Assembly (NCBI GenBank): GCA_964407175.1
Contig: CAYOUK010000001.1
Location: 1 to 39,731, forward strand
Direction of reading: 5' to 3'
Length of the DNA: 39,731 nucleotides
Origin: an uncultured Muribaculaceae bacterium
Lineage (GTDB): Bacteria > Bacillota_I > Bacilli_A > RF39 > UBA660
In this document: positions 1 to 39,731 of the stretch, one piece after another
Numbering within the stretch: the stretch's first letter is position 1
Layout: each line of letters begins with the position of its first letter
Made by a program: the position numbers and the translations under genes
Notes under the pieces: model-generated
Seen by the model: only the letters and a program-made list of their open reading frames with translations
Databases searched by the model: none
What the model was told of the DNA's origin: nothing

Positions 1-357
1 AGAATCACTCATACTTTCTGGGCTATCGTTTTACCATGTATATTAATGATATTAGATATTATTACAGGTTATTACAACGCATGGGAAAAAAACGAAGTAT
101 CAAGCAAAAAGATGAGAGATGGTTTAGGCAAAAAACTTGCAGAGCTTATATATATAGTAATAGGTATGTTAATCTCATGTGCCTTTGGTGTTAAAGGTAT
201 AGGGTTCTTCATATCAGGTTATGTAGTATATATGGAGCTTGTAAGCATTGCTGAAAATTGCAAAAAGTTAGGTGTTGAATTACCTAAAGAAGTAGCAGAC
301 AAATTAAATAATGATATAGAAAAGGATGATGGAAATGATATCAATAGAGGTGAATAG
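1..357 (+). CDS. holin (TcdE / phage_holin_4-like), 5'-truncated by the window edge
   Basis: In-frame continuation of the ORF seen complete at 32328..32705. It has three hydrophobic helices and a charged C-terminal tail. One substitution at base 4 gives I instead of F. Confidence 0.75.
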   Translation, partial: RITHTFWAIVLPCILMILDIITGYYNAWEKNEVSSKKMRDGLGKKLAELIYIVIGMLISCAFGVKGIGFFISGYVVYMELVSIAENCKKLGVELPKEVADKLNNDIEKDDGNDINRGE

Positions 358-694
358 GGGTAGTGCTATTACATTGGTTATTAGTGCAACTGTAGGGGAT
401 GAAAATTATACTTTTCAACCTGGAGACGTAGTCAGACTTTCTATAACTGAAAGAAAAAACGAAAACAAAGTGGTTTTAAGAAAAGATGTAGAGGTGAATG
501 AGGAAACTGAAGAGGTAGAAATGCCTTTATTATCAAGCGACACTAAAATTGGAGACATTATAAACAAAGAAGTAGTTTATTGGTTTGAGGTAGAACTTAA
601 CCCAGATACAGAACAATGTCAAACTATTATTGGTTATGATGCAGATGGTGCTAAAGAGTTTATTTTATACCCTGAAAGTGGTGTATCGAATTGA
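335..694 (+). CDS. hypothetical protein (acidic, beta-rich; tail-fibre cluster)
   Basis: The ORF track gives 326..694. ATG 335 has better spacing to AAGGA at 321-325. The stop overlaps the next start (TTGA). No motif recognised. Confidence 0.6.
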   Translation: MISIEVNRGSAITLVISATVGDENYTFQPGDVVRLSITERKNENKVVLRKDVEVNEETEEVEMPLLSSDTKIGDIINKEVVYWFEVELNPDTEQCQTIIGYDADGAKEFILYPESGVSN

Positions 695-1293
695 CAGAAA
701 AAATTGAAATCATAGGTTTTATAAAAGACAAAAATAATATCAAGGGTGCATTGAGTAGTAACCTAAATTACAATAATCTCAAGATCACAAGTGCTTATTA
801 TTTATTTAGAAGTAATGCTAGAAGCGATTCTATGAATGATATTATAGCTTGTTTTAAAGATATAACTAACTGCGACCATGCATTTGAATATAATGACGTG
901 GTTGATGCACCTTTATTTGATACAAGTTCATGCACTACTTTTAATAGTATGTTTAATGGGGCAAGTCATTTAAAATCATTGCCAGAATATGATATGTCTA
1001 ACGCAAAAGATGTGTCAAATTTTTGTAATGCGTGTTATCAATTAGAAAGTGTTCCTGCTTATAATTGGGGAAGTATAACGGACATGAATTGGTACAATTC
1101 TTTTACTGGATGCTCAGCATTAAGTGATGAAAGTCTTAATAATATAATGAAGTCTTTTAGTACTATGTCAAATATAGCAAGCAGTCAAAAAAGATTAATG
1201 TATGCAGGTTTGAGCGAAACTCAAGCAAACAGATGCACAGAATTGCCAAATTGGAGCATTTTAGAAAGCGATGGATGGCGAACAGGTTATTAG
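691..1293 (+). CDS. DUF285 / BspA-like leucine-rich-repeat protein
   Basis: TTG start coupled to the upstream stop. It has repeated units of about 26 aa of the MF-x-gC-x-L type (FNSMFNGASHLKSLPEYDMSNAKDVSNFCNACYQLESVP...SFTGCSALS). Confidence 0.6.
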   Translation: MTEKIEIIGFIKDKNNIKGALSSNLNYNNLKITSAYYLFRSNARSDSMNDIIACFKDITNCDHAFEYNDVVDAPLFDTSSCTTFNSMFNGASHLKSLPEYDMSNAKDVSNFCNACYQLESVPAYNWGSITDMNWYNSFTGCSALSDESLNNIMKSFSTMSNIASSQKRLMYAGLSETQANRCTELPNWSILESDGWRTGY

Positions 1294-1304
1294 AGGTGGT
1301 TTAG

Positions 1305-1589
1305 ATGATTAAAAAGAGAACAAAAATAGTCGGTCATATTAGTGGCGCAGTCGGGCCGAAAGGCGAAAATGGTTTTAGTCCTATAATTACCACCTCTGAA
1401 ACTCAAGATGGTTATAAAATAACTATTACTGATATAGAAGATACTGAAGAAATAGAACTATTCAATGGAAAAGTTAATCATGAAGATTTGAATAATCTAG
1501 ACTTTGAAAGTTCAGGACATACAGGTTTTCAAGAAGAAATGACACCTCTAACAAATTGGGAAATAGAAAGGATGTTTGAAAATGAGTAG
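1305..1589 (+). CDS. hypothetical protein with a short collagen-like G-x-x stretch (GAVGPKGENG)
   Basis: Strong RBS (GAGGTGG). Lies in the fibre cluster. A short Gly-X-Y run is typical of fibre N-termini. Confidence 0.55.
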   Translation: MIKKRTKIVGHISGAVGPKGENGFSPIITTSETQDGYKITITDIEDTEEIELFNGKVNHEDLNNLDFESSGHTGFQEEMTPLTNWEIERMFENE

Positions 1590-2061
1590 TATTAAATATA
1601 CTGATGATAATGGTCTATTATATCTTATTCAAAAGATTAAGACATTATTAGGCAACAAAGTAGATAAAGAAACAGGAAAAGGGCTTTCAACTAATGATTA
1701 TACTAATGCAGATAAAACAATAGTTACAGGAATAGATGGCAGAGTTACAACTCTAGAAAATGCAGGTTATCAAACTGCAGGAGACGTTCAAACACTTATT
1801 AATTCTAGTCTAGCATCAGTTATGACATATAAAGGCACGGTTGCAAATTATAGTGATCTACCTAGTTCTAATGTGGCAGTAGGTGATACTTATAACATAA
1901 CAAATGCTAGTCAGTATAACAATGCAGGAGATAACGCAACGTGGAATGGTACATCTTGGGATGTTTTAGGAAGCAATATAGATTTATCTAGTTATTTACA
2001 AGATAGTGATTTGGTGGCAATTACAAACGCAGAAATAGATACAATGTGGAATGGAAATTAG
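1582..2061 (+). CDS. tail-fibre-like protein
   Basis: The track ORF starts at TTG 1576; ATG 1582 is preferred. It carries the GKGLSTNDYT motif and a C-terminal GDTYNI...WNGTSWDVLG motif, both common in Firmicute phage fibre proteins. Confidence 0.6.
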   Translation: MSSIKYTDDNGLLYLIQKIKTLLGNKVDKETGKGLSTNDYTNADKTIVTGIDGRVTTLENAGYQTAGDVQTLINSSLASVMTYKGTVANYSDLPSSNVAVGDTYNITNASQYNNAGDNATWNGTSWDVLGSNIDLSSYLQDSDLVAITNAEIDTMWNGN

Positions 2062-2070
2062 GTGGTTTAA

Positions 2071-3204
2071 ATGAAATATTTAAACGGCACAGGAACGGAA
2101 CATCTAATTGATAAGATTAAAGATGATTTAGAGCTAAAGTATGATAAGACAGGTGGAGAAATATCAGGCAACGTCAAGATAGATGGAACACTAACACTAG
2201 ACATAGAAGATGAAGATTATGATAGTGGAATCACTTTTGATAAATCTTTAGACACTAATGTTGGAACAATATTATCTTTGAATGGTTATGCTAATAGTTC
2301 AGAGACTACTAATTATAGACCAATAATAAGAAATGTTGGAACACCAAATCAAAATTATGATGTAGCAAACAAAAAGTATGTAGATGATAATGTTATAGTT
2401 CCTAATTATTATCTAACATTATTAAATGCAGATGGCACGATAGATACAACATCTTCAACATTAAACTATAATACTGTGATTTCTAACTTAACAAATAGAA
2501 GTAAAGCTGATTACTTGGACATTATATGGGGAACAACTAGATTTTATGCAAAATGTATTGAAGTAACGGATGTAAACACAGGAGATTTAAAGTTTATAGG
2601 TGAAGTAGAATATCAAGGAATACAAAGATATATGGTGTTTACTTTAACACCTAACAACGTATTGACTACTACTAATATCATAACTTTTGAGACAATAAGC
2701 GATAAGGTTCAGAGTGTAGTTGCAAATAGTACAAGCCAAGCAAAATACCCTAGCGCAAAAGCAGTCTTTGATGAATTTCAAAGAAAACCAGTAGTTGTAT
2801 GGGAAAGCAGTACGCCAAGCGAATATTTAAAAGGAATACAAGCAAATATGTCAGCAAGCCCAGCATGGCAACTAACAGATTTAGATTTGACACCATTTAA
2901 AAGGATTAAAATCTATACTTGTGCTGGTAAGGGTTCAACCAATGCCAGTACAACGCCAGCAATAATTTTGGAAATGTCTTTAGATAGTAGAGCAGTATCA
3001 ACTGCATGGGGGAATAACTATGTTGCGTCTACTGTTATACAAAAATCAAATGACAACAACAGACTTGCGACATTAACATGTGCTGTATCAGCAGACAAGA
3101 CAAGTTTTGTTGTATTATGGCAAACAAGCCTTTATGGTACTGCTGCAACTTCAAACAACGATGTAAACGCAAACGTATTTATGATAGAGGGTTATTATGA
3201 TTAG
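2071..3204 (+). CDS. tail fibre / receptor-binding protein
   Basis: 377 aa with a strong RBS. The N-terminal VANKKYVDD fibre-anchor motif is followed by an S/T/N-rich beta region. Confidence 0.6.
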   Translation: MKYLNGTGTEHLIDKIKDDLELKYDKTGGEISGNVKIDGTLTLDIEDEDYDSGITFDKSLDTNVGTILSLNGYANSSETTNYRPIIRNVGTPNQNYDVANKKYVDDNVIVPNYYLTLLNADGTIDTTSSTLNYNTVISNLTNRSKADYLDIIWGTTRFYAKCIEVTDVNTGDLKFIGEVEYQGIQRYMVFTLTPNNVLTTTNIITFETISDKVQSVVANSTSQAKYPSAKAVFDEFQRKPVVVWESSTPSEYLKGIQANMSASPAWQLTDLDLTPFKRIKIYTCAGKGSTNASTTPAIILEMSLDSRAVSTAWGNNYVASTVIQKSNDNNRLATLTCAVSADKTSFVVLWQTSLYGTAATSNNDVNANVFMIEGYYD

Positions 3205-3213
3205 GAGGTATTT

Positions 3214-3849
3214 ATGTTAAGTATTAGAGAAAGACAAACATATTTAAAATATTTAGGGCTTTATAAAGATGATAAAGGCAATGACGCTAAAATAGATGGC
3301 ATTGAGGGGCGTTTTACTAAAAGAGGTTATAAGTTAATACAAGATAAGTATTTTACAAGAAAATCAAATGGTAAATATATCGATAGAGATGGCAAATATG
3401 GCAGGAATACTGATATGCTTTTAGTTAATGCCTATAATGTTAAGAAATATACAAAGAATTTTAGTTTGAGTGAGTTCAAATGTGGATGTAACACAAAATA
3501 TTGCACGGGTTACCCTGCATATTTGAATATCAACCTTTTAAGGAATTTACAAACTATGAGAAATAACTATGGTGCTATCACTATTACAAGCCCATTAAGA
3601 TGTAGTAAACATAATGCTAATATCGGTGGTGTAGCAGGTTCATATCATACAAAAGGAAAAGCACTAGACTTATATAATGTTAGATTTAGTTCTAGTTTCA
3701 CAAACAGGAAATATGCTATCGAAAAATGGTTATTATTACCAAAAGCAAATATGGCATATCAAAATGGTTATATGCATTATAAGGGAAAGAGTGTAACTGG
3801 TTATAATGCTCCTAAAATGGGTAATGTTATACACGTACAGGTAGATTAA
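3214..3849 (+). CDS. endolysin: PG_binding_1-like N-terminus plus peptidase M15A (zinc D-Ala-D-Ala carboxypeptidase-like) domain
   Basis: RERQTYLKYLGLY...IDGIEG resembles a peptidoglycan-binding domain. FSLSEFKC...GSYHTKGKALDL...HVQVD fits the H-x6-D...H metal site of M15A. Confidence 0.8.
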   Translation: MLSIRERQTYLKYLGLYKDDKGNDAKIDGIEGRFTKRGYKLIQDKYFTRKSNGKYIDRDGKYGRNTDMLLVNAYNVKKYTKNFSLSEFKCGCNTKYCTGYPAYLNINLLRNLQTMRNNYGAITITSPLRCSKHNANIGGVAGSYHTKGKALDLYNVRFSSSFTNRKYAIEKWLLLPKANMAYQNGYMHYKGKSVTGYNAPKMGNVIHVQVD

Positions 3850-4253
3850 TGGATCAAACCACCAAAGAATTAATATTCATCTATAAACCAAAAGGTATAG
3901 ACTGGATGAATTTCAAAATAACAAAAGAAAACCCTATGACATATCACCAGATAGAAAAAAGAGAACACGGTGGCAAAAAGACAGTAGATAATGGGGCGAT
4001 TCTAACTAGGAATAGTCATCAGTATTTACATCTTATTGAAAGCAAAGAAGATAAGTTATATTTTGCTATTAATCAGTTATTAAAATTAATCAATAAACAA
4101 AAAACTGCTCCAACACAGGAGCAAAGAGAAATGATGGACTTTTTATTAGATGAATTCTTTAAAGCCCACGAGCACGATAAGAACGCAAAAGGTAAGCCTT
4201 TAATAAAAGATAAGTATATTTTAAGAGGCGAACCATTGACAATGAGATATTAA
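3849..4253 (+). CDS. HNH-like protein (Cys-less H-N-H pattern)
   Basis: YHQIEKREHGGKKTVDNGAILTRNSHQYLH fits H..GG..N..L..H...H spacing. The start overlaps the endolysin stop (TAATG). Confidence 0.4.
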   Translation: MDQTTKELIFIYKPKGIDWMNFKITKENPMTYHQIEKREHGGKKTVDNGAILTRNSHQYLHLIESKEDKLYFAINQLLKLINKQKTAPTQEQREMMDFLLDEFFKAHEHDKNAKGKPLIKDKYILRGEPLTMRY

Positions 4254-4270
4254 TTTGCTATACTTTATAT

Positions 4271-4306
4271 GGTGTGAAAATTCAATGTTTTTCTCATTTT
4301 TACACC
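4271..4306 (+). terminator. hairpin downstream of the HNH-like gene
   Basis: ggtgtgaaaat / atttttacacc forms an 11-bp stem with one G-U pair, followed by a T-rich tract. Confidence 0.4.
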
Positions 4307-4347
4307 TAGTATTTTTCTAATATTTTTTTAGAAAACAAAATAACTCG

Positions 4348-4374
4348 TAGATGCCTATAAGGCATCTATTTTTT
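4348..4374. terminator. bidirectional rho-independent terminator between convergent genes
   Basis: tagatgcc-tataa-ggcatcta is an 8-bp stem with TTTTTT downstream on the + strand and a T-rich tract on the - strand. It overlaps the stop of the minus-strand HNH gene. Confidence 0.6.
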
Positions 4375-4683
4375 GTATCTTTGATTTTCTATAGACCATC
4401 CAGGGTATTTGCTTTTCATATAACCCGTGATTATCTCGAGTATTTCATCATGCTCTTTTTTAGTTCCAAAATCAAAACGCCTATGACACTTTAAAGGACT
4501 TAATTCAGTGCATAGAGTTACAATGTTAGTTTCTATGCCTAGACCACCATGAGCCCTTGATAGAATATGAGCGTTAGGCATTGCTTGGTAACTACCACAT
4601 ACCACACACCTATGTTTATCTCTTTCCCATACTTTACTTTTAACACTTTCAGATATGTCAAGTGCATTAGTTCTATTTGACAT
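4366..4683 (-). CDS. HNH endonuclease (small, stand-alone)
   Basis: CVVCGS...NAHILSRAHGGLGIETNIVTLC...CHRRFD is a classic CxxC / H-N-H / C..H zinc-finger nuclease motif. It has a GGAGG RBS and a possible own promoter (TTCACA-17-TAGTAT, 4742..4714). Confidence 0.75.
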   Translation of the reverse strand: MSNRTNALDISESVKSKVWERDKHRCVVCGSYQAMPNAHILSRAHGGLGIETNIVTLCTELSPLKCHRRFDFGTKKEHDEILEIITGYMKSKYPGWSIENQRYKK

Positions 4684-4907
4684 TTTCTATACCTCCAATT
4701 TTATACAATGGTTATACTATGATATTTTGATAATTATGTGAATTATTTGAATAGAATACTAGGAATTTACTAGCATATAAACTTATGATAATAAAAATAA
4801 AATACCGTACGGGTCACCAAATTGTATTCTAGAAGCCTTTATTTTAGGGGCTTCTTTAATTTTATACAATGATTTATACAATGAGATGACAACTCAAAAG
4901 AAAATTT
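4684..4907. other. attP-like / prophage junction region
   Basis: Non-coding tract next to int. It holds three exact TTATACAATG copies (4701, 4862, 4874), the palindrome CCGTACGG (4805..4812) and a hairpin agaagcc/ggcttct (4831..4855). Confidence 0.5.
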
Positions 4908-6032
4908 TTAATAAAAATCATCAGTAATGTTTGACACTTTTTTTCTAGAGTTAGTTGACACATTGCCATACACATCAATAGTAGTAGATATTTTAGAGTG
5001 CCCCATTGATTTCTCTAACACATACATATCAATGCCCTGTTCCATCATTAGAGTAGCAAAGGTGTGTCTTAAATCATACATTCTTATTTTTGGTACTCCT
5101 GCAAGTTCAATATAATGGTTGAAATGTTTTCTTAATGATACATCACTTATTTGTTTACCAGTTGATACACTTAACAATAAAGGTGTATCTTTTTTTATTT
5201 GGACGCCTATATTATTAGTTAAGAATTTTTTATATTCAAAAATCTCATTTAGGTATTTATCAGTTACAAATATATCTCTTTGTGCCATGGTGTTTTTTGA
5301 ATTGCCTTTTAATCGGTTCAAAGATGTGTCATATTCAATAGAATTTCTAATAGTGATGATTTTCTTGTTAAAGTCTATGTCGTTGAATGTGAGGGCTCGT
5401 AGTTCCCCTAGACGACATCCGAGTGATAACATTGATATAGTTAGTATCTTTATAAGTCTTGCTGATGGATCATTCAAGTTATTATTGAGCGTTTTAATGA
5501 ATCTATTTATATCATCTTGTAACCAATAATTAAGAATAGGTTTAGTGGTTTTTTCTTTAGTTATATAAAGAGCAGGTGATATGTCTAGATATTCATTTTT
5601 ACAACACCACGTGAAAAAGGCTTTTAACATCTTTAAAAGTTCGTTTTTTTCTTTAGTGGTTCTATTAATCGAGTTAAAAAATAAGATTAAGTCATTTTTA
5701 GATATTTGATTAATCTTATATTTTGAAAGTCTATGATATTCTATATTATAAAACATTTTCTTTTTCTTTAGAGTGTTATATGCCATTTTGTAAACGTGTT
5801 CGCACTCGTAAAGGTATTTATTATATAATTCTTCAAAAGATATATTAGATTTGTTTAATTGCTTGTTTGTGTAGCTATCTCTAACTTTTAAAGCAATATC
5901 AATAGAATATATCTTGTCGCCATTAAAACGTGATATGGTGCTATTAATCTTTGATATAGTGATTATATAATTCTTGTTTTTCTCGTGTTTATAGATATTC
6001 TGATAACGTGTTTTTTTGTAGTATTTTTCCAT
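4908..6032 (-). CDS. int: tyrosine recombinase / phage integrase
   Basis: 374 aa. The catalytic context is LGCRLGELRAL, YDLRHTFATLMM, MGHSKISTTIDVY. It sits at the prophage end beside the repressor. Confidence 0.9.
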   Translation of the reverse strand: MEKYYKKTRYQNIYKHEKNKNYIITISKINSTISRFNGDKIYSIDIALKVRDSYTNKQLNKSNISFEELYNKYLYECEHVYKMAYNTLKKKKMFYNIEYHRLSKYKINQISKNDLILFFNSINRTTKEKNELLKMLKAFFTWCCKNEYLDISPALYITKEKTTKPILNYWLQDDINRFIKTLNNNLNDPSARLIKILTISMLSLGCRLGELRALTFNDIDFNKKIITIRNSIEYDTSLNRLKGNSKNTMAQRDIFVTDKYLNEIFEYKKFLTNNIGVQIKKDTPLLLSVSTGKQISDVSLRKHFNHYIELAGVPKIRMYDLRHTFATLMMEQGIDMYVLEKSMGHSKISTTIDVYGNVSTNSRKKVSNITDDFY

Positions 6033-6059
6033 GGTGTTTTTCTCTTTTCTATTTTTTGA

Positions 6060-6299
6060 TTATTTTTGATATTTTTCCATTTGAGATATATCTTTTGTAA
6101 TAATATCATCCATAGAAATGTTTAAAAAGTTGCATATCAAATAAACATCTTTTACTATTGGTTGTCTTTCGCCTGTTTTCCATCTTTGAACTAGTGTTCT
6201 GTCTTTTTTTATCAAAGCACATAATGTTTTAATAGAGATCCTTTTTGTATTGATTAACCACTCTATATTTTTGGCAAATATTTTTTCATCATAATTCAT
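6060..6299 (-). CDS. XRE-family HTH repressor (CI-like, no peptidase domain)
   Basis: 79 aa with HTH ISIKTLCALIKKDRTLVQRWKTGERQP. It is transcribed divergently from the cro-like gene. Confidence 0.7.
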   Translation of the reverse strand: MNYDEKIFAKNIEWLINTKRISIKTLCALIKKDRTLVQRWKTGERQPIVKDVYLICNFLNISMDDIITKDISQMEKYQK

Positions 6300-6327
6300 T
6301 TATAAAACTCCTTTTTTTAACCCATAA

Positions 6328-6433
6328 GTTGTATTGTGATTTAATTATACAACACATTTTTTTGTAAAGCAAACACCAAAAATGTAAAAATAATATAAAA
6401 ATTGTTGACTTTAAGTCACAGACGTGATAATAT
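6328..6433. promoter_or_regulatory. divergent switch promoters with operator-like repeats
   Basis: Minus strand: TTGCTT (6372..6367), 17-nt spacer, TATAAT (6349..6344). Plus strand: TTGACT (6405..6410), 17-nt spacer, TG-n-TAATAT (6428..6433). The inverted repeat GTTGTAT/ATACAAC (6328..6353) overlaps the leftward -10. AAGTCACAGA (6413..6422) lies in the rightward spacer. Confidence 0.6.
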
Positions 6434-6457
6434 TAAATTACAAGAAGGGAGGAAGCT

Positions 6458-6664
6458 ATGGACAATCTAACAGTTTCAAGAAACATCAAAGCACAAAGAA
6501 TCATCAGAGGCTTATATCAATTAGATGTAGCAAAAATGTTAGGAATTAGCAAACAAACGTATATAAGAATAGAAACAAAGCCTTTTGAAATGCCAGTATG
6601 GAAATTAAAAAGGGTCGCAGATGTGTTAGGATGTAAATTAGATGACTTTTTTGTAGTACATTAA
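6458..6664 (+). CDS. Cro-like XRE-family HTH protein
   Basis: 68 aa with HTH LYQLDVAKMLGISKQTYIRIE and a strong RBS. It is the first rightward gene. Confidence 0.7.
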   Translation: MDNLTVSRNIKAQRIIRGLYQLDVAKMLGISKQTYIRIETKPFEMPVWKLKRVADVLGCKLDDFFVVH

Positions 6665-6729
6665 GTTCCTTATAGTCACATATTTTTTTGGAACGCGATG
6701 TGCCTAAAAGTCACAGAAAAGAGGTTTAA

Positions 6730-6903
6730 ATGTATAGCAAAGAAGATATATCAAACATACTAAATTGTAGTATTAGCAAAGCATACAACATCTTAAAAAA
6801 ATTACAAGAGATGTTAAAACAGGAACAACCTGAAATATTAATAATCAGAGGTAGAATACCGAAGAGTTATTTTGAAAAAAAAGTATTAGGAAAAGAGGTG
6901 TAA
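6730..6903 (+). CDS. small HTH protein, excisionase / DUF3173-like
   Basis: 57 aa and not in the ORF track. RBS is AGAGG. ISNILNCSISKAYNILKKL...RGRIPKSYFEKKVLG resembles Xis-like proteins of Firmicute mobile elements. Confidence 0.45.
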   Translation: MYSKEDISNILNCSISKAYNILKKLQEMLKQEQPEILIIRGRIPKSYFEKKVLGKEV

Positions 6904-6905
6904 TA

Positions 6906-7064
6906 ATGAGAAAAGTATTGAATATTGGTTTACTAATTTATGCAGTATTAGCATTTGGAGCAATGTTTACAAGAGATGCAGGAATATTCAGTAATGTAAT
7001 GACTTGGATGGTTCAAGTAGGACTTGCTTTCAGTTTAAAAGAATTAGTACTTATGGAGGGTTAA
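6906..7064 (+). CDS. small membrane protein (52 aa)
   Basis: Not in the ORF track. RBS is AGAGGTG. It has two hydrophobic segments. The repeat identity block ends inside this gene at 6933. Confidence 0.5.
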   Translation: MRKVLNIGLLIYAVLAFGAMFTRDAGIFSNVMTWMVQVGLAFSLKELVLMEG

Positions 7065-7067
7065 TAT

Positions 7068-7544
7068 ATGGAAAATGGTTATGCACTAGCTCTTAACAAA
7101 TGGGCTTTAGATAAAAGTATAAAAAATGAGGTTGGTTTATTGATAATCTTATCAAGTTTAAGCGCAGAGAAAGGTTATTGCTATGCAAGTAACCAATATC
7201 TAGCAAATGTATTTGGAACTCACGAAAAAACCATATCAAGAAAACTAGGAAAATTAGAAGAAAAAAAATATCTAAAGATCCATTATGAAAAAAAGGGCTT
7301 TGAGATAACAAGAAGAGAGATTCGAGTAACAAATTTGTTACCCGTCCAGTTACAAAAATGTTACCCGTCCAGTAACAAAAATGTTACCTATAAAAATACA
7401 AGTATTAAAAATACAAGTAATAAAAATATAAATAATATATTACCTGAATGGTTTGATAAAAAAATTATAAGCGAAAAGTTAAGCAATGAAGAAAAAAAAG
7501 AAATGGAAATGTTATTAAAGGAGTTTAAGAGTGAAAAAAGTTGA
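7068..7544 (+). CDS. replication initiator, HTH (HTH_36 / DnaD-N-like), allele A
   Basis: WALDKSIKNEVGLL...EKGYCYASNQYLANVFGTHEKTISRKLGKLEEKKYL is typical of phage and plasmid initiators. Iterons are embedded in its 3' half. Confidence 0.6.
   Translation: MENGYALALNKWALDKSIKNEVGLLIILSSLSAEKGYCYASNQYLANVFGTHEKTISRKLGKLEEKKYLKIHYEKKGFEITRREIRVTNLLPVQLQKCYPSSNKNVTYKNTSIKNTSNKNINNILPEWFDKKIISEKLSNEEKKEMEMLLKEFKSEKS
7337..7419 (+). repeat. iterons (putative ori) inside the initiator gene
   Basis: GTTACCCGTCCAGT occurs at 7337 and 7360, with GTTACC at 7383 (23-bp period). AAAAATACAAGTA follows at 7392 and 7407 (15-bp period). Confidence 0.65.
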
Positions 7545-7827
7545 ATCTATTGTTAAGGAATTATTAGAGTATTACCCTGCAACTAGAGAAGATGACTTTT
7601 ATCTAGTTGGTAGTGTGTATTACATGATAAAGCCTGAAATAAAGACAAAGACATTTTTAGACATAATGAAAAAACATAAAGAGTATGGTTTACCTAGTTT
7701 TGAAAGTATAACAAGAGCTAGGAGAAAAGTACAAGCAGAAAATGATGATTTGGTTAGTAACAAAGCAAAAAGAATTAGAGAAAAAGAAGAAAGAGAATAT
7801 TTTGAATATTATAAAGGAGTGATTTAA
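7531..7827 (+). CDS. hypothetical early protein
   Basis: GTG start after AAGGAG. 98 aa, no motif recognised. Confidence 0.6.
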   Translation: MKKVESIVKELLEYYPATREDDFYLVGSVYYMIKPEIKTKTFLDIMKKHKEYGLPSFESITRARRKVQAENDDLVSNKAKRIREKEEREYFEYYKGVI

Positions 7828-7829
7828 GA

Positions 7830-8552
7830 ATGAATATTAATTATCTAGATTTAGCAATAGCTAACGAACAAATAAAAACAACTGACATAAAGGGAAAAGA
7901 TTATGCAGAAGTTAATCAAAGAATTAAAGCATTTAGGATGGTATACCCTAATGGAACAATAAAAACTGAAATGTTAAGCAATGAAAATGGTGTTTGTATA
8001 TTTAAAGCAACTATATGGAACGACAACAAGTTATTAGCAACTGGTACTGCTTATGAAAAAGAAAACAGTACATTTATTAATAAAACAAGTTATATCGAGA
8101 ATTGTGAAACATCGGCAATAGGTAGAGCTCTAGGAATAGCAGGTTTTGGAATAGATGTAAGTGTAGCAAGTGCAGAAGAGGTACAAAATGCTATTAATAA
8201 TCAAACAATAAGCAAAGAAGAAGCAGAAGAATATAAAATCAATTTTGGTAAGTATTCAGGAAAAACAATAAAAGAGATATATGAAGAGAAACCTGAATAT
8301 GTAGAGTGGTTAATGAATAACACTAAAGATGAAACAATAGTTAAAGTTATCGAGATAGTAACTGGTTTAGTAAAACCAAGTGAAGAAGAGTTAGATAATA
8401 GAGCGTGGTTATTAGCTAGTATTCAAACACTAGAGATGGAAAAGAATGTAGATCATAGCAAAGCTTTAAAACATTACAAAGTAGATTCAGACAAAGAAAT
8501 GACAGTAGAACAACTAGAGGACTATGAAAAAAGATTAAAGGAGATGAAATAA
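7830..8552 (+). CDS. single-strand annealing protein (Rad52/Sak-like) with DUF3820-like C-terminal domain
   Basis: GTAYEKE...ENCETSAIGRALGIAGFGI parallels the Rad52 G.G...E.A.T.A.KRAL.FG core. FGKYSGKTIKEIYEEKPEYVEWL is a DUF3820-type motif. The gene lies next to SSB. Confidence 0.55.
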   Translation: MNINYLDLAIANEQIKTTDIKGKDYAEVNQRIKAFRMVYPNGTIKTEMLSNENGVCIFKATIWNDNKLLATGTAYEKENSTFINKTSYIENCETSAIGRALGIAGFGIDVSVASAEEVQNAINNQTISKEEAEEYKINFGKYSGKTIKEIYEEKPEYVEWLMNNTKDETIVKVIEIVTGLVKPSEEELDNRAWLLASIQTLEMEKNVDHSKALKHYKVDSDKEMTVEQLEDYEKRLKEMK

Positions 8553-8786
8553 ATGATATTAGACCCAGTATTAAACTCAATAATAGATTATGATGCTAAA
8601 GAGAATATGGATGAATATGTAGTAACTGCAATGGTTACAATGCCTATACAAATATCAGTAAGAGCAAAAGATAGAGTAGAGGCATTAGATAAAGTAACAA
8701 ATGAAGAATATGACAAAGATGATGATATAGAGTATCTAAAAAAAGAAATGATACTAGAAGAAATAGTGAATGTGGAGGTGGAATAG
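8553..8786 (+). CDS. hypothetical acidic protein
   Basis: RBS AAGGAG, 77 aa. Confidence 0.55.
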   Translation: MILDPVLNSIIDYDAKENMDEYVVTAMVTMPIQISVRAKDRVEALDKVTNEEYDKDDDIEYLKKEMILEEIVNVEVE

Positions 8787-9059
8787 ATGAATGAATTAGA
8801 AAAAGCATTGGAACAACTAAATATTAAATATGAAAAAAATGGAAAAAAATACAAAATACCAACAACAAAAGAAAATCTAGTAGAATTATTAAAGGGTTAT
8901 ATAGCAATGACAATTAATTTACAATCCAAAATAGACAAGGCTAATCAATATCTTGAAGAACGTTTTGTATTTGATGATGAAAATGGTGAATATTATCAAA
9001 CACATACATTTGACAAGAACAATGCAAAAGAATTACATGATATTTTAAAGGAGGAATAA
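8787..9059 (+). CDS. hypothetical protein
   Basis: RBS GGAGGTGG, 90 aa. Confidence 0.55.
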   Translation: MNELEKALEQLNIKYEKNGKKYKIPTTKENLVELLKGYIAMTINLQSKIDKANQYLEERFVFDDENGEYYQTHTFDKNNAKELHDILKEE

Positions 9060-9518
9060 ATGAATAGATTTAATATAACAGGGCGTGTAAGTCAAGATAT
9101 TAGCTTATACGCCACTAAATCAAATGTAAATTTTGCTTGGTTATCGGTAGCAGTAAAAAAGAGATTTAAAAATAACGAGGGTAAATATGATGCAGATTTT
9201 ATCAGATGTGAATTATGGAGAAATACTGCAGAATTTGCTAGTAAATATCTTGCTAAAGGTGATGTGGTTGGAATAAGTGGTTATATCAAAGTAGAAACAA
9301 GATACAACGAACACGCAGGGCATAATGAAACTAATTTAAGTCTAGTAGCAGATGATATAGAAATAATCGCTAGGAAACCAAGAGAATATACTCAGGAAGA
9401 TTATAAGCAAGTAAAAGAACACGTAGAAGAAAGAAAAGAAGAAATTAAAGAAGAAACAGACCCTTTTGAAATGTTTGGCAAAGAGGTTGTAATCAATGAT
9501 GACGAGCTTCCCTTTTAA
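9060..9518 (+). CDS. ssb: single-stranded DNA-binding protein
   Basis: OB-fold-like N-terminus (NRFNITGRVSQD...) and the canonical acidic C-terminal tip DDELPF. Confidence 0.85.
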   Translation: MNRFNITGRVSQDISLYATKSNVNFAWLSVAVKKRFKNNEGKYDADFIRCELWRNTAEFASKYLAKGDVVGISGYIKVETRYNEHAGHNETNLSLVADDIEIIARKPREYTQEDYKQVKEHVEERKEEIKEETDPFEMFGKEVVINDDELPF

Positions 9519-9528
9519 GAGGTAAGTT

Positions 9529-9984
9529 ATGGAATTTATAGGGAGTGTTAAAAATTTTAAAAAAATATTAGAAAAATTCAAAAATGATGATGAGTTCTAT
9601 TTTAAAGTAGAAGATAAGAAAAAACACAGGACATTGCAACAAAATAAGTATATGTGGAAATTAATACACCAAATAGCAAAAGTTCAATTTGAGGATGATT
9701 ACAAAATATATTTGGATGCTATTAAAAGGGCAGATGCAAAAAGTGAATATGTTATCACCTCTAGAGAAATGTTAGAAGATTTAAGACAAAACTTTAGAGG
9801 TGTAGAATTCATCAGGTATCAAGATGTGAATAATCACAGGTGCTATGTATACAAGTGTTATCTAGGTAGTTCAAAAATGACTACCAAAGAGATGAAAGAG
9901 TTATTAGAGATTCTTTTAGATATGGCAAGCGATGTGGGGTTAGATTTGGTTTATTGGAAAAATATATTTTATGTTAAGGAGTAG
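9529..9984 (+). CDS. ninB: NinB/Orf-like recombination mediator
   Basis: KKKHRTLQQNKYMWKLIHQIAKV and LGSSKMTTKEMKELLEILLDMASDVGLDL parallel lambda NinB RSLDQNRKLWACLGDVS and GQSTSRMRVGEFAELLELIQAFG. Confidence 0.65.
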   Translation: MEFIGSVKNFKKILEKFKNDDEFYFKVEDKKKHRTLQQNKYMWKLIHQIAKVQFEDDYKIYLDAIKRADAKSEYVITSREMLEDLRQNFRGVEFIRYQDVNNHRCYVYKCYLGSSKMTTKEMKELLEILLDMASDVGLDLVYWKNIFYVKE

Positions 9985-9987
9985 AAA

Positions 9988-10143
9988 ATGCTAATTGAGA
10001 AAGACAAATATTTGAATATGTGGGTTGTTTGGTTGATTAATGGGAGTTTACACATAGATGTGTTTAAGAGCAAGTATAAAAAATCTTGTAAAGAGTGGGT
10101 GAAAGAAAATGAAAAAAGAATTCATAGAAAATTATCTATTTGA
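9988..10143 (+). CDS. hypothetical small protein (51 aa)
   Basis: Not in the ORF track. Strong RBS (AAGGAG, 7-nt spacing). It overlaps the next ORF by 35 nt. Confidence 0.45.
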   Translation: MLIEKDKYLNMWVVWLINGSLHIDVFKSKYKKSCKEWVKENEKRIHRKLSI

Positions 10144-10330
10144 AGTATTCAAAGATAGTACATTCAAAGGATCAGGGGAATTCAAAAGAGTTTTAAAAGA
10201 TTTCATAGACATAGATTATACAAGATTATATACAAGAATAGTCAATTATCAGGTAAAGAAATATGGAACTAATTTGTATAGAAGAAGTGGTGTATTATCT
10301 TCATACAAGAAAAAGGAGATGGCAAAATGA
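10109..10330 (+). CDS. hypothetical protein
   Basis: 73-aa basic ORF in the early operon. Confidence 0.5.
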   Translation: MKKEFIENYLFEVFKDSTFKGSGEFKRVLKDFIDIDYTRLYTRIVNYQVKKYGTNLYRRSGVLSSYKKKEMAK

Positions 10331-10521
10331 TATTGATGTATGATCTAGAAGATAATCTATTAATGGAATTTAAAGATAGAAAAAAATGTGCTGAATATTT
10401 TAATACAAGAGTTGAAAATATCCATAATCATTTAAGCAAAGTCAGATGCGAATATGTTAAGAAAAAAAGAGATTTTAAAAATCATAGATGGGTGAAACTT
10501 GTCGAGGTGTATGATGACTAG
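10327..10521 (+). CDS. small DNA-binding-like protein (NUMOD/IENR-type HTH resemblance)
   Basis: MYDLEDNLLMEFKDRKKCAEYFNTRVENIHNHLSK resembles the DNA-binding modules of homing endonucleases. RBS is AAGGAG. Confidence 0.45.
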   Translation: MILMYDLEDNLLMEFKDRKKCAEYFNTRVENIHNHLSKVRCEYVKKKRDFKNHRWVKLVEVYDD

Positions 10522-10681
10522 ATATGAGATAACACTATACATCCTAGGTATAACAATAATGTCTTTAATAGTGATACTAGTATGTAGCTTTATTTATACA
10601 AACCAAAGAGATAATGCCTATGTTGAAAGCAGAAAACAATTCAATGAAAGTGTGATGAATAATGCAAGAAAAAATAATTAA
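10514..10681 (+). CDS. small membrane protein
   Basis: The track ORF starts at TTG 10499; ATG 10514 is better spaced from GAGGTG. One transmembrane helix (ITLYILGITIMSLIVILVCSFIY). Confidence 0.5.
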   Translation: MTRYEITLYILGITIMSLIVILVCSFIYTNQRDNAYVESRKQFNESVMNNARKNN

Positions 10682-10880
10682 GGAATTAAGGCAGGAACTA
10701 AAAGAACAAATTAAGGAAAATCAAGAGCTTGAAAAAAAGATTGATGGTTTAGTAACAGTTATTGCTTTGGTTAGGGAATATATAGAAAGAAACATGACTT
10801 ATGAAACATGCGAAAGAAAACTTTGCACTCAAGAAGGCAATGATTTATTAGAAATATTAGAAAGAGTGAATGAAGAATGA
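10662..10880 (+). CDS. hypothetical coiled-coil protein
   Basis: 72 aa, charged heptad-like sequence. Confidence 0.5.
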   Translation: MQEKIIKELRQELKEQIKENQELEKKIDGLVTVIALVREYIERNMTYETCERKLCTQEGNDLLEILERVNEE

Positions 10881-11203
10881 AGGTAATAGATTTATTAGAC
10901 AAAATAGCAAATGGTGAAGAAGCACCAAATGAAATAATATTTGAAAATTATAGATATCATAAACACCCTGAGGGTTATTTTAGAAGTGTTATAAACAGTA
11001 ATTGGATAGCATTAACAACTGATTTTAATATATATGATATTTTAAATGACGAAGTAGAAACCCTAGAAGAACCAAAGGGAATACCTGAAAAAATAAATAA
11101 TGGTTATTATCATTTAGAACAAGAGGAGCAAAATCATTTGTTTAAAAACAAAATCAACGAAATAATAGATTGTCTTGAATATCTTGAAAGCAAAGGAGAA
11201 TAA
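10877..11203 (+). CDS. hypothetical protein
   Basis: 108 aa. The start overlaps the upstream stop (ATGA). Confidence 0.55.
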   Translation: MKVIDLLDKIANGEEAPNEIIFENYRYHKHPEGYFRSVINSNWIALTTDFNIYDILNDEVETLEEPKGIPEKINNGYYHLEQEEQNHLFKNKINEIIDCLEYLESKGE

Positions 11204-11205
11204 CA

Positions 11206-11478
11206 ATGAGTGATGAGATAAAAGAAATAATAAATCAATTAGATATTGTTGCAGGAAAACATACTATTGAAGTATGTGAAGATGGTTCAAAAATAGAAAC
11301 TATGCCAGCAAGTGCAATTGATGAATTAAGACTAAATAATTATAGTTCAAAATTATTATTAGATTACATAACTAATTTACAAACGATAGAACGCGAGTAT
11401 AGTAGCTTGTTAAGTGAGAATGCTGAATTACAACAAGAAAACGATAGATTAGCTGATTTAGCAGAAAAGGTGGAATAA
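11206..11478 (+). CDS. hypothetical protein
   Basis: RBS AAGGAG, 90 aa. Confidence 0.55.
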   Translation: MSDEIKEIINQLDIVAGKHTIEVCEDGSKIETMPASAIDELRLNNYSSKLLLDYITNLQTIEREYSSLLSENAELQQENDRLADLAEKVE

Positions 11479-11601
11479 ATGATACAAACAATATTTGACT
11501 GGCTAAACACCTTAATCATTAATGGTGATATATACCTAGTGTTTATTATATTGCTTATATTAATAGCAATATGCGTTGAGTTATTATGGAGGTTTAAGTG
11601 A
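11479..11601 (+). CDS. small membrane protein (40 aa)
   Basis: Not in the ORF track. RBS AAGGTGG. One hydrophobic helix. The stop overlaps the next GTG start (GTGA). Confidence 0.45.
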   Translation: MIQTIFDWLNTLIINGDIYLVFIILLILIAICVELLWRFK

Positions 11602-11915
11602 AAGTTGGAGATTATATAAGAACTAAAAAAGGTTATATAAGAAAAATTATACCGTCTTTTTTTGATAAAGATATGGTATTTGTTGAAACACACACTTGGT
11701 TTAAAAAGAAAGATATTATCAAATCAAGCCCTAACATAATAGATTTAATTGAGGTTGGAGATTATGTTAATGGTGTAATGGTAACTGAAATAAAAGACGG
11801 TAAACCTTTTAAAGAAGATTATAACGACCCATATTATAGTTATTATTTTGATGATATATATTCAATAGTAACAAAAGAACAATTTGAAAGTATGGAATAT
11901 AAAGTGGAGGTTTAA
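11598..11915 (+). CDS. hypothetical protein
   Basis: GTG start after TGGAGG, 105 aa. Confidence 0.55.
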   Translation: MKVGDYIRTKKGYIRKIIPSFFDKDMVFVETHTWFKKKDIIKSSPNIIDLIEVGDYVNGVMVTEIKDGKPFKEDYNDPYYSYYFDDIYSIVTKEQFESMEYKVEV

Positions 11916-13370
11916 GTGAGGCTATACAGCGAAAACGAAAATTACAAACTATATCAAGGCAATATGTTAGATATGCTTGAGGTAATAGAACCAAATAGCA
12001 TTGATTCAATAGTGACTGATCCACCTTATGGTTTAACTAGCATAACAAAAAGGTTTGACAAAGAAAACAGTGTGGAATGTCAATATGGTAAAGATGGTTC
12101 TTTTCAAAGGTTAAGCAAAGGTTTTATGGGTAAAGAGTGGGACGGTTCTGGCATTGAATACAACATAGATGCTTGGAGAAAATGTTACGAAATTTTAAAG
12201 CCAGGTGGCTATTTATTGGCTTTTGGTGGTAGCCGTACATTTCACAGAATAGCTTGTGCCATTGAGGACGCAGGGTTTGAAATAAGAGATACAATATGCT
12301 GGATGTATGGTTCAGGATTCCCTAAAAGTATGAATGTAGGACTTGCTATTGATAAGAAAAATGGGGTGGAAAGCAAGATAATAGGTTCAAAAATTAGGAA
12401 GCAAGATTTTAACAACCCAAATGAAATAGAACAGAAATGTGGATTTAAAAAAGGCATATATGAAATAAAAGAAGCACAAAACAAATGGCAAGGTTGGGGA
12501 ACTGCATTAAAACCATCATTTGAGCCTATTATAGTAGCAAGAAAACCATTTAAAGGCAGTTTAGTAGATAATGTAATAGAATATGGTGTTGGTGGAATAA
12601 ATATTGATGAATGTAGAGTTGGAAATGAAATTATAACACAATTACAAAAAGATATGACAAAATATCATGGAAATAAATTAGGAACAGGACACCATACACA
12701 GATGACAGGAATAACAACACAAACAGTAGGTAGGTTCCCTGCAAACACAATACTAACTTATGATGAAACAGATTTTGATGAAGTATGTGGTGGGTTTCCT
12801 TATACTAAAACGGGCTGGAAAAATAATGACAAAACAAAAACAAAAGACAACATAGTGGTTGATTTTATGAATAAAGTTGGTTTTACAGGTAACCATTATG
12901 AAGATAGTGGTTCTGCCTCAAGATACTTCTATAATGCAAAAGCAAGTAAGAAAGATAGAGATGAGGGGTTAGATGAGTTTGAAACTAAACAATGTGTTGG
13001 CGGTGGTGGAGGCATTGGCAATTATTTAGAAGATGTAAATAGTGCAAGTGGCAAATTTGGAAGTGAAAAAGCACCACACAAAAACACACATCCAACAGTA
13101 AAACCAACAGAACTTATGCAATATCTAGTAAGGCTTGTCACTCCAAACGGTGGAACAGTACTTGACCCATTTAATGGTTCTGGTAGCACAGGCAAAGCTG
13201 TTATGTATGAAAACCACGAAAGAGATAAGAATTATAAATATGTAGGCATAGAACTAACAGAAGAATACTTGCCTATATCAAAAGCAAGAATAGAATATGT
13301 ATGCAACTTGCCTAAAGAACAAAAACAAAGCACTATATTTGATTATTTAGGAGATGACAACAATGAATGA
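11916..13370 (+). CDS. orphan DNA methyltransferase, beta-class N6A/N4C family (DPPY type)
   Basis: Motif IV SIVTDPPYG lies N-terminal and motif I LDPFNGSGSTGKA lies C-terminal. Family-typical GFPKS, GRFPAN, SRYFY and HPTVKP are present. No nuclease partner is adjacent. Confidence 0.85.
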   Translation: MRLYSENENYKLYQGNMLDMLEVIEPNSIDSIVTDPPYGLTSITKRFDKENSVECQYGKDGSFQRLSKGFMGKEWDGSGIEYNIDAWRKCYEILKPGGYLLAFGGSRTFHRIACAIEDAGFEIRDTICWMYGSGFPKSMNVGLAIDKKNGVESKIIGSKIRKQDFNNPNEIEQKCGFKKGIYEIKEAQNKWQGWGTALKPSFEPIIVARKPFKGSLVDNVIEYGVGGINIDECRVGNEIITQLQKDMTKYHGNKLGTGHHTQMTGITTQTVGRFPANTILTYDETDFDEVCGGFPYTKTGWKNNDKTKTKDNIVVDFMNKVGFTGNHYEDSGSASRYFYNAKASKKDRDEGLDEFETKQCVGGGGGIGNYLEDVNSASGKFGSEKAPHKNTHPTVKPTELMQYLVRLVTPNGGTVLDPFNGSGSTGKAVMYENHERDKNYKYVGIELTEEYLPISKARIEYVCNLPKEQKQSTIFDYLGDDNNE

Positions 13371-13596
13371 TTTTGTAGTATATGGAAATATTAACCAAAA
13401 AGGTTGGAAATTATTACAAACAACCTCAAGCAGAGATAGATTAGAGAACATATTACGCGTTATTATGGATTCTAAAGAAAGCATACAAGTTATAGTAGTA
13501 TATAGTATGAGTGATAGGGACATTCCTTTATGTAGCTTTAACAACAAAGCACAAAAAGAGATAGATATGGAAAGTATATTGAGGTGGTGTAAGTAA
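13363..13596 (+). CDS. hypothetical protein
   Basis: The track ORF starts at 13354; ATG 13363 is better spaced from GGAG. Confidence 0.5.
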   Translation: MNDFVVYGNINQKGWKLLQTTSSRDRLENILRVIMDSKESIQVIVVYSMSDRDIPLCSFNNKAQKEIDMESILRWCK

Positions 13597-13829
13597 TGGA
13601 ATTGTGGGTAAGAACACAAACCAGATTTGAATTAGCAAAGATAAATAGTGTTTATGTAGGTTATCAGGAAAAAGACAAAGATTATGTGATAATGGGGGAA
13701 AAACATAATGGTGGAGCAAGATTAGGATCGTATGCAACAAAAGAAAGAGCATTAGAGGTATTAGATGAGATACAAGAGTTTATAGAAAAGAAATATTATG
13801 GTTTTGTTTATGAAATGCCAAAAAAATAA
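13596..13829 (+). CDS. hypothetical protein
   Basis: RBS GAGGTGG, 77 aa. Confidence 0.55.
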   Translation: MELWVRTQTRFELAKINSVYVGYQEKDKDYVIMGEKHNGGARLGSYATKERALEVLDEIQEFIEKKYYGFVYEMPKK

Positions 13830-13847
13830 AAAAAGAAAGAGGGAAAT

Positions 13848-13988
13848 ATGAGAAAAAGATTAGATAACATAAGATTAATGCTTAAAGAGTTTGATTATGA
13901 TAAAAACACTTTAGATGATACTATTAATTTCCTGCATTATGTATTAAGGCAATTAGACGAAATATACAACGAGGTAGATAATGGATGA
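13848..13988 (+). CDS. hypothetical small protein (46 aa)
   Basis: Not in the ORF track. RBS AGAGGG. It overlaps the next start (ATGGATGA). Confidence 0.45.
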   Translation: MRKRLDNIRLMLKEFDYDKNTLDDTINFLHYVLRQLDEIYNEVDNG

Positions 13989-14256
13989 AATTAATATTAA
14001 ATCTCAAAAAGAAGAGTTAAAAAGAATTAATAATCAGTTATCGTTATTAATGGCAAAGAAAAGAGCTATACAACATTTCTTAAAAAAAGAGGCAAGTGAT
14101 GAAGAAGCAGAGTTAAAAGAAAAGATAATAGCTTTAAGGGACGACAAAGAATTCATAGAAAAAAATGGTAGGTCAAGATACTATTGGGAAATAGGAAACG
14201 AGGTCGGCTACTCGGAAACTACCATTAAAAGAATATTCAAAAGTATCAAAAAATGA
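13981..14256 (+). CDS. putative late-gene transcriptional regulator (sigma-70 region-4-like / DUF1492-like HTH)
   Basis: C-terminal IGNEVGYSETTIKRIFKSI resembles a region-4 HTH. It is the last gene of the early operon and is followed by a strong terminator. Confidence 0.4.
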   Translation: MDEINIKSQKEELKRINNQLSLLMAKKRAIQHFLKKEASDEEAELKEKIIALRDDKEFIEKNGRSRYYWEIGNEVGYSETTIKRIFKSIKK

Positions 14257-14297
14257 GGTATCAATGACACCTGAAAGTTGGTACCTCGACTTTTTTT
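14255..14297 (+). terminator. rho-independent terminator (hairpin motif copy A)
   Basis: gaggtatcaa / ttggtacctc is a 10-bp stem with one G-U pair and a 13-nt loop, followed by a T7 run at 14291..14297. Confidence 0.7.
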
Positions 14298-14332
14298 ATT
14301 TGGTTTAAAATTAATATATATGGAGGCAAACT

Positions 14333-14749
14333 ATGGAAAAATATAAGATTACTAAAAATGGTGTAGATGATTATACACTTGAATATAAAGACAAAAAGAT
14401 AGATTTTAAAACAGAAGTAGGCATTATGGCAAAGATGCAGGGTGCAACAAAGACTGCAAGGCTAAAAATGATTAATGATGCCACTAAAGAGGGTATATCG
14501 TTAAAAGAATACACTAAAGAGATAAAAAAAGATGGCAAGACCTACTATGACAACACAAACAAGACCGAGCTAGAGAATTTATACATAAATGATGAAGTAT
14601 CAAAAGTCTTTGACGAGATATGCCAAAAGAAGTTTAATCTAGGTTTATTAGATTTGATACAAGACATAGACTTATCAGATGATGAAATAGAAAAATTTAG
14701 TCAAGAACTAACAGAGGCATTGTTAGGAAAAACGCCCAGAGGAAAATAA
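14333..14749 (+). CDS. hypothetical acidic protein; candidate tail assembly chaperone (gpG-like)
   Basis: 138 aa with a strong RBS. Size, charge and the acidic helical C-terminus resemble XkdN/gpG-type chaperones. This rests on resemblance by eye only. Confidence 0.3.
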   Translation: MEKYKITKNGVDDYTLEYKDKKIDFKTEVGIMAKMQGATKTARLKMINDATKEGISLKEYTKEIKKDGKTYYDNTNKTELENLYINDEVSKVFDEICQKKFNLGLLDLIQDIDLSDDEIEKFSQELTEALLGKTPRGK

Positions 14750-14807
14750 CGGTTACAAAACCAAAAGAGTAGCACAAACACTTATATGTCTAGCATACGA
14801 TAAAGAC

Positions 14808-15107
14808 ATGCATCAGTTATATGATTTTTATTGTGCTAGGTATGAAAATATGAGATATGAAGAATTCCTGAATCTAGGTTATGAAGAGTTCAGTATAAAG
14901 TTAGAAAGCATACCTGAAAATGAGCCATTATATCCAATTATTAAGTCTAGGAGCATTAATCTAGCAAAGATAAAAGACAAAGAAGAAAGAAAATACTGGC
15001 GAGAGCTTAAAAGGATCAATGCTATTCCTGACATATACATATCAAACGAAGAACTAGACCAAAGATTAAAAGATAATTTAAGAAGCAATGTAGGAGGTAT
15101 TATATGA
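14808..15107 (+). CDS. hypothetical protein; possibly expressed as a +1 frameshift extension of the upstream ORF
   Basis: ATG 14808 has no recognisable SD. Its frame is open from 14727 and overlaps the end of the upstream ORF. Confidence 0.45.
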   Translation: MHQLYDFYCARYENMRYEEFLNLGYEEFSIKLESIPENEPLYPIIKSRSINLAKIKDKEERKYWRELKRINAIPDIYISNEELDQRLKDNLRSNVGGII

Positions 15108-15547
15108 AAATAAATTTTGAAAACGACTTATTAGAGTTTATGAAGAATGTAACAATAGAAGACAAAGAATTTTCTAGTTATGAGGATGTAAAAGGGAATT
15201 ATTTTGAAATGAATACAGGAGCATTAATATGCAGATGTGATGCTTTCGAGATACCTAAAGAAAGACCAAGCGAAAAAGTGTCTAGCGAGTATGAGGTTGC
15301 AGTTTTTAGTAAGGCGATAGAAGATTTACCTTATAACACAAAAACAATTAAAAAAGCAGTCCCTAAAAGCGAAATAACAGGTAAAGAAAAAGACATGACT
15401 GTATTAACTGAAAAAGCAGTAGAGGTTGCTCTTGTATATGTAGTAAGTAACCCTTATAAAGTACAAAAATGCTTTGTAGATAAAAACGAGGCATTAAAGA
15501 CTGCAAAAGACATAAACGCAAAAATAAAGAAGATATGTAGAAGTTAA
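15104..15547 (+). CDS. hypothetical protein
   Basis: RBS AGGAGG, ATGA overlap with the upstream gene, 147 aa. Confidence 0.6.
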   Translation: MKINFENDLLEFMKNVTIEDKEFSSYEDVKGNYFEMNTGALICRCDAFEIPKERPSEKVSSEYEVAVFSKAIEDLPYNTKTIKKAVPKSEITGKEKDMTVLTEKAVEVALVYVVSNPYKVQKCFVDKNEALKTAKDINAKIKKICRS

Positions 15548-15551
15548 AACC

Positions 15552-15734
15552 GTGCCCGTATCTCTTATATACGTTTTACTCCTTAACGTATAAAAATAAT
15601 TAAGTTGCTAATACAAATAATCATTTTCATTCTGACAATAAAGATATGTTATCAAGGTTCACTAATTTTGACATAAATAATTACTTTTTTCATAGTAAAC
15701 ACCAATATACTATTAATCTTAAAGATACGGGCAC
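15552..15734 (+). repeat. 183-nt non-coding element bounded by a perfect 12-bp inverted repeat
   Basis: GTGCCCGTATCT (15552..15563) pairs with AGATACGGGCAC (15723..15734). An internal hairpin tatacgtt/aacgtata (15568..15592) has a CUCCU-containing loop. Confidence 0.7.
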
Positions 15735-15759
15735 AAAAATATTATAGGAGGTATATATC

Positions 15760-15834
15760 ATGGAATATATAGCAATTACGTTAATTGTATGTTTAACTTT
15801 AATCGCTCTTGCGATGATAGGAAAAAGCGAGTAA
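15760..15834 (+). CDS. 24-aa hydrophobic micro-ORF (MEYIAITLIVCLTLIALAMIGKSE)
   Basis: Not in the ORF track. Strong RBS AGGAGG with 9-nt spacing. It has a single predicted transmembrane segment and a charged tail, and ends 11 nt before the GT4 start. Confidence 0.45.
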   Translation: MEYIAITLIVCLTLIALAMIGKSE

Positions 15835-15845
15835 AAAGAGGGCAT

Positions 15846-16898
15846 ATGATAGAACATGCAAATATATTTTATTGTAAAGACATAAGTGAAATTGGTGGAG
15901 TTGAAACGTGGATATATGAGTTAGTCAAAAAATTTAAAGATTACGACATAGCAGTTGTATATAAAACAGGAAACATAAAACAACTACGAAGAATCAGGAA
16001 ATACTGCAAGACATATAAACACGACAAACAAATGATTAATTGTAAAGTGGCATTAATTAATTATGATACATCAATAATTGATTATATATGTGAAGAGGCA
16101 AAAATATATCAGGGAATTCATGCAGATTATGAAAACCCAGCATATACAATAAAACCTCCGACACATCCAAGAATAACAAGTTATATAGCGATAACAAAAT
16201 ACATCGAAGAAAGTTTTAAAAGAATAACAGGCAAGCAGAATGTTATTCAACTATATAACCCATTATCTATCGAAAAAAGAAAACCATTAGTATTAATAAG
16301 TGCAACAAGATTATCAAGAGTAAAAGGTAAAGAACGCATGGAAAAGTTAGGTCAAGCTCTCAACAAAGCAAAAATTGACTATATATGGTACGTGTTTACA
16401 AACGACAAAAAAGAGATAGATAATGAAAATATAATATACACGACACCTAGAATAGATTTAGGGTATTGGTTTGATCATGCAGATTATTTAGTACAATTAT
16501 CAGATACCGAGGGACTTTCTTATAGCATTAATGAGATGTTATACAGAAACAAGCCTGTAATAGTAACACCATTACCTTATTTGGATGAAATAGGTGTAAA
16601 AGACAATGTTAATGCTTACATCATGGAATTTGATTGTAGCAACATAGATGACATTGTTAAAAAGATTAAAAAAATACCAAAGTTTGAATTTAAGAAACTA
16701 AAAGACAACTATGAAAAACTCATATACAAAAGCAAAAGTCATTATGAAGAGGACTTAAAACAAATAGTAAAAATAAGGAGCAAACGCTCTTATAAGGACA
16801 TAGAACTAGGAAAACATTTGCCTAGAGGTCATGAATGGAGCGTATATGAAGAAAGAGCACAAGAGTTACTCGAAAAGAATTTAGTAGAAATAATATAA
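15846..16898 (+). CDS. glycosyltransferase, GT-B fold (GT4-like)
   Basis: N-terminal EIGGVETW and the E-x7-E motif SDTEGLSYSINEML. The track ORF starts at 15789 but overlaps the micro-ORF, so ATG 15846 is preferred. Confidence 0.75.
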   Translation: MIEHANIFYCKDISEIGGVETWIYELVKKFKDYDIAVVYKTGNIKQLRRIRKYCKTYKHDKQMINCKVALINYDTSIIDYICEEAKIYQGIHADYENPAYTIKPPTHPRITSYIAITKYIEESFKRITGKQNVIQLYNPLSIEKRKPLVLISATRLSRVKGKERMEKLGQALNKAKIDYIWYVFTNDKKEIDNENIIYTTPRIDLGYWFDHADYLVQLSDTEGLSYSINEMLYRNKPVIVTPLPYLDEIGVKDNVNAYIMEFDCSNIDDIVKKIKKIPKFEFKKLKDNYEKLIYKSKSHYEEDLKQIVKIRSKRSYKDIELGKHLPRGHEWSVYEERAQELLEKNLVEII

Positions 16899-16983
16899 AA
16901 ACAAGGGTCGCAAATAGAGGGAACGAGCGAACGTCTTATAAGGTCGTTGGAGGGTTGGCATGGCGTTTAAAAAAGGAGCAATT

Positions 16984-17589
16984 ATGATACCTAAAAAGAT
17001 TCATTATGTATGGTTAGGGCATGGCGAAAAAAGCGATAAAATAAAGCGTTGTATCGAAAGCTGGAAAAAATATATGCCAGATTATGAAATAGTAGAGTGG
17101 AATGAAGAAAACTTCGATATTAATTACAATGATTTTACTAGAGAAAGTTACAACAACAAAAAATATGCTTTTACTTCTGATGTTATAAGATTATATGCGT
17201 TATATACCGAGGGTGGAATTTATATGGATACTGATGTAGAAGTGTATAAGAGTTTAGATCCATTCTTAAATGAAGAGGCTTTTACTGGATTTGAAGATGT
17301 ACATTATCCAGTTACAGCAACATTAGGAGCTGAAAAAGGTAACCCAGTTATAAAAATGATGTTAGATTATTATAATTGCATAGACTTTAAAATGTATGAT
17401 GTATGGACTGATTATATTAAGTATCAAGAAACTAATACTTGCATAATGTCTAATATCTTAGAACTATTAGGAATAGATAGAGATAAAAATGAAGAACAAC
17501 ATATAAAACATTTTAGTGTATACCCTAGAAGTTATTTCTTTACAAAAGATGAGGGTTATACATGGCATAGTTTTACGGGAAGTTGGTAA
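16984..17589 (+). CDS. glycosyltransferase, GT32-like (DXD sugar-binding region)
   Basis: IPKKIHYVWLG...YAFTSDVIRLYALYTEGGIYMDTDVEV matches the Gly_transf_sug/Och1/TcdB-type motif. ATG 16984 follows AAGGAG, whereas the track start is 16960. Confidence 0.75.
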   Translation: MIPKKIHYVWLGHGEKSDKIKRCIESWKKYMPDYEIVEWNEENFDINYNDFTRESYNNKKYAFTSDVIRLYALYTEGGIYMDTDVEVYKSLDPFLNEEAFTGFEDVHYPVTATLGAEKGNPVIKMMLDYYNCIDFKMYDVWTDYIKYQETNTCIMSNILELLGIDRDKNEEQHIKHFSVYPRSYFFTKDEGYTWHSFTGSW

Positions 17590-17601
17590 AGAGGTGATAT
17601 A

Positions 17602-17976
17602 GTGGCAAGTACAGTACCAAACAATGAAGCAACACAGTTTCAAGCAGGTGCAGAACAGGTAGAGATAGCAAGAAAAGGTGGAATAGCCAGTGGAGAAGCT
17701 AGAAGAGAAAATGCCATGATGCGTAAAACCCTAGAAATGATGCTAGAAAAGAAATATAAAGACCAGGGTACATATAAAGACAATGTGGCGCTTGGTTTAA
17801 TAGCCAATGCAATAGATAAGTCTAAAGGTGGTAACCCAGAGGCTTATAAAGTAATAGCTAAAATGCTTGGTGAGTTGGATGTAAACGAAGAAACAAAAGA
17901 AACTCCAAGTGTAACAATAAATGTAGTTAATAATGAAGAATTAGAAAAATATATGTATGAAAGCGAGGAAAAATAA
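17602..17976 (+). CDS. putative terminase small subunit (positional call)
   Basis: GTG start after AGAGGTG, 124 aa. It has a basic KGGIASGEARR motif and lies upstream of terminase large (TerL). Confidence 0.35.
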   Translation: MASTVPNNEATQFQAGAEQVEIARKGGIASGEARRENAMMRKTLEMMLEKKYKDQGTYKDNVALGLIANAIDKSKGGNPEAYKVIAKMLGELDVNEETKETPSVTINVVNNEELEKYMYESEEK

Positions 17977-18213
17977 ATGGAATTCATAAAACTAGGCAAA
18001 AGATGGTTAGTTAAAAATAGTGGTGGCAGAATAGTATCAGAAAAAGAAAAGCTAGAACTAGAAAATAAAGAGCTAGTATTAAAAGACATTAAATCTAATG
18101 ACTGCCAAAAAGAAACTACTAAAAAGATAAGCAAAAACAAAAAGAAAATAAAAGCACTTCAAGAAGAGGTGCAAGATGATATTATCGAAGAAGCAGATAC
18201 AATTAAGGAATGA
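17977..18213 (+). CDS. hypothetical lysine-rich protein
   Basis: 78 aa. It overlaps the TerL start by 38 nt. Confidence 0.45.
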   Translation: MEFIKLGKRWLVKNSGGRIVSEKEKLELENKELVLKDIKSNDCQKETTKKISKNKKKIKALQEEVQDDIIEEADTIKE

Positions 18214-19567
18214 TATAATAAGCCCTAATATACCTAACATAAGTGTATTGGGTTCGGTACAAAGTGGTAAAACTTATGATATATGTGGTGCATTAATAGA
18301 ATATGCTCAAGCCCTTAAAAACTATGAAAAACAAGAACGTGAAAAAGAGGGTTATATTGAAAGAGAATATGCAGGAGCTATTATAGGATGGACTACCGAT
18401 ACTATTAAATCTAATATAGTTGATAATATAGTAAACATACTTGAAAAGGAATATGGTTTTAGAAACGGTAAAGAGTATGTATTAAAGTACGGTCAACAGG
18501 ACAAGTATCTAGAAATATATAACATGAAGTTTTACTTTTTTGGGTTTAATAGCAAGTTATCGTTTAATAAGATACTTGGTAAGCCATTAATATTCGTTTG
18601 GTGCGATGAAAGTGCAAGGATATACACGCAGGGACAATTAAGAGAAAGTTATGATGAATTAATCGGTAGAATGATAAGTTATGCAGGGCATCCATATTAC
18701 AAGAGAATAGATAGTTTCAATGTAGAGGGTTCACAAAACCACCCTTACAAAAAAGTATATGTAGATGGTAACGAGTGGAAAAAGTATGTGTTCTACCCGT
18801 TTGATAACCCTGTATTAGATACAGAAGAAAAGATAAAACAAGTAGTAAACTCTTTTCCTGATGGTTCATTAAGAAAACAAAAGATATTTAATCAATGGGT
18901 GGTAGCAGAGGGAAAAGTCTTTAATCATATACCTAGGATGACTGAAGAAGAGCTAAAAGAAAAGTATGTTATAAGAGAAATAGGTATAGGGTGCGACTAT
19001 GGTAGTACAAACCCTACGACCTTTAGTGCAGTAGCACTAGCACAGAACCAAGAAACAAGATTATGGAATCTAGTTTTATTAGACAAGTATTATCATGATC
19101 CTAGCATAGAGGGTGATGTCCCTACTACTGAATACTATTCGGGGCAGTTAAAAGCATTTGTGGAGTACTTGCATAATAAATATAAGCATATACCTATCAA
19201 TACACTTGTTATAGATAGTGAGGCAAGTCATTTTAGTAACAGACTAACGGTTGATGGCGTAAGACATGAACTTGCTAAAAAGAATAATATAAGCGTGGAT
19301 GAAAGCGTCCAGTATATGCAAAGTTTATTCTATAAAGAGTTTCTAAAGATAATTGAGATGCCTCATATAAGATATTTTGTGAACAAAGAACCTGTATATG
19401 GGGGACATGATATAGGTCTAGAAGAACTAGAGAGTTATCATTATGACAAGCTAAAAAGTGAAAAAGAGGGCATAAACGCCTATGTTAAAGATTTCGACCA
19501 TTATGTTGATGGAACAAGATATATCATAATGGAGTTTATGTATACAGGGAGGGCTCCTGTAATATGA
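18176..19567 (+). CDS. terL: terminase large subunit
   Basis: Walker A GSVQSGKTY, Walker B-like IFVWCDE, and a C-terminal nuclease region (IGCDYGSTNPT...DSE...D). Resembles PBSX/SPP1-type TerL. Confidence 0.85.
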   Translation: MILSKKQIQLRNDIISPNIPNISVLGSVQSGKTYDICGALIEYAQALKNYEKQEREKEGYIEREYAGAIIGWTTDTIKSNIVDNIVNILEKEYGFRNGKEYVLKYGQQDKYLEIYNMKFYFFGFNSKLSFNKILGKPLIFVWCDESARIYTQGQLRESYDELIGRMISYAGHPYYKRIDSFNVEGSQNHPYKKVYVDGNEWKKYVFYPFDNPVLDTEEKIKQVVNSFPDGSLRKQKIFNQWVVAEGKVFNHIPRMTEEELKEKYVIREIGIGCDYGSTNPTTFSAVALAQNQETRLWNLVLLDKYYHDPSIEGDVPTTEYYSGQLKAFVEYLHNKYKHIPINTLVIDSEASHFSNRLTVDGVRHELAKKNNISVDESVQYMQSLFYKEFLKIIEMPHIRYFVNKEPVYGGHDIGLEELESYHYDKLKSEKEGINAYVKDFDHYVDGTRYIIMEFMYTGRAPVI

Positions 19568-19833
19568 TTATTAAATGCAAAAAGACACATAGGTTCTTAT
19601 GTAAGATTAACATCGAAGAGTATCTTAAAAATCTTGAGGGCTTGGGAATAAGTCAGGAACTACCTTTAATGTTATCTATACCATGTAAGAATTGTAAGAA
19701 GATAGAAGTATATGAGGTATACAAAGACCATTATATATTCAAAGAAAATGAGGTGCCAAAAATGAAGTGTCATGACACCTCAAAAGTTGGTACTTCAAAT
19801 ATTCCAAAAAGTATTATAATTAAGAGGAATTGA
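19564..19833 (+). CDS. hypothetical Cys-rich (zinc-ribbon-like) protein
   Basis: C5, C13 ... C41-x2-C44 pattern. Lies between TerL and portal. Hairpin motif copy B lies in its 3' end. Confidence 0.5.
   Translation: MIIKCKKTHRFLCKINIEEYLKNLEGLGISQELPLMLSIPCKNCKKIEVYEVYKDHYIFKENEVPKMKCHDTSKVGTSNIPKSIIIKRN
19764..19796 (+). other. hairpin motif copy B (homologous to the terminator hairpin at 14255..14287)
   Basis: gaagtgtca / tggtacttc stem. About 34 of 40 aligned positions match copy A, including one compensatory G-C to A-T pair change. Confidence 0.55.
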
Positions 19834-19865
19834 AGTGCAATTTGGGCTGAATAAGTCGCAAAAGG

Positions 19866-19899
19866 AAGCACATACCTTGGAAAGAGGGTGTGCTTTTTT
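19866..19899 (+). terminator. rho-independent terminator
   Basis: aagcaca...tgtgctt stem followed by a T6 run. It overlaps the first codons of the track ORF at 19888. Confidence 0.6.
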
Positions 19900-20166
19900 A
19901 TGTTTGAAAAACTAAAAGCAAGATATAAAAATCGTAAATGGAAAATGTATCTATTCTATAATGGCATACTCATTAAAAAAATAAGAGTAAGAAACGTTGA
20001 TGATATAGATAGCATCTATTTAAGAGTTATAGGTCATAAAGAGCTATTTCATAATGAGTGCGTTGGAATAGTAGTAAGACCAAGCAGATTACTAAAGACT
20101 GATGAGGTCAAGAGAAAAACCTACTGGGGTGTAGTACTCGAGATGGGAGTGGAAATAAATGATTAA
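19900..20166 (+). CDS. hypothetical protein
   Basis: Start moved from 19888 to ATG 19900, just past the terminator hairpin. The stop overlaps the portal start. Confidence 0.45.
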   Translation: MFEKLKARYKNRKWKMYLFYNGILIKKIRVRNVDDIDSIYLRVIGHKELFHNECVGIVVRPSRLLKTDEVKRKTYWGVVLEMGVEIND

Positions 20167-21505
20167 GGGAAGTATTAGAGCACATGAATTATTGCAGTCA
20201 CCTTTTATCAGAATAAAAGCAAAGGTTACATTGCCAGGTACAACTAATGGGATGCCAAATATTAAATATGAAGATAGATATGTGATAGCTCCTAGTGCAA
20301 AGAAAATTGCCACTTATATAAGAAACCAGTTATTCGGTTCTGATTTAGTAACACAAACTGATGGTTTAGATGTTAACTGGATCATGCCAACATTAGGTGA
20401 AGCGTTAGAAGAGGCAATATATGACAAAGAAGCGTTCATATACATTCATAAATTTGGAGACAAAGTATACCTAGAATGTATCAGAAAAAAAGACATACAT
20501 AATTTAGAGCAAAAATACGACAAGATTATTAGATGTGATATCATCCAAGATTTTGAGGGTGAAGAGGCTGATTATAGTCTTAAAAGACATATCGAGATTA
20601 AGGGTGATGGAACATCAGTTATTACTTTCAAGGCTTATGAAAAGAAACATAAAGATAAAGACTGGGTAGAGATGCCTTTATGGAAGTTCAATAAGATAAC
20701 TGAAAGCAATTATAAAGATATATACAATTTACCTTATGAGCCTATTATTAATATCGATATAGGTCAGGACTTTTTCAAAGATAGTGAAAAGTTCATTAAT
20801 CAAGAAATGATTGTATTCAATACTCTAGCAGAGGAAATTGAAAAGACAAAAACAAGAATCGTTACTACTCAACATTATCAAAGTGGAGATATATCAAGTG
20901 CGTGGTCTCCTGCATCTAACATATATGATGTTAAGACTATCGAAGTTAATCACATAAAAGATTATTTCACTTTATTACCTGGAGATAGAGAGCACCAAAT
21001 GTTCGAATTCTTACAGGGTGATATAAGAGTTCAACAATACATAGATACGTTTAAGTTTTGCGATTATCAAATAATACAAATGGCAAATTTAAGCCCTGCT
21101 ACTTTTGGTTATGAAAAAGACACATATCAAAATGTGGCAAGTATAGACTTAAATGCTAATACAACTGAAATGACTGTTGAGGCAATAAAGAAACAAATAG
21201 AGCCTCAAATCAATAAATTAATCGAGAATATAGTCAAGTTACAACAAAGTCAGGGAATAACAATAAATGCTATACCTAGCGAGATTATATGGGACTATGG
21301 TTCAAATGAAAGATTTGATGATATGAAGAAGTTGGATGTATTGTCTAAAGTTCAAAGAACATCAATGGTTCCTTATAGCATAAGAGCAAAAATAATCACA
21401 CCAATACTAAATAAATTAATAGATGAAAAGACTGACGAGGAAAGTCTTATCAAAGCTTATAAAGAAGAAGAGAAAGATATAAATATAAGTTATGAAGAAT
21501 TCTAA
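20159..21505 (+). CDS. portal protein (SPP1 gp6-like by position and size)
   Basis: 448 aa. Lies downstream of TerL and upstream of the MuF-like head protein. Confidence 0.7.
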   Translation: MIKGSIRAHELLQSPFIRIKAKVTLPGTTNGMPNIKYEDRYVIAPSAKKIATYIRNQLFGSDLVTQTDGLDVNWIMPTLGEALEEAIYDKEAFIYIHKFGDKVYLECIRKKDIHNLEQKYDKIIRCDIIQDFEGEEADYSLKRHIEIKGDGTSVITFKAYEKKHKDKDWVEMPLWKFNKITESNYKDIYNLPYEPIINIDIGQDFFKDSEKFINQEMIVFNTLAEEIEKTKTRIVTTQHYQSGDISSAWSPASNIYDVKTIEVNHIKDYFTLLPGDREHQMFEFLQGDIRVQQYIDTFKFCDYQIIQMANLSPATFGYEKDTYQNVASIDLNANTTEMTVEAIKKQIEPQINKLIENIVKLQQSQGITINAIPSEIIWDYGSNERFDDMKKLDVLSKVQRTSMVPYSIRAKIITPILNKLIDEKTDEESLIKAYKEEEKDINISYEEF

Positions 21506-22487
21506 CGAATACATTAATAAAAGTGTTTTTAAAGTAAATCAAGATTATACCGAATTACAGAATAAAACGAAAGAATTATTCTTTAAGTGTTTAAATGAGG
21601 GGAGAGATGTTGATTATTTTGAAAAGAAGTTAGAAAAGATATGGGGGAAAGCACCTCATGATTATTTAGTAAGTGCTTTAAATGAATATTCGGAGATTAT
21701 ACATGAGAATAATATGGAGATGTTACAGGAAACCGAATATGGCGAGAATAACGAAAAAGCAATAACAAGTTTCTTGCTTATGGCATCGGCATTGCTGATA
21801 TTAAAGACCGAAAAGAAGTTGAAAGAATATAACGTAACACAATATAAAAAGACTTTAAAATCACCCGTGTATAAAAGCAATAAGACTGAATATTTATCAA
21901 AAAAAGTTGAAAAGTACAATGACAAGTTAGTTCCTTATTACTCTAAAGGTAAAGTTATAAGACACGTAGAGGCAAGTACGTATTGTTCTATGATACATAA
22001 CACTAATATGACAAGAGTAGCTTGGAATACGACTTTAAATGATGCTGATGATTTAGGTTATATAAATTTCTATATACCATATCACCCATTCAGTTGCGAT
22101 GAATGTAGATGGCATCAGAATAGGGTTATGACTAAAGAAGAAGTTATAGACCTAGTAGGTGAGTTAGATGAAAGACATGGAGATATATTACATCCTAACT
22201 GCAAGTGCGAGTTGCTGATATATAGACCAGGCGTAGCGTTTAACACACCATCGTTTAGTGATAGTGAATTAAACGAACAGTATCACATTAGACAAAAATT
22301 AAATAGTTTAACACTAGAGAAATCTAAAATCGCTAGTGATATGAAAATACAAAAAGGTTTAAGTGCTTTTGATGAATACGACAAGTTAAATCAAAAAAGA
22401 AACAAGATAAACAAAAGCATTAGAGAATTACAGGAACAACTGCCAACTAGATCATTGCAGAAACAAGCAGTAGCCATATACAGATAG
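21492..22487 (+). CDS. minor head protein (SPP1 gp7 / Mu F-like)
   Basis: Characteristic HPNCKCEL motif. Follows the portal gene. Coiled-coil C-terminus. Confidence 0.75.
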   Translation: MKNSNEYINKSVFKVNQDYTELQNKTKELFFKCLNEGRDVDYFEKKLEKIWGKAPHDYLVSALNEYSEIIHENNMEMLQETEYGENNEKAITSFLLMASALLILKTEKKLKEYNVTQYKKTLKSPVYKSNKTEYLSKKVEKYNDKLVPYYSKGKVIRHVEASTYCSMIHNTNMTRVAWNTTLNDADDLGYINFYIPYHPFSCDECRWHQNRVMTKEEVIDLVGELDERHGDILHPNCKCELLIYRPGVAFNTPSFSDSELNEQYHIRQKLNSLTLEKSKIASDMKIQKGLSAFDEYDKLNQKRNKINKSIRELQEQLPTRSLQKQAVAIYR

Positions 22488-22573
22488 ACCAGGACTTGAA
22501 TGTCTTTAAACTTTAAGCAAAAGGTACCAAAATTTGCACTTCTCTTTAAATTCTAGATTATGGAGGAGAAAAA

Positions 22574-23095
22574 ATGGATATTGTTAAATATCGAAAAAAC
22601 AAGGAACTCGAGATATCCAATGATGATTTTGACATCGAAAAACTCGAGAAAGATGCCAGAAAAGGTTATGTTTTATCAAGCGAAGTTGATGAAGCTAGAC
22701 AAGAGGCTATGAAAGAAGCAACTAACAAATATGTTGAGTTGGAATCTAAATACAATGACCTCGAGAAAAGTTACAATGACTTGCAAGAGAAAAATGTAGC
22801 AATGAATGGTGAAAAAAATGGTTTGAAGCTACAAGTTGAAATGATGGATCTAGGTTTCCCTAGAGATAAGTTTGAAGAGGTTTCAAAGTTAAGAAGTAGT
22901 TTATATGCTGATGAAAAAGACGATGCAAAAGCATTAGGGCTTATTAAAGAAAATTTCAACGGTACATATTTTCCTAAAACTGAAGAAACTAAAGCAGACG
23001 TTCCTGATGAAACAAAGTTTAGTGGAGAACCTACTAAAACACACGAGATTAATGTAACTCGTAAAACAAGTTTAAGAGACTTGCTAAAGAAATAA
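22574..23095 (+). CDS. scaffolding protein
   Basis: 173 aa, highly charged coiled coil, immediately upstream of the capsid gene. Confidence 0.7.
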   Translation: MDIVKYRKNKELEISNDDFDIEKLEKDARKGYVLSSEVDEARQEAMKEATNKYVELESKYNDLEKSYNDLQEKNVAMNGEKNGLKLQVEMMDLGFPRDKFEEVSKLRSSLYADEKDDAKALGLIKENFNGTYFPKTEETKADVPDETKFSGEPTKTHEINVTRKTSLRDLLKK

Positions 23096-23110
23096 GAAAG
23101 GAAATGAATT

Positions 23111-23971
23111 ATGAATTATACACAATCAGGTGTTTATCAATTAGATTTACAAGGTGTTGCAAAAAGAATATATAACTCACTTCTTTATCGTTCAACATTT
23201 TATAAATTCTTAAACCCTAATTACATTGGAGAATTAAGAAACACAGGAACTCCAATGATAGAAGTATTAAAATCAGGAGATGCAACAGTAAATGTTAGAG
23301 AAACAAAAGAAATTACTACTGCATTAACTCCAGGTCTATTAGGTTATAGTTCAGTAAAAGTTGACTTAACTGATTTACCTATGGACTATTCTATTAGAAT
23401 ACCTGTACTAGTAGCAGGAACAAACTTTATTAATACACTAGAAGATGCTATGGACAAGAAAGACCAAGCAGTAGCAAGTGAAATCGATGCTTATGGTTTC
23501 GGAATGCTTGCAGAAGAAGTTACTGAAGAAGCTGAATGGGCTCCAGCAGACCAAGCAGGTTATATTAGTACATTAAATAGCCTAAAAGCAACTCTATTCA
23601 ATAACAATGTTTATGAAGATTATAGACTAGGACTTGCTGCAACTGAATATGCTAGTTTATCATCAGCTTTAACATCTATTCTTAAATATGAAACTGAAGT
23701 TGGTGTTAAAGGTGTAGATATGGGAACAGTTGACGAAGCATACGGAGTTCAAATATTCCCTATCAACGATAGCGTAATATCAGGAGTTAAAGGTTACTTC
23801 TATAACCCACTAGCAGTAGTTGGTGATACATTCTTCGACAGCTTTGTAGAATACAATGGCAACTACCCAGGTTTCCCAGGTTACTATGTAATGGAAGGTA
23901 ACATTATGTTCGGAGCTAAAGTAGTAGAAGAAAAAGCTATTCTTAAATTAGTAGAAGAAGTATCAGCTTAA
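23111..23971 (+). CDS. major capsid protein
   Basis: 286 aa. Lies after the scaffold gene, has a strong RBS and uses high-expression-like codons. Confidence 0.75.
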   Translation: MNYTQSGVYQLDLQGVAKRIYNSLLYRSTFYKFLNPNYIGELRNTGTPMIEVLKSGDATVNVRETKEITTALTPGLLGYSSVKVDLTDLPMDYSIRIPVLVAGTNFINTLEDAMDKKDQAVASEIDAYGFGMLAEEVTEEAEWAPADQAGYISTLNSLKATLFNNNVYEDYRLGLAATEYASLSSALTSILKYETEVGVKGVDMGTVDEAYGVQIFPINDSVISGVKGYFYNPLAVVGDTFFDSFVEYNGNYPGFPGYYVMEGNIMFGAKVVEEKAILKLVEEVSA

Positions 23972-23990
23972 TAAGAGGGGAGGTCTTTAA

Positions 23991-24365
23991 ATGACTTTCT
24001 TTTCCTCAAATGATTTTGAAGAAAAATATAATATTGAATTGCCAGAAAACGATACATGGAAAATAGAGGCATCATGCATAATGATTTATAGTCAGGTAGG
24101 ACTTAACTATCGTAACCCTAATTGGGATGAAGATAGTGTCCCTCCTGCTATAAAAAATGCTTCTATGGAGCAATTAAGATTTATGTATGAATATGATATT
24201 CCTTTTATTGATTATAAAGGGAAAGTAGAAGCAGGAGAAATGAAGAGCGAGTTTAAAACTAAATATTCTACTCTTGCTTTGCAAATGTTAGCAAATGCAG
24301 GTTATCTATATAGAGGTGTTCCTCTAAATCAAAATATGGGTATTAATCTAACTTGGAGTGAGTAA
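23991..24365 (+). CDS. head-tail connector (gp6/gp15-like adaptor)
   Basis: Position and size (124 aa) in the head-completion block. Confidence 0.5.
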   Translation: MTFFSSNDFEEKYNIELPENDTWKIEASCIMIYSQVGLNYRNPNWDEDSVPPAIKNASMEQLRFMYEYDIPFIDYKGKVEAGEMKSEFKTKYSTLALQMLANAGYLYRGVPLNQNMGINLTWSE

Positions 24366-24667
24366 TGTATATCACTAATGGAATACCTGCTACTTTGACA
24401 CAAAATAATAGAGGTAGCAGTAAGTATTATGACGACCAAGACAAAAGAAATGTTGATGTGGTTGTATGCCCTTATAACGTAGACCAGGATGTTAGATTTG
24501 GAATCTATACCGTGCCAGAGGCAACAGGTTATTACATTCTAAAAAACTGCGTAGATGTTAAAGAGGGAGACCAATTAGTGTTTAATGGTAGAACATACTC
24601 AATATTAAGAGTAAAAGATAACTGGATATGGAATAAAATTGCCAATTTTACGGTGGCAGTTAAATGA
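24365..24667 (+). CDS. head closure protein
   Basis: 100 aa, coupled start (TAATG), in the neck module. Confidence 0.5.
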   Translation: MYITNGIPATLTQNNRGSSKYYDDQDKRNVDVVVCPYNVDQDVRFGIYTVPEATGYYILKNCVDVKEGDQLVFNGRTYSILRVKDNWIWNKIANFTVAVK

Positions 24668-25014
24668 AAGTTGATGTTAAATTCATAAAGCCGATACCTA
24701 AAGAACAAATAGATAGATTTATGGATCGCACGGTTCATAACGTAGCAAGAATAACTTTAGATGGCACAAGAGATGCAAATCACGTCCCATGGTTAACAGG
24801 CAATATGTCTAGAGATTTACTAGGCAGAGGCGTAGTTGGTGGAAATGCTGAATACTCGTTAGGGTATACATCAAAAGCAGATTATGCTCCATTTGTTTAT
24901 AGGATGAATGGTGTTAGATGGACTAATATATTAAGTTATTCTCAATGGTATCATACTTATTTCAAATACAACAATGCGTGGATCACATCTAACGCAGTAG
25001 TCAGGGCGTTGTAA
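24664..25014 (+). CDS. neck / tail-completion protein (HK97 gp10-like)
   Basis: 116 aa. TGNMSRDL...YAPFVY resembles the gp10 family. Lies in the neck module. Confidence 0.5.
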   Translation: MKVDVKFIKPIPKEQIDRFMDRTVHNVARITLDGTRDANHVPWLTGNMSRDLLGRGVVGGNAEYSLGYTSKADYAPFVYRMNGVRWTNILSYSQWYHTYFKYNNAWITSNAVVRAL

Positions 25015-25019
25015 GAGAT

Positions 25020-25424
25020 ATGACAGAACAAGATATTAAAAACAAAAATTTGGTTGTAATAGATTATTTAAATTCAATTATCAATGACTATGAAATTAAA
25101 GCTGAGTATTCTACTAACGATAATGATATAAATGTTATCGTAGTTCAAGAGGATGCAGGGCAAAAAGTAGTTTTTTATGATAGTGATAACCCTTTATTCA
25201 ATTATTACAATGTAAATATATATGGTGATAGTATCAAGTCAGAAAAAGATACCAGCGTTACTATCGGGCAGTTAATAGGTAAAAGTGTAAATGTTGAGTT
25301 TAAAAATCAAACATGGCAAATAATCTTCATGCAAATGTCTAACCCTAGAGCAATAGAGTATATGGACATACGTAGAGTTGCATATACTACCACTTTAAAA
25401 TGTATCGTTAATAGAGTGGCATAG
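25020..25424 (+). CDS. tail terminator / tail completion protein
   Basis: 134 aa, immediately upstream of the tube gene. Confidence 0.45.
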   Translation: MTEQDIKNKNLVVIDYLNSIINDYEIKAEYSTNDNDINVIVVQEDAGQKVVFYDSDNPLFNYYNVNIYGDSIKSEKDTSVTIGQLIGKSVNVEFKNQTWQIIFMQMSNPRAIEYMDIRRVAYTTTLKCIVNRVA

Positions 25425-25435
25425 AAAGGGAAAAA

Positions 25436-25909
25436 ATGAATTATTTTATTAATAATAGAGAGTTTATCAAAAACCTAGCTATTAATACAGGAACTTCTGA
25501 AACTCCAGTTTTTACAACTATATGCACTACTAGTGAAATCAATATAGATGTAGATCTAGAAACTAAAGATTTTTATGTATTCTGTGATGCATTACAAAGA
25601 AGAATAACAACAGGTGCAGCAATGGGTCTTTCAGGAACTCTTAAAATAGATGTTAATAATGCAGGTGTTACTGGTTTATTAGATAACATTCATACATTAC
25701 TAGCAGATGGTGAGATAGCTCAATTCAATAATCAGTTAATTCAATTTGATTTATTAACTGGTATAAGCAATGGCACACTTGAATATACAACTTATCAAGT
25801 TGCAACTAACTTAACACTAAGTGATTTAGGTGGTTCTTCTGAAGATGAGGGAGAATTCAGTTTCGAAATGCCATTCAATGGTAAAGGAACTGTTGTAACT
25901 TCTGCTTAA
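25436..25909 (+). CDS. major tail (tube) protein
   Basis: 157 aa with a strong RBS. It is the last gene before the tape measure and is followed by a terminator-like hairpin, as expected for a highly expressed gene. Confidence 0.65.
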   Translation: MNYFINNREFIKNLAINTGTSETPVFTTICTTSEINIDVDLETKDFYVFCDALQRRITTGAAMGLSGTLKIDVNNAGVTGLLDNIHTLLADGEIAQFNNQLIQFDLLTGISNGTLEYTTYQVATNLTLSDLGGSSEDEGEFSFEMPFNGKGTVVTSA

Positions 25910-25923
25910 TAAAAAGACCTTTT

Positions 25924-25951
25924 AGGTGGGGTGGTAAACCTCGCCTTTTTT
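25924..25951 (+). terminator. terminator-like hairpin (probable attenuator) after the tube gene
   Basis: aggtgggg / cctcgcct is an 8-bp stem with two G-U pairs, followed by a T6 run. Confidence 0.55.
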
Positions 25952-25970
25952 AATAGAAAGGAGCTAAAAT

Positions 25971-27980
25971 ATGAATAATGCTGAAGTTCTAATTAAGTTT
26001 AAAGGCGACACTAAAGATGTAGACACTAAAGTTAAAAAATTAGGTTCAGATGTCAGCTCTAAGCTTAGTTCGGTAGCTAGTGGTGTAGGTAAAGCTTTCG
26101 GAACAATGGCAGTAGCAGCCACGGTTGCAATAGCTAAAGTTACTAAAGCAAGTGTAGAAGCCTATGCTCAATACGAACAGTTATATGGTGGGCTTGAATC
26201 TTTGTTCGGTGCTGGTTCTGAAGAGATGAAACGTATCTTAAAAACTAGCGAAAGTACCTTTAAGACTTTAACAATGTCGCAGAATGATTATCTAGAAGCA
26301 TTTGAGAAAACTTATTCTATTATGAAAAATGGAATGAGTGAAAATGGGGATGCTATTAGTTATACAAATAAGATGCTCCAAATATCAGCAGATTTATTCA
26401 ATACTTATGGTGGTTCTGTAGAAACTTATTCAAGTGCTATTAACTGGGCTTTAAAAGGTGTTTATTCATACGTAGATAACTTAAACATTGGTATTAAGGG
26501 TACTCAAGAGGGCTTTGTGGATGCTGCGAATAAGGCAGGAATACTTGGCAGACAAATATCTAGTGTTTCAGAATTAACTAACGATGAAATAATTGATGTA
26601 ATTGAGTATTATGCAGAGGCTGCAGGTGCTATGGGTAGAACTGCAAAAGAAGCTAGTACTACTATATTAGGTTCTATGAATATGATGAAAGCATCTTGGA
26701 AAGACTTGTTATCGGCATTTTCTAAGGGTGATGATTTATCAAAACCAATAGATAATTTTGTTAAGTCGGCAGAAACGTTTTTAGAGAACTTAATACCAGT
26801 GGTTGAAAGAACTTTAACAAGTATAGCACAGGCGCTTCCTAGACTGGTCGAAAAGATAGGAGCTAAATTGCCTAGCTTGTTAACAAATATATTGCCTAGT
26901 CTTATTCAGAGTATAGTGGCAGTTATCAATGCTATAGTAAAGGCTTTACCTACTTTAATCAAAGTTTTGTTACCACCTTTAATAGATGGTTTGATGATGA
27001 TTACAGAAGAGCTTATTAAAGTCTTGCCAGATGTTATTATCATGATAGCTGATATGTTGCCAACATTAATGCCTCAAATAGTGGACGCAATTTTAAGCAT
27101 CATACCTATATTAATCGAAAATTTACCTTTATTTATAGAGGCTGGTCTTAGATTAATGGGTGGTTTAATTATTGGTTTTTTATCAATAATACCAGAAATA
27201 GGTTTAAAAATAGCAGAGATAGTTACAAGTATTATAGAGGCATTCAAAGAATTGCCTGAAAAGACAAAAGAGGTTGCCAAAAATGCTTGGGAGGGCTTCA
27301 AAAAAGGTGTAGAAGAAGCAAAACAAGCAGTATTGAATAAAATGGCAGAGATAGGGCAGAAAATTATAAATAAAGTTAAGTCTATATTCGGCATACATTC
27401 ACCAAGCACCATATTTAGTGATGTGGGCAAGAATATAATGCAAGGCTTAATTAATGGTATAGCTTCTCTAGCAAATAAAGTAAAAGAAAAAGCATCTTCT
27501 GTCGTATCAGGAATTAAAGATGCGTTTAATGGCATTAAAGATAAAATGCATAATATAGGTTATAACGTATCACAGGGTCTTGGAAATGGTATAACTGCAG
27601 GTACTCAATGGGTTAAAAATAAAGTTTCTAGTTTAGTTGGAAATGTTACAAGCTTCATTAAAAAAGCATTCAAGATAGGTTCTCCTAGTAAGCTCATGGC
27701 ACAAGAGGTAGGTCAATGGATCCCTAAAGGTATCGCAGTAGGTATTACTGCCAATTCAGATGCAGTTAATAAGTCTATGGATGATATTCAAAAGCAAATT
27801 AGTATGTCTATGGGAATGTCTCCTCAAGTTGCAAATTCAACTGCATTAAATTATAGCCCTAATATCTCAATAAATAACCAAATTTCAATGAAACAAGACC
27901 CACTAGGCCAAATGGTTTCAAACATAAAAACGTTTAGTGGTGGGGCTAAAAACGACTATAACTATGGAGCGAGTGTATGA
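25971..27980 (+). CDS. tape measure protein
   Basis: 669 aa. Helical N-terminus, a long hydrophobic LP-rich central region (LPSLLTNILPSLIQ...LPTLMPQIVD) and a Gly-rich C-terminus. Confidence 0.85.
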   Translation: MNNAEVLIKFKGDTKDVDTKVKKLGSDVSSKLSSVASGVGKAFGTMAVAATVAIAKVTKASVEAYAQYEQLYGGLESLFGAGSEEMKRILKTSESTFKTLTMSQNDYLEAFEKTYSIMKNGMSENGDAISYTNKMLQISADLFNTYGGSVETYSSAINWALKGVYSYVDNLNIGIKGTQEGFVDAANKAGILGRQISSVSELTNDEIIDVIEYYAEAAGAMGRTAKEASTTILGSMNMMKASWKDLLSAFSKGDDLSKPIDNFVKSAETFLENLIPVVERTLTSIAQALPRLVEKIGAKLPSLLTNILPSLIQSIVAVINAIVKALPTLIKVLLPPLIDGLMMITEELIKVLPDVIIMIADMLPTLMPQIVDAILSIIPILIENLPLFIEAGLRLMGGLIIGFLSIIPEIGLKIAEIVTSIIEAFKELPEKTKEVAKNAWEGFKKGVEEAKQAVLNKMAEIGQKIINKVKSIFGIHSPSTIFSDVGKNIMQGLINGIASLANKVKEKASSVVSGIKDAFNGIKDKMHNIGYNVSQGLGNGITAGTQWVKNKVSSLVGNVTSFIKKAFKIGSPSKLMAQEVGQWIPKGIAVGITANSDAVNKSMDDIQKQISMSMGMSPQVANSTALNYSPNISINNQISMKQDPLGQMVSNIKTFSGGAKNDYNYGASV

Positions 27981-29455
27981 GAATATTAATTAATAATGAA
28001 GAGGTGTTATGTAGTAGCACCCTAGAGATAACAGAACAGATGTTAAGCACCTCTTCTACTATCTTAAAAAATTGTTACCCTGCAACATGGGAATTAACAA
28101 AAGACTATACAAGTAACTATTATTTCCCTGAAGATTATTCTAAAGTTGAAATATATCAAGATGAAAATCTTATATTTTGTGGAGTAGTTAAAAAAACAGG
28201 GAATATAGATCTTAACCCTAGACATCCTCATTTTTGTGATTTACAAGTTATAGATTTCAAGACTTTTTTATCAGAGGGTGAAACACTAGATTTTGTAATA
28301 GCGAATAAGACCGTTACAGAGGCAATACAGCAAGTTATAGAGGCAGTTAGTGATTATGGGTTTGTACTTGGAAACATTCAAATACTAGAGCCTAATGAGA
28401 TGATAGGAGCATATTCTACTCAAGAAAAAACTGCTTATGATGTTTTTCAGTATCTAGCAGACATAACGCAGTCTAGATGGAGTACTAGAGTTATAGATGA
28501 AAACACAGTTGCAGTTGATTTCTATGATCCAACATTAATGCCAGAAGCTAATCAGATAGATAGCACAGAAGAATACTATGAAGATAATAACATTGTAGAT
28601 ATAACTTATAATTATTCAGCTAATGATTATCGTAATAAACAAGTTATGACAAGTGAGAGTGTTTATTCAAATATCACTCAATTACAAACTTTTGTAGCTG
28701 ATGGTGTGAATAATGAGTTTACAACTGAATACCCTGTAGGAATTATCGAAAGTGCGATTTTAAATGGTACATATTTAGATGTCGCAACTACTGGCGAAAG
28801 AGAAATGGGTATAACTGCAGACCTTTACTATACACCTAAAGAAAATGTAATAACATTAGAAGAAACTCCAGCCAGTTCAAGCGTCTTAATAGTCAATTAT
28901 AGAGCTTTTGTAAATGGCAGGACTGTTGTATATAATTCAGAAGAAATAGCTCGTATCAATGCTAATACAGACCGAAAAGGTGTAATAGCAAGATATGAAA
29001 ACAGAAACGATGCGATTACTACTGAAGAATTAACCAAAGTTGGTAAATCGTATCTTAAATATAAAGGAAAAAGCGAAATAACTTTAACTATTAAAACTCA
29101 AGGAACAGACCTATTTAATGTAGGGCAAAGAGTTACTTATAATGCACCTTTAGAAGAATTATCTCAAGAGTATATGGTTAAGTCTAAAAAGACTACCATG
29201 TATATAGTAGCTAATGAGGTGTTCTATGAGTACACATTGTCTAGTAGTTTCAATAGCGAAGATGCAATAAATTATTTTGATAACCAGAGATTTAAAATAT
29301 TAGGAAATATAGCAGATGGCGAAACTATCACACGTAACATAGATGTATTAAATGATGCAATGATTATATTTGATAATTTAACTATTAACGAGGTTGAATT
29401 ACCTGAAAATGCTAATGTTCTAGACTTTGAGTTAGACGGTAAATTGGAGGTTTAA
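27977..29455 (+). CDS. distal tail / baseplate protein (Dit- or Tal-like)
   Basis: 492 aa, directly after the tape measure gene with an overlapping start. Confidence 0.55.
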   Translation: MRILINNEEVLCSSTLEITEQMLSTSSTILKNCYPATWELTKDYTSNYYFPEDYSKVEIYQDENLIFCGVVKKTGNIDLNPRHPHFCDLQVIDFKTFLSEGETLDFVIANKTVTEAIQQVIEAVSDYGFVLGNIQILEPNEMIGAYSTQEKTAYDVFQYLADITQSRWSTRVIDENTVAVDFYDPTLMPEANQIDSTEEYYEDNNIVDITYNYSANDYRNKQVMTSESVYSNITQLQTFVADGVNNEFTTEYPVGIIESAILNGTYLDVATTGEREMGITADLYYTPKENVITLEETPASSSVLIVNYRAFVNGRTVVYNSEEIARINANTDRKGVIARYENRNDAITTEELTKVGKSYLKYKGKSEITLTIKTQGTDLFNVGQRVTYNAPLEELSQEYMVKSKKTTMYIVANEVFYEYTLSSSFNSEDAINYFDNQRFKILGNIADGETITRNIDVLNDAMIIFDNLTINEVELPENANVLDFELDGKLEV

Positions 29456-29456
29456 T

Positions 29457-31583
29457 ATGACTGAAGAATATAAAAAGAATCTATTAAATTTGATAACAGG
29501 AAATGCACAAGAAGCTATTTTTGATGAGGGTGGCACAGAAAAAGTGCTATCTACTACCGAATATGATTATTCTTCTTTCTTGCCTGTAGGAGCTACTAAT
29601 ATTGCTCTATATGGTGTATTAGATATTCCTGAAAATTTAGGTAACAAATCAGTTTTATATGGTGAATATGAGTTGGATGGAGACTGGTTCGGAATAGTCA
29701 TATTGATAGATGAAAATCAAACACCAATAGAAGCACTAACAGAGTTTGATAGTGGCACCAAATTAAGACCTATTCAGAGAATGATAGCAGATGACACAGG
29801 TAATATTTATGCAGTCGATAGTACCATGCCTGGTGTTATTAATCATAGTTATGGAGCCGATTATACAACTGCCGTGCTAAGATTTACAATGTTAAATAAT
29901 TTCACATTAGAAACTGCAAATGGTTATGAGATTAAGTTAAGAAAATCATATAACATAACAGGCCAAGTTGCAGTTACAGGTGCGACTTTCTTCTGTAGAG
30001 ATATGTTTAAAGACCCATTGGGTTCAAGTTTTGTATTGATAGGAACTAGCCATTTTAGTCAGCAAAGTCCTATAGCAATACACTTAACTATAAATGTAGG
30101 AAGCACAAACACATGGGAATTATACCCTAGCCCAGCAGGGTTAGATATTCATCTATACCAAGCGAGCAATGTTGAGTGGGAGGGTGGTTCTCCAGAGATA
30201 CTTATATTGGTAGAAGATAACACAGATGCTGCATATTTTTCAATAATAAAATATGTAAATGATAGCGAAACGCACACATTTACTACTAGCACGTTATACA
30301 CTCAAAATGTTCCATCTAGCCTTGGTTATGTTGAGGGAGATGCTAGAGTGTTCCCTAGCTATAGATTTTATAGTAATAGCTTCGGTTATTTCACAAATTC
30401 TACTAGAACGTATGATGAAGATAATGATAAAGGTTATGGAATGAATCATATCTTCTTATATCAAGACGGTGCAATTACACTTCTTTATTCAGACGTGTCA
30501 GAAGCAAGTGTAGATGGGCAACAACTAGCATTAAAAGAGACAGTGTATGCAGTTGGAACAATTAACAACCCTATATTTTTGAGATCCACATTGTCAGACA
30601 GTTATGAGATAAGTGTTTTTAGGTGTGATGCAATAAGTGGTTCATGGAGCGATATTCCTGTTCAGTCAGGAACATATTCAAATGGTACAACATGGGAGGG
30701 AAAAATAACATTCCCAGAAACTGCCATTTTAACATATGACATACCAGAGCCAGAAACACCATCTTCAAGTTATATTAACCAAAGATTTATTTTGAACATG
30801 ATGAGTTCTAAAAGTGCATTCAATTTGAATTATTATTTCTTTTTCCCTGGTTATTTACCTAGTATAAATGATGGGAAATATAATGTAATAACTAATTTGA
30901 GTGTAACTAATGGATACTCAGGGAGTTATCCCACGTATGATTTACAAGATACTTACATTAATTCGCTTGTTCCTAGTCAAGCTATCGCAACTCATGAAGA
31001 GGGGCAGGAAATAGTAACAGACTTTGCAAGAAACATTTATAATGTTCAGATAGATGATAACATTACAACTTCAAGTGTAGAAGTCCCTTATAACTATTTG
31101 AATAGTGAGGGCAACCAAATTGCATTATATAGTAAAACAAATTTACAAATGAATGAAGATTATACAATGGTTAAAAATAGATATGAGATGGTGGATGTTA
31201 ATTTTGTTAATTCAATATCAGTTATTAATAACAACGATAATGCTGGTATCTATAATCAAGAGGCTGCAAACAAAATTAACAGGAATGTTACTATCGGAGC
31301 AGACTATACATATTATTTAAGCAAAGCTTTAATTAATTATTCGGATGATACACAAAAAATAGAAAAAATAGATATTGAGATGATAGATGACACTCATGCT
31401 CAAGCAGTTTTATTGCTTTATGTAGATAAGGCAATAGATAGTATAGAGCTTGTAGACGAATCTACTCAATTTATAGAGGGTGGTTCTGTTTTATCAAAGG
31501 GCTTTACTTATCAGACAATAGATGGTTCAAATCTAAGTGTTAATAAGTTCTATGGAATAACACAGCCATTCAGAATAGAATAG
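29457..31583 (+). CDS. large tail-tip / host-recognition structural protein
   Basis: 708 aa, S/T/N/Y-rich and beta-rich, second gene after the tape measure. No catalytic motif recognised. Confidence 0.5.
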   Translation: MTEEYKKNLLNLITGNAQEAIFDEGGTEKVLSTTEYDYSSFLPVGATNIALYGVLDIPENLGNKSVLYGEYELDGDWFGIVILIDENQTPIEALTEFDSGTKLRPIQRMIADDTGNIYAVDSTMPGVINHSYGADYTTAVLRFTMLNNFTLETANGYEIKLRKSYNITGQVAVTGATFFCRDMFKDPLGSSFVLIGTSHFSQQSPIAIHLTINVGSTNTWELYPSPAGLDIHLYQASNVEWEGGSPEILILVEDNTDAAYFSIIKYVNDSETHTFTTSTLYTQNVPSSLGYVEGDARVFPSYRFYSNSFGYFTNSTRTYDEDNDKGYGMNHIFLYQDGAITLLYSDVSEASVDGQQLALKETVYAVGTINNPIFLRSTLSDSYEISVFRCDAISGSWSDIPVQSGTYSNGTTWEGKITFPETAILTYDIPEPETPSSSYINQRFILNMMSSKSAFNLNYYFFFPGYLPSINDGKYNVITNLSVTNGYSGSYPTYDLQDTYINSLVPSQAIATHEEGQEIVTDFARNIYNVQIDDNITTSSVEVPYNYLNSEGNQIALYSKTNLQMNEDYTMVKNRYEMVDVNFVNSISVINNNDNAGIYNQEAANKINRNVTIGADYTYYLSKALINYSDDTQKIEKIDIEMIDDTHAQAVLLLYVDKAIDSIELVDESTQFIEGGSVLSKGFTYQTIDGSNLSVNKFYGITQPFRIE

Positions 31584-31592
31584 GAGGGTTAT

Positions 31593-31874
31593 ATGGGAAA
31601 AATAACATATAACGACAAAGTAAAAATAAATGAATTAACAGATGTACCTGCTATTAATAAAGTGCAAGATGTAGATATGAATGAGATTAAAACATCAGTA
31701 AATGATTTATATGATGCTTTAGGTTTAGGAACAGATACATTTAGTACTAGTACAAGCTATGTAGTAGGTGATTTGGTTATATATAATGGAATGATATATA
31801 AATGTATAACTGCAACTAGTGGTGCTTGGAACCCAGTTAATTGGAGCTTAGTGCCAATTTTTGTAGATGCATAG
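31593..31874 (+). CDS. small fibre protein with CBM5/12-like carbohydrate-binding motif
   Basis: C-terminal YVVGDLVIYNGMIYKCITATSGAWNPVNW fits the Y..GD.V.YNG..Y.C...G.W.P..W pattern. Confidence 0.55.
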   Translation: MGKITYNDKVKINELTDVPAINKVQDVDMNEIKTSVNDLYDALGLGTDTFSTSTSYVVGDLVIYNGMIYKCITATSGAWNPVNWSLVPIFVDA

Positions 31875-31884
31875 GAGGGAAAAT

Positions 31885-32304
31885 ATGTTAAAAATTAATT
31901 CAGCAATTATGGACTTGTTTTACCCAGTTGGAACTTATTATGAAACAAGCAATACAGATTTTGACCCTAATGTTGCATGGGGTGGAACATGGGTTTTAGA
32001 TAGTAAAGGTAAAGTAACGGTTTCTCAAGATACAACAGATAGCGATTTTGCCACTGTCGGTGCAACGTTTGGAGAAAAAACACACACTTTAACTGTTAAT
32101 GAAATGCCATCACATACACATACACCTTCAGTTATTATTAATGCTAATGCCCAAGGTTATGTAGGAGGCCCAAACTGGTCTGAGGGTGTATATACAAGAT
32201 CAACTTCTGGAGACAGTTTGATTTTAAATAATACAGGTGGTGGCCAAGCACATAATAACGTACAACCAAGTGTAGTAGTAAAGAGATGGCATAGAACAGC
32301 TTAA
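31885..32304 (+). CDS. phage tail collar domain protein
   Basis: HTLTVNEMPSHTHT...GGGQAHNNVQPS is the collar (MdpB-like) signature. ATG 31885 follows AGGAGGG, whereas the track start is 31867. Confidence 0.7.
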   Translation: MLKINSAIMDLFYPVGTYYETSNTDFDPNVAWGGTWVLDSKGKVTVSQDTTDSDFATVGATFGEKTHTLTVNEMPSHTHTPSVIINANAQGYVGGPNWSEGVYTRSTSGDSLILNNTGGGQAHNNVQPSVVVKRWHRTA

Positions 32305-32327
32305 ATTAAAAATAGAAAGAGGGAATT

Positions 32328-32705
32328 ATGGAAGTTTTAGAAGAACTAAGATTCACTCATACTTTCTGGGCTATCGTTTTACCATGTATATTAATGATAT
32401 TAGATATTATTACAGGTTATTACAACGCATGGGAAAAAAACGAAGTATCAAGCAAAAAGATGAGAGATGGTTTAGGCAAAAAACTTGCAGAGCTTATATA
32501 TATAGTAATAGGTATGTTAATCTCATGTGCCTTTGGTGTTAAAGGTATAGGGTTCTTCATATCAGGTTATGTAGTATATATGGAGCTTGTAAGCATTGCT
32601 GAAAATTGCAAAAAGTTAGGTGTTGAATTACCTAAAGAAGTAGCAGACAAATTAAATAATGATATAGAAAAGGATGATGGAAATGATATCAATAGAGGTG
32701 AATAG
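32328..32705 (+). CDS. holin (TcdE / phage_holin_4-like), complete copy
   Basis: 125 aa with three transmembrane helices and a charged C-terminus. RBS AGAGGG. Confidence 0.75.
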   Translation: MEVLEELRFTHTFWAIVLPCILMILDIITGYYNAWEKNEVSSKKMRDGLGKKLAELIYIVIGMLISCAFGVKGIGFFISGYVVYMELVSIAENCKKLGVELPKEVADKLNNDIEKDDGNDINRGE

Positions 32706-33042
32706 GGGTAGTGCTATTACATTGGTTATTAGTGCAACTGTAGGGGATGAAAATTATACTTTTCAACCTGGAGACGTAGTCAGACTTTCTATAACTGAAA
32801 GAAAAAACGAAAACAAAGTGGTTTTAAGAAAAGATGTAGAGGTGAATGAGGAAACTGAAGAGGTAGAAATGCCTTTATTATCAAGCGACACTAAAATTGG
32901 AGACATTATAAACAAAGAAGTAGTTTATTGGTTTGAGGTAGAACTTAACCCAGATACAGAACAATGTCAAACTATTATTGGTTATGATGCAGATGGTGCT
33001 AAAGAGTTTATTTTATACCCTGAAAGTGGTGTATCGAATTGA
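32683..33042 (+). CDS. hypothetical protein (copy of 335..694)
   Basis: Identical translation, offset 32,348. Confidence 0.6.
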   Translation: MISIEVNRGSAITLVISATVGDENYTFQPGDVVRLSITERKNENKVVLRKDVEVNEETEEVEMPLLSSDTKIGDIINKEVVYWFEVELNPDTEQCQTIIGYDADGAKEFILYPESGVSN

Positions 33043-33641
33043 CAGAAAAAATTGAAATCATAGGTTTTATAAAAGACAAAAATAATATCAAGGGTGCATT
33101 GAGTAGTAACCTAAATTACAATAATCTCAAGATCACAAGTGCTTATTATTTATTTAGAAGTAATGCTAGAAGCGATTCTATGAATGATATTATAGCTTGT
33201 TTTAAAGATATAACTAACTGCGACCATGCATTTGAATATAATGACGTGGTTGATGCACCTTTATTTGATACAAGTTCATGCACTACTTTTAATAGTATGT
33301 TTAATGGGGCAAGTCATTTAAAATCATTGCCAGAATATGATATGTCTAACGCAAAAGATGTGTCAAATTTTTGTAATGCGTGTTATCAATTAGAAAGTGT
33401 TCCTGCTTATAATTGGGGAAGTATAACGGACATGAATTGGTACAATTCTTTTACTGGATGCTCAGCATTAAGTGATGAAAGTCTTAATAATATAATGAAG
33501 TCTTTTAGTACTATGTCAAATATAGCAAGCAGTCAAAAAAGATTAATGTATGCAGGTTTGAGCGAAACTCAAGCAAACAGATGCACAGAATTGCCAAATT
33601 GGAGCATTTTAGAAAGCGATGGATGGCGAACAGGTTATTAG
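33039..33641 (+). CDS. DUF285 / BspA-like LRR protein (copy of 691..1293)
   Basis: Identical translation, offset 32,348. Confidence 0.6.
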   Translation: MTEKIEIIGFIKDKNNIKGALSSNLNYNNLKITSAYYLFRSNARSDSMNDIIACFKDITNCDHAFEYNDVVDAPLFDTSSCTTFNSMFNGASHLKSLPEYDMSNAKDVSNFCNACYQLESVPAYNWGSITDMNWYNSFTGCSALSDESLNNIMKSFSTMSNIASSQKRLMYAGLSETQANRCTELPNWSILESDGWRTGY

Positions 33642-33652
33642 AGGTGGTTTAG

Positions 33653-33937
33653 ATGATTAAAAAGAGAACAAAAATAGTCGGTCATATTAGTGGCGCAGTC
33701 GGGCCGAAAGGCGAAAATGGTTTTAGTCCTATAATTACCACCTCTGAAACTCAAGATGGTTATAAAATAACTATTACTGATATAGAAGATACTGAAGAAA
33801 TAGAACTATTCAATGGAAAAGTTAATCATGAAGATTTGAATAATCTAGACTTTGAAAGTTCAGGACATACAGGTTTTCAAGAAGAAATGACACCTCTAAC
33901 AAATTGGGAAATAGAAAGGATGTTTGAAAATGAGTAG
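33653..33937 (+). CDS. hypothetical protein with collagen-like stretch (copy of 1305..1589)
   Basis: Identical translation, offset 32,348. Confidence 0.55.
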   Translation: MIKKRTKIVGHISGAVGPKGENGFSPIITTSETQDGYKITITDIEDTEEIELFNGKVNHEDLNNLDFESSGHTGFQEEMTPLTNWEIERMFENE

Positions 33938-34409
33938 TATTAAATATACTGATGATAATGGTCTATTATATCTTATTCAAAAGATTAAGACATTATTAGG
34001 CAACAAAGTAGATAAAGAAACAGGAAAAGGGCTTTCAACTAATGATTATACTAATGCAGATAAAACAATAGTTACAGGAATAGATGGCAGAGTTACAACT
34101 CTAGAAAATGCAGGTTATCAAACTGCAGGAGACGTTCAAACACTTATTAATTCTAGTCTAGCATCAGTTATGACATATAAAGGCACGGTTGCAAATTATA
34201 GTGATCTACCTAGTTCTAATGTGGCAGTAGGTGATACTTATAACATAACAAATGCTAGTCAGTATAACAATGCAGGAGATAACGCAACGTGGAATGGTAC
34301 ATCTTGGGATGTTTTAGGAAGCAATATAGATTTATCTAGTTATTTACAAGATAGTGATTTGGTGGCAATTACAAACGCAGAAATAGATACAATGTGGAAT
34401 GGAAATTAG
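33930..34409 (+). CDS. tail-fibre-like protein (copy of 1582..2061)
   Basis: Identical translation, offset 32,348. Confidence 0.6.
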   Translation: MSSIKYTDDNGLLYLIQKIKTLLGNKVDKETGKGLSTNDYTNADKTIVTGIDGRVTTLENAGYQTAGDVQTLINSSLASVMTYKGTVANYSDLPSSNVAVGDTYNITNASQYNNAGDNATWNGTSWDVLGSNIDLSSYLQDSDLVAITNAEIDTMWNGN

Positions 34410-34418
34410 GTGGTTTAA

Positions 34419-35552
34419 ATGAAATATTTAAACGGCACAGGAACGGAACATCTAATTGATAAGATTAAAGATGATTTAGAGCTAAAGTATGATAAGACAG
34501 GTGGAGAAATATCAGGCAACGTCAAGATAGATGGAACACTAACACTAGACATAGAAGATGAAGATTATGATAGTGGAATCACTTTTGATAAATCTTTAGA
34601 CACTAATGTTGGAACAATATTATCTTTGAATGGTTATGCTAATAGTTCAGAGACTACTAATTATAGACCAATAATAAGAAATGTTGGAACACCAAATCAA
34701 AATTATGATGTAGCAAACAAAAAGTATGTAGATGATAATGTTATAGTTCCTAATTATTATCTAACATTATTAAATGCAGATGGCACGATAGATACAACAT
34801 CTTCAACATTAAACTATAATACTGTGATTTCTAACTTAACAAATAGAAGTAAAGCTGATTACTTGGACATTATATGGGGAACAACTAGATTTTATGCAAA
34901 ATGTATTGAAGTAACGGATGTAAACACAGGAGATTTAAAGTTTATAGGTGAAGTAGAATATCAAGGAATACAAAGATATATGGTGTTTACTTTAACACCT
35001 AACAACGTATTGACTACTACTAATATCATAACTTTTGAGACAATAAGCGATAAGGTTCAGAGTGTAGTTGCAAATAGTACAAGCCAAGCAAAATACCCTA
35101 GCGCAAAAGCAGTCTTTGATGAATTTCAAAGAAAACCAGTAGTTGTATGGGAAAGCAGTACGCCAAGCGAATATTTAAAAGGAATACAAGCAAATATGTC
35201 AGCAAGCCCAGCATGGCAACTAACAGATTTAGATTTGACACCATTTAAAAGGATTAAAATCTATACTTGTGCTGGTAAGGGTTCAACCAATGCCAGTACA
35301 ACGCCAGCAATAATTTTGGAAATGTCTTTAGATAGTAGAGCAGTATCAACTGCATGGGGGAATAACTATGTTGCGTCTACTGTTATACAAAAATCAAATG
35401 ACAACAACAGACTTGCGACATTAACATGTGCTGTATCAGCAGACAAGACAAGTTTTGTTGTATTATGGCAAACAAGCCTTTATGGTACTGCTGCAACTTC
35501 AAACAACGATGTAAACGCAAACGTATTTATGATAGAGGGTTATTATGATTAG
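34419..35552 (+). CDS. tail fibre / receptor-binding protein (copy of 2071..3204)
   Basis: Identical translation, offset 32,348. Confidence 0.6.
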   Translation: MKYLNGTGTEHLIDKIKDDLELKYDKTGGEISGNVKIDGTLTLDIEDEDYDSGITFDKSLDTNVGTILSLNGYANSSETTNYRPIIRNVGTPNQNYDVANKKYVDDNVIVPNYYLTLLNADGTIDTTSSTLNYNTVISNLTNRSKADYLDIIWGTTRFYAKCIEVTDVNTGDLKFIGEVEYQGIQRYMVFTLTPNNVLTTTNIITFETISDKVQSVVANSTSQAKYPSAKAVFDEFQRKPVVVWESSTPSEYLKGIQANMSASPAWQLTDLDLTPFKRIKIYTCAGKGSTNASTTPAIILEMSLDSRAVSTAWGNNYVASTVIQKSNDNNRLATLTCAVSADKTSFVVLWQTSLYGTAATSNNDVNANVFMIEGYYD

Positions 35553-35561
35553 GAGGTATTT

Positions 35562-36197
35562 ATGTTAAGTATTAGAGAAAGACAAACATATTTAAAATAT
35601 TTAGGGCTTTATAAAGATGATAAAGGCAATGACGCTAAAATAGATGGCATTGAGGGGCGTTTTACTAAAAGAGGTTATAAGTTAATACAAGATAAGTATT
35701 TTACAAGAAAATCAAATGGTAAATATATCGATAGAGATGGCAAATATGGCAGGAATACTGATATGCTTTTAGTTAATGCCTATAATGTTAAGAAATATAC
35801 AAAGAATTTTAGTTTGAGTGAGTTCAAATGTGGATGTAACACAAAATATTGCACGGGTTACCCTGCATATTTGAATATCAACCTTTTAAGGAATTTACAA
35901 ACTATGAGAAATAACTATGGTGCTATCACTATTACAAGCCCATTAAGATGTAGTAAACATAATGCTAATATCGGTGGTGTAGCAGGTTCATATCATACAA
36001 AAGGAAAAGCACTAGACTTATATAATGTTAGATTTAGTTCTAGTTTCACAAACAGGAAATATGCTATCGAAAAATGGTTATTATTACCAAAAGCAAATAT
36101 GGCATATCAAAATGGTTATATGCATTATAAGGGAAAGAGTGTAACTGGTTATAATGCTCCTAAAATGGGTAATGTTATACACGTACAGGTAGATTAA
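35562..36197 (+). CDS. endolysin, PG-binding plus peptidase M15A (copy of 3214..3849)
   Basis: Identical translation, offset 32,348. Confidence 0.8.
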   Translation: MLSIRERQTYLKYLGLYKDDKGNDAKIDGIEGRFTKRGYKLIQDKYFTRKSNGKYIDRDGKYGRNTDMLLVNAYNVKKYTKNFSLSEFKCGCNTKYCTGYPAYLNINLLRNLQTMRNNYGAITITSPLRCSKHNANIGGVAGSYHTKGKALDLYNVRFSSSFTNRKYAIEKWLLLPKANMAYQNGYMHYKGKSVTGYNAPKMGNVIHVQVD

Positions 36198-36601
36198 TGG
36201 ATCAAACCACCAAAGAATTAATATTCATCTATAAACCAAAAGGTATAGACTGGATGAATTTCAAAATAACAAAAGAAAACCCTATGACATATCACCAGAT
36301 AGAAAAAAGAGAACACGGTGGCAAAAAGACAGTAGATAATGGGGCGATTCTAACTAGGAATAGTCATCAGTATTTACATCTTATTGAAAGCAAAGAAGAT
36401 AAGTTATATTTTGCTATTAATCAGTTATTAAAATTAATCAATAAACAAAAAACTGCTCCAACACAGGAGCAAAGAGAAATGATGGACTTTTTATTAGATG
36501 AATTCTTTAAAGCCCACGAGCACGATAAGAACGCAAAAGGTAAGCCTTTAATAAAAGATAAGTATATTTTAAGAGGCGAACCATTGACAATGAGATATTA
36601 A
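36197..36601 (+). CDS. HNH-like protein (copy of 3849..4253)
   Basis: Identical translation, offset 32,348. Confidence 0.4.
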   Translation: MDQTTKELIFIYKPKGIDWMNFKITKENPMTYHQIEKREHGGKKTVDNGAILTRNSHQYLHLIESKEDKLYFAINQLLKLINKQKTAPTQEQREMMDFLLDEFFKAHEHDKNAKGKPLIKDKYILRGEPLTMRY

Positions 36602-36695
36602 TTTGCTATACTTTATATGGTGTGAAAATTCAATGTTTTTCTCATTTTTACACCTAGTATTTTTCTAATATTTTTTTAGAAAACAAAATAACTCG

Positions 36696-36722
36696 TAGAT
36701 GCCTATAAGGCATCTATTTTTT
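36696..36722. terminator. bidirectional terminator (copy of 4348..4374)
   Basis: Same hairpin tagatgcc/ggcatcta with T runs. Confidence 0.6.
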
Positions 36723-37031
36723 GTATCTTTGATTTTCTATAGACCATCCAGGGTATTTGCTTTTCATATAACCCGTGATTATCTCGAGTATTTCATCATG
36801 CTCTTTTTTAGTTCCAAAATCAAAACGCCTATGACACTTTAAAGGACTTAATTCAGTGCATAGAGTTACAATGTTAGTTTCTATGCCTAGACCACCATGA
36901 GCCCTTGATAGAATATGAGCGTTAGGCATTGCTTGGTAACTACCACATACCACACACCTATGTTTATCTCTTTCCCATACTTTACTTTTAACACTTTCAG
37001 ATATGTCAAGTGCATTAGTTCTATTTGACAT
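36714..37031 (-). CDS. HNH endonuclease (copy of 4366..4683)
   Basis: Identical translation, offset 32,348. Confidence 0.75.
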   Translation of the reverse strand: MSNRTNALDISESVKSKVWERDKHRCVVCGSYQAMPNAHILSRAHGGLGIETNIVTLCTELSPLKCHRRFDFGTKKEHDEILEIITGYMKSKYPGWSIENQRYKK

Positions 37032-37255
37032 TTTCTATACCTCCAATTTTATACAATGGTTATACTATGATATTTTGATAATTATGTGAATTATTTGAAT
37101 AGAATACTAGGAATTTACTAGCATATAAACTTATGATAATAAAAATAAAATACCGTACGGGTCACCAAATTGTATTCTAGAAGCCTTTATTTTAGGGGCT
37201 TCTTTAATTTTATACAATGATTTATACAATGAGATGACAACTCAAAAGAAAATTT
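37032..37255. other. attP-like junction region (copy of 4684..4907)
   Basis: Same TTATACAATG triplet and CCGTACGG palindrome. Confidence 0.5.
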
Positions 37256-38380
37256 TTAATAAAAATCATCAGTAATGTTTGACACTTTTTTTCTAGAGTT
37301 AGTTGACACATTGCCATACACATCAATAGTAGTAGATATTTTAGAGTGCCCCATTGATTTCTCTAACACATACATATCAATGCCCTGTTCCATCATTAGA
37401 GTAGCAAAGGTGTGTCTTAAATCATACATTCTTATTTTTGGTACTCCTGCAAGTTCAATATAATGGTTGAAATGTTTTCTTAATGATACATCACTTATTT
37501 GTTTACCAGTTGATACACTTAACAATAAAGGTGTATCTTTTTTTATTTGGACGCCTATATTATTAGTTAAGAATTTTTTATATTCAAAAATCTCATTTAG
37601 GTATTTATCAGTTACAAATATATCTCTTTGTGCCATGGTGTTTTTTGAATTGCCTTTTAATCGGTTCAAAGATGTGTCATATTCAATAGAATTTCTAATA
37701 GTGATGATTTTCTTGTTAAAGTCTATGTCGTTGAATGTGAGGGCTCGTAGTTCCCCTAGACGACATCCGAGTGATAACATTGATATAGTTAGTATCTTTA
37801 TAAGTCTTGCTGATGGATCATTCAAGTTATTATTGAGCGTTTTAATGAATCTATTTATATCATCTTGTAACCAATAATTAAGAATAGGTTTAGTGGTTTT
37901 TTCTTTAGTTATATAAAGAGCAGGTGATATGTCTAGATATTCATTTTTACAACACCACGTGAAAAAGGCTTTTAACATCTTTAAAAGTTCGTTTTTTTCT
38001 TTAGTGGTTCTATTAATCGAGTTAAAAAATAAGATTAAGTCATTTTTAGATATTTGATTAATCTTATATTTTGAAAGTCTATGATATTCTATATTATAAA
38101 ACATTTTCTTTTTCTTTAGAGTGTTATATGCCATTTTGTAAACGTGTTCGCACTCGTAAAGGTATTTATTATATAATTCTTCAAAAGATATATTAGATTT
38201 GTTTAATTGCTTGTTTGTGTAGCTATCTCTAACTTTTAAAGCAATATCAATAGAATATATCTTGTCGCCATTAAAACGTGATATGGTGCTATTAATCTTT
38301 GATATAGTGATTATATAATTCTTGTTTTTCTCGTGTTTATAGATATTCTGATAACGTGTTTTTTTGTAGTATTTTTCCAT
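37256..38380 (-). CDS. int: tyrosine integrase (copy of 4908..6032)
   Basis: Identical translation, offset 32,348. Confidence 0.9.
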   Translation of the reverse strand: MEKYYKKTRYQNIYKHEKNKNYIITISKINSTISRFNGDKIYSIDIALKVRDSYTNKQLNKSNISFEELYNKYLYECEHVYKMAYNTLKKKKMFYNIEYHRLSKYKINQISKNDLILFFNSINRTTKEKNELLKMLKAFFTWCCKNEYLDISPALYITKEKTTKPILNYWLQDDINRFIKTLNNNLNDPSARLIKILTISMLSLGCRLGELRALTFNDIDFNKKIITIRNSIEYDTSLNRLKGNSKNTMAQRDIFVTDKYLNEIFEYKKFLTNNIGVQIKKDTPLLLSVSTGKQISDVSLRKHFNHYIELAGVPKIRMYDLRHTFATLMMEQGIDMYVLEKSMGHSKISTTIDVYGNVSTNSRKKVSNITDDFY

Positions 38381-38407
38381 GGTGTTTTTCTCTTTTCTAT
38401 TTTTTGA

Positions 38408-38647
38408 TTATTTTTGATATTTTTCCATTTGAGATATATCTTTTGTAATAATATCATCCATAGAAATGTTTAAAAAGTTGCATATCAAATAAACATCTTT
38501 TACTATTGGTTGTCTTTCGCCTGTTTTCCATCTTTGAACTAGTGTTCTGTCTTTTTTTATCAAAGCACATAATGTTTTAATAGAGATCCTTTTTGTATTG
38601 ATTAACCACTCTATATTTTTGGCAAATATTTTTTCATCATAATTCAT
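38408..38647 (-). CDS. XRE-family repressor (copy of 6060..6299)
   Basis: Identical translation, offset 32,348. Confidence 0.7.
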   Translation of the reverse strand: MNYDEKIFAKNIEWLINTKRISIKTLCALIKKDRTLVQRWKTGERQPIVKDVYLICNFLNISMDDIITKDISQMEKYQK

Positions 38648-38675
38648 TTATAAAACTCCTTTTTTTAACCCATAA

Positions 38676-38781
38676 GTTGTATTGTGATTTAATTATACAA
38701 CACATTTTTTTGTAAAGCAAACACCAAAAATGTAAAAATAATATAAAAATTGTTGACTTTAAGTCACAGACGTGATAATAT
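38676..38781. promoter_or_regulatory. divergent switch promoters and operators (copy of 6328..6433)
   Basis: Same sequence. AAGTCACAGA lies at 38761..38770. Confidence 0.6.
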
Positions 38782-38805
38782 TAAATTACAAGAAGGGAGG
38801 AAGCT

Positions 38806-39012
38806 ATGGACAATCTAACAGTTTCAAGAAACATCAAAGCACAAAGAATCATCAGAGGCTTATATCAATTAGATGTAGCAAAAATGTTAGGAATTAGCAA
38901 ACAAACGTATATAAGAATAGAAACAAAGCCTTTTGAAATGCCAGTATGGAAATTAAAAAGGGTCGCAGATGTGTTAGGATGTAAATTAGATGACTTTTTT
39001 GTAGTACATTAA
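38806..39012 (+). CDS. Cro-like HTH protein (copy of 6458..6664)
   Basis: Identical translation, offset 32,348. Confidence 0.7.
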   Translation: MDNLTVSRNIKAQRIIRGLYQLDVAKMLGISKQTYIRIETKPFEMPVWKLKRVADVLGCKLDDFFVVH

Positions 39013-39077
39013 GTTCCTTATAGTCACATATTTTTTTGGAACGCGATGTGCCTAAAAGTCACAGAAAAGAGGTTTAA

Positions 39078-39251
39078 ATGTATAGCAAAGAAGATATATC
39101 AAACATACTAAATTGTAGTATTAGCAAAGCATACAACATCTTAAAAAAATTACAAGAGATGTTAAAACAGGAACAACCTGAAATATTAATAATCAGAGGT
39201 AGAATACCGAAGAGTTATTTTGAAAAAAAAGTATTAGGAAAAGAGGTGTAA
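39078..39251 (+). CDS. Xis-like small HTH protein (copy of 6730..6903)
   Basis: Identical sequence, offset 32,348. Confidence 0.45.
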   Translation: MYSKEDISNILNCSISKAYNILKKLQEMLKQEQPEILIIRGRIPKSYFEKKVLGKEV

Positions 39252-39253
39252 TA

Positions 39254-39412
39254 ATGAGAAAAGTATTGAATATTGGTTTATTAATTTATGCAGTATTAGC
39301 ATTTGGAGCAATGTTTACAAGAGATGCTGGAATATTCAGTAATGTAATGACTTGGTTAGTTCAAGTTGGACTTGCATTCAGCTTAAAAGAATTAGTACTT
39401 ATGGAGGGTTAA
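39254..39412 (+). CDS. small membrane protein, slightly diverged allele of 6906..7064
   Basis: Same length. I count six base substitutions, mostly synonymous (one M to L change). The first mismatch is at 39281. Confidence 0.5.
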   Translation: MRKVLNIGLLIYAVLAFGAMFTRDAGIFSNVMTWLVQVGLAFSLKELVLMEG

Positions 39413-39413
39413 T

Positions 39414-39731
39414 ATGGAGAATGGTTATGCACTTTGTCTTAATGAATGGGCTTTAGATAAAAGTATCAAAAATGAATTGGGGCTATTATTAATCATATCA
39501 AGTTTATGTGCTGAAAAAGGCTATTGTTATGCAAGTAATAAATATTTAGCAGAGATATTTGATACTAACGAAGTTGTAATATGCCGAAAGATAAAAAAGT
39601 TAGAAGAAAAAAAATATATAAGCATTGAATATAAAAGACAAGGATCATATATAACTATGCGACATATACGATTAACAAAAAAGTTAATGGCCGTTAACAA
39701 AAAAGTTAATGGTACCATTAACAAAAAATTT
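39414..39731 (+). CDS. replication initiator HTH protein, allele B (3'-truncated by window end)
   Basis: MENGYALCLNEWALDKSIKNELGLL...EKGYCYASNKYLAEIF... is roughly two-thirds identical to allele A over the N-terminus. The frame is open to the last base. It was not reported in the ORF track. Confidence 0.6.
   Translation, partial: MENGYALCLNEWALDKSIKNELGLLLIISSLCAEKGYCYASNKYLAEIFDTNEVVICRKIKKLEEKKYISIEYKRQGSYITMRHIRLTKKLMAVNKKVNGTINKKF
39672..39728 (+). repeat. allele-B iterons inside the second initiator gene
   Basis: TTAACAAAAAAGTTAATGG occurs at 39672 and 39694 (22-bp period), with a partial TTAACAAAAAA at 39718. The sequence is unrelated to the allele-A iteron. Confidence 0.55.

Follow-up and report, generated by a model that had tools for sequence, protein, structure and literature searches.

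A phage contig that repeats part of its 32,348-bp genome unit and ends in a different replication initiator allele

Gene content and repeat geometry of the window

The stretch of DNA analysed here (the window) is a complete NCBI contig of 39,731 nt, free of Ns and of scaffold marks, and carries the genes of an uncultured, temperate, siphovirus-like phage of about 31% G+C from the ruminant gut. The unit genome of this phage is 32,348 bp, and the window therefore comprises about 1.23 units. That the contig is complete is indicated by two protein clusters, P0193 and P0253 (the latter 100% identical), whose longest member contig, with NCBI among the sources, measures 39,731 nt. Both ends of the window fall within phage genes. 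It starts 21 nt into a holin gene, and the block that follows on the plus strand, 1..6932, holds the truncated holin, lysis genes, an att-like region, the integrase gene, a repressor-like and a cro-like gene, and two small genes of 57 and 52 aa, the first of which could be xis-like. The endolysin (3214..3849, plus strand; second copy at 35562-36197) is identified by a match to the Peptidase_M15_3 domain, and an HNH-endonuclease-like gene on the minus strand (4366..4683; 36714-37031) by a match to phrog_7370 with E = 5e-18. Between the latter and a tyrosine integrase, also on the minus strand (4908..6032; 37256-38380), lies an att-like intergenic region (4684..4907; 37032-37255) with three occurrences of TTTATACAATG(A/G) and a conserved hairpin, which is a putative attP. 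Profile matches further define two HTH regulators, a repressor-like protein of 79 aa on the minus strand (6060..6299; 38408-38647) and a Cro-like protein of 68 aa on the plus strand (6458..6664; 38806-39012). An earlier, sequence-only reading of the window had named a holin, an endolysin, an integrase, a repressor, a cro and a xis gene, and largely agrees with this content, in which the endolysin is an M15 peptidase and the two HTH regulators are divergent; it had also listed two HNH genes, only one of which (4366-4683) is supported.

The single-copy remainder of the unit (7545..32327, plus strand), annotated from gene calls and profile matches, encodes a 240-aa Slr1353_N/ExoX-like_C protein, an SSB, a NinB-like protein, a DNA methyltransferase, two glycosyltransferases, TerL, the portal, a minor head protein, the tape measure, and tail and baseplate proteins. 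TerL matches just the broad family phrog_2, with about 25% and at most 27% identity to cultured phages, one of the matches being annotated as 'PBSX family'. Searches of Pfam gave no match for TerL, portal or capsid, and tRNA and Rfam scans returned nothing in the window, which offers no tRNA-type att.

Self-comparison at an offset of 32,348 shows that 1..6932 is the same as 32349..39280 (the two copies of a shared block, S, both on the plus strand) apart from base 4, which is A in the first copy and T, at 32352, in the second; this is the sole difference over 6,932 nt, and over 6,928 positions the two copies of S differ at none. The 6.9-kb repeat described in the sequence-only reading is thus real and ends where that reading placed it, at 6932/39280; its start belongs at base 1 and not at base 5, since bases 1-3 match too. 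Its length and exactness rule out a chance or simple-sequence repeat. Beyond the block the copies remain homologous and diverge, as had also been noticed: mismatches follow at 6933, 6980, 7008, 7010, 7019, 7028 and 7034, a 2-bp indel at about 7065-7066 changes the offset to 32,346, and past the indel the copies are about 75% identical through 39731.

The wrap point, 32348/32349, lies within an intact holin gene of 125 aa (32328..32705, plus strand), equal in length to the holins of three relatives (L009, L010, L020). The gene order across this point is the ordinary contiguous order found in L002, L006, L009/L010, L011 and L020, and no special junction sequence separates the copies, so that the junction is seamless. 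The contig termini look technical, because a private mismatch lies 3-4 nt from each of them: on the plus strand, base 4 is A in the window and T in the second copy and in L009, L010 and L020, and base 39729, 3 nt from the window end, is T here and G in six relatives with the allele found at that end. The chance that the sole difference in 6,932 nt would land in the first 4 nt is about 6e-4, and the base-4 mismatch is probably an end artefact. A repeat that begins at base 1 with a period of one genome unit has the geometry of an assembly over-run.

Initiator alleles and relatives of the phage

Alignment of the two copies and of the relatives places a transition zone at 6933..7067 (plus strand), in the 3' half of the 52-aa gene, where the seven mismatches with 39281-39413 are located. 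The last part of the zone, about 64 bp long, is conserved in all lineages, and it is there that the initiator alleles switch. In the first copy it is followed by a replication initiator of 158 aa (allele A; 7068..7544, plus strand), which matches HTH_36 (PF13730) and PHROG families of O-like or DnaD-like proteins and is 97.7% identical to its counterpart in L009. Within this gene, three iterons of 23 bp (7322-7401) and then 15-bp AT-rich repeats (7391-7420) form a putative ori at 7322..7420 (plus strand). The second copy continues into allele B (39414..39731, plus strand), 106 codons of an initiator truncated by the contig end and 99% identical to proteins P0135 and P0136; its own iterons, three of 22-24 bp with the sequence TTAACAAAAAAGTTAATGG, occupy 39667..39731 (plus strand), the contig stopping within the third. 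Between A and B, the iteron sequence changes along with the N-terminal DNA-binding part of the initiator. Initiator and iterons together would constitute a lambda-O-like cassette with its putative ori.

The B-type initiator occurs in six loci from other samples (L017, L018, L019, L020, L021 and L022). The tail of the window is about 99% identical to L017 over the initiator gene, L017 being elsewhere a different phage, and in two other loci the B tail stands on an A-type left module, with 98% (L019) and 96% (L020) identity over the junction. The B arrangement is therefore found independently of the window and, judging from these loci, a natural 'phage B' consisting of the left module and the tail allele exists in other samples. 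The cassette is hypervariable: on 13 contigs, one identical 240-aa protein is encoded downstream of no fewer than four initiator alleles, so that, with allele A, the lineage has at least five initiator forms. Co-occurrence of variants in one sample is seen for a relative, with L003 and L029 both coming from sample ERZ28593775. The immunity region, compared for SNPs specific to the B lineage to the left of 39281, is about 98-99% conserved, too much so to tell the lineages apart.

The contigs of relatives are about one unit long (32,878, 32,429 and 32,007 nt), and among 27 other clusters with at least 95% identity to the 240-aa protein the largest contig measures 33,188 nt. Independent lineages diverge by 5-7% over S. 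Every fetched locus that covers the stretch from lysin through att to int continues through it without host DNA, and none of the relatives' contig ends maps to the att-like region. In other assemblies, long contigs end at much the same place as that where the two copies begin to diverge, at 6853 in L010 (32,007 nt) and at 7013 in L023 (29,847 nt, with a SPAdes-style name); the clustering of ends at about 6,700-7,000 is partly a matter of ascertainment, since genes of this part of the unit served to retrieve the loci. Megablast found no match in the phage collection, with 1-7600 and 7001-32000 as queries, or in the plasmid collection, with 1-7600, and exact-pattern scans of IMG/VR and of JGI metagenomes found none. 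A search for the integrase locus yielded nothing in IMG/VR and, in GTDB genomes, just a Clostridium MAG with 26% identity (L001), which was left out of the comparisons. Among the collections searched, the lineage is represented in ENA, Logan and NCBI data only.

Origin of the repetition

The explanation that we consider probable, with less than full confidence, is that a circular or permuted genome was over-assembled in a mixed population polymorphic for the initiator/ori cassette. The template DNA would have been circular, circularly permuted or concatemeric, and the sample would have contained at least two genotypes of the phage lineage, A and B, with a common lysis, integration and immunity block and with different cassettes, each made up of the DNA-binding part of the initiator and the cognate iterons (ori). 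Such cassettes would be exchanged by homologous recombination at the conserved stretch of about 64 bp that ends the upstream 52-aa gene. The assembler would have circled the 32,348-bp unit once and then gone on for 7.4 kb; on this second pass it would have left the dominant genotype A just ahead of the initiator gene and continued along genotype B, which gave out after 450 nt. We infer that the second pass and the switch from A to B were made by the assembler and do not reflect one physical molecule. Identity of the two S copies in a phage whose lineages differ by 5-7% is what a single S sequence, used twice, would give, although zero differences over S would also fit a real and very recent A/B recombinant on the same molecule. 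A strict de Bruijn unitig cannot hold the 6.9-kb block twice, and the over-assembly reading therefore needs a path-extending or long-read assembler.

Concatenation of copies of one viral genome is an occasional product of assemblers, which CheckV flags by k-mer frequency and duplicated-region filters (PMC8116208). The window resembles the contigs so described in having a period equal to the genome size, a repeat that runs from the first base, a seamless intragenic junction and relatives of a single unit; unlike them, it comprises just 1.23 copies, and its ends differ, the second pass finishing in another genotype. A concatemer or chimeric assembly from a mixture of two related phages had been the fallback of the sequence-only reading and is now the best-supported account, the B allele being natural on the same kind of left module. 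The argument against a wrap-around, namely that its copies should stay identical through to the last base, does not hold once a sample contains more than one genotype. If the contig is an over-run, its true unit measures 32,348 bp (for example, 1..32348), and its final 450 nt derive from a different genotype. It would be rated a linear genome of about 123% completeness, it would be missed by checks for direct terminal repeats because its ends are non-identical, and it might be mistaken for a tandem prophage.

That the contig represents instead one molecule, with successive units carrying different initiator/ori cassettes (a heteroallelic concatemer, a redundancy heterozygote, or tandem prophages with shared immunity), is a possibility to which we attach distinctly lower weight. 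If true, a molecule with both alleles would show module exchange between co-infecting phages while it is under way, something rarely seen directly, and in an uncultured gut phage.

The first variant of such a molecule is a replicative concatemer, or virion DNA that was packaged by the headful with terminal redundancy, to about 123% of the unit, captured by long reads, in which recombination between co-infecting A and B phages placed two alleles at the overlapping ends. The seamless junction with a period of exactly one unit is compatible with this, as are the natural occurrence of both alleles on the same kind of left module and the conserved 64-bp boundary, which is a possible crossover site. 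The terminase of the PBSX family is usually associated with headful packaging, and the PBSX record among the TerL matches points the same way, a weak link at about 25% identity; 39.7 kb is a size commonly held by phage heads. Terminal-redundancy heterozygotes of the T4 type are known among circularly permuted headful phages, and such a heterozygote would explain two alleles per molecule; the window shares with these phages the direct repetition of its left end at the right end. However, known headful phages typically have a terminal redundancy between a few percent and about 10-15%, and the 23% seen here is far beyond that. The ends are not identical direct repeats, as headful packaging would have them, since they diverge from 6933/39281 and are about 75% identical after the indel. 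Moreover, a contig is a consensus rather than one molecule, the private mismatch near each end suggests technical termini, and nothing about this contig indicates a long-read or virion origin or marks it as one packaged molecule. We regard this variant as unlikely. A long direct terminal repeat of a linear genome, of the T5 or SPO1 type, is rejected, as the block includes the integrase gene together with those for lysis and immunity, and its ends differ from each other.

Still less probable, in our estimation, is the tandem polylysogeny that the sequence-only reading had put first. It would require three or more related prophages head to tail at one attB, of which unit 0 is partial, unit 1 is of the A type and unit 2 of the B type. 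Such an array could form by integrase-mediated recombination of attP with attL or attR, or if a resident prophage received a homologous (Campbell-type) insertion. Tandem prophages include lambda dilysogens and CTXphi arrays. Tandem heterologous prophages have been documented, for example prophiT36-2a/b of M. abscessus (PMC9934374). With tandem prophages the window shares the head-to-tail order, an attP-like junction of the kind predicted inside an array, and units that are related but non-identical, here in the replication cassette. It differs from them in that the chromosomal context is missing, the immunity genes are identical and the relatives occur only as single units, in attP form. We looked for bacterial genes, tRNA, attL and attR and found none within the 39.7-kb window, although an array could extend past the contig. 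Both copies of the att-like region have the same sequence and resemble attP, as they would no less in a circular or concatemeric genome; the intact att between the units, taken earlier as a sign of polylysogeny, is uninformative because any such genome has one, and in every relative covering it the att-int stretch runs without host flanks. The relatives, from many samples, have the attP form alone, on single-unit contigs. The pattern demands at least 2.2 units and therefore three prophages in which S is 100% identical, against the 5-7% that separates independent lineages. The repressor and cro genes are identical between the units, and a superinfecting phage of the same immunity integrates poorly. 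The technical-looking contig ends also speak against an array, and no test gave support to its integrase-mediated formation.

A post-assembly construct is as improbable as the prophage array. Here the beginning of a circular contig would have been attached to its own end, or scaffolding or curation would have joined an A circle to a B fragment through their overlap. In favour of this, the S copies are exactly identical and the 450-nt tail resembles short B-type contigs of other samples (L019, 1,103 nt; L022, 912 nt), but plain duplication gives neither the base-4 mismatch nor the B tail, and the absence of Ns and scaffold marks also speaks against it.

Comparison with lambdoid replication modules

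In lambda, P22 and phi80, replication modules are mosaic, and an O-style initiator that carries the ori iterons in its own gene is exchanged at conserved boundaries. The phage described here differs from these in belonging to an uncultured lineage of about 31% G+C from the ruminant gut, with a TerL at most 27% identical to those of cultured phages, and in having no P-like or DnaB-loader partner that could be found in the window; its ori is putative. The exchange of an initiator and iteron (putative ori) cassette at a conserved boundary, in a temperate phage lineage of the ruminant gut, would be ordinary biology in a clean form. The resemblance to lambdoid modules extends to several features. 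The HTH initiator has its PHROG matches in families labelled O-like, DnaD-like or replication initiation protein, and three iterons with AT-rich repeats lie inside its gene. The iterons co-vary with the N-terminal DNA-binding part, the switch occurring at the conserved stretch of about 64 bp, and many initiator alleles are joined to one identical downstream gene.

Repeat geometry and the putative initiator/ori cassette

When the window was compared with itself at a shift of 32,348, positions 1..6932 (block S) were found to recur at 32349..39280 with the sole exception of base 4, which is A and has T as its counterpart at base 32352; at 6,928 positions there are no differences between the two copies. 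The sequence-only reading had described the repeat accurately, except that it placed the start at base 5 instead of base 1. Beyond S, the copies mismatch at 6933, 6980, 7008, 7010, 7019, 7028 and 7034, are offset by a 2-bp indel at about 7065, and thereafter retain about 75% identity through the last base, 39731. The alignment places the allele switch where a 52-aa gene finishes: some 64 bp at its 3' end are conserved in every lineage, and the switch falls within them. The window accordingly contains the end of one unit, the att-like region, a full unit with replication initiator allele A (7068..7544), the att-like region again, and the start of a unit with allele B.

The tail of the contig (39414-39731) is this second initiator allele, truncated. 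Independent relatives were fetched from ENA and Logan assemblies via the integrase, the initiator and the 240-aa protein encoded downstream of the initiator, and several of their sample names suggest ruminant-gut studies. The tail protein is 99% identical to protein clusters P0135 and P0136, and the tail DNA is about 99% identical across the initiator gene to locus L017; in other respects L017 is another phage, whose lysin is of the CHAP type, whose integrase has 380 aa and whose DNA is about 73% identical elsewhere. The A-type cro/57-aa/52-aa module is joined to a B-type initiator in other samples as well, namely in L019 (98% identical over 39106-39731) and in L020, a 16.9-kb Logan contig that is A-type from the lysis to the immunity genes and 96% identical over 38407-39731. 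The presence of the same combination in other samples indicates that "phage B" is a natural genotype.

Each allele carries its own three iterons inside the initiator gene, followed by two 15-bp AT-rich repeats. In allele A, the iterons are 3 x 23 bp (7322-7401; …TGTTACCCGTCCAGT…), with the AT-rich repeats extending to 7420; in allele B, they are 3 x 22-24 bp (39667-39731; TTAACAAAAAAGTTAATGG), and the contig stops in the third. Iterons and AT-rich repeats are likewise found in L017 (10259-10354). The iteron sequence varies between A and B together with the N-terminal HTH part of the protein. The O gene of phage lambda is an initiator gene with an internal ori, and the window initiator resembles it in having iterons and AT-rich repeats inside the gene, which suggests, by analogy, a putative initiator/ori replication-specificity cassette. 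The cassette is hypervariable: one identical 240-aa protein (P0257) occurs on 13 contigs with at least four initiator forms, and two variants (L003 and L029) are present within one sample, ERZ28593775. One form includes an inserted DUF559/MTES_1575 (Vsr-like) endonuclease gene of 200 aa (L027 1525-2127, L029 780-1382, L030 737-1339), with the initiator on one side of it and the 98-aa gene on the other; this places it right at the mosaic hot spot, where, as a possible homing-type element, it may promote gene conversion. Long contigs from other assemblies also break at the cassette, L010 (32,007 nt) at 6853 in window coordinates and L023, which is 29,847 nt long and named in SPAdes style, at 7013; short contigs ending there are in part a matter of ascertainment, the loci having been fetched with genes from that neighbourhood.

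The unit boundary and the att-like region

The wrap point, 32348/32349, lies inside an intact holin gene (32328-32705, 125 aa), so that the contig merely begins 21 nt into this gene. Gene order is uninterrupted across the corresponding point in relatives, for example L002, L006, L009/L010, L011 and L020, and the contigs of relatives approximate a single unit in length (32,878, 32,429 and 32,007 nt). At an identity of 95% or more, the 240-aa protein has 27 other clusters, and none of their contigs exceeds 33,188 nt. No host DNA was found in any fetched locus covering the lysin, the att-like region and the integrase, and none of the relatives' contig ends mapped within the att-like region. An intact att-like region is therefore to be expected between units of any circular or concatemeric genome of this phage; its presence, previously taken as a sign of polylysogeny, does not favor that interpretation.

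The putative att-like intergenic region (4684-4907 and 37032-37255) is highly conserved in L009, L011 and L020. It contains three copies of TTTATACAATG(A/G), at 4700, 4861 and 4873, that, judging from sequence, could be arm-type Int sites, and a conserved hairpin, GAAGCC-N-GGCTTC, at about 4834-4858. Locus L021 (Logan ERR12765016), which is 91% identical, has neither an integrase nor the 79-aa repressor-like gene (compare window 4729-6341), and its lysis module and HNH-like gene run straight into another HTH gene and a B-type initiator; it could be a virulent derivative devoid of int and repressor.

Origin of the contig

The window is one whole contig: two clusters that include window proteins, P0193 (initiator allele A) and P0253, list NCBI as a source and 39,731 nt as their longest contig. 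Both extremities of the contig look technical, that is, ragged assembly ends rather than biological boundaries. In S, only the fourth base of the contig differs, being A there but T in the second copy, L009, L010 and L020; at 3 nt from the other end, the T of the window stands against G in six of six B-type relatives. The chance of a single random mismatch in 6,932 nt landing in the first 4 nt is about 6e-4. Two SNPs in the transition zone, 39281 and 39367, set the second copy apart from all others (T versus C or A in every relative of both allele types) and could be low-coverage tail errors or genuine private variants.

Independent lineages diverge by 5-7% in S (window versus L009, window versus L020). 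L009 (Logan SRR12711505_237) matches L010 (ENA ERZ27298013:k141_858029) at 100% over 6.8 kb; the two probably derive from a single run assembled twice and were not counted as independent. The identity of the two S copies at 6,928 positions is what is expected if one sequence was traversed twice. The window is, therefore, probably the product of an over-run, the genome being circular or permuted and the population a mixture of A and B, and the fallback of the sequence-only reading, a chimeric or wrap-around assembly from such a population, becomes the best explanation, with phage B being natural. Assemblers occasionally concatenate copies of one viral genome (CheckV, PMC8116208). An over-run would need a path-extending or long-read assembler, and one is assumed here since a block of 6.9 kb could not appear twice in the output of a strict unitig assembler. 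The underlying biology would be ordinary modular exchange of the initiator/ori cassette.

Among the alternatives, a heteroallelic concatemer that physically exists, or a terminal-redundancy heterozygote, is rather unlikely. The tandem prophage array that the sequence-only reading favored has a genuine precedent (PMC9934374) but is unsupported and improbable here: the layout of the window requires at least three units with S, repressor and cro identical in all of them, an S without differences in three separately acquired prophages would take special pleading to explain, and the contig contains no host DNA. A post-assembly merge is improbable as well.

Gene content of the phage unit

The 32,348-bp unit, with a G+C content of about 31%, is a temperate, siphovirus-like phage genome. 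The lysis genes include, besides the holin, an M15 endolysin, and there is one HNH-like gene. A tyrosine integrase adjoins the att-like region, the repressor-like and cro-like HTH genes form a divergent pair, and the 57-aa and 52-aa genes lie between the cro-like gene and the initiator, an HTH_36 protein that matches O-like and DnaD-like families. Further genes encode a 98-aa protein, the 240-aa Slr1353_N/ExoX-like_C protein (7830-8552; 100% identical to P0253), SSB and a NinB-like protein, and a 484-aa DNA methyltransferase is encoded in the early region (11916-13370; phrog_67, E = 1e-64). The packaging and structural genes comprise TerL, portal, minor head protein, tape measure, tail and baseplate genes. 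Scans of the window revealed no tRNAs, Rfam matches or bacterial genes. Phage and plasmid collections yielded no DNA match to the window, and no cultured phage has a TerL more than 27% identical to that of the window; the phage is without a close cultured relative, and the lineage itself is new and uncultured.

Two glycosyltransferase genes, one GT1-like (15789-16898) and one Gly_transf_sug/TcdA-TcdB-like (16960-17589), lie between the replication and packaging modules and have conserved counterparts in L005 and L009. As candidate morons, accessory genes from which the host may benefit, they would modify its surface glycans. Between the holin and endolysin genes, a 200-aa protein (691-1293) is encoded whose repeat domain is of the DUF285 ("Mycoplasma") type. 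This protein, the low G+C content and the occurrence in a "Bacilli bacterium" MAG of a homologue (P0363) 67% identical to the 240-aa protein give a hint of the host, which may be a low-GC Bacilli or Mollicutes-like bacterium.

What the first reader, a model, noticed from the sequence alone, without database searches (positions are those of the whole stretch)
15552..15734. 183-nt non-coding element closed by a perfect 12-bp GC-rich inverted repeat
GTGCCCGTATCT (15552..15563) and AGATACGGGCAC (15723..15734) are exact reverse complements. They are 58% G+C in a very AT-rich context and enclose 159 nt with no ORF. The element sits in the largest non-coding gap of the late region (15548..15759). Inside are a hairpin tatacgtt/aacgtata (15568..15592) and a possible promoter, TTGACA-17-CATAGT (15668..15696). 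The element ends 12 nt before the SD of a hydrophobic micro-ORF. It could be a structured RNA (long closing stem), a paired protein-binding site, a packaging or recombination site, or a MITE-like insertion. I do not recognise it as any known RNA family.
Basis: seen in the sequence. Interest (0 to 1): 0.6.

Follow-up and report, generated by a model that had tools for sequence, protein, structure and literature searches.

The report
Conserved RNA helix in phage operon
The 12-bp GC-rich inverted repeat is real and is kept complementary by compensating mutations in related uncultured gut/rumen phages, so it most likely forms a long-range RNA stem in the phage messenger RNA that loops out the spacer in front of a tiny membrane-protein gene and two sugar-transferase genes; this is an ordinary kind of regulatory RNA structure, but one not catalogued before.

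Summary
GTGCCCGTATCT (15552-15563) and AGATACGGGCAC (15723-15734) are exact reverse complements. A GC-rich 12-bp inverted repeat within 300 nt never arose in 200 shuffles of the 32-kb phage genome. Thirty assemblies (20 haplotypes, three lineages; the upstream protein falls to 58% identity) carry the element at the same place. The arms differ between lineages but stay complementary: three pairs show compensatory double changes, and one pair runs A-U, G.U, G-C. Over 20 haplotypes the stem has 226 Watson-Crick, 12 G.U and 0 A.C cells, so pairing is selected on the + (coding-sense) strand, which points to RNA. The interior is variable (106-167 nt) and has no conserved fold except a 5' hairpin. 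The TTGACA promoter box is not conserved. The interior was never found inverted. The element is single-copy, lacks a U-tract and matches no Rfam family. The helix starts 4-7 nt after the upstream stop codon and ends 10-13 nt before the Shine-Dalgarno of a conserved 24-27-aa membrane micro-ORF. Best reading: a cis-acting long-range helix in the polycistronic mRNA that loops out the spacer and sets the translation and stability context of the micro-ORF/glycosyltransferase cassette. Inverton, MITE, terminator and DNA-looping readings are rejected or unlikely. No RNA or read data could be examined.

The parts
15104..15547 (+). Upstream gene 'p147' (147 aa, no known family). Its stop codon lies 4 nt before the left arm.
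   Evidence: Homologues anchor the element in 30 assemblies.
15552..15563 (+). 5' arm of the long-range helix (GTGCCCGTATCT)
   Evidence: Covariation. Position 9 (15560) is polymorphic A/G, giving A-U or G.U.
15568..15592 (+). 8-bp hairpin with loop UUACUCCUU (15576-15584) containing an anti-SD-like CUCCU. It is kept in the window and L110 lineages and absent in L113.
   Evidence: I10. A-T to T-A compensatory change in the L110 type, three G.U changes in L023, and a loop identical in window and L023 types (the L110 types keep ACTCCTT with a loop 1 nt shorter; L139 has a 1-nt insertion).
15593..15722 (+). Variable AU-rich interior that the helix loops out. It has no conserved fold. Conserved blocks are AAGATAT and CTTTTTTCAT.
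   Evidence: interior length 106-167 nt between lineages, with indels of 1, 4, 13 and 18 nt.
15668..15696 (+). Sigma-70-like promoter TTGACA-17-CATAGT, specific to the window lineage. Function not shown.
   Evidence: 10/12. Not conserved.
15723..15734 (+). 3' arm of the long-range helix (AGATACGGGCAC)
   Evidence: Arm duplex dG -21.2 kcal/mol, and P(helix) about 1 in transcripts of 200-780 nt.
15735..15751 (+). A-rich single-stranded linker (AAAAATATTAT) plus Shine-Dalgarno AGGAGG (15746-15751). This is also the recombination breakpoint between element types and micro-ORF alleles.
   Evidence: (SD mostly unpaired).
15760..15834 (+). Micro-ORF, 24 aa, MEYIAITLIVCLTLIALAMIGKSE: a conserved small membrane protein and the first gene after the helix.
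   Evidence: Two alleles exist (24 aa and 27 aa). Between window and L113 there are 4 synonymous and 2 non-synonymous codon changes.
15846..17589 (+). GT1-family (15846-16898) and DXD-motif (16960-17589) glycosyltransferase genes, the cargo whose expression the leader would govern.

Best explanation
The two arms are the strands of a long-range RNA helix. The helix forms in the + strand polycistronic transcript that runs from the upstream genes (p138-p99-p147) into the micro-ORF, the glycosyltransferase genes and the terminase genes. It begins 4-7 nt after the p147 stop codon and ends 10-13 nt before the micro-ORF's Shine-Dalgarno. It therefore loops out the 106-167-nt AU-rich spacer. That leaves the ribosome-binding site in a fixed context (stable helix, A-rich single-stranded platform, AGGAGG) right next to the upstream stop codon. 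It acts in cis on expression of the micro-ORF/GT cassette. It shields and compacts an otherwise long untranslated AU-rich stretch. It insulates the RBS from upstream sequence. It places ribosomes that terminate on p147 beside the next start, which would give translational coupling across more than 200 nt. Ribosomes reaching the p147 stop must melt the outer half of the helix, so helix state would follow upstream translation. Shown here: the helix is conserved by covariation, selection acts on the + strand, its position relative to the stop codon and SD is fixed, and it is thermodynamically dominant. Inferred: that the region is transcribed through (all genes are co-oriented and no terminator is predicted), and every functional consequence.
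For: (1) Statistical: a GC-rich 12-bp inverted repeat arose in 0 of 200 shuffles. (2) Conservation: 30 assemblies, 20 haplotypes and three lineages carry it at the same junction, with p147 identity falling to 58%. (3) Covariation: window GTGCCCGTATCT/AGATACGGGCAC, L110 type GTGCCTGTGCTC/GGGTACAGGCAC, L113 type TTGCGCCCGTGT/ACACGGGCGCAA. On the 6-sequence alignment, three of the 11 closing-stem pairs counted have double compensatory changes and 98.5% of the helix cells pair. Sliding the partners leaves only 21-51% of all structure cells paired, and the covariation score was reached by 0 of 500 shuffles. RNAalifold recovers the helix independently. (4) Strand: 226 Watson-Crick, 12 G.U and 0 A.C cells in the stem. 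All five single-sided transitions in the stems give G.U on the + strand. The L110-type helix is predicted on the + strand (P 0.89) and not on the - strand (P 0.00). (5) Geometry is constant: the offset from the stop is 4, 6 or 7 nt and the linker to GGAGG is 10-13 nt, while the interior varies from 106 to 167 nt. (6) Stability: arm duplex -20.4 to -22.7 kcal/mol, and P(helix) about 1 for the window in 200-780-nt contexts. (7) No + strand terminator is predicted between 14000 and 18300, and all genes are co-oriented. (8) Sister phages have unrelated stems at the same junction whose 3' arm also ends 13-20 nt before the next start codon, and the long ones among them (arms of 19-32 nt) show 16 G.U against 1 A.C on the + strand. 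(9) Precedent: a conserved stem at the T4 gene 25 translation initiation region and RNA-structure control at T4 initiation regions (PMC3014915).
Against: The helix does not include the SD or AUG, so a direct effect on initiation is not evident from sequence. The SD is already mostly unpaired in predicted folds of the window. Covariation rests on three lineages, which amounts to four arm haplotypes. Compensatory change alone would also arise from homogenisation of DNA repeats. In the L110 type the predicted helix is lost in a 765-nt context, although long-range thermodynamic prediction is unreliable. If the window-lineage internal promoter is active, its transcripts lack the 5' arm and do not need the helix.
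Confidence: 0.55

Rival explanations
1. Processing and stability site. The helix, or the AU-rich loop it presents, is cut by host RNase III or RNase Y. This separates upstream and downstream mRNA segments. The arm duplex then protects the new 3' and 5' ends, acting as a 5' stabiliser for the cargo mRNA, as with RNase III sites in T7 and SP82 early RNAs (own knowledge).
For: The same + strand helix evidence applies. The host lineage encodes RNase III in 16 of 16 genomes. Sister phages carry stems of 24-32 bp at the same place, long enough for RNase III. The interior is AU-rich and unstructured.
Against: The window's helix has only 12 perfect bp (16 of 19 with mismatches), which is short for RNase III. 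No cleavage data exist. This reading overlaps with the best explanation rather than excluding it.
Confidence: 0.18
2. Transcript-specific translational gate, like T4 genes e, soc and I-TevI. Read-through transcripts carry anti-SD sequences (UCUCU at 15561-15565 and the CUCCU hairpin loop) that silence the micro-ORF's RBS. Transcripts from the internal promoter lack them and are translated.
For: GUAUCUCUUAUA (15558-15569) can pair with the SD region 15743-15754 at -13 kcal/mol. The L110 type has CUCC at the inner end of its 5' arm, and L113 has UCUCCUUU just before its 3' arm. The ACTCCTT core of the hairpin loop is the same in all 19 haplotypes that carry the hairpin. The window lineage has TTGACA-17-CATAGT inside the loop. 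T4 precedent: PMC3014915.
Against: The closing helix (-21 kcal/mol) outcompetes the anti-SD pairing, and the SD is predicted to be mostly free. The promoter is not conserved. The loop-SD pairing is only 5 bp and would be a pseudoknot, which I could not evaluate.
Confidence: 0.1
3. Trans-acting or stand-alone small RNA. The helix-closed segment is excised from the operon transcript and its CU-rich loop targets SD regions of other phage or host mRNAs.
For: There is a stable closing helix, an anti-SD-like hairpin loop whose ACTCCTT core is unchanged in 19 haplotypes, and + strand selection.
Against: The element has no promoter or terminator of its own. The interior is poorly conserved and the hairpin is missing in L113. 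There is no Rfam match.
Confidence: 0.06
4. Invertible promoter (inverton). A site-specific recombinase flips the repeat-bounded 159-bp segment and switches the glycosyltransferase cassette on and off.
For: The anatomy fits: a 12-19-bp inverted repeat flanks about 160 bp with a promoter-like site pointing at glycosyltransferase genes. Repeat homogenisation could mimic covariation.
Against: No assembly shows the interior inverted: all 24 window-type and 3 L110-type assemblies score higher forward, and the 6 L113-type interiors, too diverged to score, keep the conserved block in the same direction. All arm mismatches are G.T on one strand and none is A.C. The promoter is not conserved. The only recombinase is the phage integrase about 10 kb away. 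A sister phage has only a 50-nt spacer between its arms.
Confidence: 0.04
5. DNA-level site: paired binding sites for a regulator (DNA looping), a packaging or replication signal, or a hairpin in + strand single-stranded DNA.
For: The arms are GC-rich islands with a conserved core GCC(C/T)GT, at the boundary before the packaging genes. G.T tolerance would also fit a single-stranded DNA hairpin.
Against: Arm spacing is 118, 153, 166-171 and about 180 bp with no helical phasing. Four to five of 12 arm positions change between lineages. The element lies 2 kb upstream of terS. No function needing single-stranded DNA is known for such a phage.
Confidence: 0.04
6. Relic without function: the terminal repeats of a dead MITE or insertion, or a decayed gene.
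For: The interior is variable and unrecognisable.
Against: The element is single-copy in the host MAG and absent from 60 relatives and from the public collections. There is no target-site duplication. Compensatory changes show selection on pairing. Six-frame translation is full of stops and has no homologous hits.
Confidence: 0.03

Closest known systems
Conserved stem at the T4 gene 25 translation initiation region (PMC3014915); gene 38 is similar from my own knowledge
   Same: An RNA helix excludes an intervening stretch so that translation signals that are far apart in sequence come close together. It is conserved across related phages and acts in cis.
   Different: In T4 the looped-out stretch is about 20-30 nt between the SD and the AUG. 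Here 106-167 nt between an upstream stop codon and the next SD are looped out, and no effect on translation has been shown.
T4 e / soc / 49 / I-TevI inhibitory leaders (PMC3014915)
   Same: A phage intercistronic leader whose 5' half is present only in read-through transcripts, and (in the window lineage) a promoter-like site inside the structure.
   Different: In T4 the SD or AUG lies inside the helix. Here the helix ends 10-13 nt upstream of the SD, the SD is predicted to be free, and the internal promoter is not conserved.
Long-range pseudoknot of the E. coli IF3-L35-L20 operon (own knowledge: Chiaruttini, Milet and Springer 1996)
   Same: A helix between segments more than 100-250 nt apart in a polycistronic mRNA governs translation of a downstream cistron and its coupling to the upstream one.
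   Different: That structure is a binding site for repressor protein L20. No protein partner is indicated here.
RNase III processing sites of T7 and SP82 early mRNAs and Bacillus 5' stabilisers (own knowledge)
   Same: Intercistronic stems in phage polycistronic RNA placed just 5' of a ribosome-binding site.
   Different: Those stems are about 20 bp or longer with internal loops. The window helix has 12 bp and closes a large loop. The sister-phage stems of 24-32 bp fit this class better.
Invertible promoters (E. coli fimS, C. difficile cwpV and flgB switches, Bacteroides capsule promoters; own knowledge)
   Same: Short inverted repeats flank 150-300 bp upstream of surface or glycosylation genes.
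   Different: No orientation polymorphism, no conserved promoter, no dedicated invertase, and strand-asymmetric G.T mismatches.

Membership tests
Inverton (invertible promoter switch) | Inverted repeats flank a short DNA segment | tested here: met
   12 bp perfect, or 19 nt at 84%, flanking 159 or 145 bp.
Inverton (invertible promoter switch) | Both orientations occur in populations or assemblies | tested here: not met
   No assembly of 30 (20 haplotypes, many samples) shows the interior inverted. The 24 window-type assemblies score 227-318 forward against 17-25 reverse, and the 3 L110-type score 43-48 against 21. The 6 L113-type interiors are too diverged to score, but their conserved block lies the same way.
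Inverton (invertible promoter switch) | A promoter (or other directional signal) lies inside the segment and is conserved | tested here: not met
   TTGACA-17-CATAGT occurs only in the window lineage. It is lost in L128 and in the L110 and L113 types.
Inverton (invertible promoter switch) | A cognate invertase or recombinase is present | tested here: inconclusive
   Among the 20 window proteins scanned, the only recombinase is the tyrosine integrase at 4908-6032(-). The host genome was not screened.
Any Rfam family | Covariance-model match at or near the gathering score | tested here: not met
   Best hits had E values of 2.9 and 6.5, far below gathering scores. There were no hits in L014 or L023.
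Intrinsic terminator | A short GC-rich hairpin followed by a U-tract | tested here: not met
   No terminator-like site in 15000-16000 on either strand. The helix is followed by AAAAAUAUU on the + strand.
MITE / terminal-inverted-repeat element | Multiple copies and a target-site duplication | tested here: not met
   Single copy in the 977-kb MAG. Absent from 60 relatives and from the viral and metagenome collections. The flanks AAAACC and AAAAAT show no duplication.
T4 e / soc / I-TevI-type inhibitory leader | The SD or start codon is sequestered in the helix formed by read-through transcripts | tested here: not met
   The helix ends 11 nt before AGGAGG. P(paired) is about 0.17-0.2 for four of the five GGAGG bases in the window and 0.71 for the fourth. 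An alternative anti-SD pairing of -13 kcal/mol exists but is outcompeted.
RNase III processing site | About 20 bp or more of double-stranded RNA, and RNase III present in the host | tested here: inconclusive
   Host RNase III is present. The window helix has 12 bp, while sister-phage stems have 24-32 bp. Cleavage cannot be tested with these tools.
Type I toxin-antitoxin locus | A small hydrophobic toxin ORF with a structured 5' UTR and an overlapping antisense RNA gene | tested here: inconclusive
   The micro-ORF is conserved and hydrophobic. Only a weak - strand promoter-like site exists (15890-15861, 9/12), with no - strand terminator. Stem mismatches favour the + strand. The ORF is always in an operon with GT1. 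Toxicity was not tested.
Loop-out helix at a translation initiation region (T4 gene 25 type) | A helix excludes a spacer so that translation signals are juxtaposed, with geometry conserved while the spacer varies | tested here: met
   Offset from the stop 4-7 nt and linker to GGAGG 10-13 nt in all lineages, while the spacer varies from 106 to 167 nt. The effect on translation cannot be tested here.

The most novel reading that the evidence does not exclude
The helix is one of a set of unrelated but positionally equivalent 'cargo-adaptor' RNA modules in this phage family. Each is a stable + strand stem placed just 5' of the RBS of whatever accessory cassette sits between the p147 gene and the terminase genes. 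In the window lineage it also abuts the upstream stop codon. It would then work as a ribosome-sensing device that couples cargo translation to upstream translation across more than 200 nt. The conserved linker plus SD next to it serves as the recombination joint where cassettes and micro-ORF alleles are exchanged.
Probability: 0.15. Interest if true: 0.6.

Novelty: new member of a known kind. Interest (0 to 1): 0.35.

Why it matters
It adds an uncatalogued, covariation-supported cis-regulatory RNA helix to the small number known from uncultured gut and rumen phages. It marks how an accessory glycosyltransferase cassette and its small membrane-protein gene are joined to the phage's operon. It also gives a concrete, mutable target (arm and compensatory-arm mutants) for testing long-range translational coupling or mRNA stabilisation in a phage operon. 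It removes the more exciting reading, a phase-variable switch on phage glycosyltransferases. The recurrent stems at the same junction in sister phages suggest a general design rule for expressing phage accessory (moron) genes.

Tried and rejected
1. Rfam at a permissive E-value on the window, L014 and L023 found nothing.
2. blastn (distant mode) of 15300-16000 against 50,697 phage records found no match. Exact-pattern scans of the viral and metagenome collections found none. The genome collection gave one hit in a 65% GC Mycobacterium MAG. It is an unrelated 20-bp repeat picked up by my own pattern.
4. Inverton: the interior is never inverted in 30 assemblies.
5. MITE: the element is single-copy, and the near-match on contig C3 is coding.
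6. Conserved repeat upstream of GT1 homologues in 10 viral contigs: absent, and those loci also lack the micro-ORF and the gap.
7. Coding remnant: six-frame stops and no hits. The 33-aa ORF 15646-15747 is frameshifted in 8 haplotypes.
8. The conserved block CTTTTTTCAT as a phage promoter motif: window matches are mostly on the - strand inside genes (probably reverse complements of ATGAAAAAAG-type gene starts), so this is not informative.
9. attC-like folded recombination sites: the sister-phage hairpins do not recur between cargo genes.
10. A p147-based scan of metagenome contigs found no relatives.
11. - strand RNA: it had the better fold z-score in the window (-3.77 against -2.47). It is contradicted by the G.U/A.C asymmetry and by loss of the L110-type helix on the - strand.

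Full report
**Observation**

The repeat is exactly as described. GTGCCCGTATCT (15552-15563) and AGATACGGGCAC (15723-15734) are perfect reverse complements separated by 159 nt. With mismatches the repeat extends to 19 nt at 84% complementarity. The inner hairpin (15568-75 / 15585-92, loop TTACTCCTT) and the promoter-like TTGACA-17-CATAGT (15668-15696, 10/12) are also present.

One genome unit of the phage is 32,348 nt, because window 1-6932 repeats at 32349-39280. That unit holds only three perfect inverted repeats of 12 bp or more within 300 nt. This is the only GC-rich one. A repeat with 7 or more G/C arose in 0 of 200 Markov shuffles.

**Context**

All genes from about 7068 to 32304 lie on the + strand.

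- Upstream are three small genes, which I call p138, p99 and p147. The last one ends at 15547.
- Downstream are a 24-aa hydrophobic micro-ORF (15760-15834) with a strong AGGAGG, a GT1-family glycosyltransferase (15846-16898), a DXD-motif glycosyltransferase (16960-17589), a terS-like gene and terL.
- No + strand terminator is predicted between 14000 and 18300, so read-through transcription across the gap is expected. This is an inference.
- The phage has a tyrosine integrase and a Cro/CI-type repressor.
- The contig belongs to a 977-kb MAG that is about 82% complete.

**Relatives**

Nucleotide searches found nothing, so I anchored on the flanking proteins.

Exact and near matches to p147 gave 30 assemblies from many samples. 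They fall into three lineages:

- window type, including L023
- L110 type, with p147 at 82-84% identity
- L113 type, with p147 at 58% identity

All have the same order: p147, element, SD, micro-ORF, GT1.

A wider family of IMG/VR phages shares p138-p99-p147, then variable cargo, then terS-terL. In several of them the next gene follows p147 within 0-20 nt. In L014 the glycosyltransferase pair sits elsewhere, and the junction holds other small genes. The junction is thus a hotspot for accessory genes.

**The arms covary**

| Lineage | 5' arm | 3' arm |
|---|---|---|
| Window | GTGCCCGTATCT | AGATACGGGCAC |
| L110 type | GTGCCTGTGCTC | GGGTACAGGCAC |
| L113 type | TTGCGCCCGTGT | ACACGGGCGCAA |

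- In the formal count on six sequences, three pairs change on both sides and stay paired (T-A to C-G, C-G to T-A, T-A to C-G). A fourth double change (T-A to C-G at pair 12 in the L110 type) was read directly from the arms, because the alignment misplaces that pair.
- One pair runs A-U (window), G.U (L023 and L110) and G-C (L113).
- On the six-sequence alignment 98.5% of the helix cells pair, while sliding the partners leaves only 21-51% of all structure cells paired.
- The covariation score was reached by 0 of 500 shuffles.
- RNAalifold recovers the helix on its own from 6 and from 20 sequences.
- The small 5' hairpin also keeps pairing, through an A-T to T-A change in the L110 type and three G.U changes in L023.

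**RNA rather than DNA**

- Over 20 distinct haplotypes the closing stem has 226 Watson-Crick cells, 12 G.U cells on the + strand and no A.C cells.
- All five single-sided transitions seen in the two stems give G.U on the + strand. They would be A.C mismatches on the other strand.
- The L110-type helix is predicted with P 0.89 on the + strand and P 0.00 on the - strand.
- A double-stranded DNA site would show no such asymmetry.
- Arm spacing varies (118, 153, 166-171 and about 180 bp) without helical phasing, which argues against DNA looping.
- A hairpin in + strand single-stranded DNA cannot be formally excluded.

**What is and is not conserved inside**

- Only the closing helix and the 5' hairpin have support. 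The hairpin is absent in L113.
- The interior has no conserved fold. It varies from 106 to 167 nt and tolerates indels of 1, 4, 13 and 18 nt.
- The -35 TTGACA lies in an 18-nt stretch absent from the L110 type. It is TTGACG in five window-type haplotypes and destroyed in L128. No promoter-like site is called in the L110 or L113 elements.
- The 33-aa ORF inside the element is frameshifted in eight haplotypes.
- Six-frame translation gives only stop-ridden frames and no homologous hits.

**Not an inverton, MITE or terminator**

- The interior is never inverted. All 24 window-type assemblies score 227-318 forward against 17-25 reverse, and the 3 L110-type assemblies score 43-48 against 21. The 6 L113-type interiors are too diverged to score, but their conserved block lies in the same direction.
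- The element is single-copy in the MAG, and the one near-match lies inside a gene.
- There is no target-site duplication and no U-tract.
- Rfam has no match.

**Geometry and mechanism**

- In every lineage the helix starts 4-7 nt after the p147 stop codon.
- It ends 10-13 nt before GGAGG, followed by an A-rich single-stranded linker.
- The arm duplex is worth -20 to -23 kcal/mol. It dominates predicted ensembles of 200-780-nt transcripts of the window.
- The SD is predicted to be mostly free.

I therefore read the element as a cis-acting loop-out helix in the polycistronic mRNA. It compacts and shields a long AU-rich untranslated spacer and fixes the context of the micro-ORF's RBS. It brings that RBS next to the upstream stop codon. 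A ribosome reaching that stop must melt the outer half of the helix, so helix state should follow upstream translation. These functional steps are inferred, not shown.

Precedents are the conserved stem at the T4 gene 25 initiation region and the structure-controlled T4 genes e, soc, 49 and I-TevI (PMC3014915). The long-range pseudoknot of the E. coli IF3-L35-L20 operon is a further precedent (own knowledge).

Two variants remain open:

- Processing or stabilisation by RNase III or RNase Y. The host lineage has RNase III.
- A T4-e-like gate using the anti-SD-like sequences UCUCU (15561-65) and CUCCU (the hairpin loop). An alternative pairing of 15558-69 with the SD region is worth -13 kcal/mol.

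**Sister phages**

At the same junction, L030, L040, L043 (the same contig as L014), L044 and L046 carry unrelated long stems of 19-32 nt.

- Where such a stem lies directly before the next gene (L030b, L040, L043, L044b), its 3' arm ends 14-20 nt before that start codon.
- L030a, L030b, L040, L043 and L044b share the outer ends TTTAAT...ATTAAA and one G.G mismatch. Their upper stems are variable but complementary.
- Together the long stems show 16 G.U against 1 A.C on the + strand.
- They do not recur between cargo genes.

A stable + strand stem just 5' of the first cargo RBS therefore looks like a recurrent design in this phage family. This supports the general reading.

**Verdict**

The other options and the promoter are not.
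- It is a new member of a known kind, a cis-regulatory mRNA helix, and of moderate interest.
- Confidence that it is a selected + strand RNA helix acting in cis on the downstream cassette is about 0.55. Confidence in the specific coupling and insulation mechanism is lower.

Noticed in passing
L040:4812-4915, L043:4915-5052 (= L014:7057-7194), L044:2626-2794, L030:4709-4863 and 4974-5133, L046:4815-5416: Sister phages carry unrelated long stems (24-32 nt arms) at the same post-p147 junction. L030a, L030b, L040, L043 and L044b share the ends TTTAAT...ATTAAA and a conserved G.G mismatch, and their upper stems are variable but complementary. With L044a and L046 the stems show 16 G.U against 1 A.C on the + strand. 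L030b, L040, L043 and L044b end 14-20 nt before the next start codon. They look like an uncatalogued RNA hairpin family.
   Followed up: partly
window 15760-15834; L110:3630-3713; L113:3107-3181: The micro-ORF is a real gene. There are two alleles, MEYIAITLIVCLTLIALAMIGKSE (24 aa) and MGQNETIVVITIIICITLVALGYIGKN (27 aa). Window against L113 shows 4 synonymous and 2 non-synonymous codon changes. The alleles recombine freely with the element types, and the joint lies in the conserved AAAAATATTATAGGAGGT.
   Followed up: partly
L024 (ends at window position ~15761) and L026 (starts at ~15750), sample ERZ27297502: A MEGAHIT assembly breaks exactly where the two micro-ORF alleles diverge. This suggests both alleles co-occur in that sample.
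   Followed up: no
window 1-6932 versus 32349-39280: These stretches are identical except for one base, then diverge sharply after 6932/39280. The contig therefore wraps a genome of about 32.3 kb and joins two allelic early regions.
   Followed up: partly
L013, L014:3347-5056, L015: The glycosyltransferase pair occurs in the opposite order (DXD enzyme first) and at a different genome position, upstream of the p138-p147 genes. No micro-ORF or leader accompanies it. The pair behaves as a mobile cassette.
   Followed up: partly
L038:4740-4811: The hairpin AGTTGCCTCCTTTCT / AGAAAAGAGGAAACT pairs an anti-SD (CCUCC) directly with the SD of the next gene. It looks like a classic RBS-sequestering stem at the same junction in another relative.
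   Followed up: no
L014:6840-7056: About 220 nt of non-coding DNA with noticeably more G+C than its surroundings precedes the hairpin. It has no Rfam match and its function is unknown.
   Followed up: no
L025:3498-3666 (Mycobacterium sp. MAG JAVHWM010000175.1): A perfect 20-bp inverted repeat, GTGCCCGTATCTTAGCGACA / TGTCGCTAAGATACGGGCAC, flanks 129 nt and shares the window's 12-mer. It was selected by my own search pattern in a 65% GC genome and is almost certainly unrelated.
   Followed up: partly
L040:7361-7407, L043:7681-7729: Near-perfect 22-24-nt palindromes (AAAATAAGCACAGTATT...) lie a few hundred bases past the terL matches. They may correspond to the hairpin cassette that other notes place at window 14249-14287 and 19758-19796.
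   Followed up: no

Follow-up and report, generated by a model that had tools for sequence, protein, structure and literature searches.

The two adjacent glycosyltransferase (GT) genes of this locus raise the question of which molecule a phage would modify with a pair of soluble enzymes encoded next to its packaging genes. The analyzed stretch of DNA (39,731 nucleotides; referred to as the window) contains an uncultured 32.3-kb siphophage from the gut or rumen, which is temperate, with an integrase (Table 1) and a repressor. A nucleotide search of GenBank phages with the GT region gave no match, and no tRNA genes were found in the window. A preceding interpretation based on the DNA letters and predicted reading frames (the sequence-only reading) had located the GT pair just upstream of the packaging genes, and both open reading frames (ORFs) were indeed found at this position. 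It had also held that the target of the enzymes cannot be read from the sequence. This view can now be narrowed by comparison among phages, as a penultimate serine on structural proteins disappears along with the GT genes. The comparison makes it moderately probable that the pair O-glycosylates the C-termini of the phage capsid and tail tube.

Table 1. Features of the window that are relevant to the glycosyltransferase pair, in order of position.
Feature	Position	Strand	Basis or remark
Integrase	4908..6032		
N6/N4 DNA methylase	11916..13370		Pfam
Intergenic "leader" 5' of the GT genes, 298 nt	15548..15845	+	Inverted-repeat arms and a sigma70-like site
24-codon hydrophobic mini-ORF, MEYIAITLIVCLTLIALAMIGKSE	15760..15834	+	GGAGG (strong Shine-Dalgarno) upstream
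GT-B, GT4-type retaining glycosyltransferase, 350 aa	15846..16898	+	Pfam, homologue alignment, AlphaFold2 model
E-x7-E motif of the GT4 enzyme, E222-GLSYSIN-E230	16509..16535	+	Sequence and homologues
GC-rich spacer, 85 nt	16899..16983	+	Contains the ribosome-binding site for the GT32 gene
GT-A, GT32-type (Gly_transf_sug) retaining glycosyltransferase, 201 aa	16984..17589	+	Pfam, homologue alignment, model
DXD motif of the GT32 enzyme, D82-T83-D84 (DTD)	17227..17235	+	Sequence and homologues
First gene after the GT pair, small-terminase position	17602..17976	+	phrog_2412 (function unknown); 12 nt downstream
Terminase large subunit	18176..19567	+	phrog_2, E = 6e-24
Major capsid protein, ends ...LKLVEEVSA	23111..23971	+	Position: after scaffold, before head-tail adaptor
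Tail-tube protein, ends ...GKGTVVTSA	25436..25909	+	Position: immediately before tape measure gene

The predicted start of the first GT gene (MIEH...) coincides with the start in the homologue consensus. Its product matched Glycos_transf_1 (PF00534) with 30.1 bits, a small margin above the cut-off of 26.4, and carries the E-x7-E motif in the C-terminal domain, as is characteristic of GT4 enzymes; E222 was invariant and E230 at least 90% conserved in 48 homologues. The AlphaFold2 model (pLDDT 93) consists of the two Rossmann domains typical of GT-B proteins and matched GT-B/GT4 enzymes, with 304 PDB matches at E <= 1e-3, the best 50 of which were GT-B enzymes, mostly of the GT4 type. The TM-scores against these matches were low (~0.3), possibly owing to the domain orientation and to an additional small, beta-rich C-terminal domain (residues ~300–350). 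On the sequence level the best PDB match was 4pqg (E = 0.087), which belongs to the GtfA/GtfB and SdgA/SdgB group of enzymes. Since the protein also lacks a hydrophobic segment (maximum Kyte-Doolittle 19-mer value 0.81), Pfam, motif conservation, model and hydropathy together bear out the earlier assignment as a soluble GT-B glycosyltransferase with an E-x7-E motif. The fold matches included the protein-acting enzymes SdgB and GtfA as well as TarM, and the fold searches did not separate protein-acting from glycan-acting GT4 enzymes.

For the second gene product the match to Gly_transf_sug (PF04488) was clear, with 71.1 bits at a cut-off of 23, and both aspartates of the DTD motif were invariant in 40 homologues. 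The model (pLDDT 93.5) matched YeGT, SetA, PaTox and Och1, with E ~3e-8 for YeGT and SetA; the Foldseek match to Och1 (9n3s; E = 8e-7, TMq 0.65) identifies the fold as GT-A. This protein, too, has no hydrophobic segment (maximum Kyte-Doolittle 19-mer value 0.47). Its description as a soluble GT32 enzyme with a DXD motif was thus confirmed by the Pfam score, the invariant aspartate pair and the GT-A model. The nearest cellular relatives (41–54% identity) are located in Wzx/Wzy polysaccharide loci, and a step in which a sugar is transferred to another sugar therefore suits this enzyme. Structure prediction, which had been suggested as a source of clues to donors and acceptors, confirmed both folds, but the matches in the PDB and BFVD did not discriminate between acceptor types.

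Searches among 1.8 billion proteins showed that the GT4 family is small and discrete (360 representatives at E < 1e-30). Its members were seen on phage-sized contigs and not in chromosomal wall loci. Its genes were almost always located beside a swappable GT-A partner in variable gene order: among 56 loci, the GT4 gene adjoined a GT32 gene in 25 and a GT2 gene in 20, and the remaining partner type was a GT2 domain fused to the GT4 enzyme, with or without a methyltransferase gene alongside. Three slots were occupied by the module, namely upstream of HNH/terS/TerL, between the gene for minor capsid protein 2 and those for scaffold and capsid, and directly 3' of the capsid gene, a pattern seen across phages with unrelated structural modules. 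As a counterpoint, module junctions of this kind are common insertion points for unrelated cargo genes too. A 484-aa ORF adjoining the GT module of one relative (L124) was compared to the 484-aa methylase of the window, but the similarity was only weak and local (33% identity over 69 aa, E = 1e-4).

The C-termini of the capsid and tail-tube proteins point to the possible target. In the window these two proteins were assigned by gene order only; neither had a match in Pfam, PHROG or the PDB with single sequences or profiles, or in a protein search of GenBank phages. A large homology search with the tail-tube family retrieved unnamed proteins only, and profile-profile comparison revealed no relation of this family to a Phage_TTP_12 protein. 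The proposed acceptors are Ser285 of the capsid (codon 23963–23965) and Ser156 of the tail tube (codon 25901–25903). The C-terminal motif is kept in 35 of 38 homologues of the capsid, and a penultimate serine in 119 of the 120 nearest cluster representatives of the tail tube. This ending was also present in each of the nine capsid and five tail-tube families examined in GT-carrying phages, against a background of 7.2% for penultimate serine (p ~5e-11 for the nine capsid families alone). Seven of these nine module-linked capsid families had distinct family matches or none, and the capsid of L128 has its top PHROG (phrog_267) in common with C68. The same ending often occurs on both proteins of one phage, for example ...SASV and ...SASV in L002. 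The cultured Butyrivibrio phage Arawn, which carries a GT4 homologue only, has a capsid ending in ...KKIASV and a major tail protein ending in ...EKVTSA, and the motif is absent in the GT-less cultured controls Fontainebleau, Staphylococcus phage 53 and Listeria phage 293.

The GT genes and the serine are also lost together. Within one capsid family whose members are at least 75% identical, 26 phages had both GT and motif and four had neither, with a single phage in each of the two discordant classes (GT without motif, motif without GT; Fisher p = 7e-4). The serine is missing from capsid and tail tube alike in at least two independent lineages without GT genes; for example, the tail tube of the GT-less L234 ends in ...TFTPNV where its sisters have ...TFTPNVSL. 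In the capsid family of the window phage, the GT-less L166 has neither serine, with the endings ...KLVAGA (capsid) and ...GTATAG (tail tube). Three relatives of the window type (L136, L153 and L170) keep the ...SA ends and have no GT gene within 8–10 kb upstream; in these the gene may be located further away, as in L090. The capsids of L251 and L252 likewise keep ...ASL with no GT detected. Many motif-bearing phages carry GT2/GT8 cassettes and no GT4 gene, so that the first-acting enzyme does not necessarily belong to the GT4 family.

Based on these patterns, the GT pair is proposed to form a module for O-glycosylation of virion proteins that would be expressed with the packaging and head genes and act in the infected cytoplasm. 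The retaining GT-B enzyme of the GT4 type is proposed to act first on the serine tag, using a nucleotide sugar to glycosylate the hydroxyl of the penultimate serine in the short C-terminal tails of the capsid (...EEVSA) and the tail tube (...VVTSA). The GT32 enzyme, a retaining GT-A protein whose DXD motif implies metal dependence, would then add a second sugar onto the first, leaving the particle with a coat of short glycans that are attached to hundreds of exposed C-termini. Serine as the acceptor, the order of the enzymes and the identities of the sugars are what we infer for this scheme; as candidate benefits, the coat could protect the particle against antibodies, adhesins or proteases, or let it bind gut mucus.

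Phage-encoded glycosylation of structural proteins has a precedent in mycobacteriophages. For Che8, glycosylation of both capsid and tail tube by GTs of the phage itself has been reported (PMC12363180), and virion glycosylation of this type is known for Che8 (gp108–110), Corndog and Myrna (Freeman et al., 2023, as cited in PMC12363180 and PMC11256854). The window phage resembles this type in that its GT genes are phage-encoded and located within or adjoining the structural and packaging genes, and in that a C-terminal serine is common to capsid and tail tube. Mycobacteriophages of this type also have several soluble GTs per phage, sometimes accompanied by a methyltransferase, and in Che8 the GT genes are found directly 5' of HNH, cos and terminase, the slot they occupy in the window as well. 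The common serine ending is represented by ...KTGS and ...SDGS in Che8 and by ...PDGS and ...SDGS in its relative Ramsey; however, the serine is the last residue (-1) there and the penultimate one (-2) in the window. The enzymes differ as well, those of Che8 being a GT2-methyltransferase fusion, a GT2-like and a GT25-like protein of other Pfam families, and BLASTP of the window GTs against gp108, gp109 and gp110 indicated no homology (E >= 0.3). Furthermore, the hosts of Che8 belong to the Actinomycetota, whereas the window derives from low-GC Bacillota. The system is thus best read as a parallel to Che8 that uses unrelated enzymes. A similar division of labor is found in the bacterial GtfA/GtfB and SdgA/SdgB systems, O-GlcNAc transferases for serine-rich surface proteins, where GT-B/GT4 enzymes start O-glycosylation on serine in the cytoplasm and GT-A enzymes extend the glycan. 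These systems act on long Ser-rich or Ser-Asp repeats instead of a single C-terminal serine, their enzymes contain extra domains that are absent in the window GT4, and the similarity is weak. The second enzyme has the Gly_transf_sug domain and the invariant DXD in common with GT32 proteins from capsule and O-antigen loci and with Och1 of fungi, the latter also being a structural match, but it is shorter (201 aa, compared to about 236–267 aa) and the phage has no lipid-carrier machinery.

Alternatively, the enzymes could decorate a lipid-linked wall polymer of the host (teichoic acid or cell-wall polysaccharide) before export, thereby changing the phage receptor and causing superinfection exclusion, or preventing the loss of progeny on cell debris. 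Such a role would suit a temperate phage, the polysaccharide-locus relatives of its GT32 enzyme and a leader whose promoter-like site could permit expression in the lysogen. It would also fit the occurrence of TarM (GT4) and prophage TarP (GT-A) among the fold matches, which like the window enzymes are soluble cytoplasmic GTs without a flippase, one of them prophage-carried. The early region of the window contained no flippase, polymerase or base-hydroxymethylation gene, in agreement with the sequence-only reading, which had noted the lack of such partners. Likewise, neither GT has a transmembrane segment, and no membrane GT was found nearby that could represent Gtr-type partners (GtrA flippase, GtrB bactoprenol GT, GtrC). 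The missing flippase is no argument against a wall-polymer target, since TarM, TarS and TarP, as wall teichoic acid enzymes, also act in the cytoplasm. TarM differs, however, by an inserted DUF1975 domain that is missing in the window GT4, the acceptor of TarM and TarP is poly-ribitol phosphate, and tarP adjoins the integrase, whereas the window module is in the late/head region next to the terminase, well away from the integrase and attachment region. Among relatives, moreover, the module is located within head modules or abuts packaging genes with no intergenic gap, its GT4 family was seen on phage-sized contigs as described above, and an envelope target, which we thus regard as unlikely, would leave the joint loss of serine and GT genes unexplained.

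Modification of another cytoplasmic target appears more doubtful still, be it a small molecule or a host protein that the enzymes would alter, as toxin-type GT-A enzymes do, to take over the host or counter its defences. The best solved-structure matches of the GT32 enzyme are the protein-glycosylating toxins YeGT, SetA, PaTox and TcdA, and the protein-acting SdgB and GtfA among the GT4 matches point in the same direction. However, toxin GTs dominate the solved structures of the GT32 fold, so these matches are not specific; the sequence relatives are polysaccharide-locus enzymes, and placement in the late operon or head module together with the serine pattern points to virion proteins. That placement had previously been taken to favor a virion or a DNA target over lysogenic conversion, of which the serine pattern supports the former. 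Glucosylation of hydroxymethylated phage bases, as in T-even or TET-linked systems, would agree with the adjoining DNA-packaging genes and with the GT4 homologue of Arawn, which lies in the replication region beside an SSB gene. Known phage GT-A and GT-B enzymes, such as the T4 alpha- and beta-glucosyltransferases and TET-linked DNA GTs, do modify a phage component, including 5hmC (bioRxiv 10.1101/2023.12.21.572611), but they need 5-hydroxymethyl pyrimidines. Pfam scans of the early-region ORFs of the window revealed no ThyA-like hydroxymethylase, TET/5mYOX or C5-methyltransferase, and no genes of these kinds were found beside the module in the 56 related loci; in the window, no DNA-modifying enzyme other than the N6/N4 methylase was found. 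Since a hydroxymethyl-base pathway is missing and the phage is temperate, DNA as the target is highly improbable.

Virion glycosylation thus remains the preferred reading for the window, and it may extend further. Whether gut and rumen phages of Bacillota widely carry such a system is, in our estimate from the sequence comparisons, evenly balanced. In this wider scheme the acceptor would be a C-terminal "-Ser-x-COOH" tag carried by capsid and tail tube and frequently by the tail-completion protein as well, and the glycan would be started by the dedicated phage GT4 family or by alternative GT2-type enzymes. Phage "serotypes" would then arise through fast-swapping cassettes that vary the glycan, comparable to the O-antigen loci of bacteria; among the cassette genes are those for GT32, GT2, GT8, DUF4422, UDP-galactopyranose mutase, nucleotidyltransferase and methyltransferase. 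To our knowledge, actinobacteriophages are the only phages for which particle glycosylation has been demonstrated by experiment, and a study from 2023 reportedly found little evidence for it in other phages. Literature searches, one of which was swamped by papers on eukaryotic viruses, retrieved no paper that describes glycosylated virions for Bacillota phages of the gut. If true, the proposal would mean that particle glycosylation is not limited to mycobacterial phages but also occurs in a large group of phages from the gut, with thousands of uncultured gut and rumen phages coating their heads and tails with variable glycans. This would bear on persistence in mucus, evasion of antibodies and lectins, recognition by bacterial defences and the engineering of therapeutic phages. 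It would also provide a simple sequence rule, a GT cassette combined with a penultimate serine on both capsid and tail tube, which is testable in a cultured system, the Butyrivibrio phage Arawn.

The GT pair had been described as following its own leader, and the intergenic region upstream indeed contains a stem, a sigma70-like site and a mini-ORF. The arms of an inverted repeat (15552–15570 and 15716–15734) form a long-range stem (MFE z = -3.74), and the one sigma70-like site (TTGACA-17-CATAGT) is located at 15668–15696. No counterpart of the mini-ORF was seen in relatives, and in L123 the leader is missing and the GT genes abut their neighbours. The spacer between the two genes is unusually GC-rich, as noted before: its G + C content of 45.9%, compared to a window mean of 31.3% (sd 5.1), is reached by only 109 of 32,348 segments of 85 nt. 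A structured RNA or riboswitch was rejected as an explanation (structure z = +1.0, no match in Rfam), and nothing supported the idea that the spacer arose by decay of the longer, Lys-rich C-terminal tail present in GT4 homologues. In homologous GT pairs elsewhere the two genes are about 6–10 nt apart.

The GT4 and GT32 glycosyltransferase (GT) reading frames that the sequence-only reading had placed upstream of the packaging genes were borne out, together with their folds and catalytic motifs. The GT4 product passed the Glycos_transf_1 threshold narrowly, contains E-x7-E (E222-x7-E230), and its predicted structure (pLDDT 93) consists of a GT-B fold and a small beta-rich C-terminal domain, matching GT4 enzymes including BshA, WbnH, SdgB, TarM, PglA, and GtfA. 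The GT32 product is a clear Gly_transf_sug/GT32-type GT-A enzyme with an invariant DXD motif (DTD; D82-x-D84), whose best structural matches are YeGT, SetA, PaTox, and Och1. No membrane segment was found in either protein. Metagenomic relatives of both number in the thousands, many of them on 27–42-kb contigs. A profile search with GT4 among 1.8 billion proteins delimited a small, discrete family of 360 representatives (E < 1e-30), nearly all of which possess the C-terminal domain and many an N-terminal fusion domain of about 200 amino acids. The phage probably infects a low-GC Bacillota host; the nearest genome-binned copies are in Bacilli and Coprobacillaceae MAGs. Many GT4 homologues (among them P0009, P0012, P0019, P0025) end in a Lys-rich tail (e.g., ...KKTTNTKKTSKK or ...KTTKKSKK), which might serve in targeting or binding; some other cassette enzymes also carry such a tail (L210:8285-9352; L197:6582-7532; L-numbers denote related loci), and the window GT4 lacks it.

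Features of the low-GC (31%) temperate siphophage genome in the window
Feature	Position	Remarks
Repeat	1..6932 and 32349..39280	single mismatch
Tyrosine integrase	4908..6032	minus strand
HTH repressor	6060..6299	
DnaD-like early gene, diverged part	6933..7383 and 39281..39731	about 70–85% identity by eye, with indels
Other early genes		ExoX-like, SSB, NinB-like
N6/N4 DNA methylase	11916..13370	484 aa
Leader stem	15552..15734	19-nt imperfect inverted repeat around 145 nt; fold z = -3.7
Leader mini-ORF	15760..15834	24 codons, hydrophobic; strong Shine-Dalgarno (GGAGG)
GT4	15846..16898	350 aa
GT32	16984..17589	201 aa
Terminase large subunit	18176..19567	
Portal, MuF-like minor head protein		
Major capsid	23111..23971	by gene order; no family match; ...EEVSA
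Tail tube	25436..25909	by gene order; ...VVTSA
Tape measure	25971..27980	...YGASV
Endolysin		M15 peptidase

In a survey of 56 related loci, the GT4 gene was adjoined in almost all cases by a second, exchangeable GT-A gene. This partner was GT32 in 25 loci, mostly in the order GT32 then GT4 (reversed in the window and L002), and a GT2 protein of ~250 amino acids in 20; a third arrangement combines an N-terminal GT2 fusion with an adjoining SAM methyltransferase gene. Among phages sharing the window's packaging module, GT2 and GT4 occupy the same slot in L123 and L124, and GT32 and GT4 lie ~2.6 kb further upstream in L090. Among carrier phages whose terminases, portals, and capsids are unrelated, the module was found at three kinds of sites: directly before HNH, terS, and TerL; in the interval separating minor capsid protein 2 from the scaffold and major capsid genes; and directly after the major capsid gene. 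The minor capsid protein–scaffold slot of one related phage group contains highly variable glycan cassettes (L204:7104-8865, L210:6643-9352, L194:6826-9195, L197:5456-7532) with 340–370-aa GT2, GT8, DUF4422, MobA-like nucleotidyltransferase, GIY-YIG endonuclease, and UDP-galactopyranose mutase, the last of which implies galactofuranose.

All nine major capsid families examined near GT modules end in a penultimate serine. Seven of them have distinct family matches or none, and two (L128 and cluster C68) share phrog_267 as top PHROG. Besides the window type, the endings comprise ...SASV (L002 type, no family match), ...xSL or ...xSI (Pfam Phage_capsid, C16), ...TGSL (Phage_capsid_4, C59), ...PSL (phrog_544, C51), ...TVSA or ...GSY (phrog_422, C68), ...TVSA (phrog_267, L128), ...TSE (phrog_10, C43), and ...IASV (Butyrivibrio phage Arawn). 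Given a background of 7.2% (one ORF counted per cluster), the probability of this pattern is about 5e-11. The penultimate serine also occurs in five tail-tube families, whose ending often matches that of the capsid in a given phage: ...STSASV and ...PSSASV in L002, ...KKIASV and ...EKVTSA in Butyrivibrio phage Arawn, ...EGSVSL and ...TFTPSVSL in C16 phages (tail tube C27; e.g., L235), and ...GSGSY and ...TITSN in L111 (capsid and tail tube, respectively). Among the 120 cluster representatives nearest to the window tail-tube protein, 119 have it. The tail-completion protein (phrog_3266; L129:9871-10356, elsewhere cluster C20) ends ...xSL or ...xSI in many GT-carrying phages and ...IEYKE in GT-less relatives; it may be a third acceptor. 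At three loci (L159:10001-11150, L248:1789-2985, L249:5587-6783) the major capsid gene match is ~300 nt longer than the query, which suggests an insertion, possibly an intron, intein, or mobile element.

The serine is lost together with the GT genes. Within the C16 capsid family (≥75% identity, loci with ≥7.5 kb of upstream sequence), the motif was present in 26 and absent from one of the GT-carrying loci, and present in one and absent from four of the GT-less loci (Fisher's exact p = 7e-4). In a neighbor-joining tree of the capsid core, GT-less lineages appear independently at least twice amid GT-positive ones. In L234, the capsid ends ...KPVNL versus ...ATVPSL and the tail tube ...TFTPNV versus ...TFTPNVSL in its sisters. 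The L192/L193/L202 clade has capsids ending ...KPKTI or ...KPATI and tail tubes ending ...TFTPTI or ...TFTPTL; at these ends, Thr replaces the penultimate Ser of GT-carrying relatives. In GT-less L166, which belongs to the window's capsid family, short deletions remove the serine from both proteins. Likewise, the motif does not occur in cultured phages that have related or comparable modules and carry no GT genes (Acutalibacter phage Fontainebleau, Staphylococcus phage 53, Listeria phage 293); in Staphylococcus phage 53, major capsid and major tail protein both end ...PGEV (L260:3917-4891, 6601-7182). Exceptions are the window-type loci L136, L153, and L170, which keep ...SA ends with no GT gene in 8–10 kb upstream, L251 and L252, whose capsids keep ...ASL with no GT detected, and L212, which has a GT4 fragment only and a capsid ending ...DDSGI.

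A comparable system has been described in mycobacteriophage Che8, whose capsid and tail tube are reportedly glycosylated by the phage's own GTs (PMC12363180, PMC11256854, PMC13445384). Che8 gp108-110 lie directly upstream of the HNH gene gp112, the genome end, and the terminase, which is the slot of the window module, and capsid and major tail protein end ...KTGS and ...SDGS in Che8 and ...PDGS and ...SDGS in Ramsey. The Che8 glycosylation sites are C-terminal, as Freeman reportedly found in 2023. The Che8 enzymes (a GT2-methyltransferase fusion, a GT2-like, and a GT25-like protein) are unrelated to GT4 and GT32. By analogy, the same slot and the C-terminal serine endings, but unrelated enzymes, suggest that the window module would act like the Che8 system without being a member of it.

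O-glycosylation of capsid and tail tube at the penultimate serine is therefore favored as the probable function, with GT4 transferring the first sugar and GT32 extending the glycan. This order would follow from GT4 being the constant partner in GT4-carrying modules, from Arawn carrying GT4 alone, and from the glycan-type cellular relatives of GT32, but motif-bearing phages with GT4-free cassettes weaken the case for it. Homologues of GT32 (41–54% identity) are encoded on the chromosomes of Clostridium, Paenibacillus, Bacteroides, and others, within Wzx/Wzy-type polysaccharide loci and beside EpsG polymerase, flippase, GT1 and GT2 enzymes, and DegT aminotransferase, which suggests sugar-on-sugar transfer. 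The earlier interpretation is thus supported in part: the target, which it held could not be read from the sequence, can be narrowed by serine endings common to both virion proteins and lost with the GTs; of the two targets then favored, the virion gained support and DNA did not.

DNA glycosylation is extremely improbable, as Pfam scans of the window's early-region ORFs found no hydroxymethyl-base pathway. Modification of a wall polymer would fit soluble enzymes, since those of the TarM and TarP type are soluble too, but it explains neither the head-module placement of the GT genes nor the linked capsid and tail-tube serines and is rather unlikely. A host-protein or small-molecule target, to which the structural matches to toxin enzymes would point, is quite improbable given that these matches are toxin-biased.

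The 85-nt spacer between the GT genes is indeed unusually GC-rich, with just 0.34% of 85-nt windows reaching its value. No structure was predicted for it, Rfam gave no match, and the gap in homologous pairs elsewhere is only about 6–10 nt. Upstream lies a 298-nt intergenic leader with a long-range stem, a mini-ORF, and one promoter-like site, a type of site no commoner in this region than in shuffled sequence. None of the three is conserved in L123 (the sole relative examined for stem and mini-ORF), where the GT genes abut their neighbors and no leader exists. Arawn (L001:6623-7000) and Fontainebleau (L258:674-1021) both encode an early-region nucleoside 2-deoxyribosyltransferase or “CMP glycosidase”-type protein, in Arawn two genes upstream of the GT4 homologue.

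Because the Pfam match of the window methylase spreads residues 29–456 over a 221-position model, its catalytic domain appears to contain large insertions. The 6.9-kb repeat defines a genome unit of 32,348 bp. Past 39280, the second copy runs on into a divergent version of the DnaD-like early gene, which suggests a concatemer, two related prophages in tandem, or the joining of two variants during assembly.
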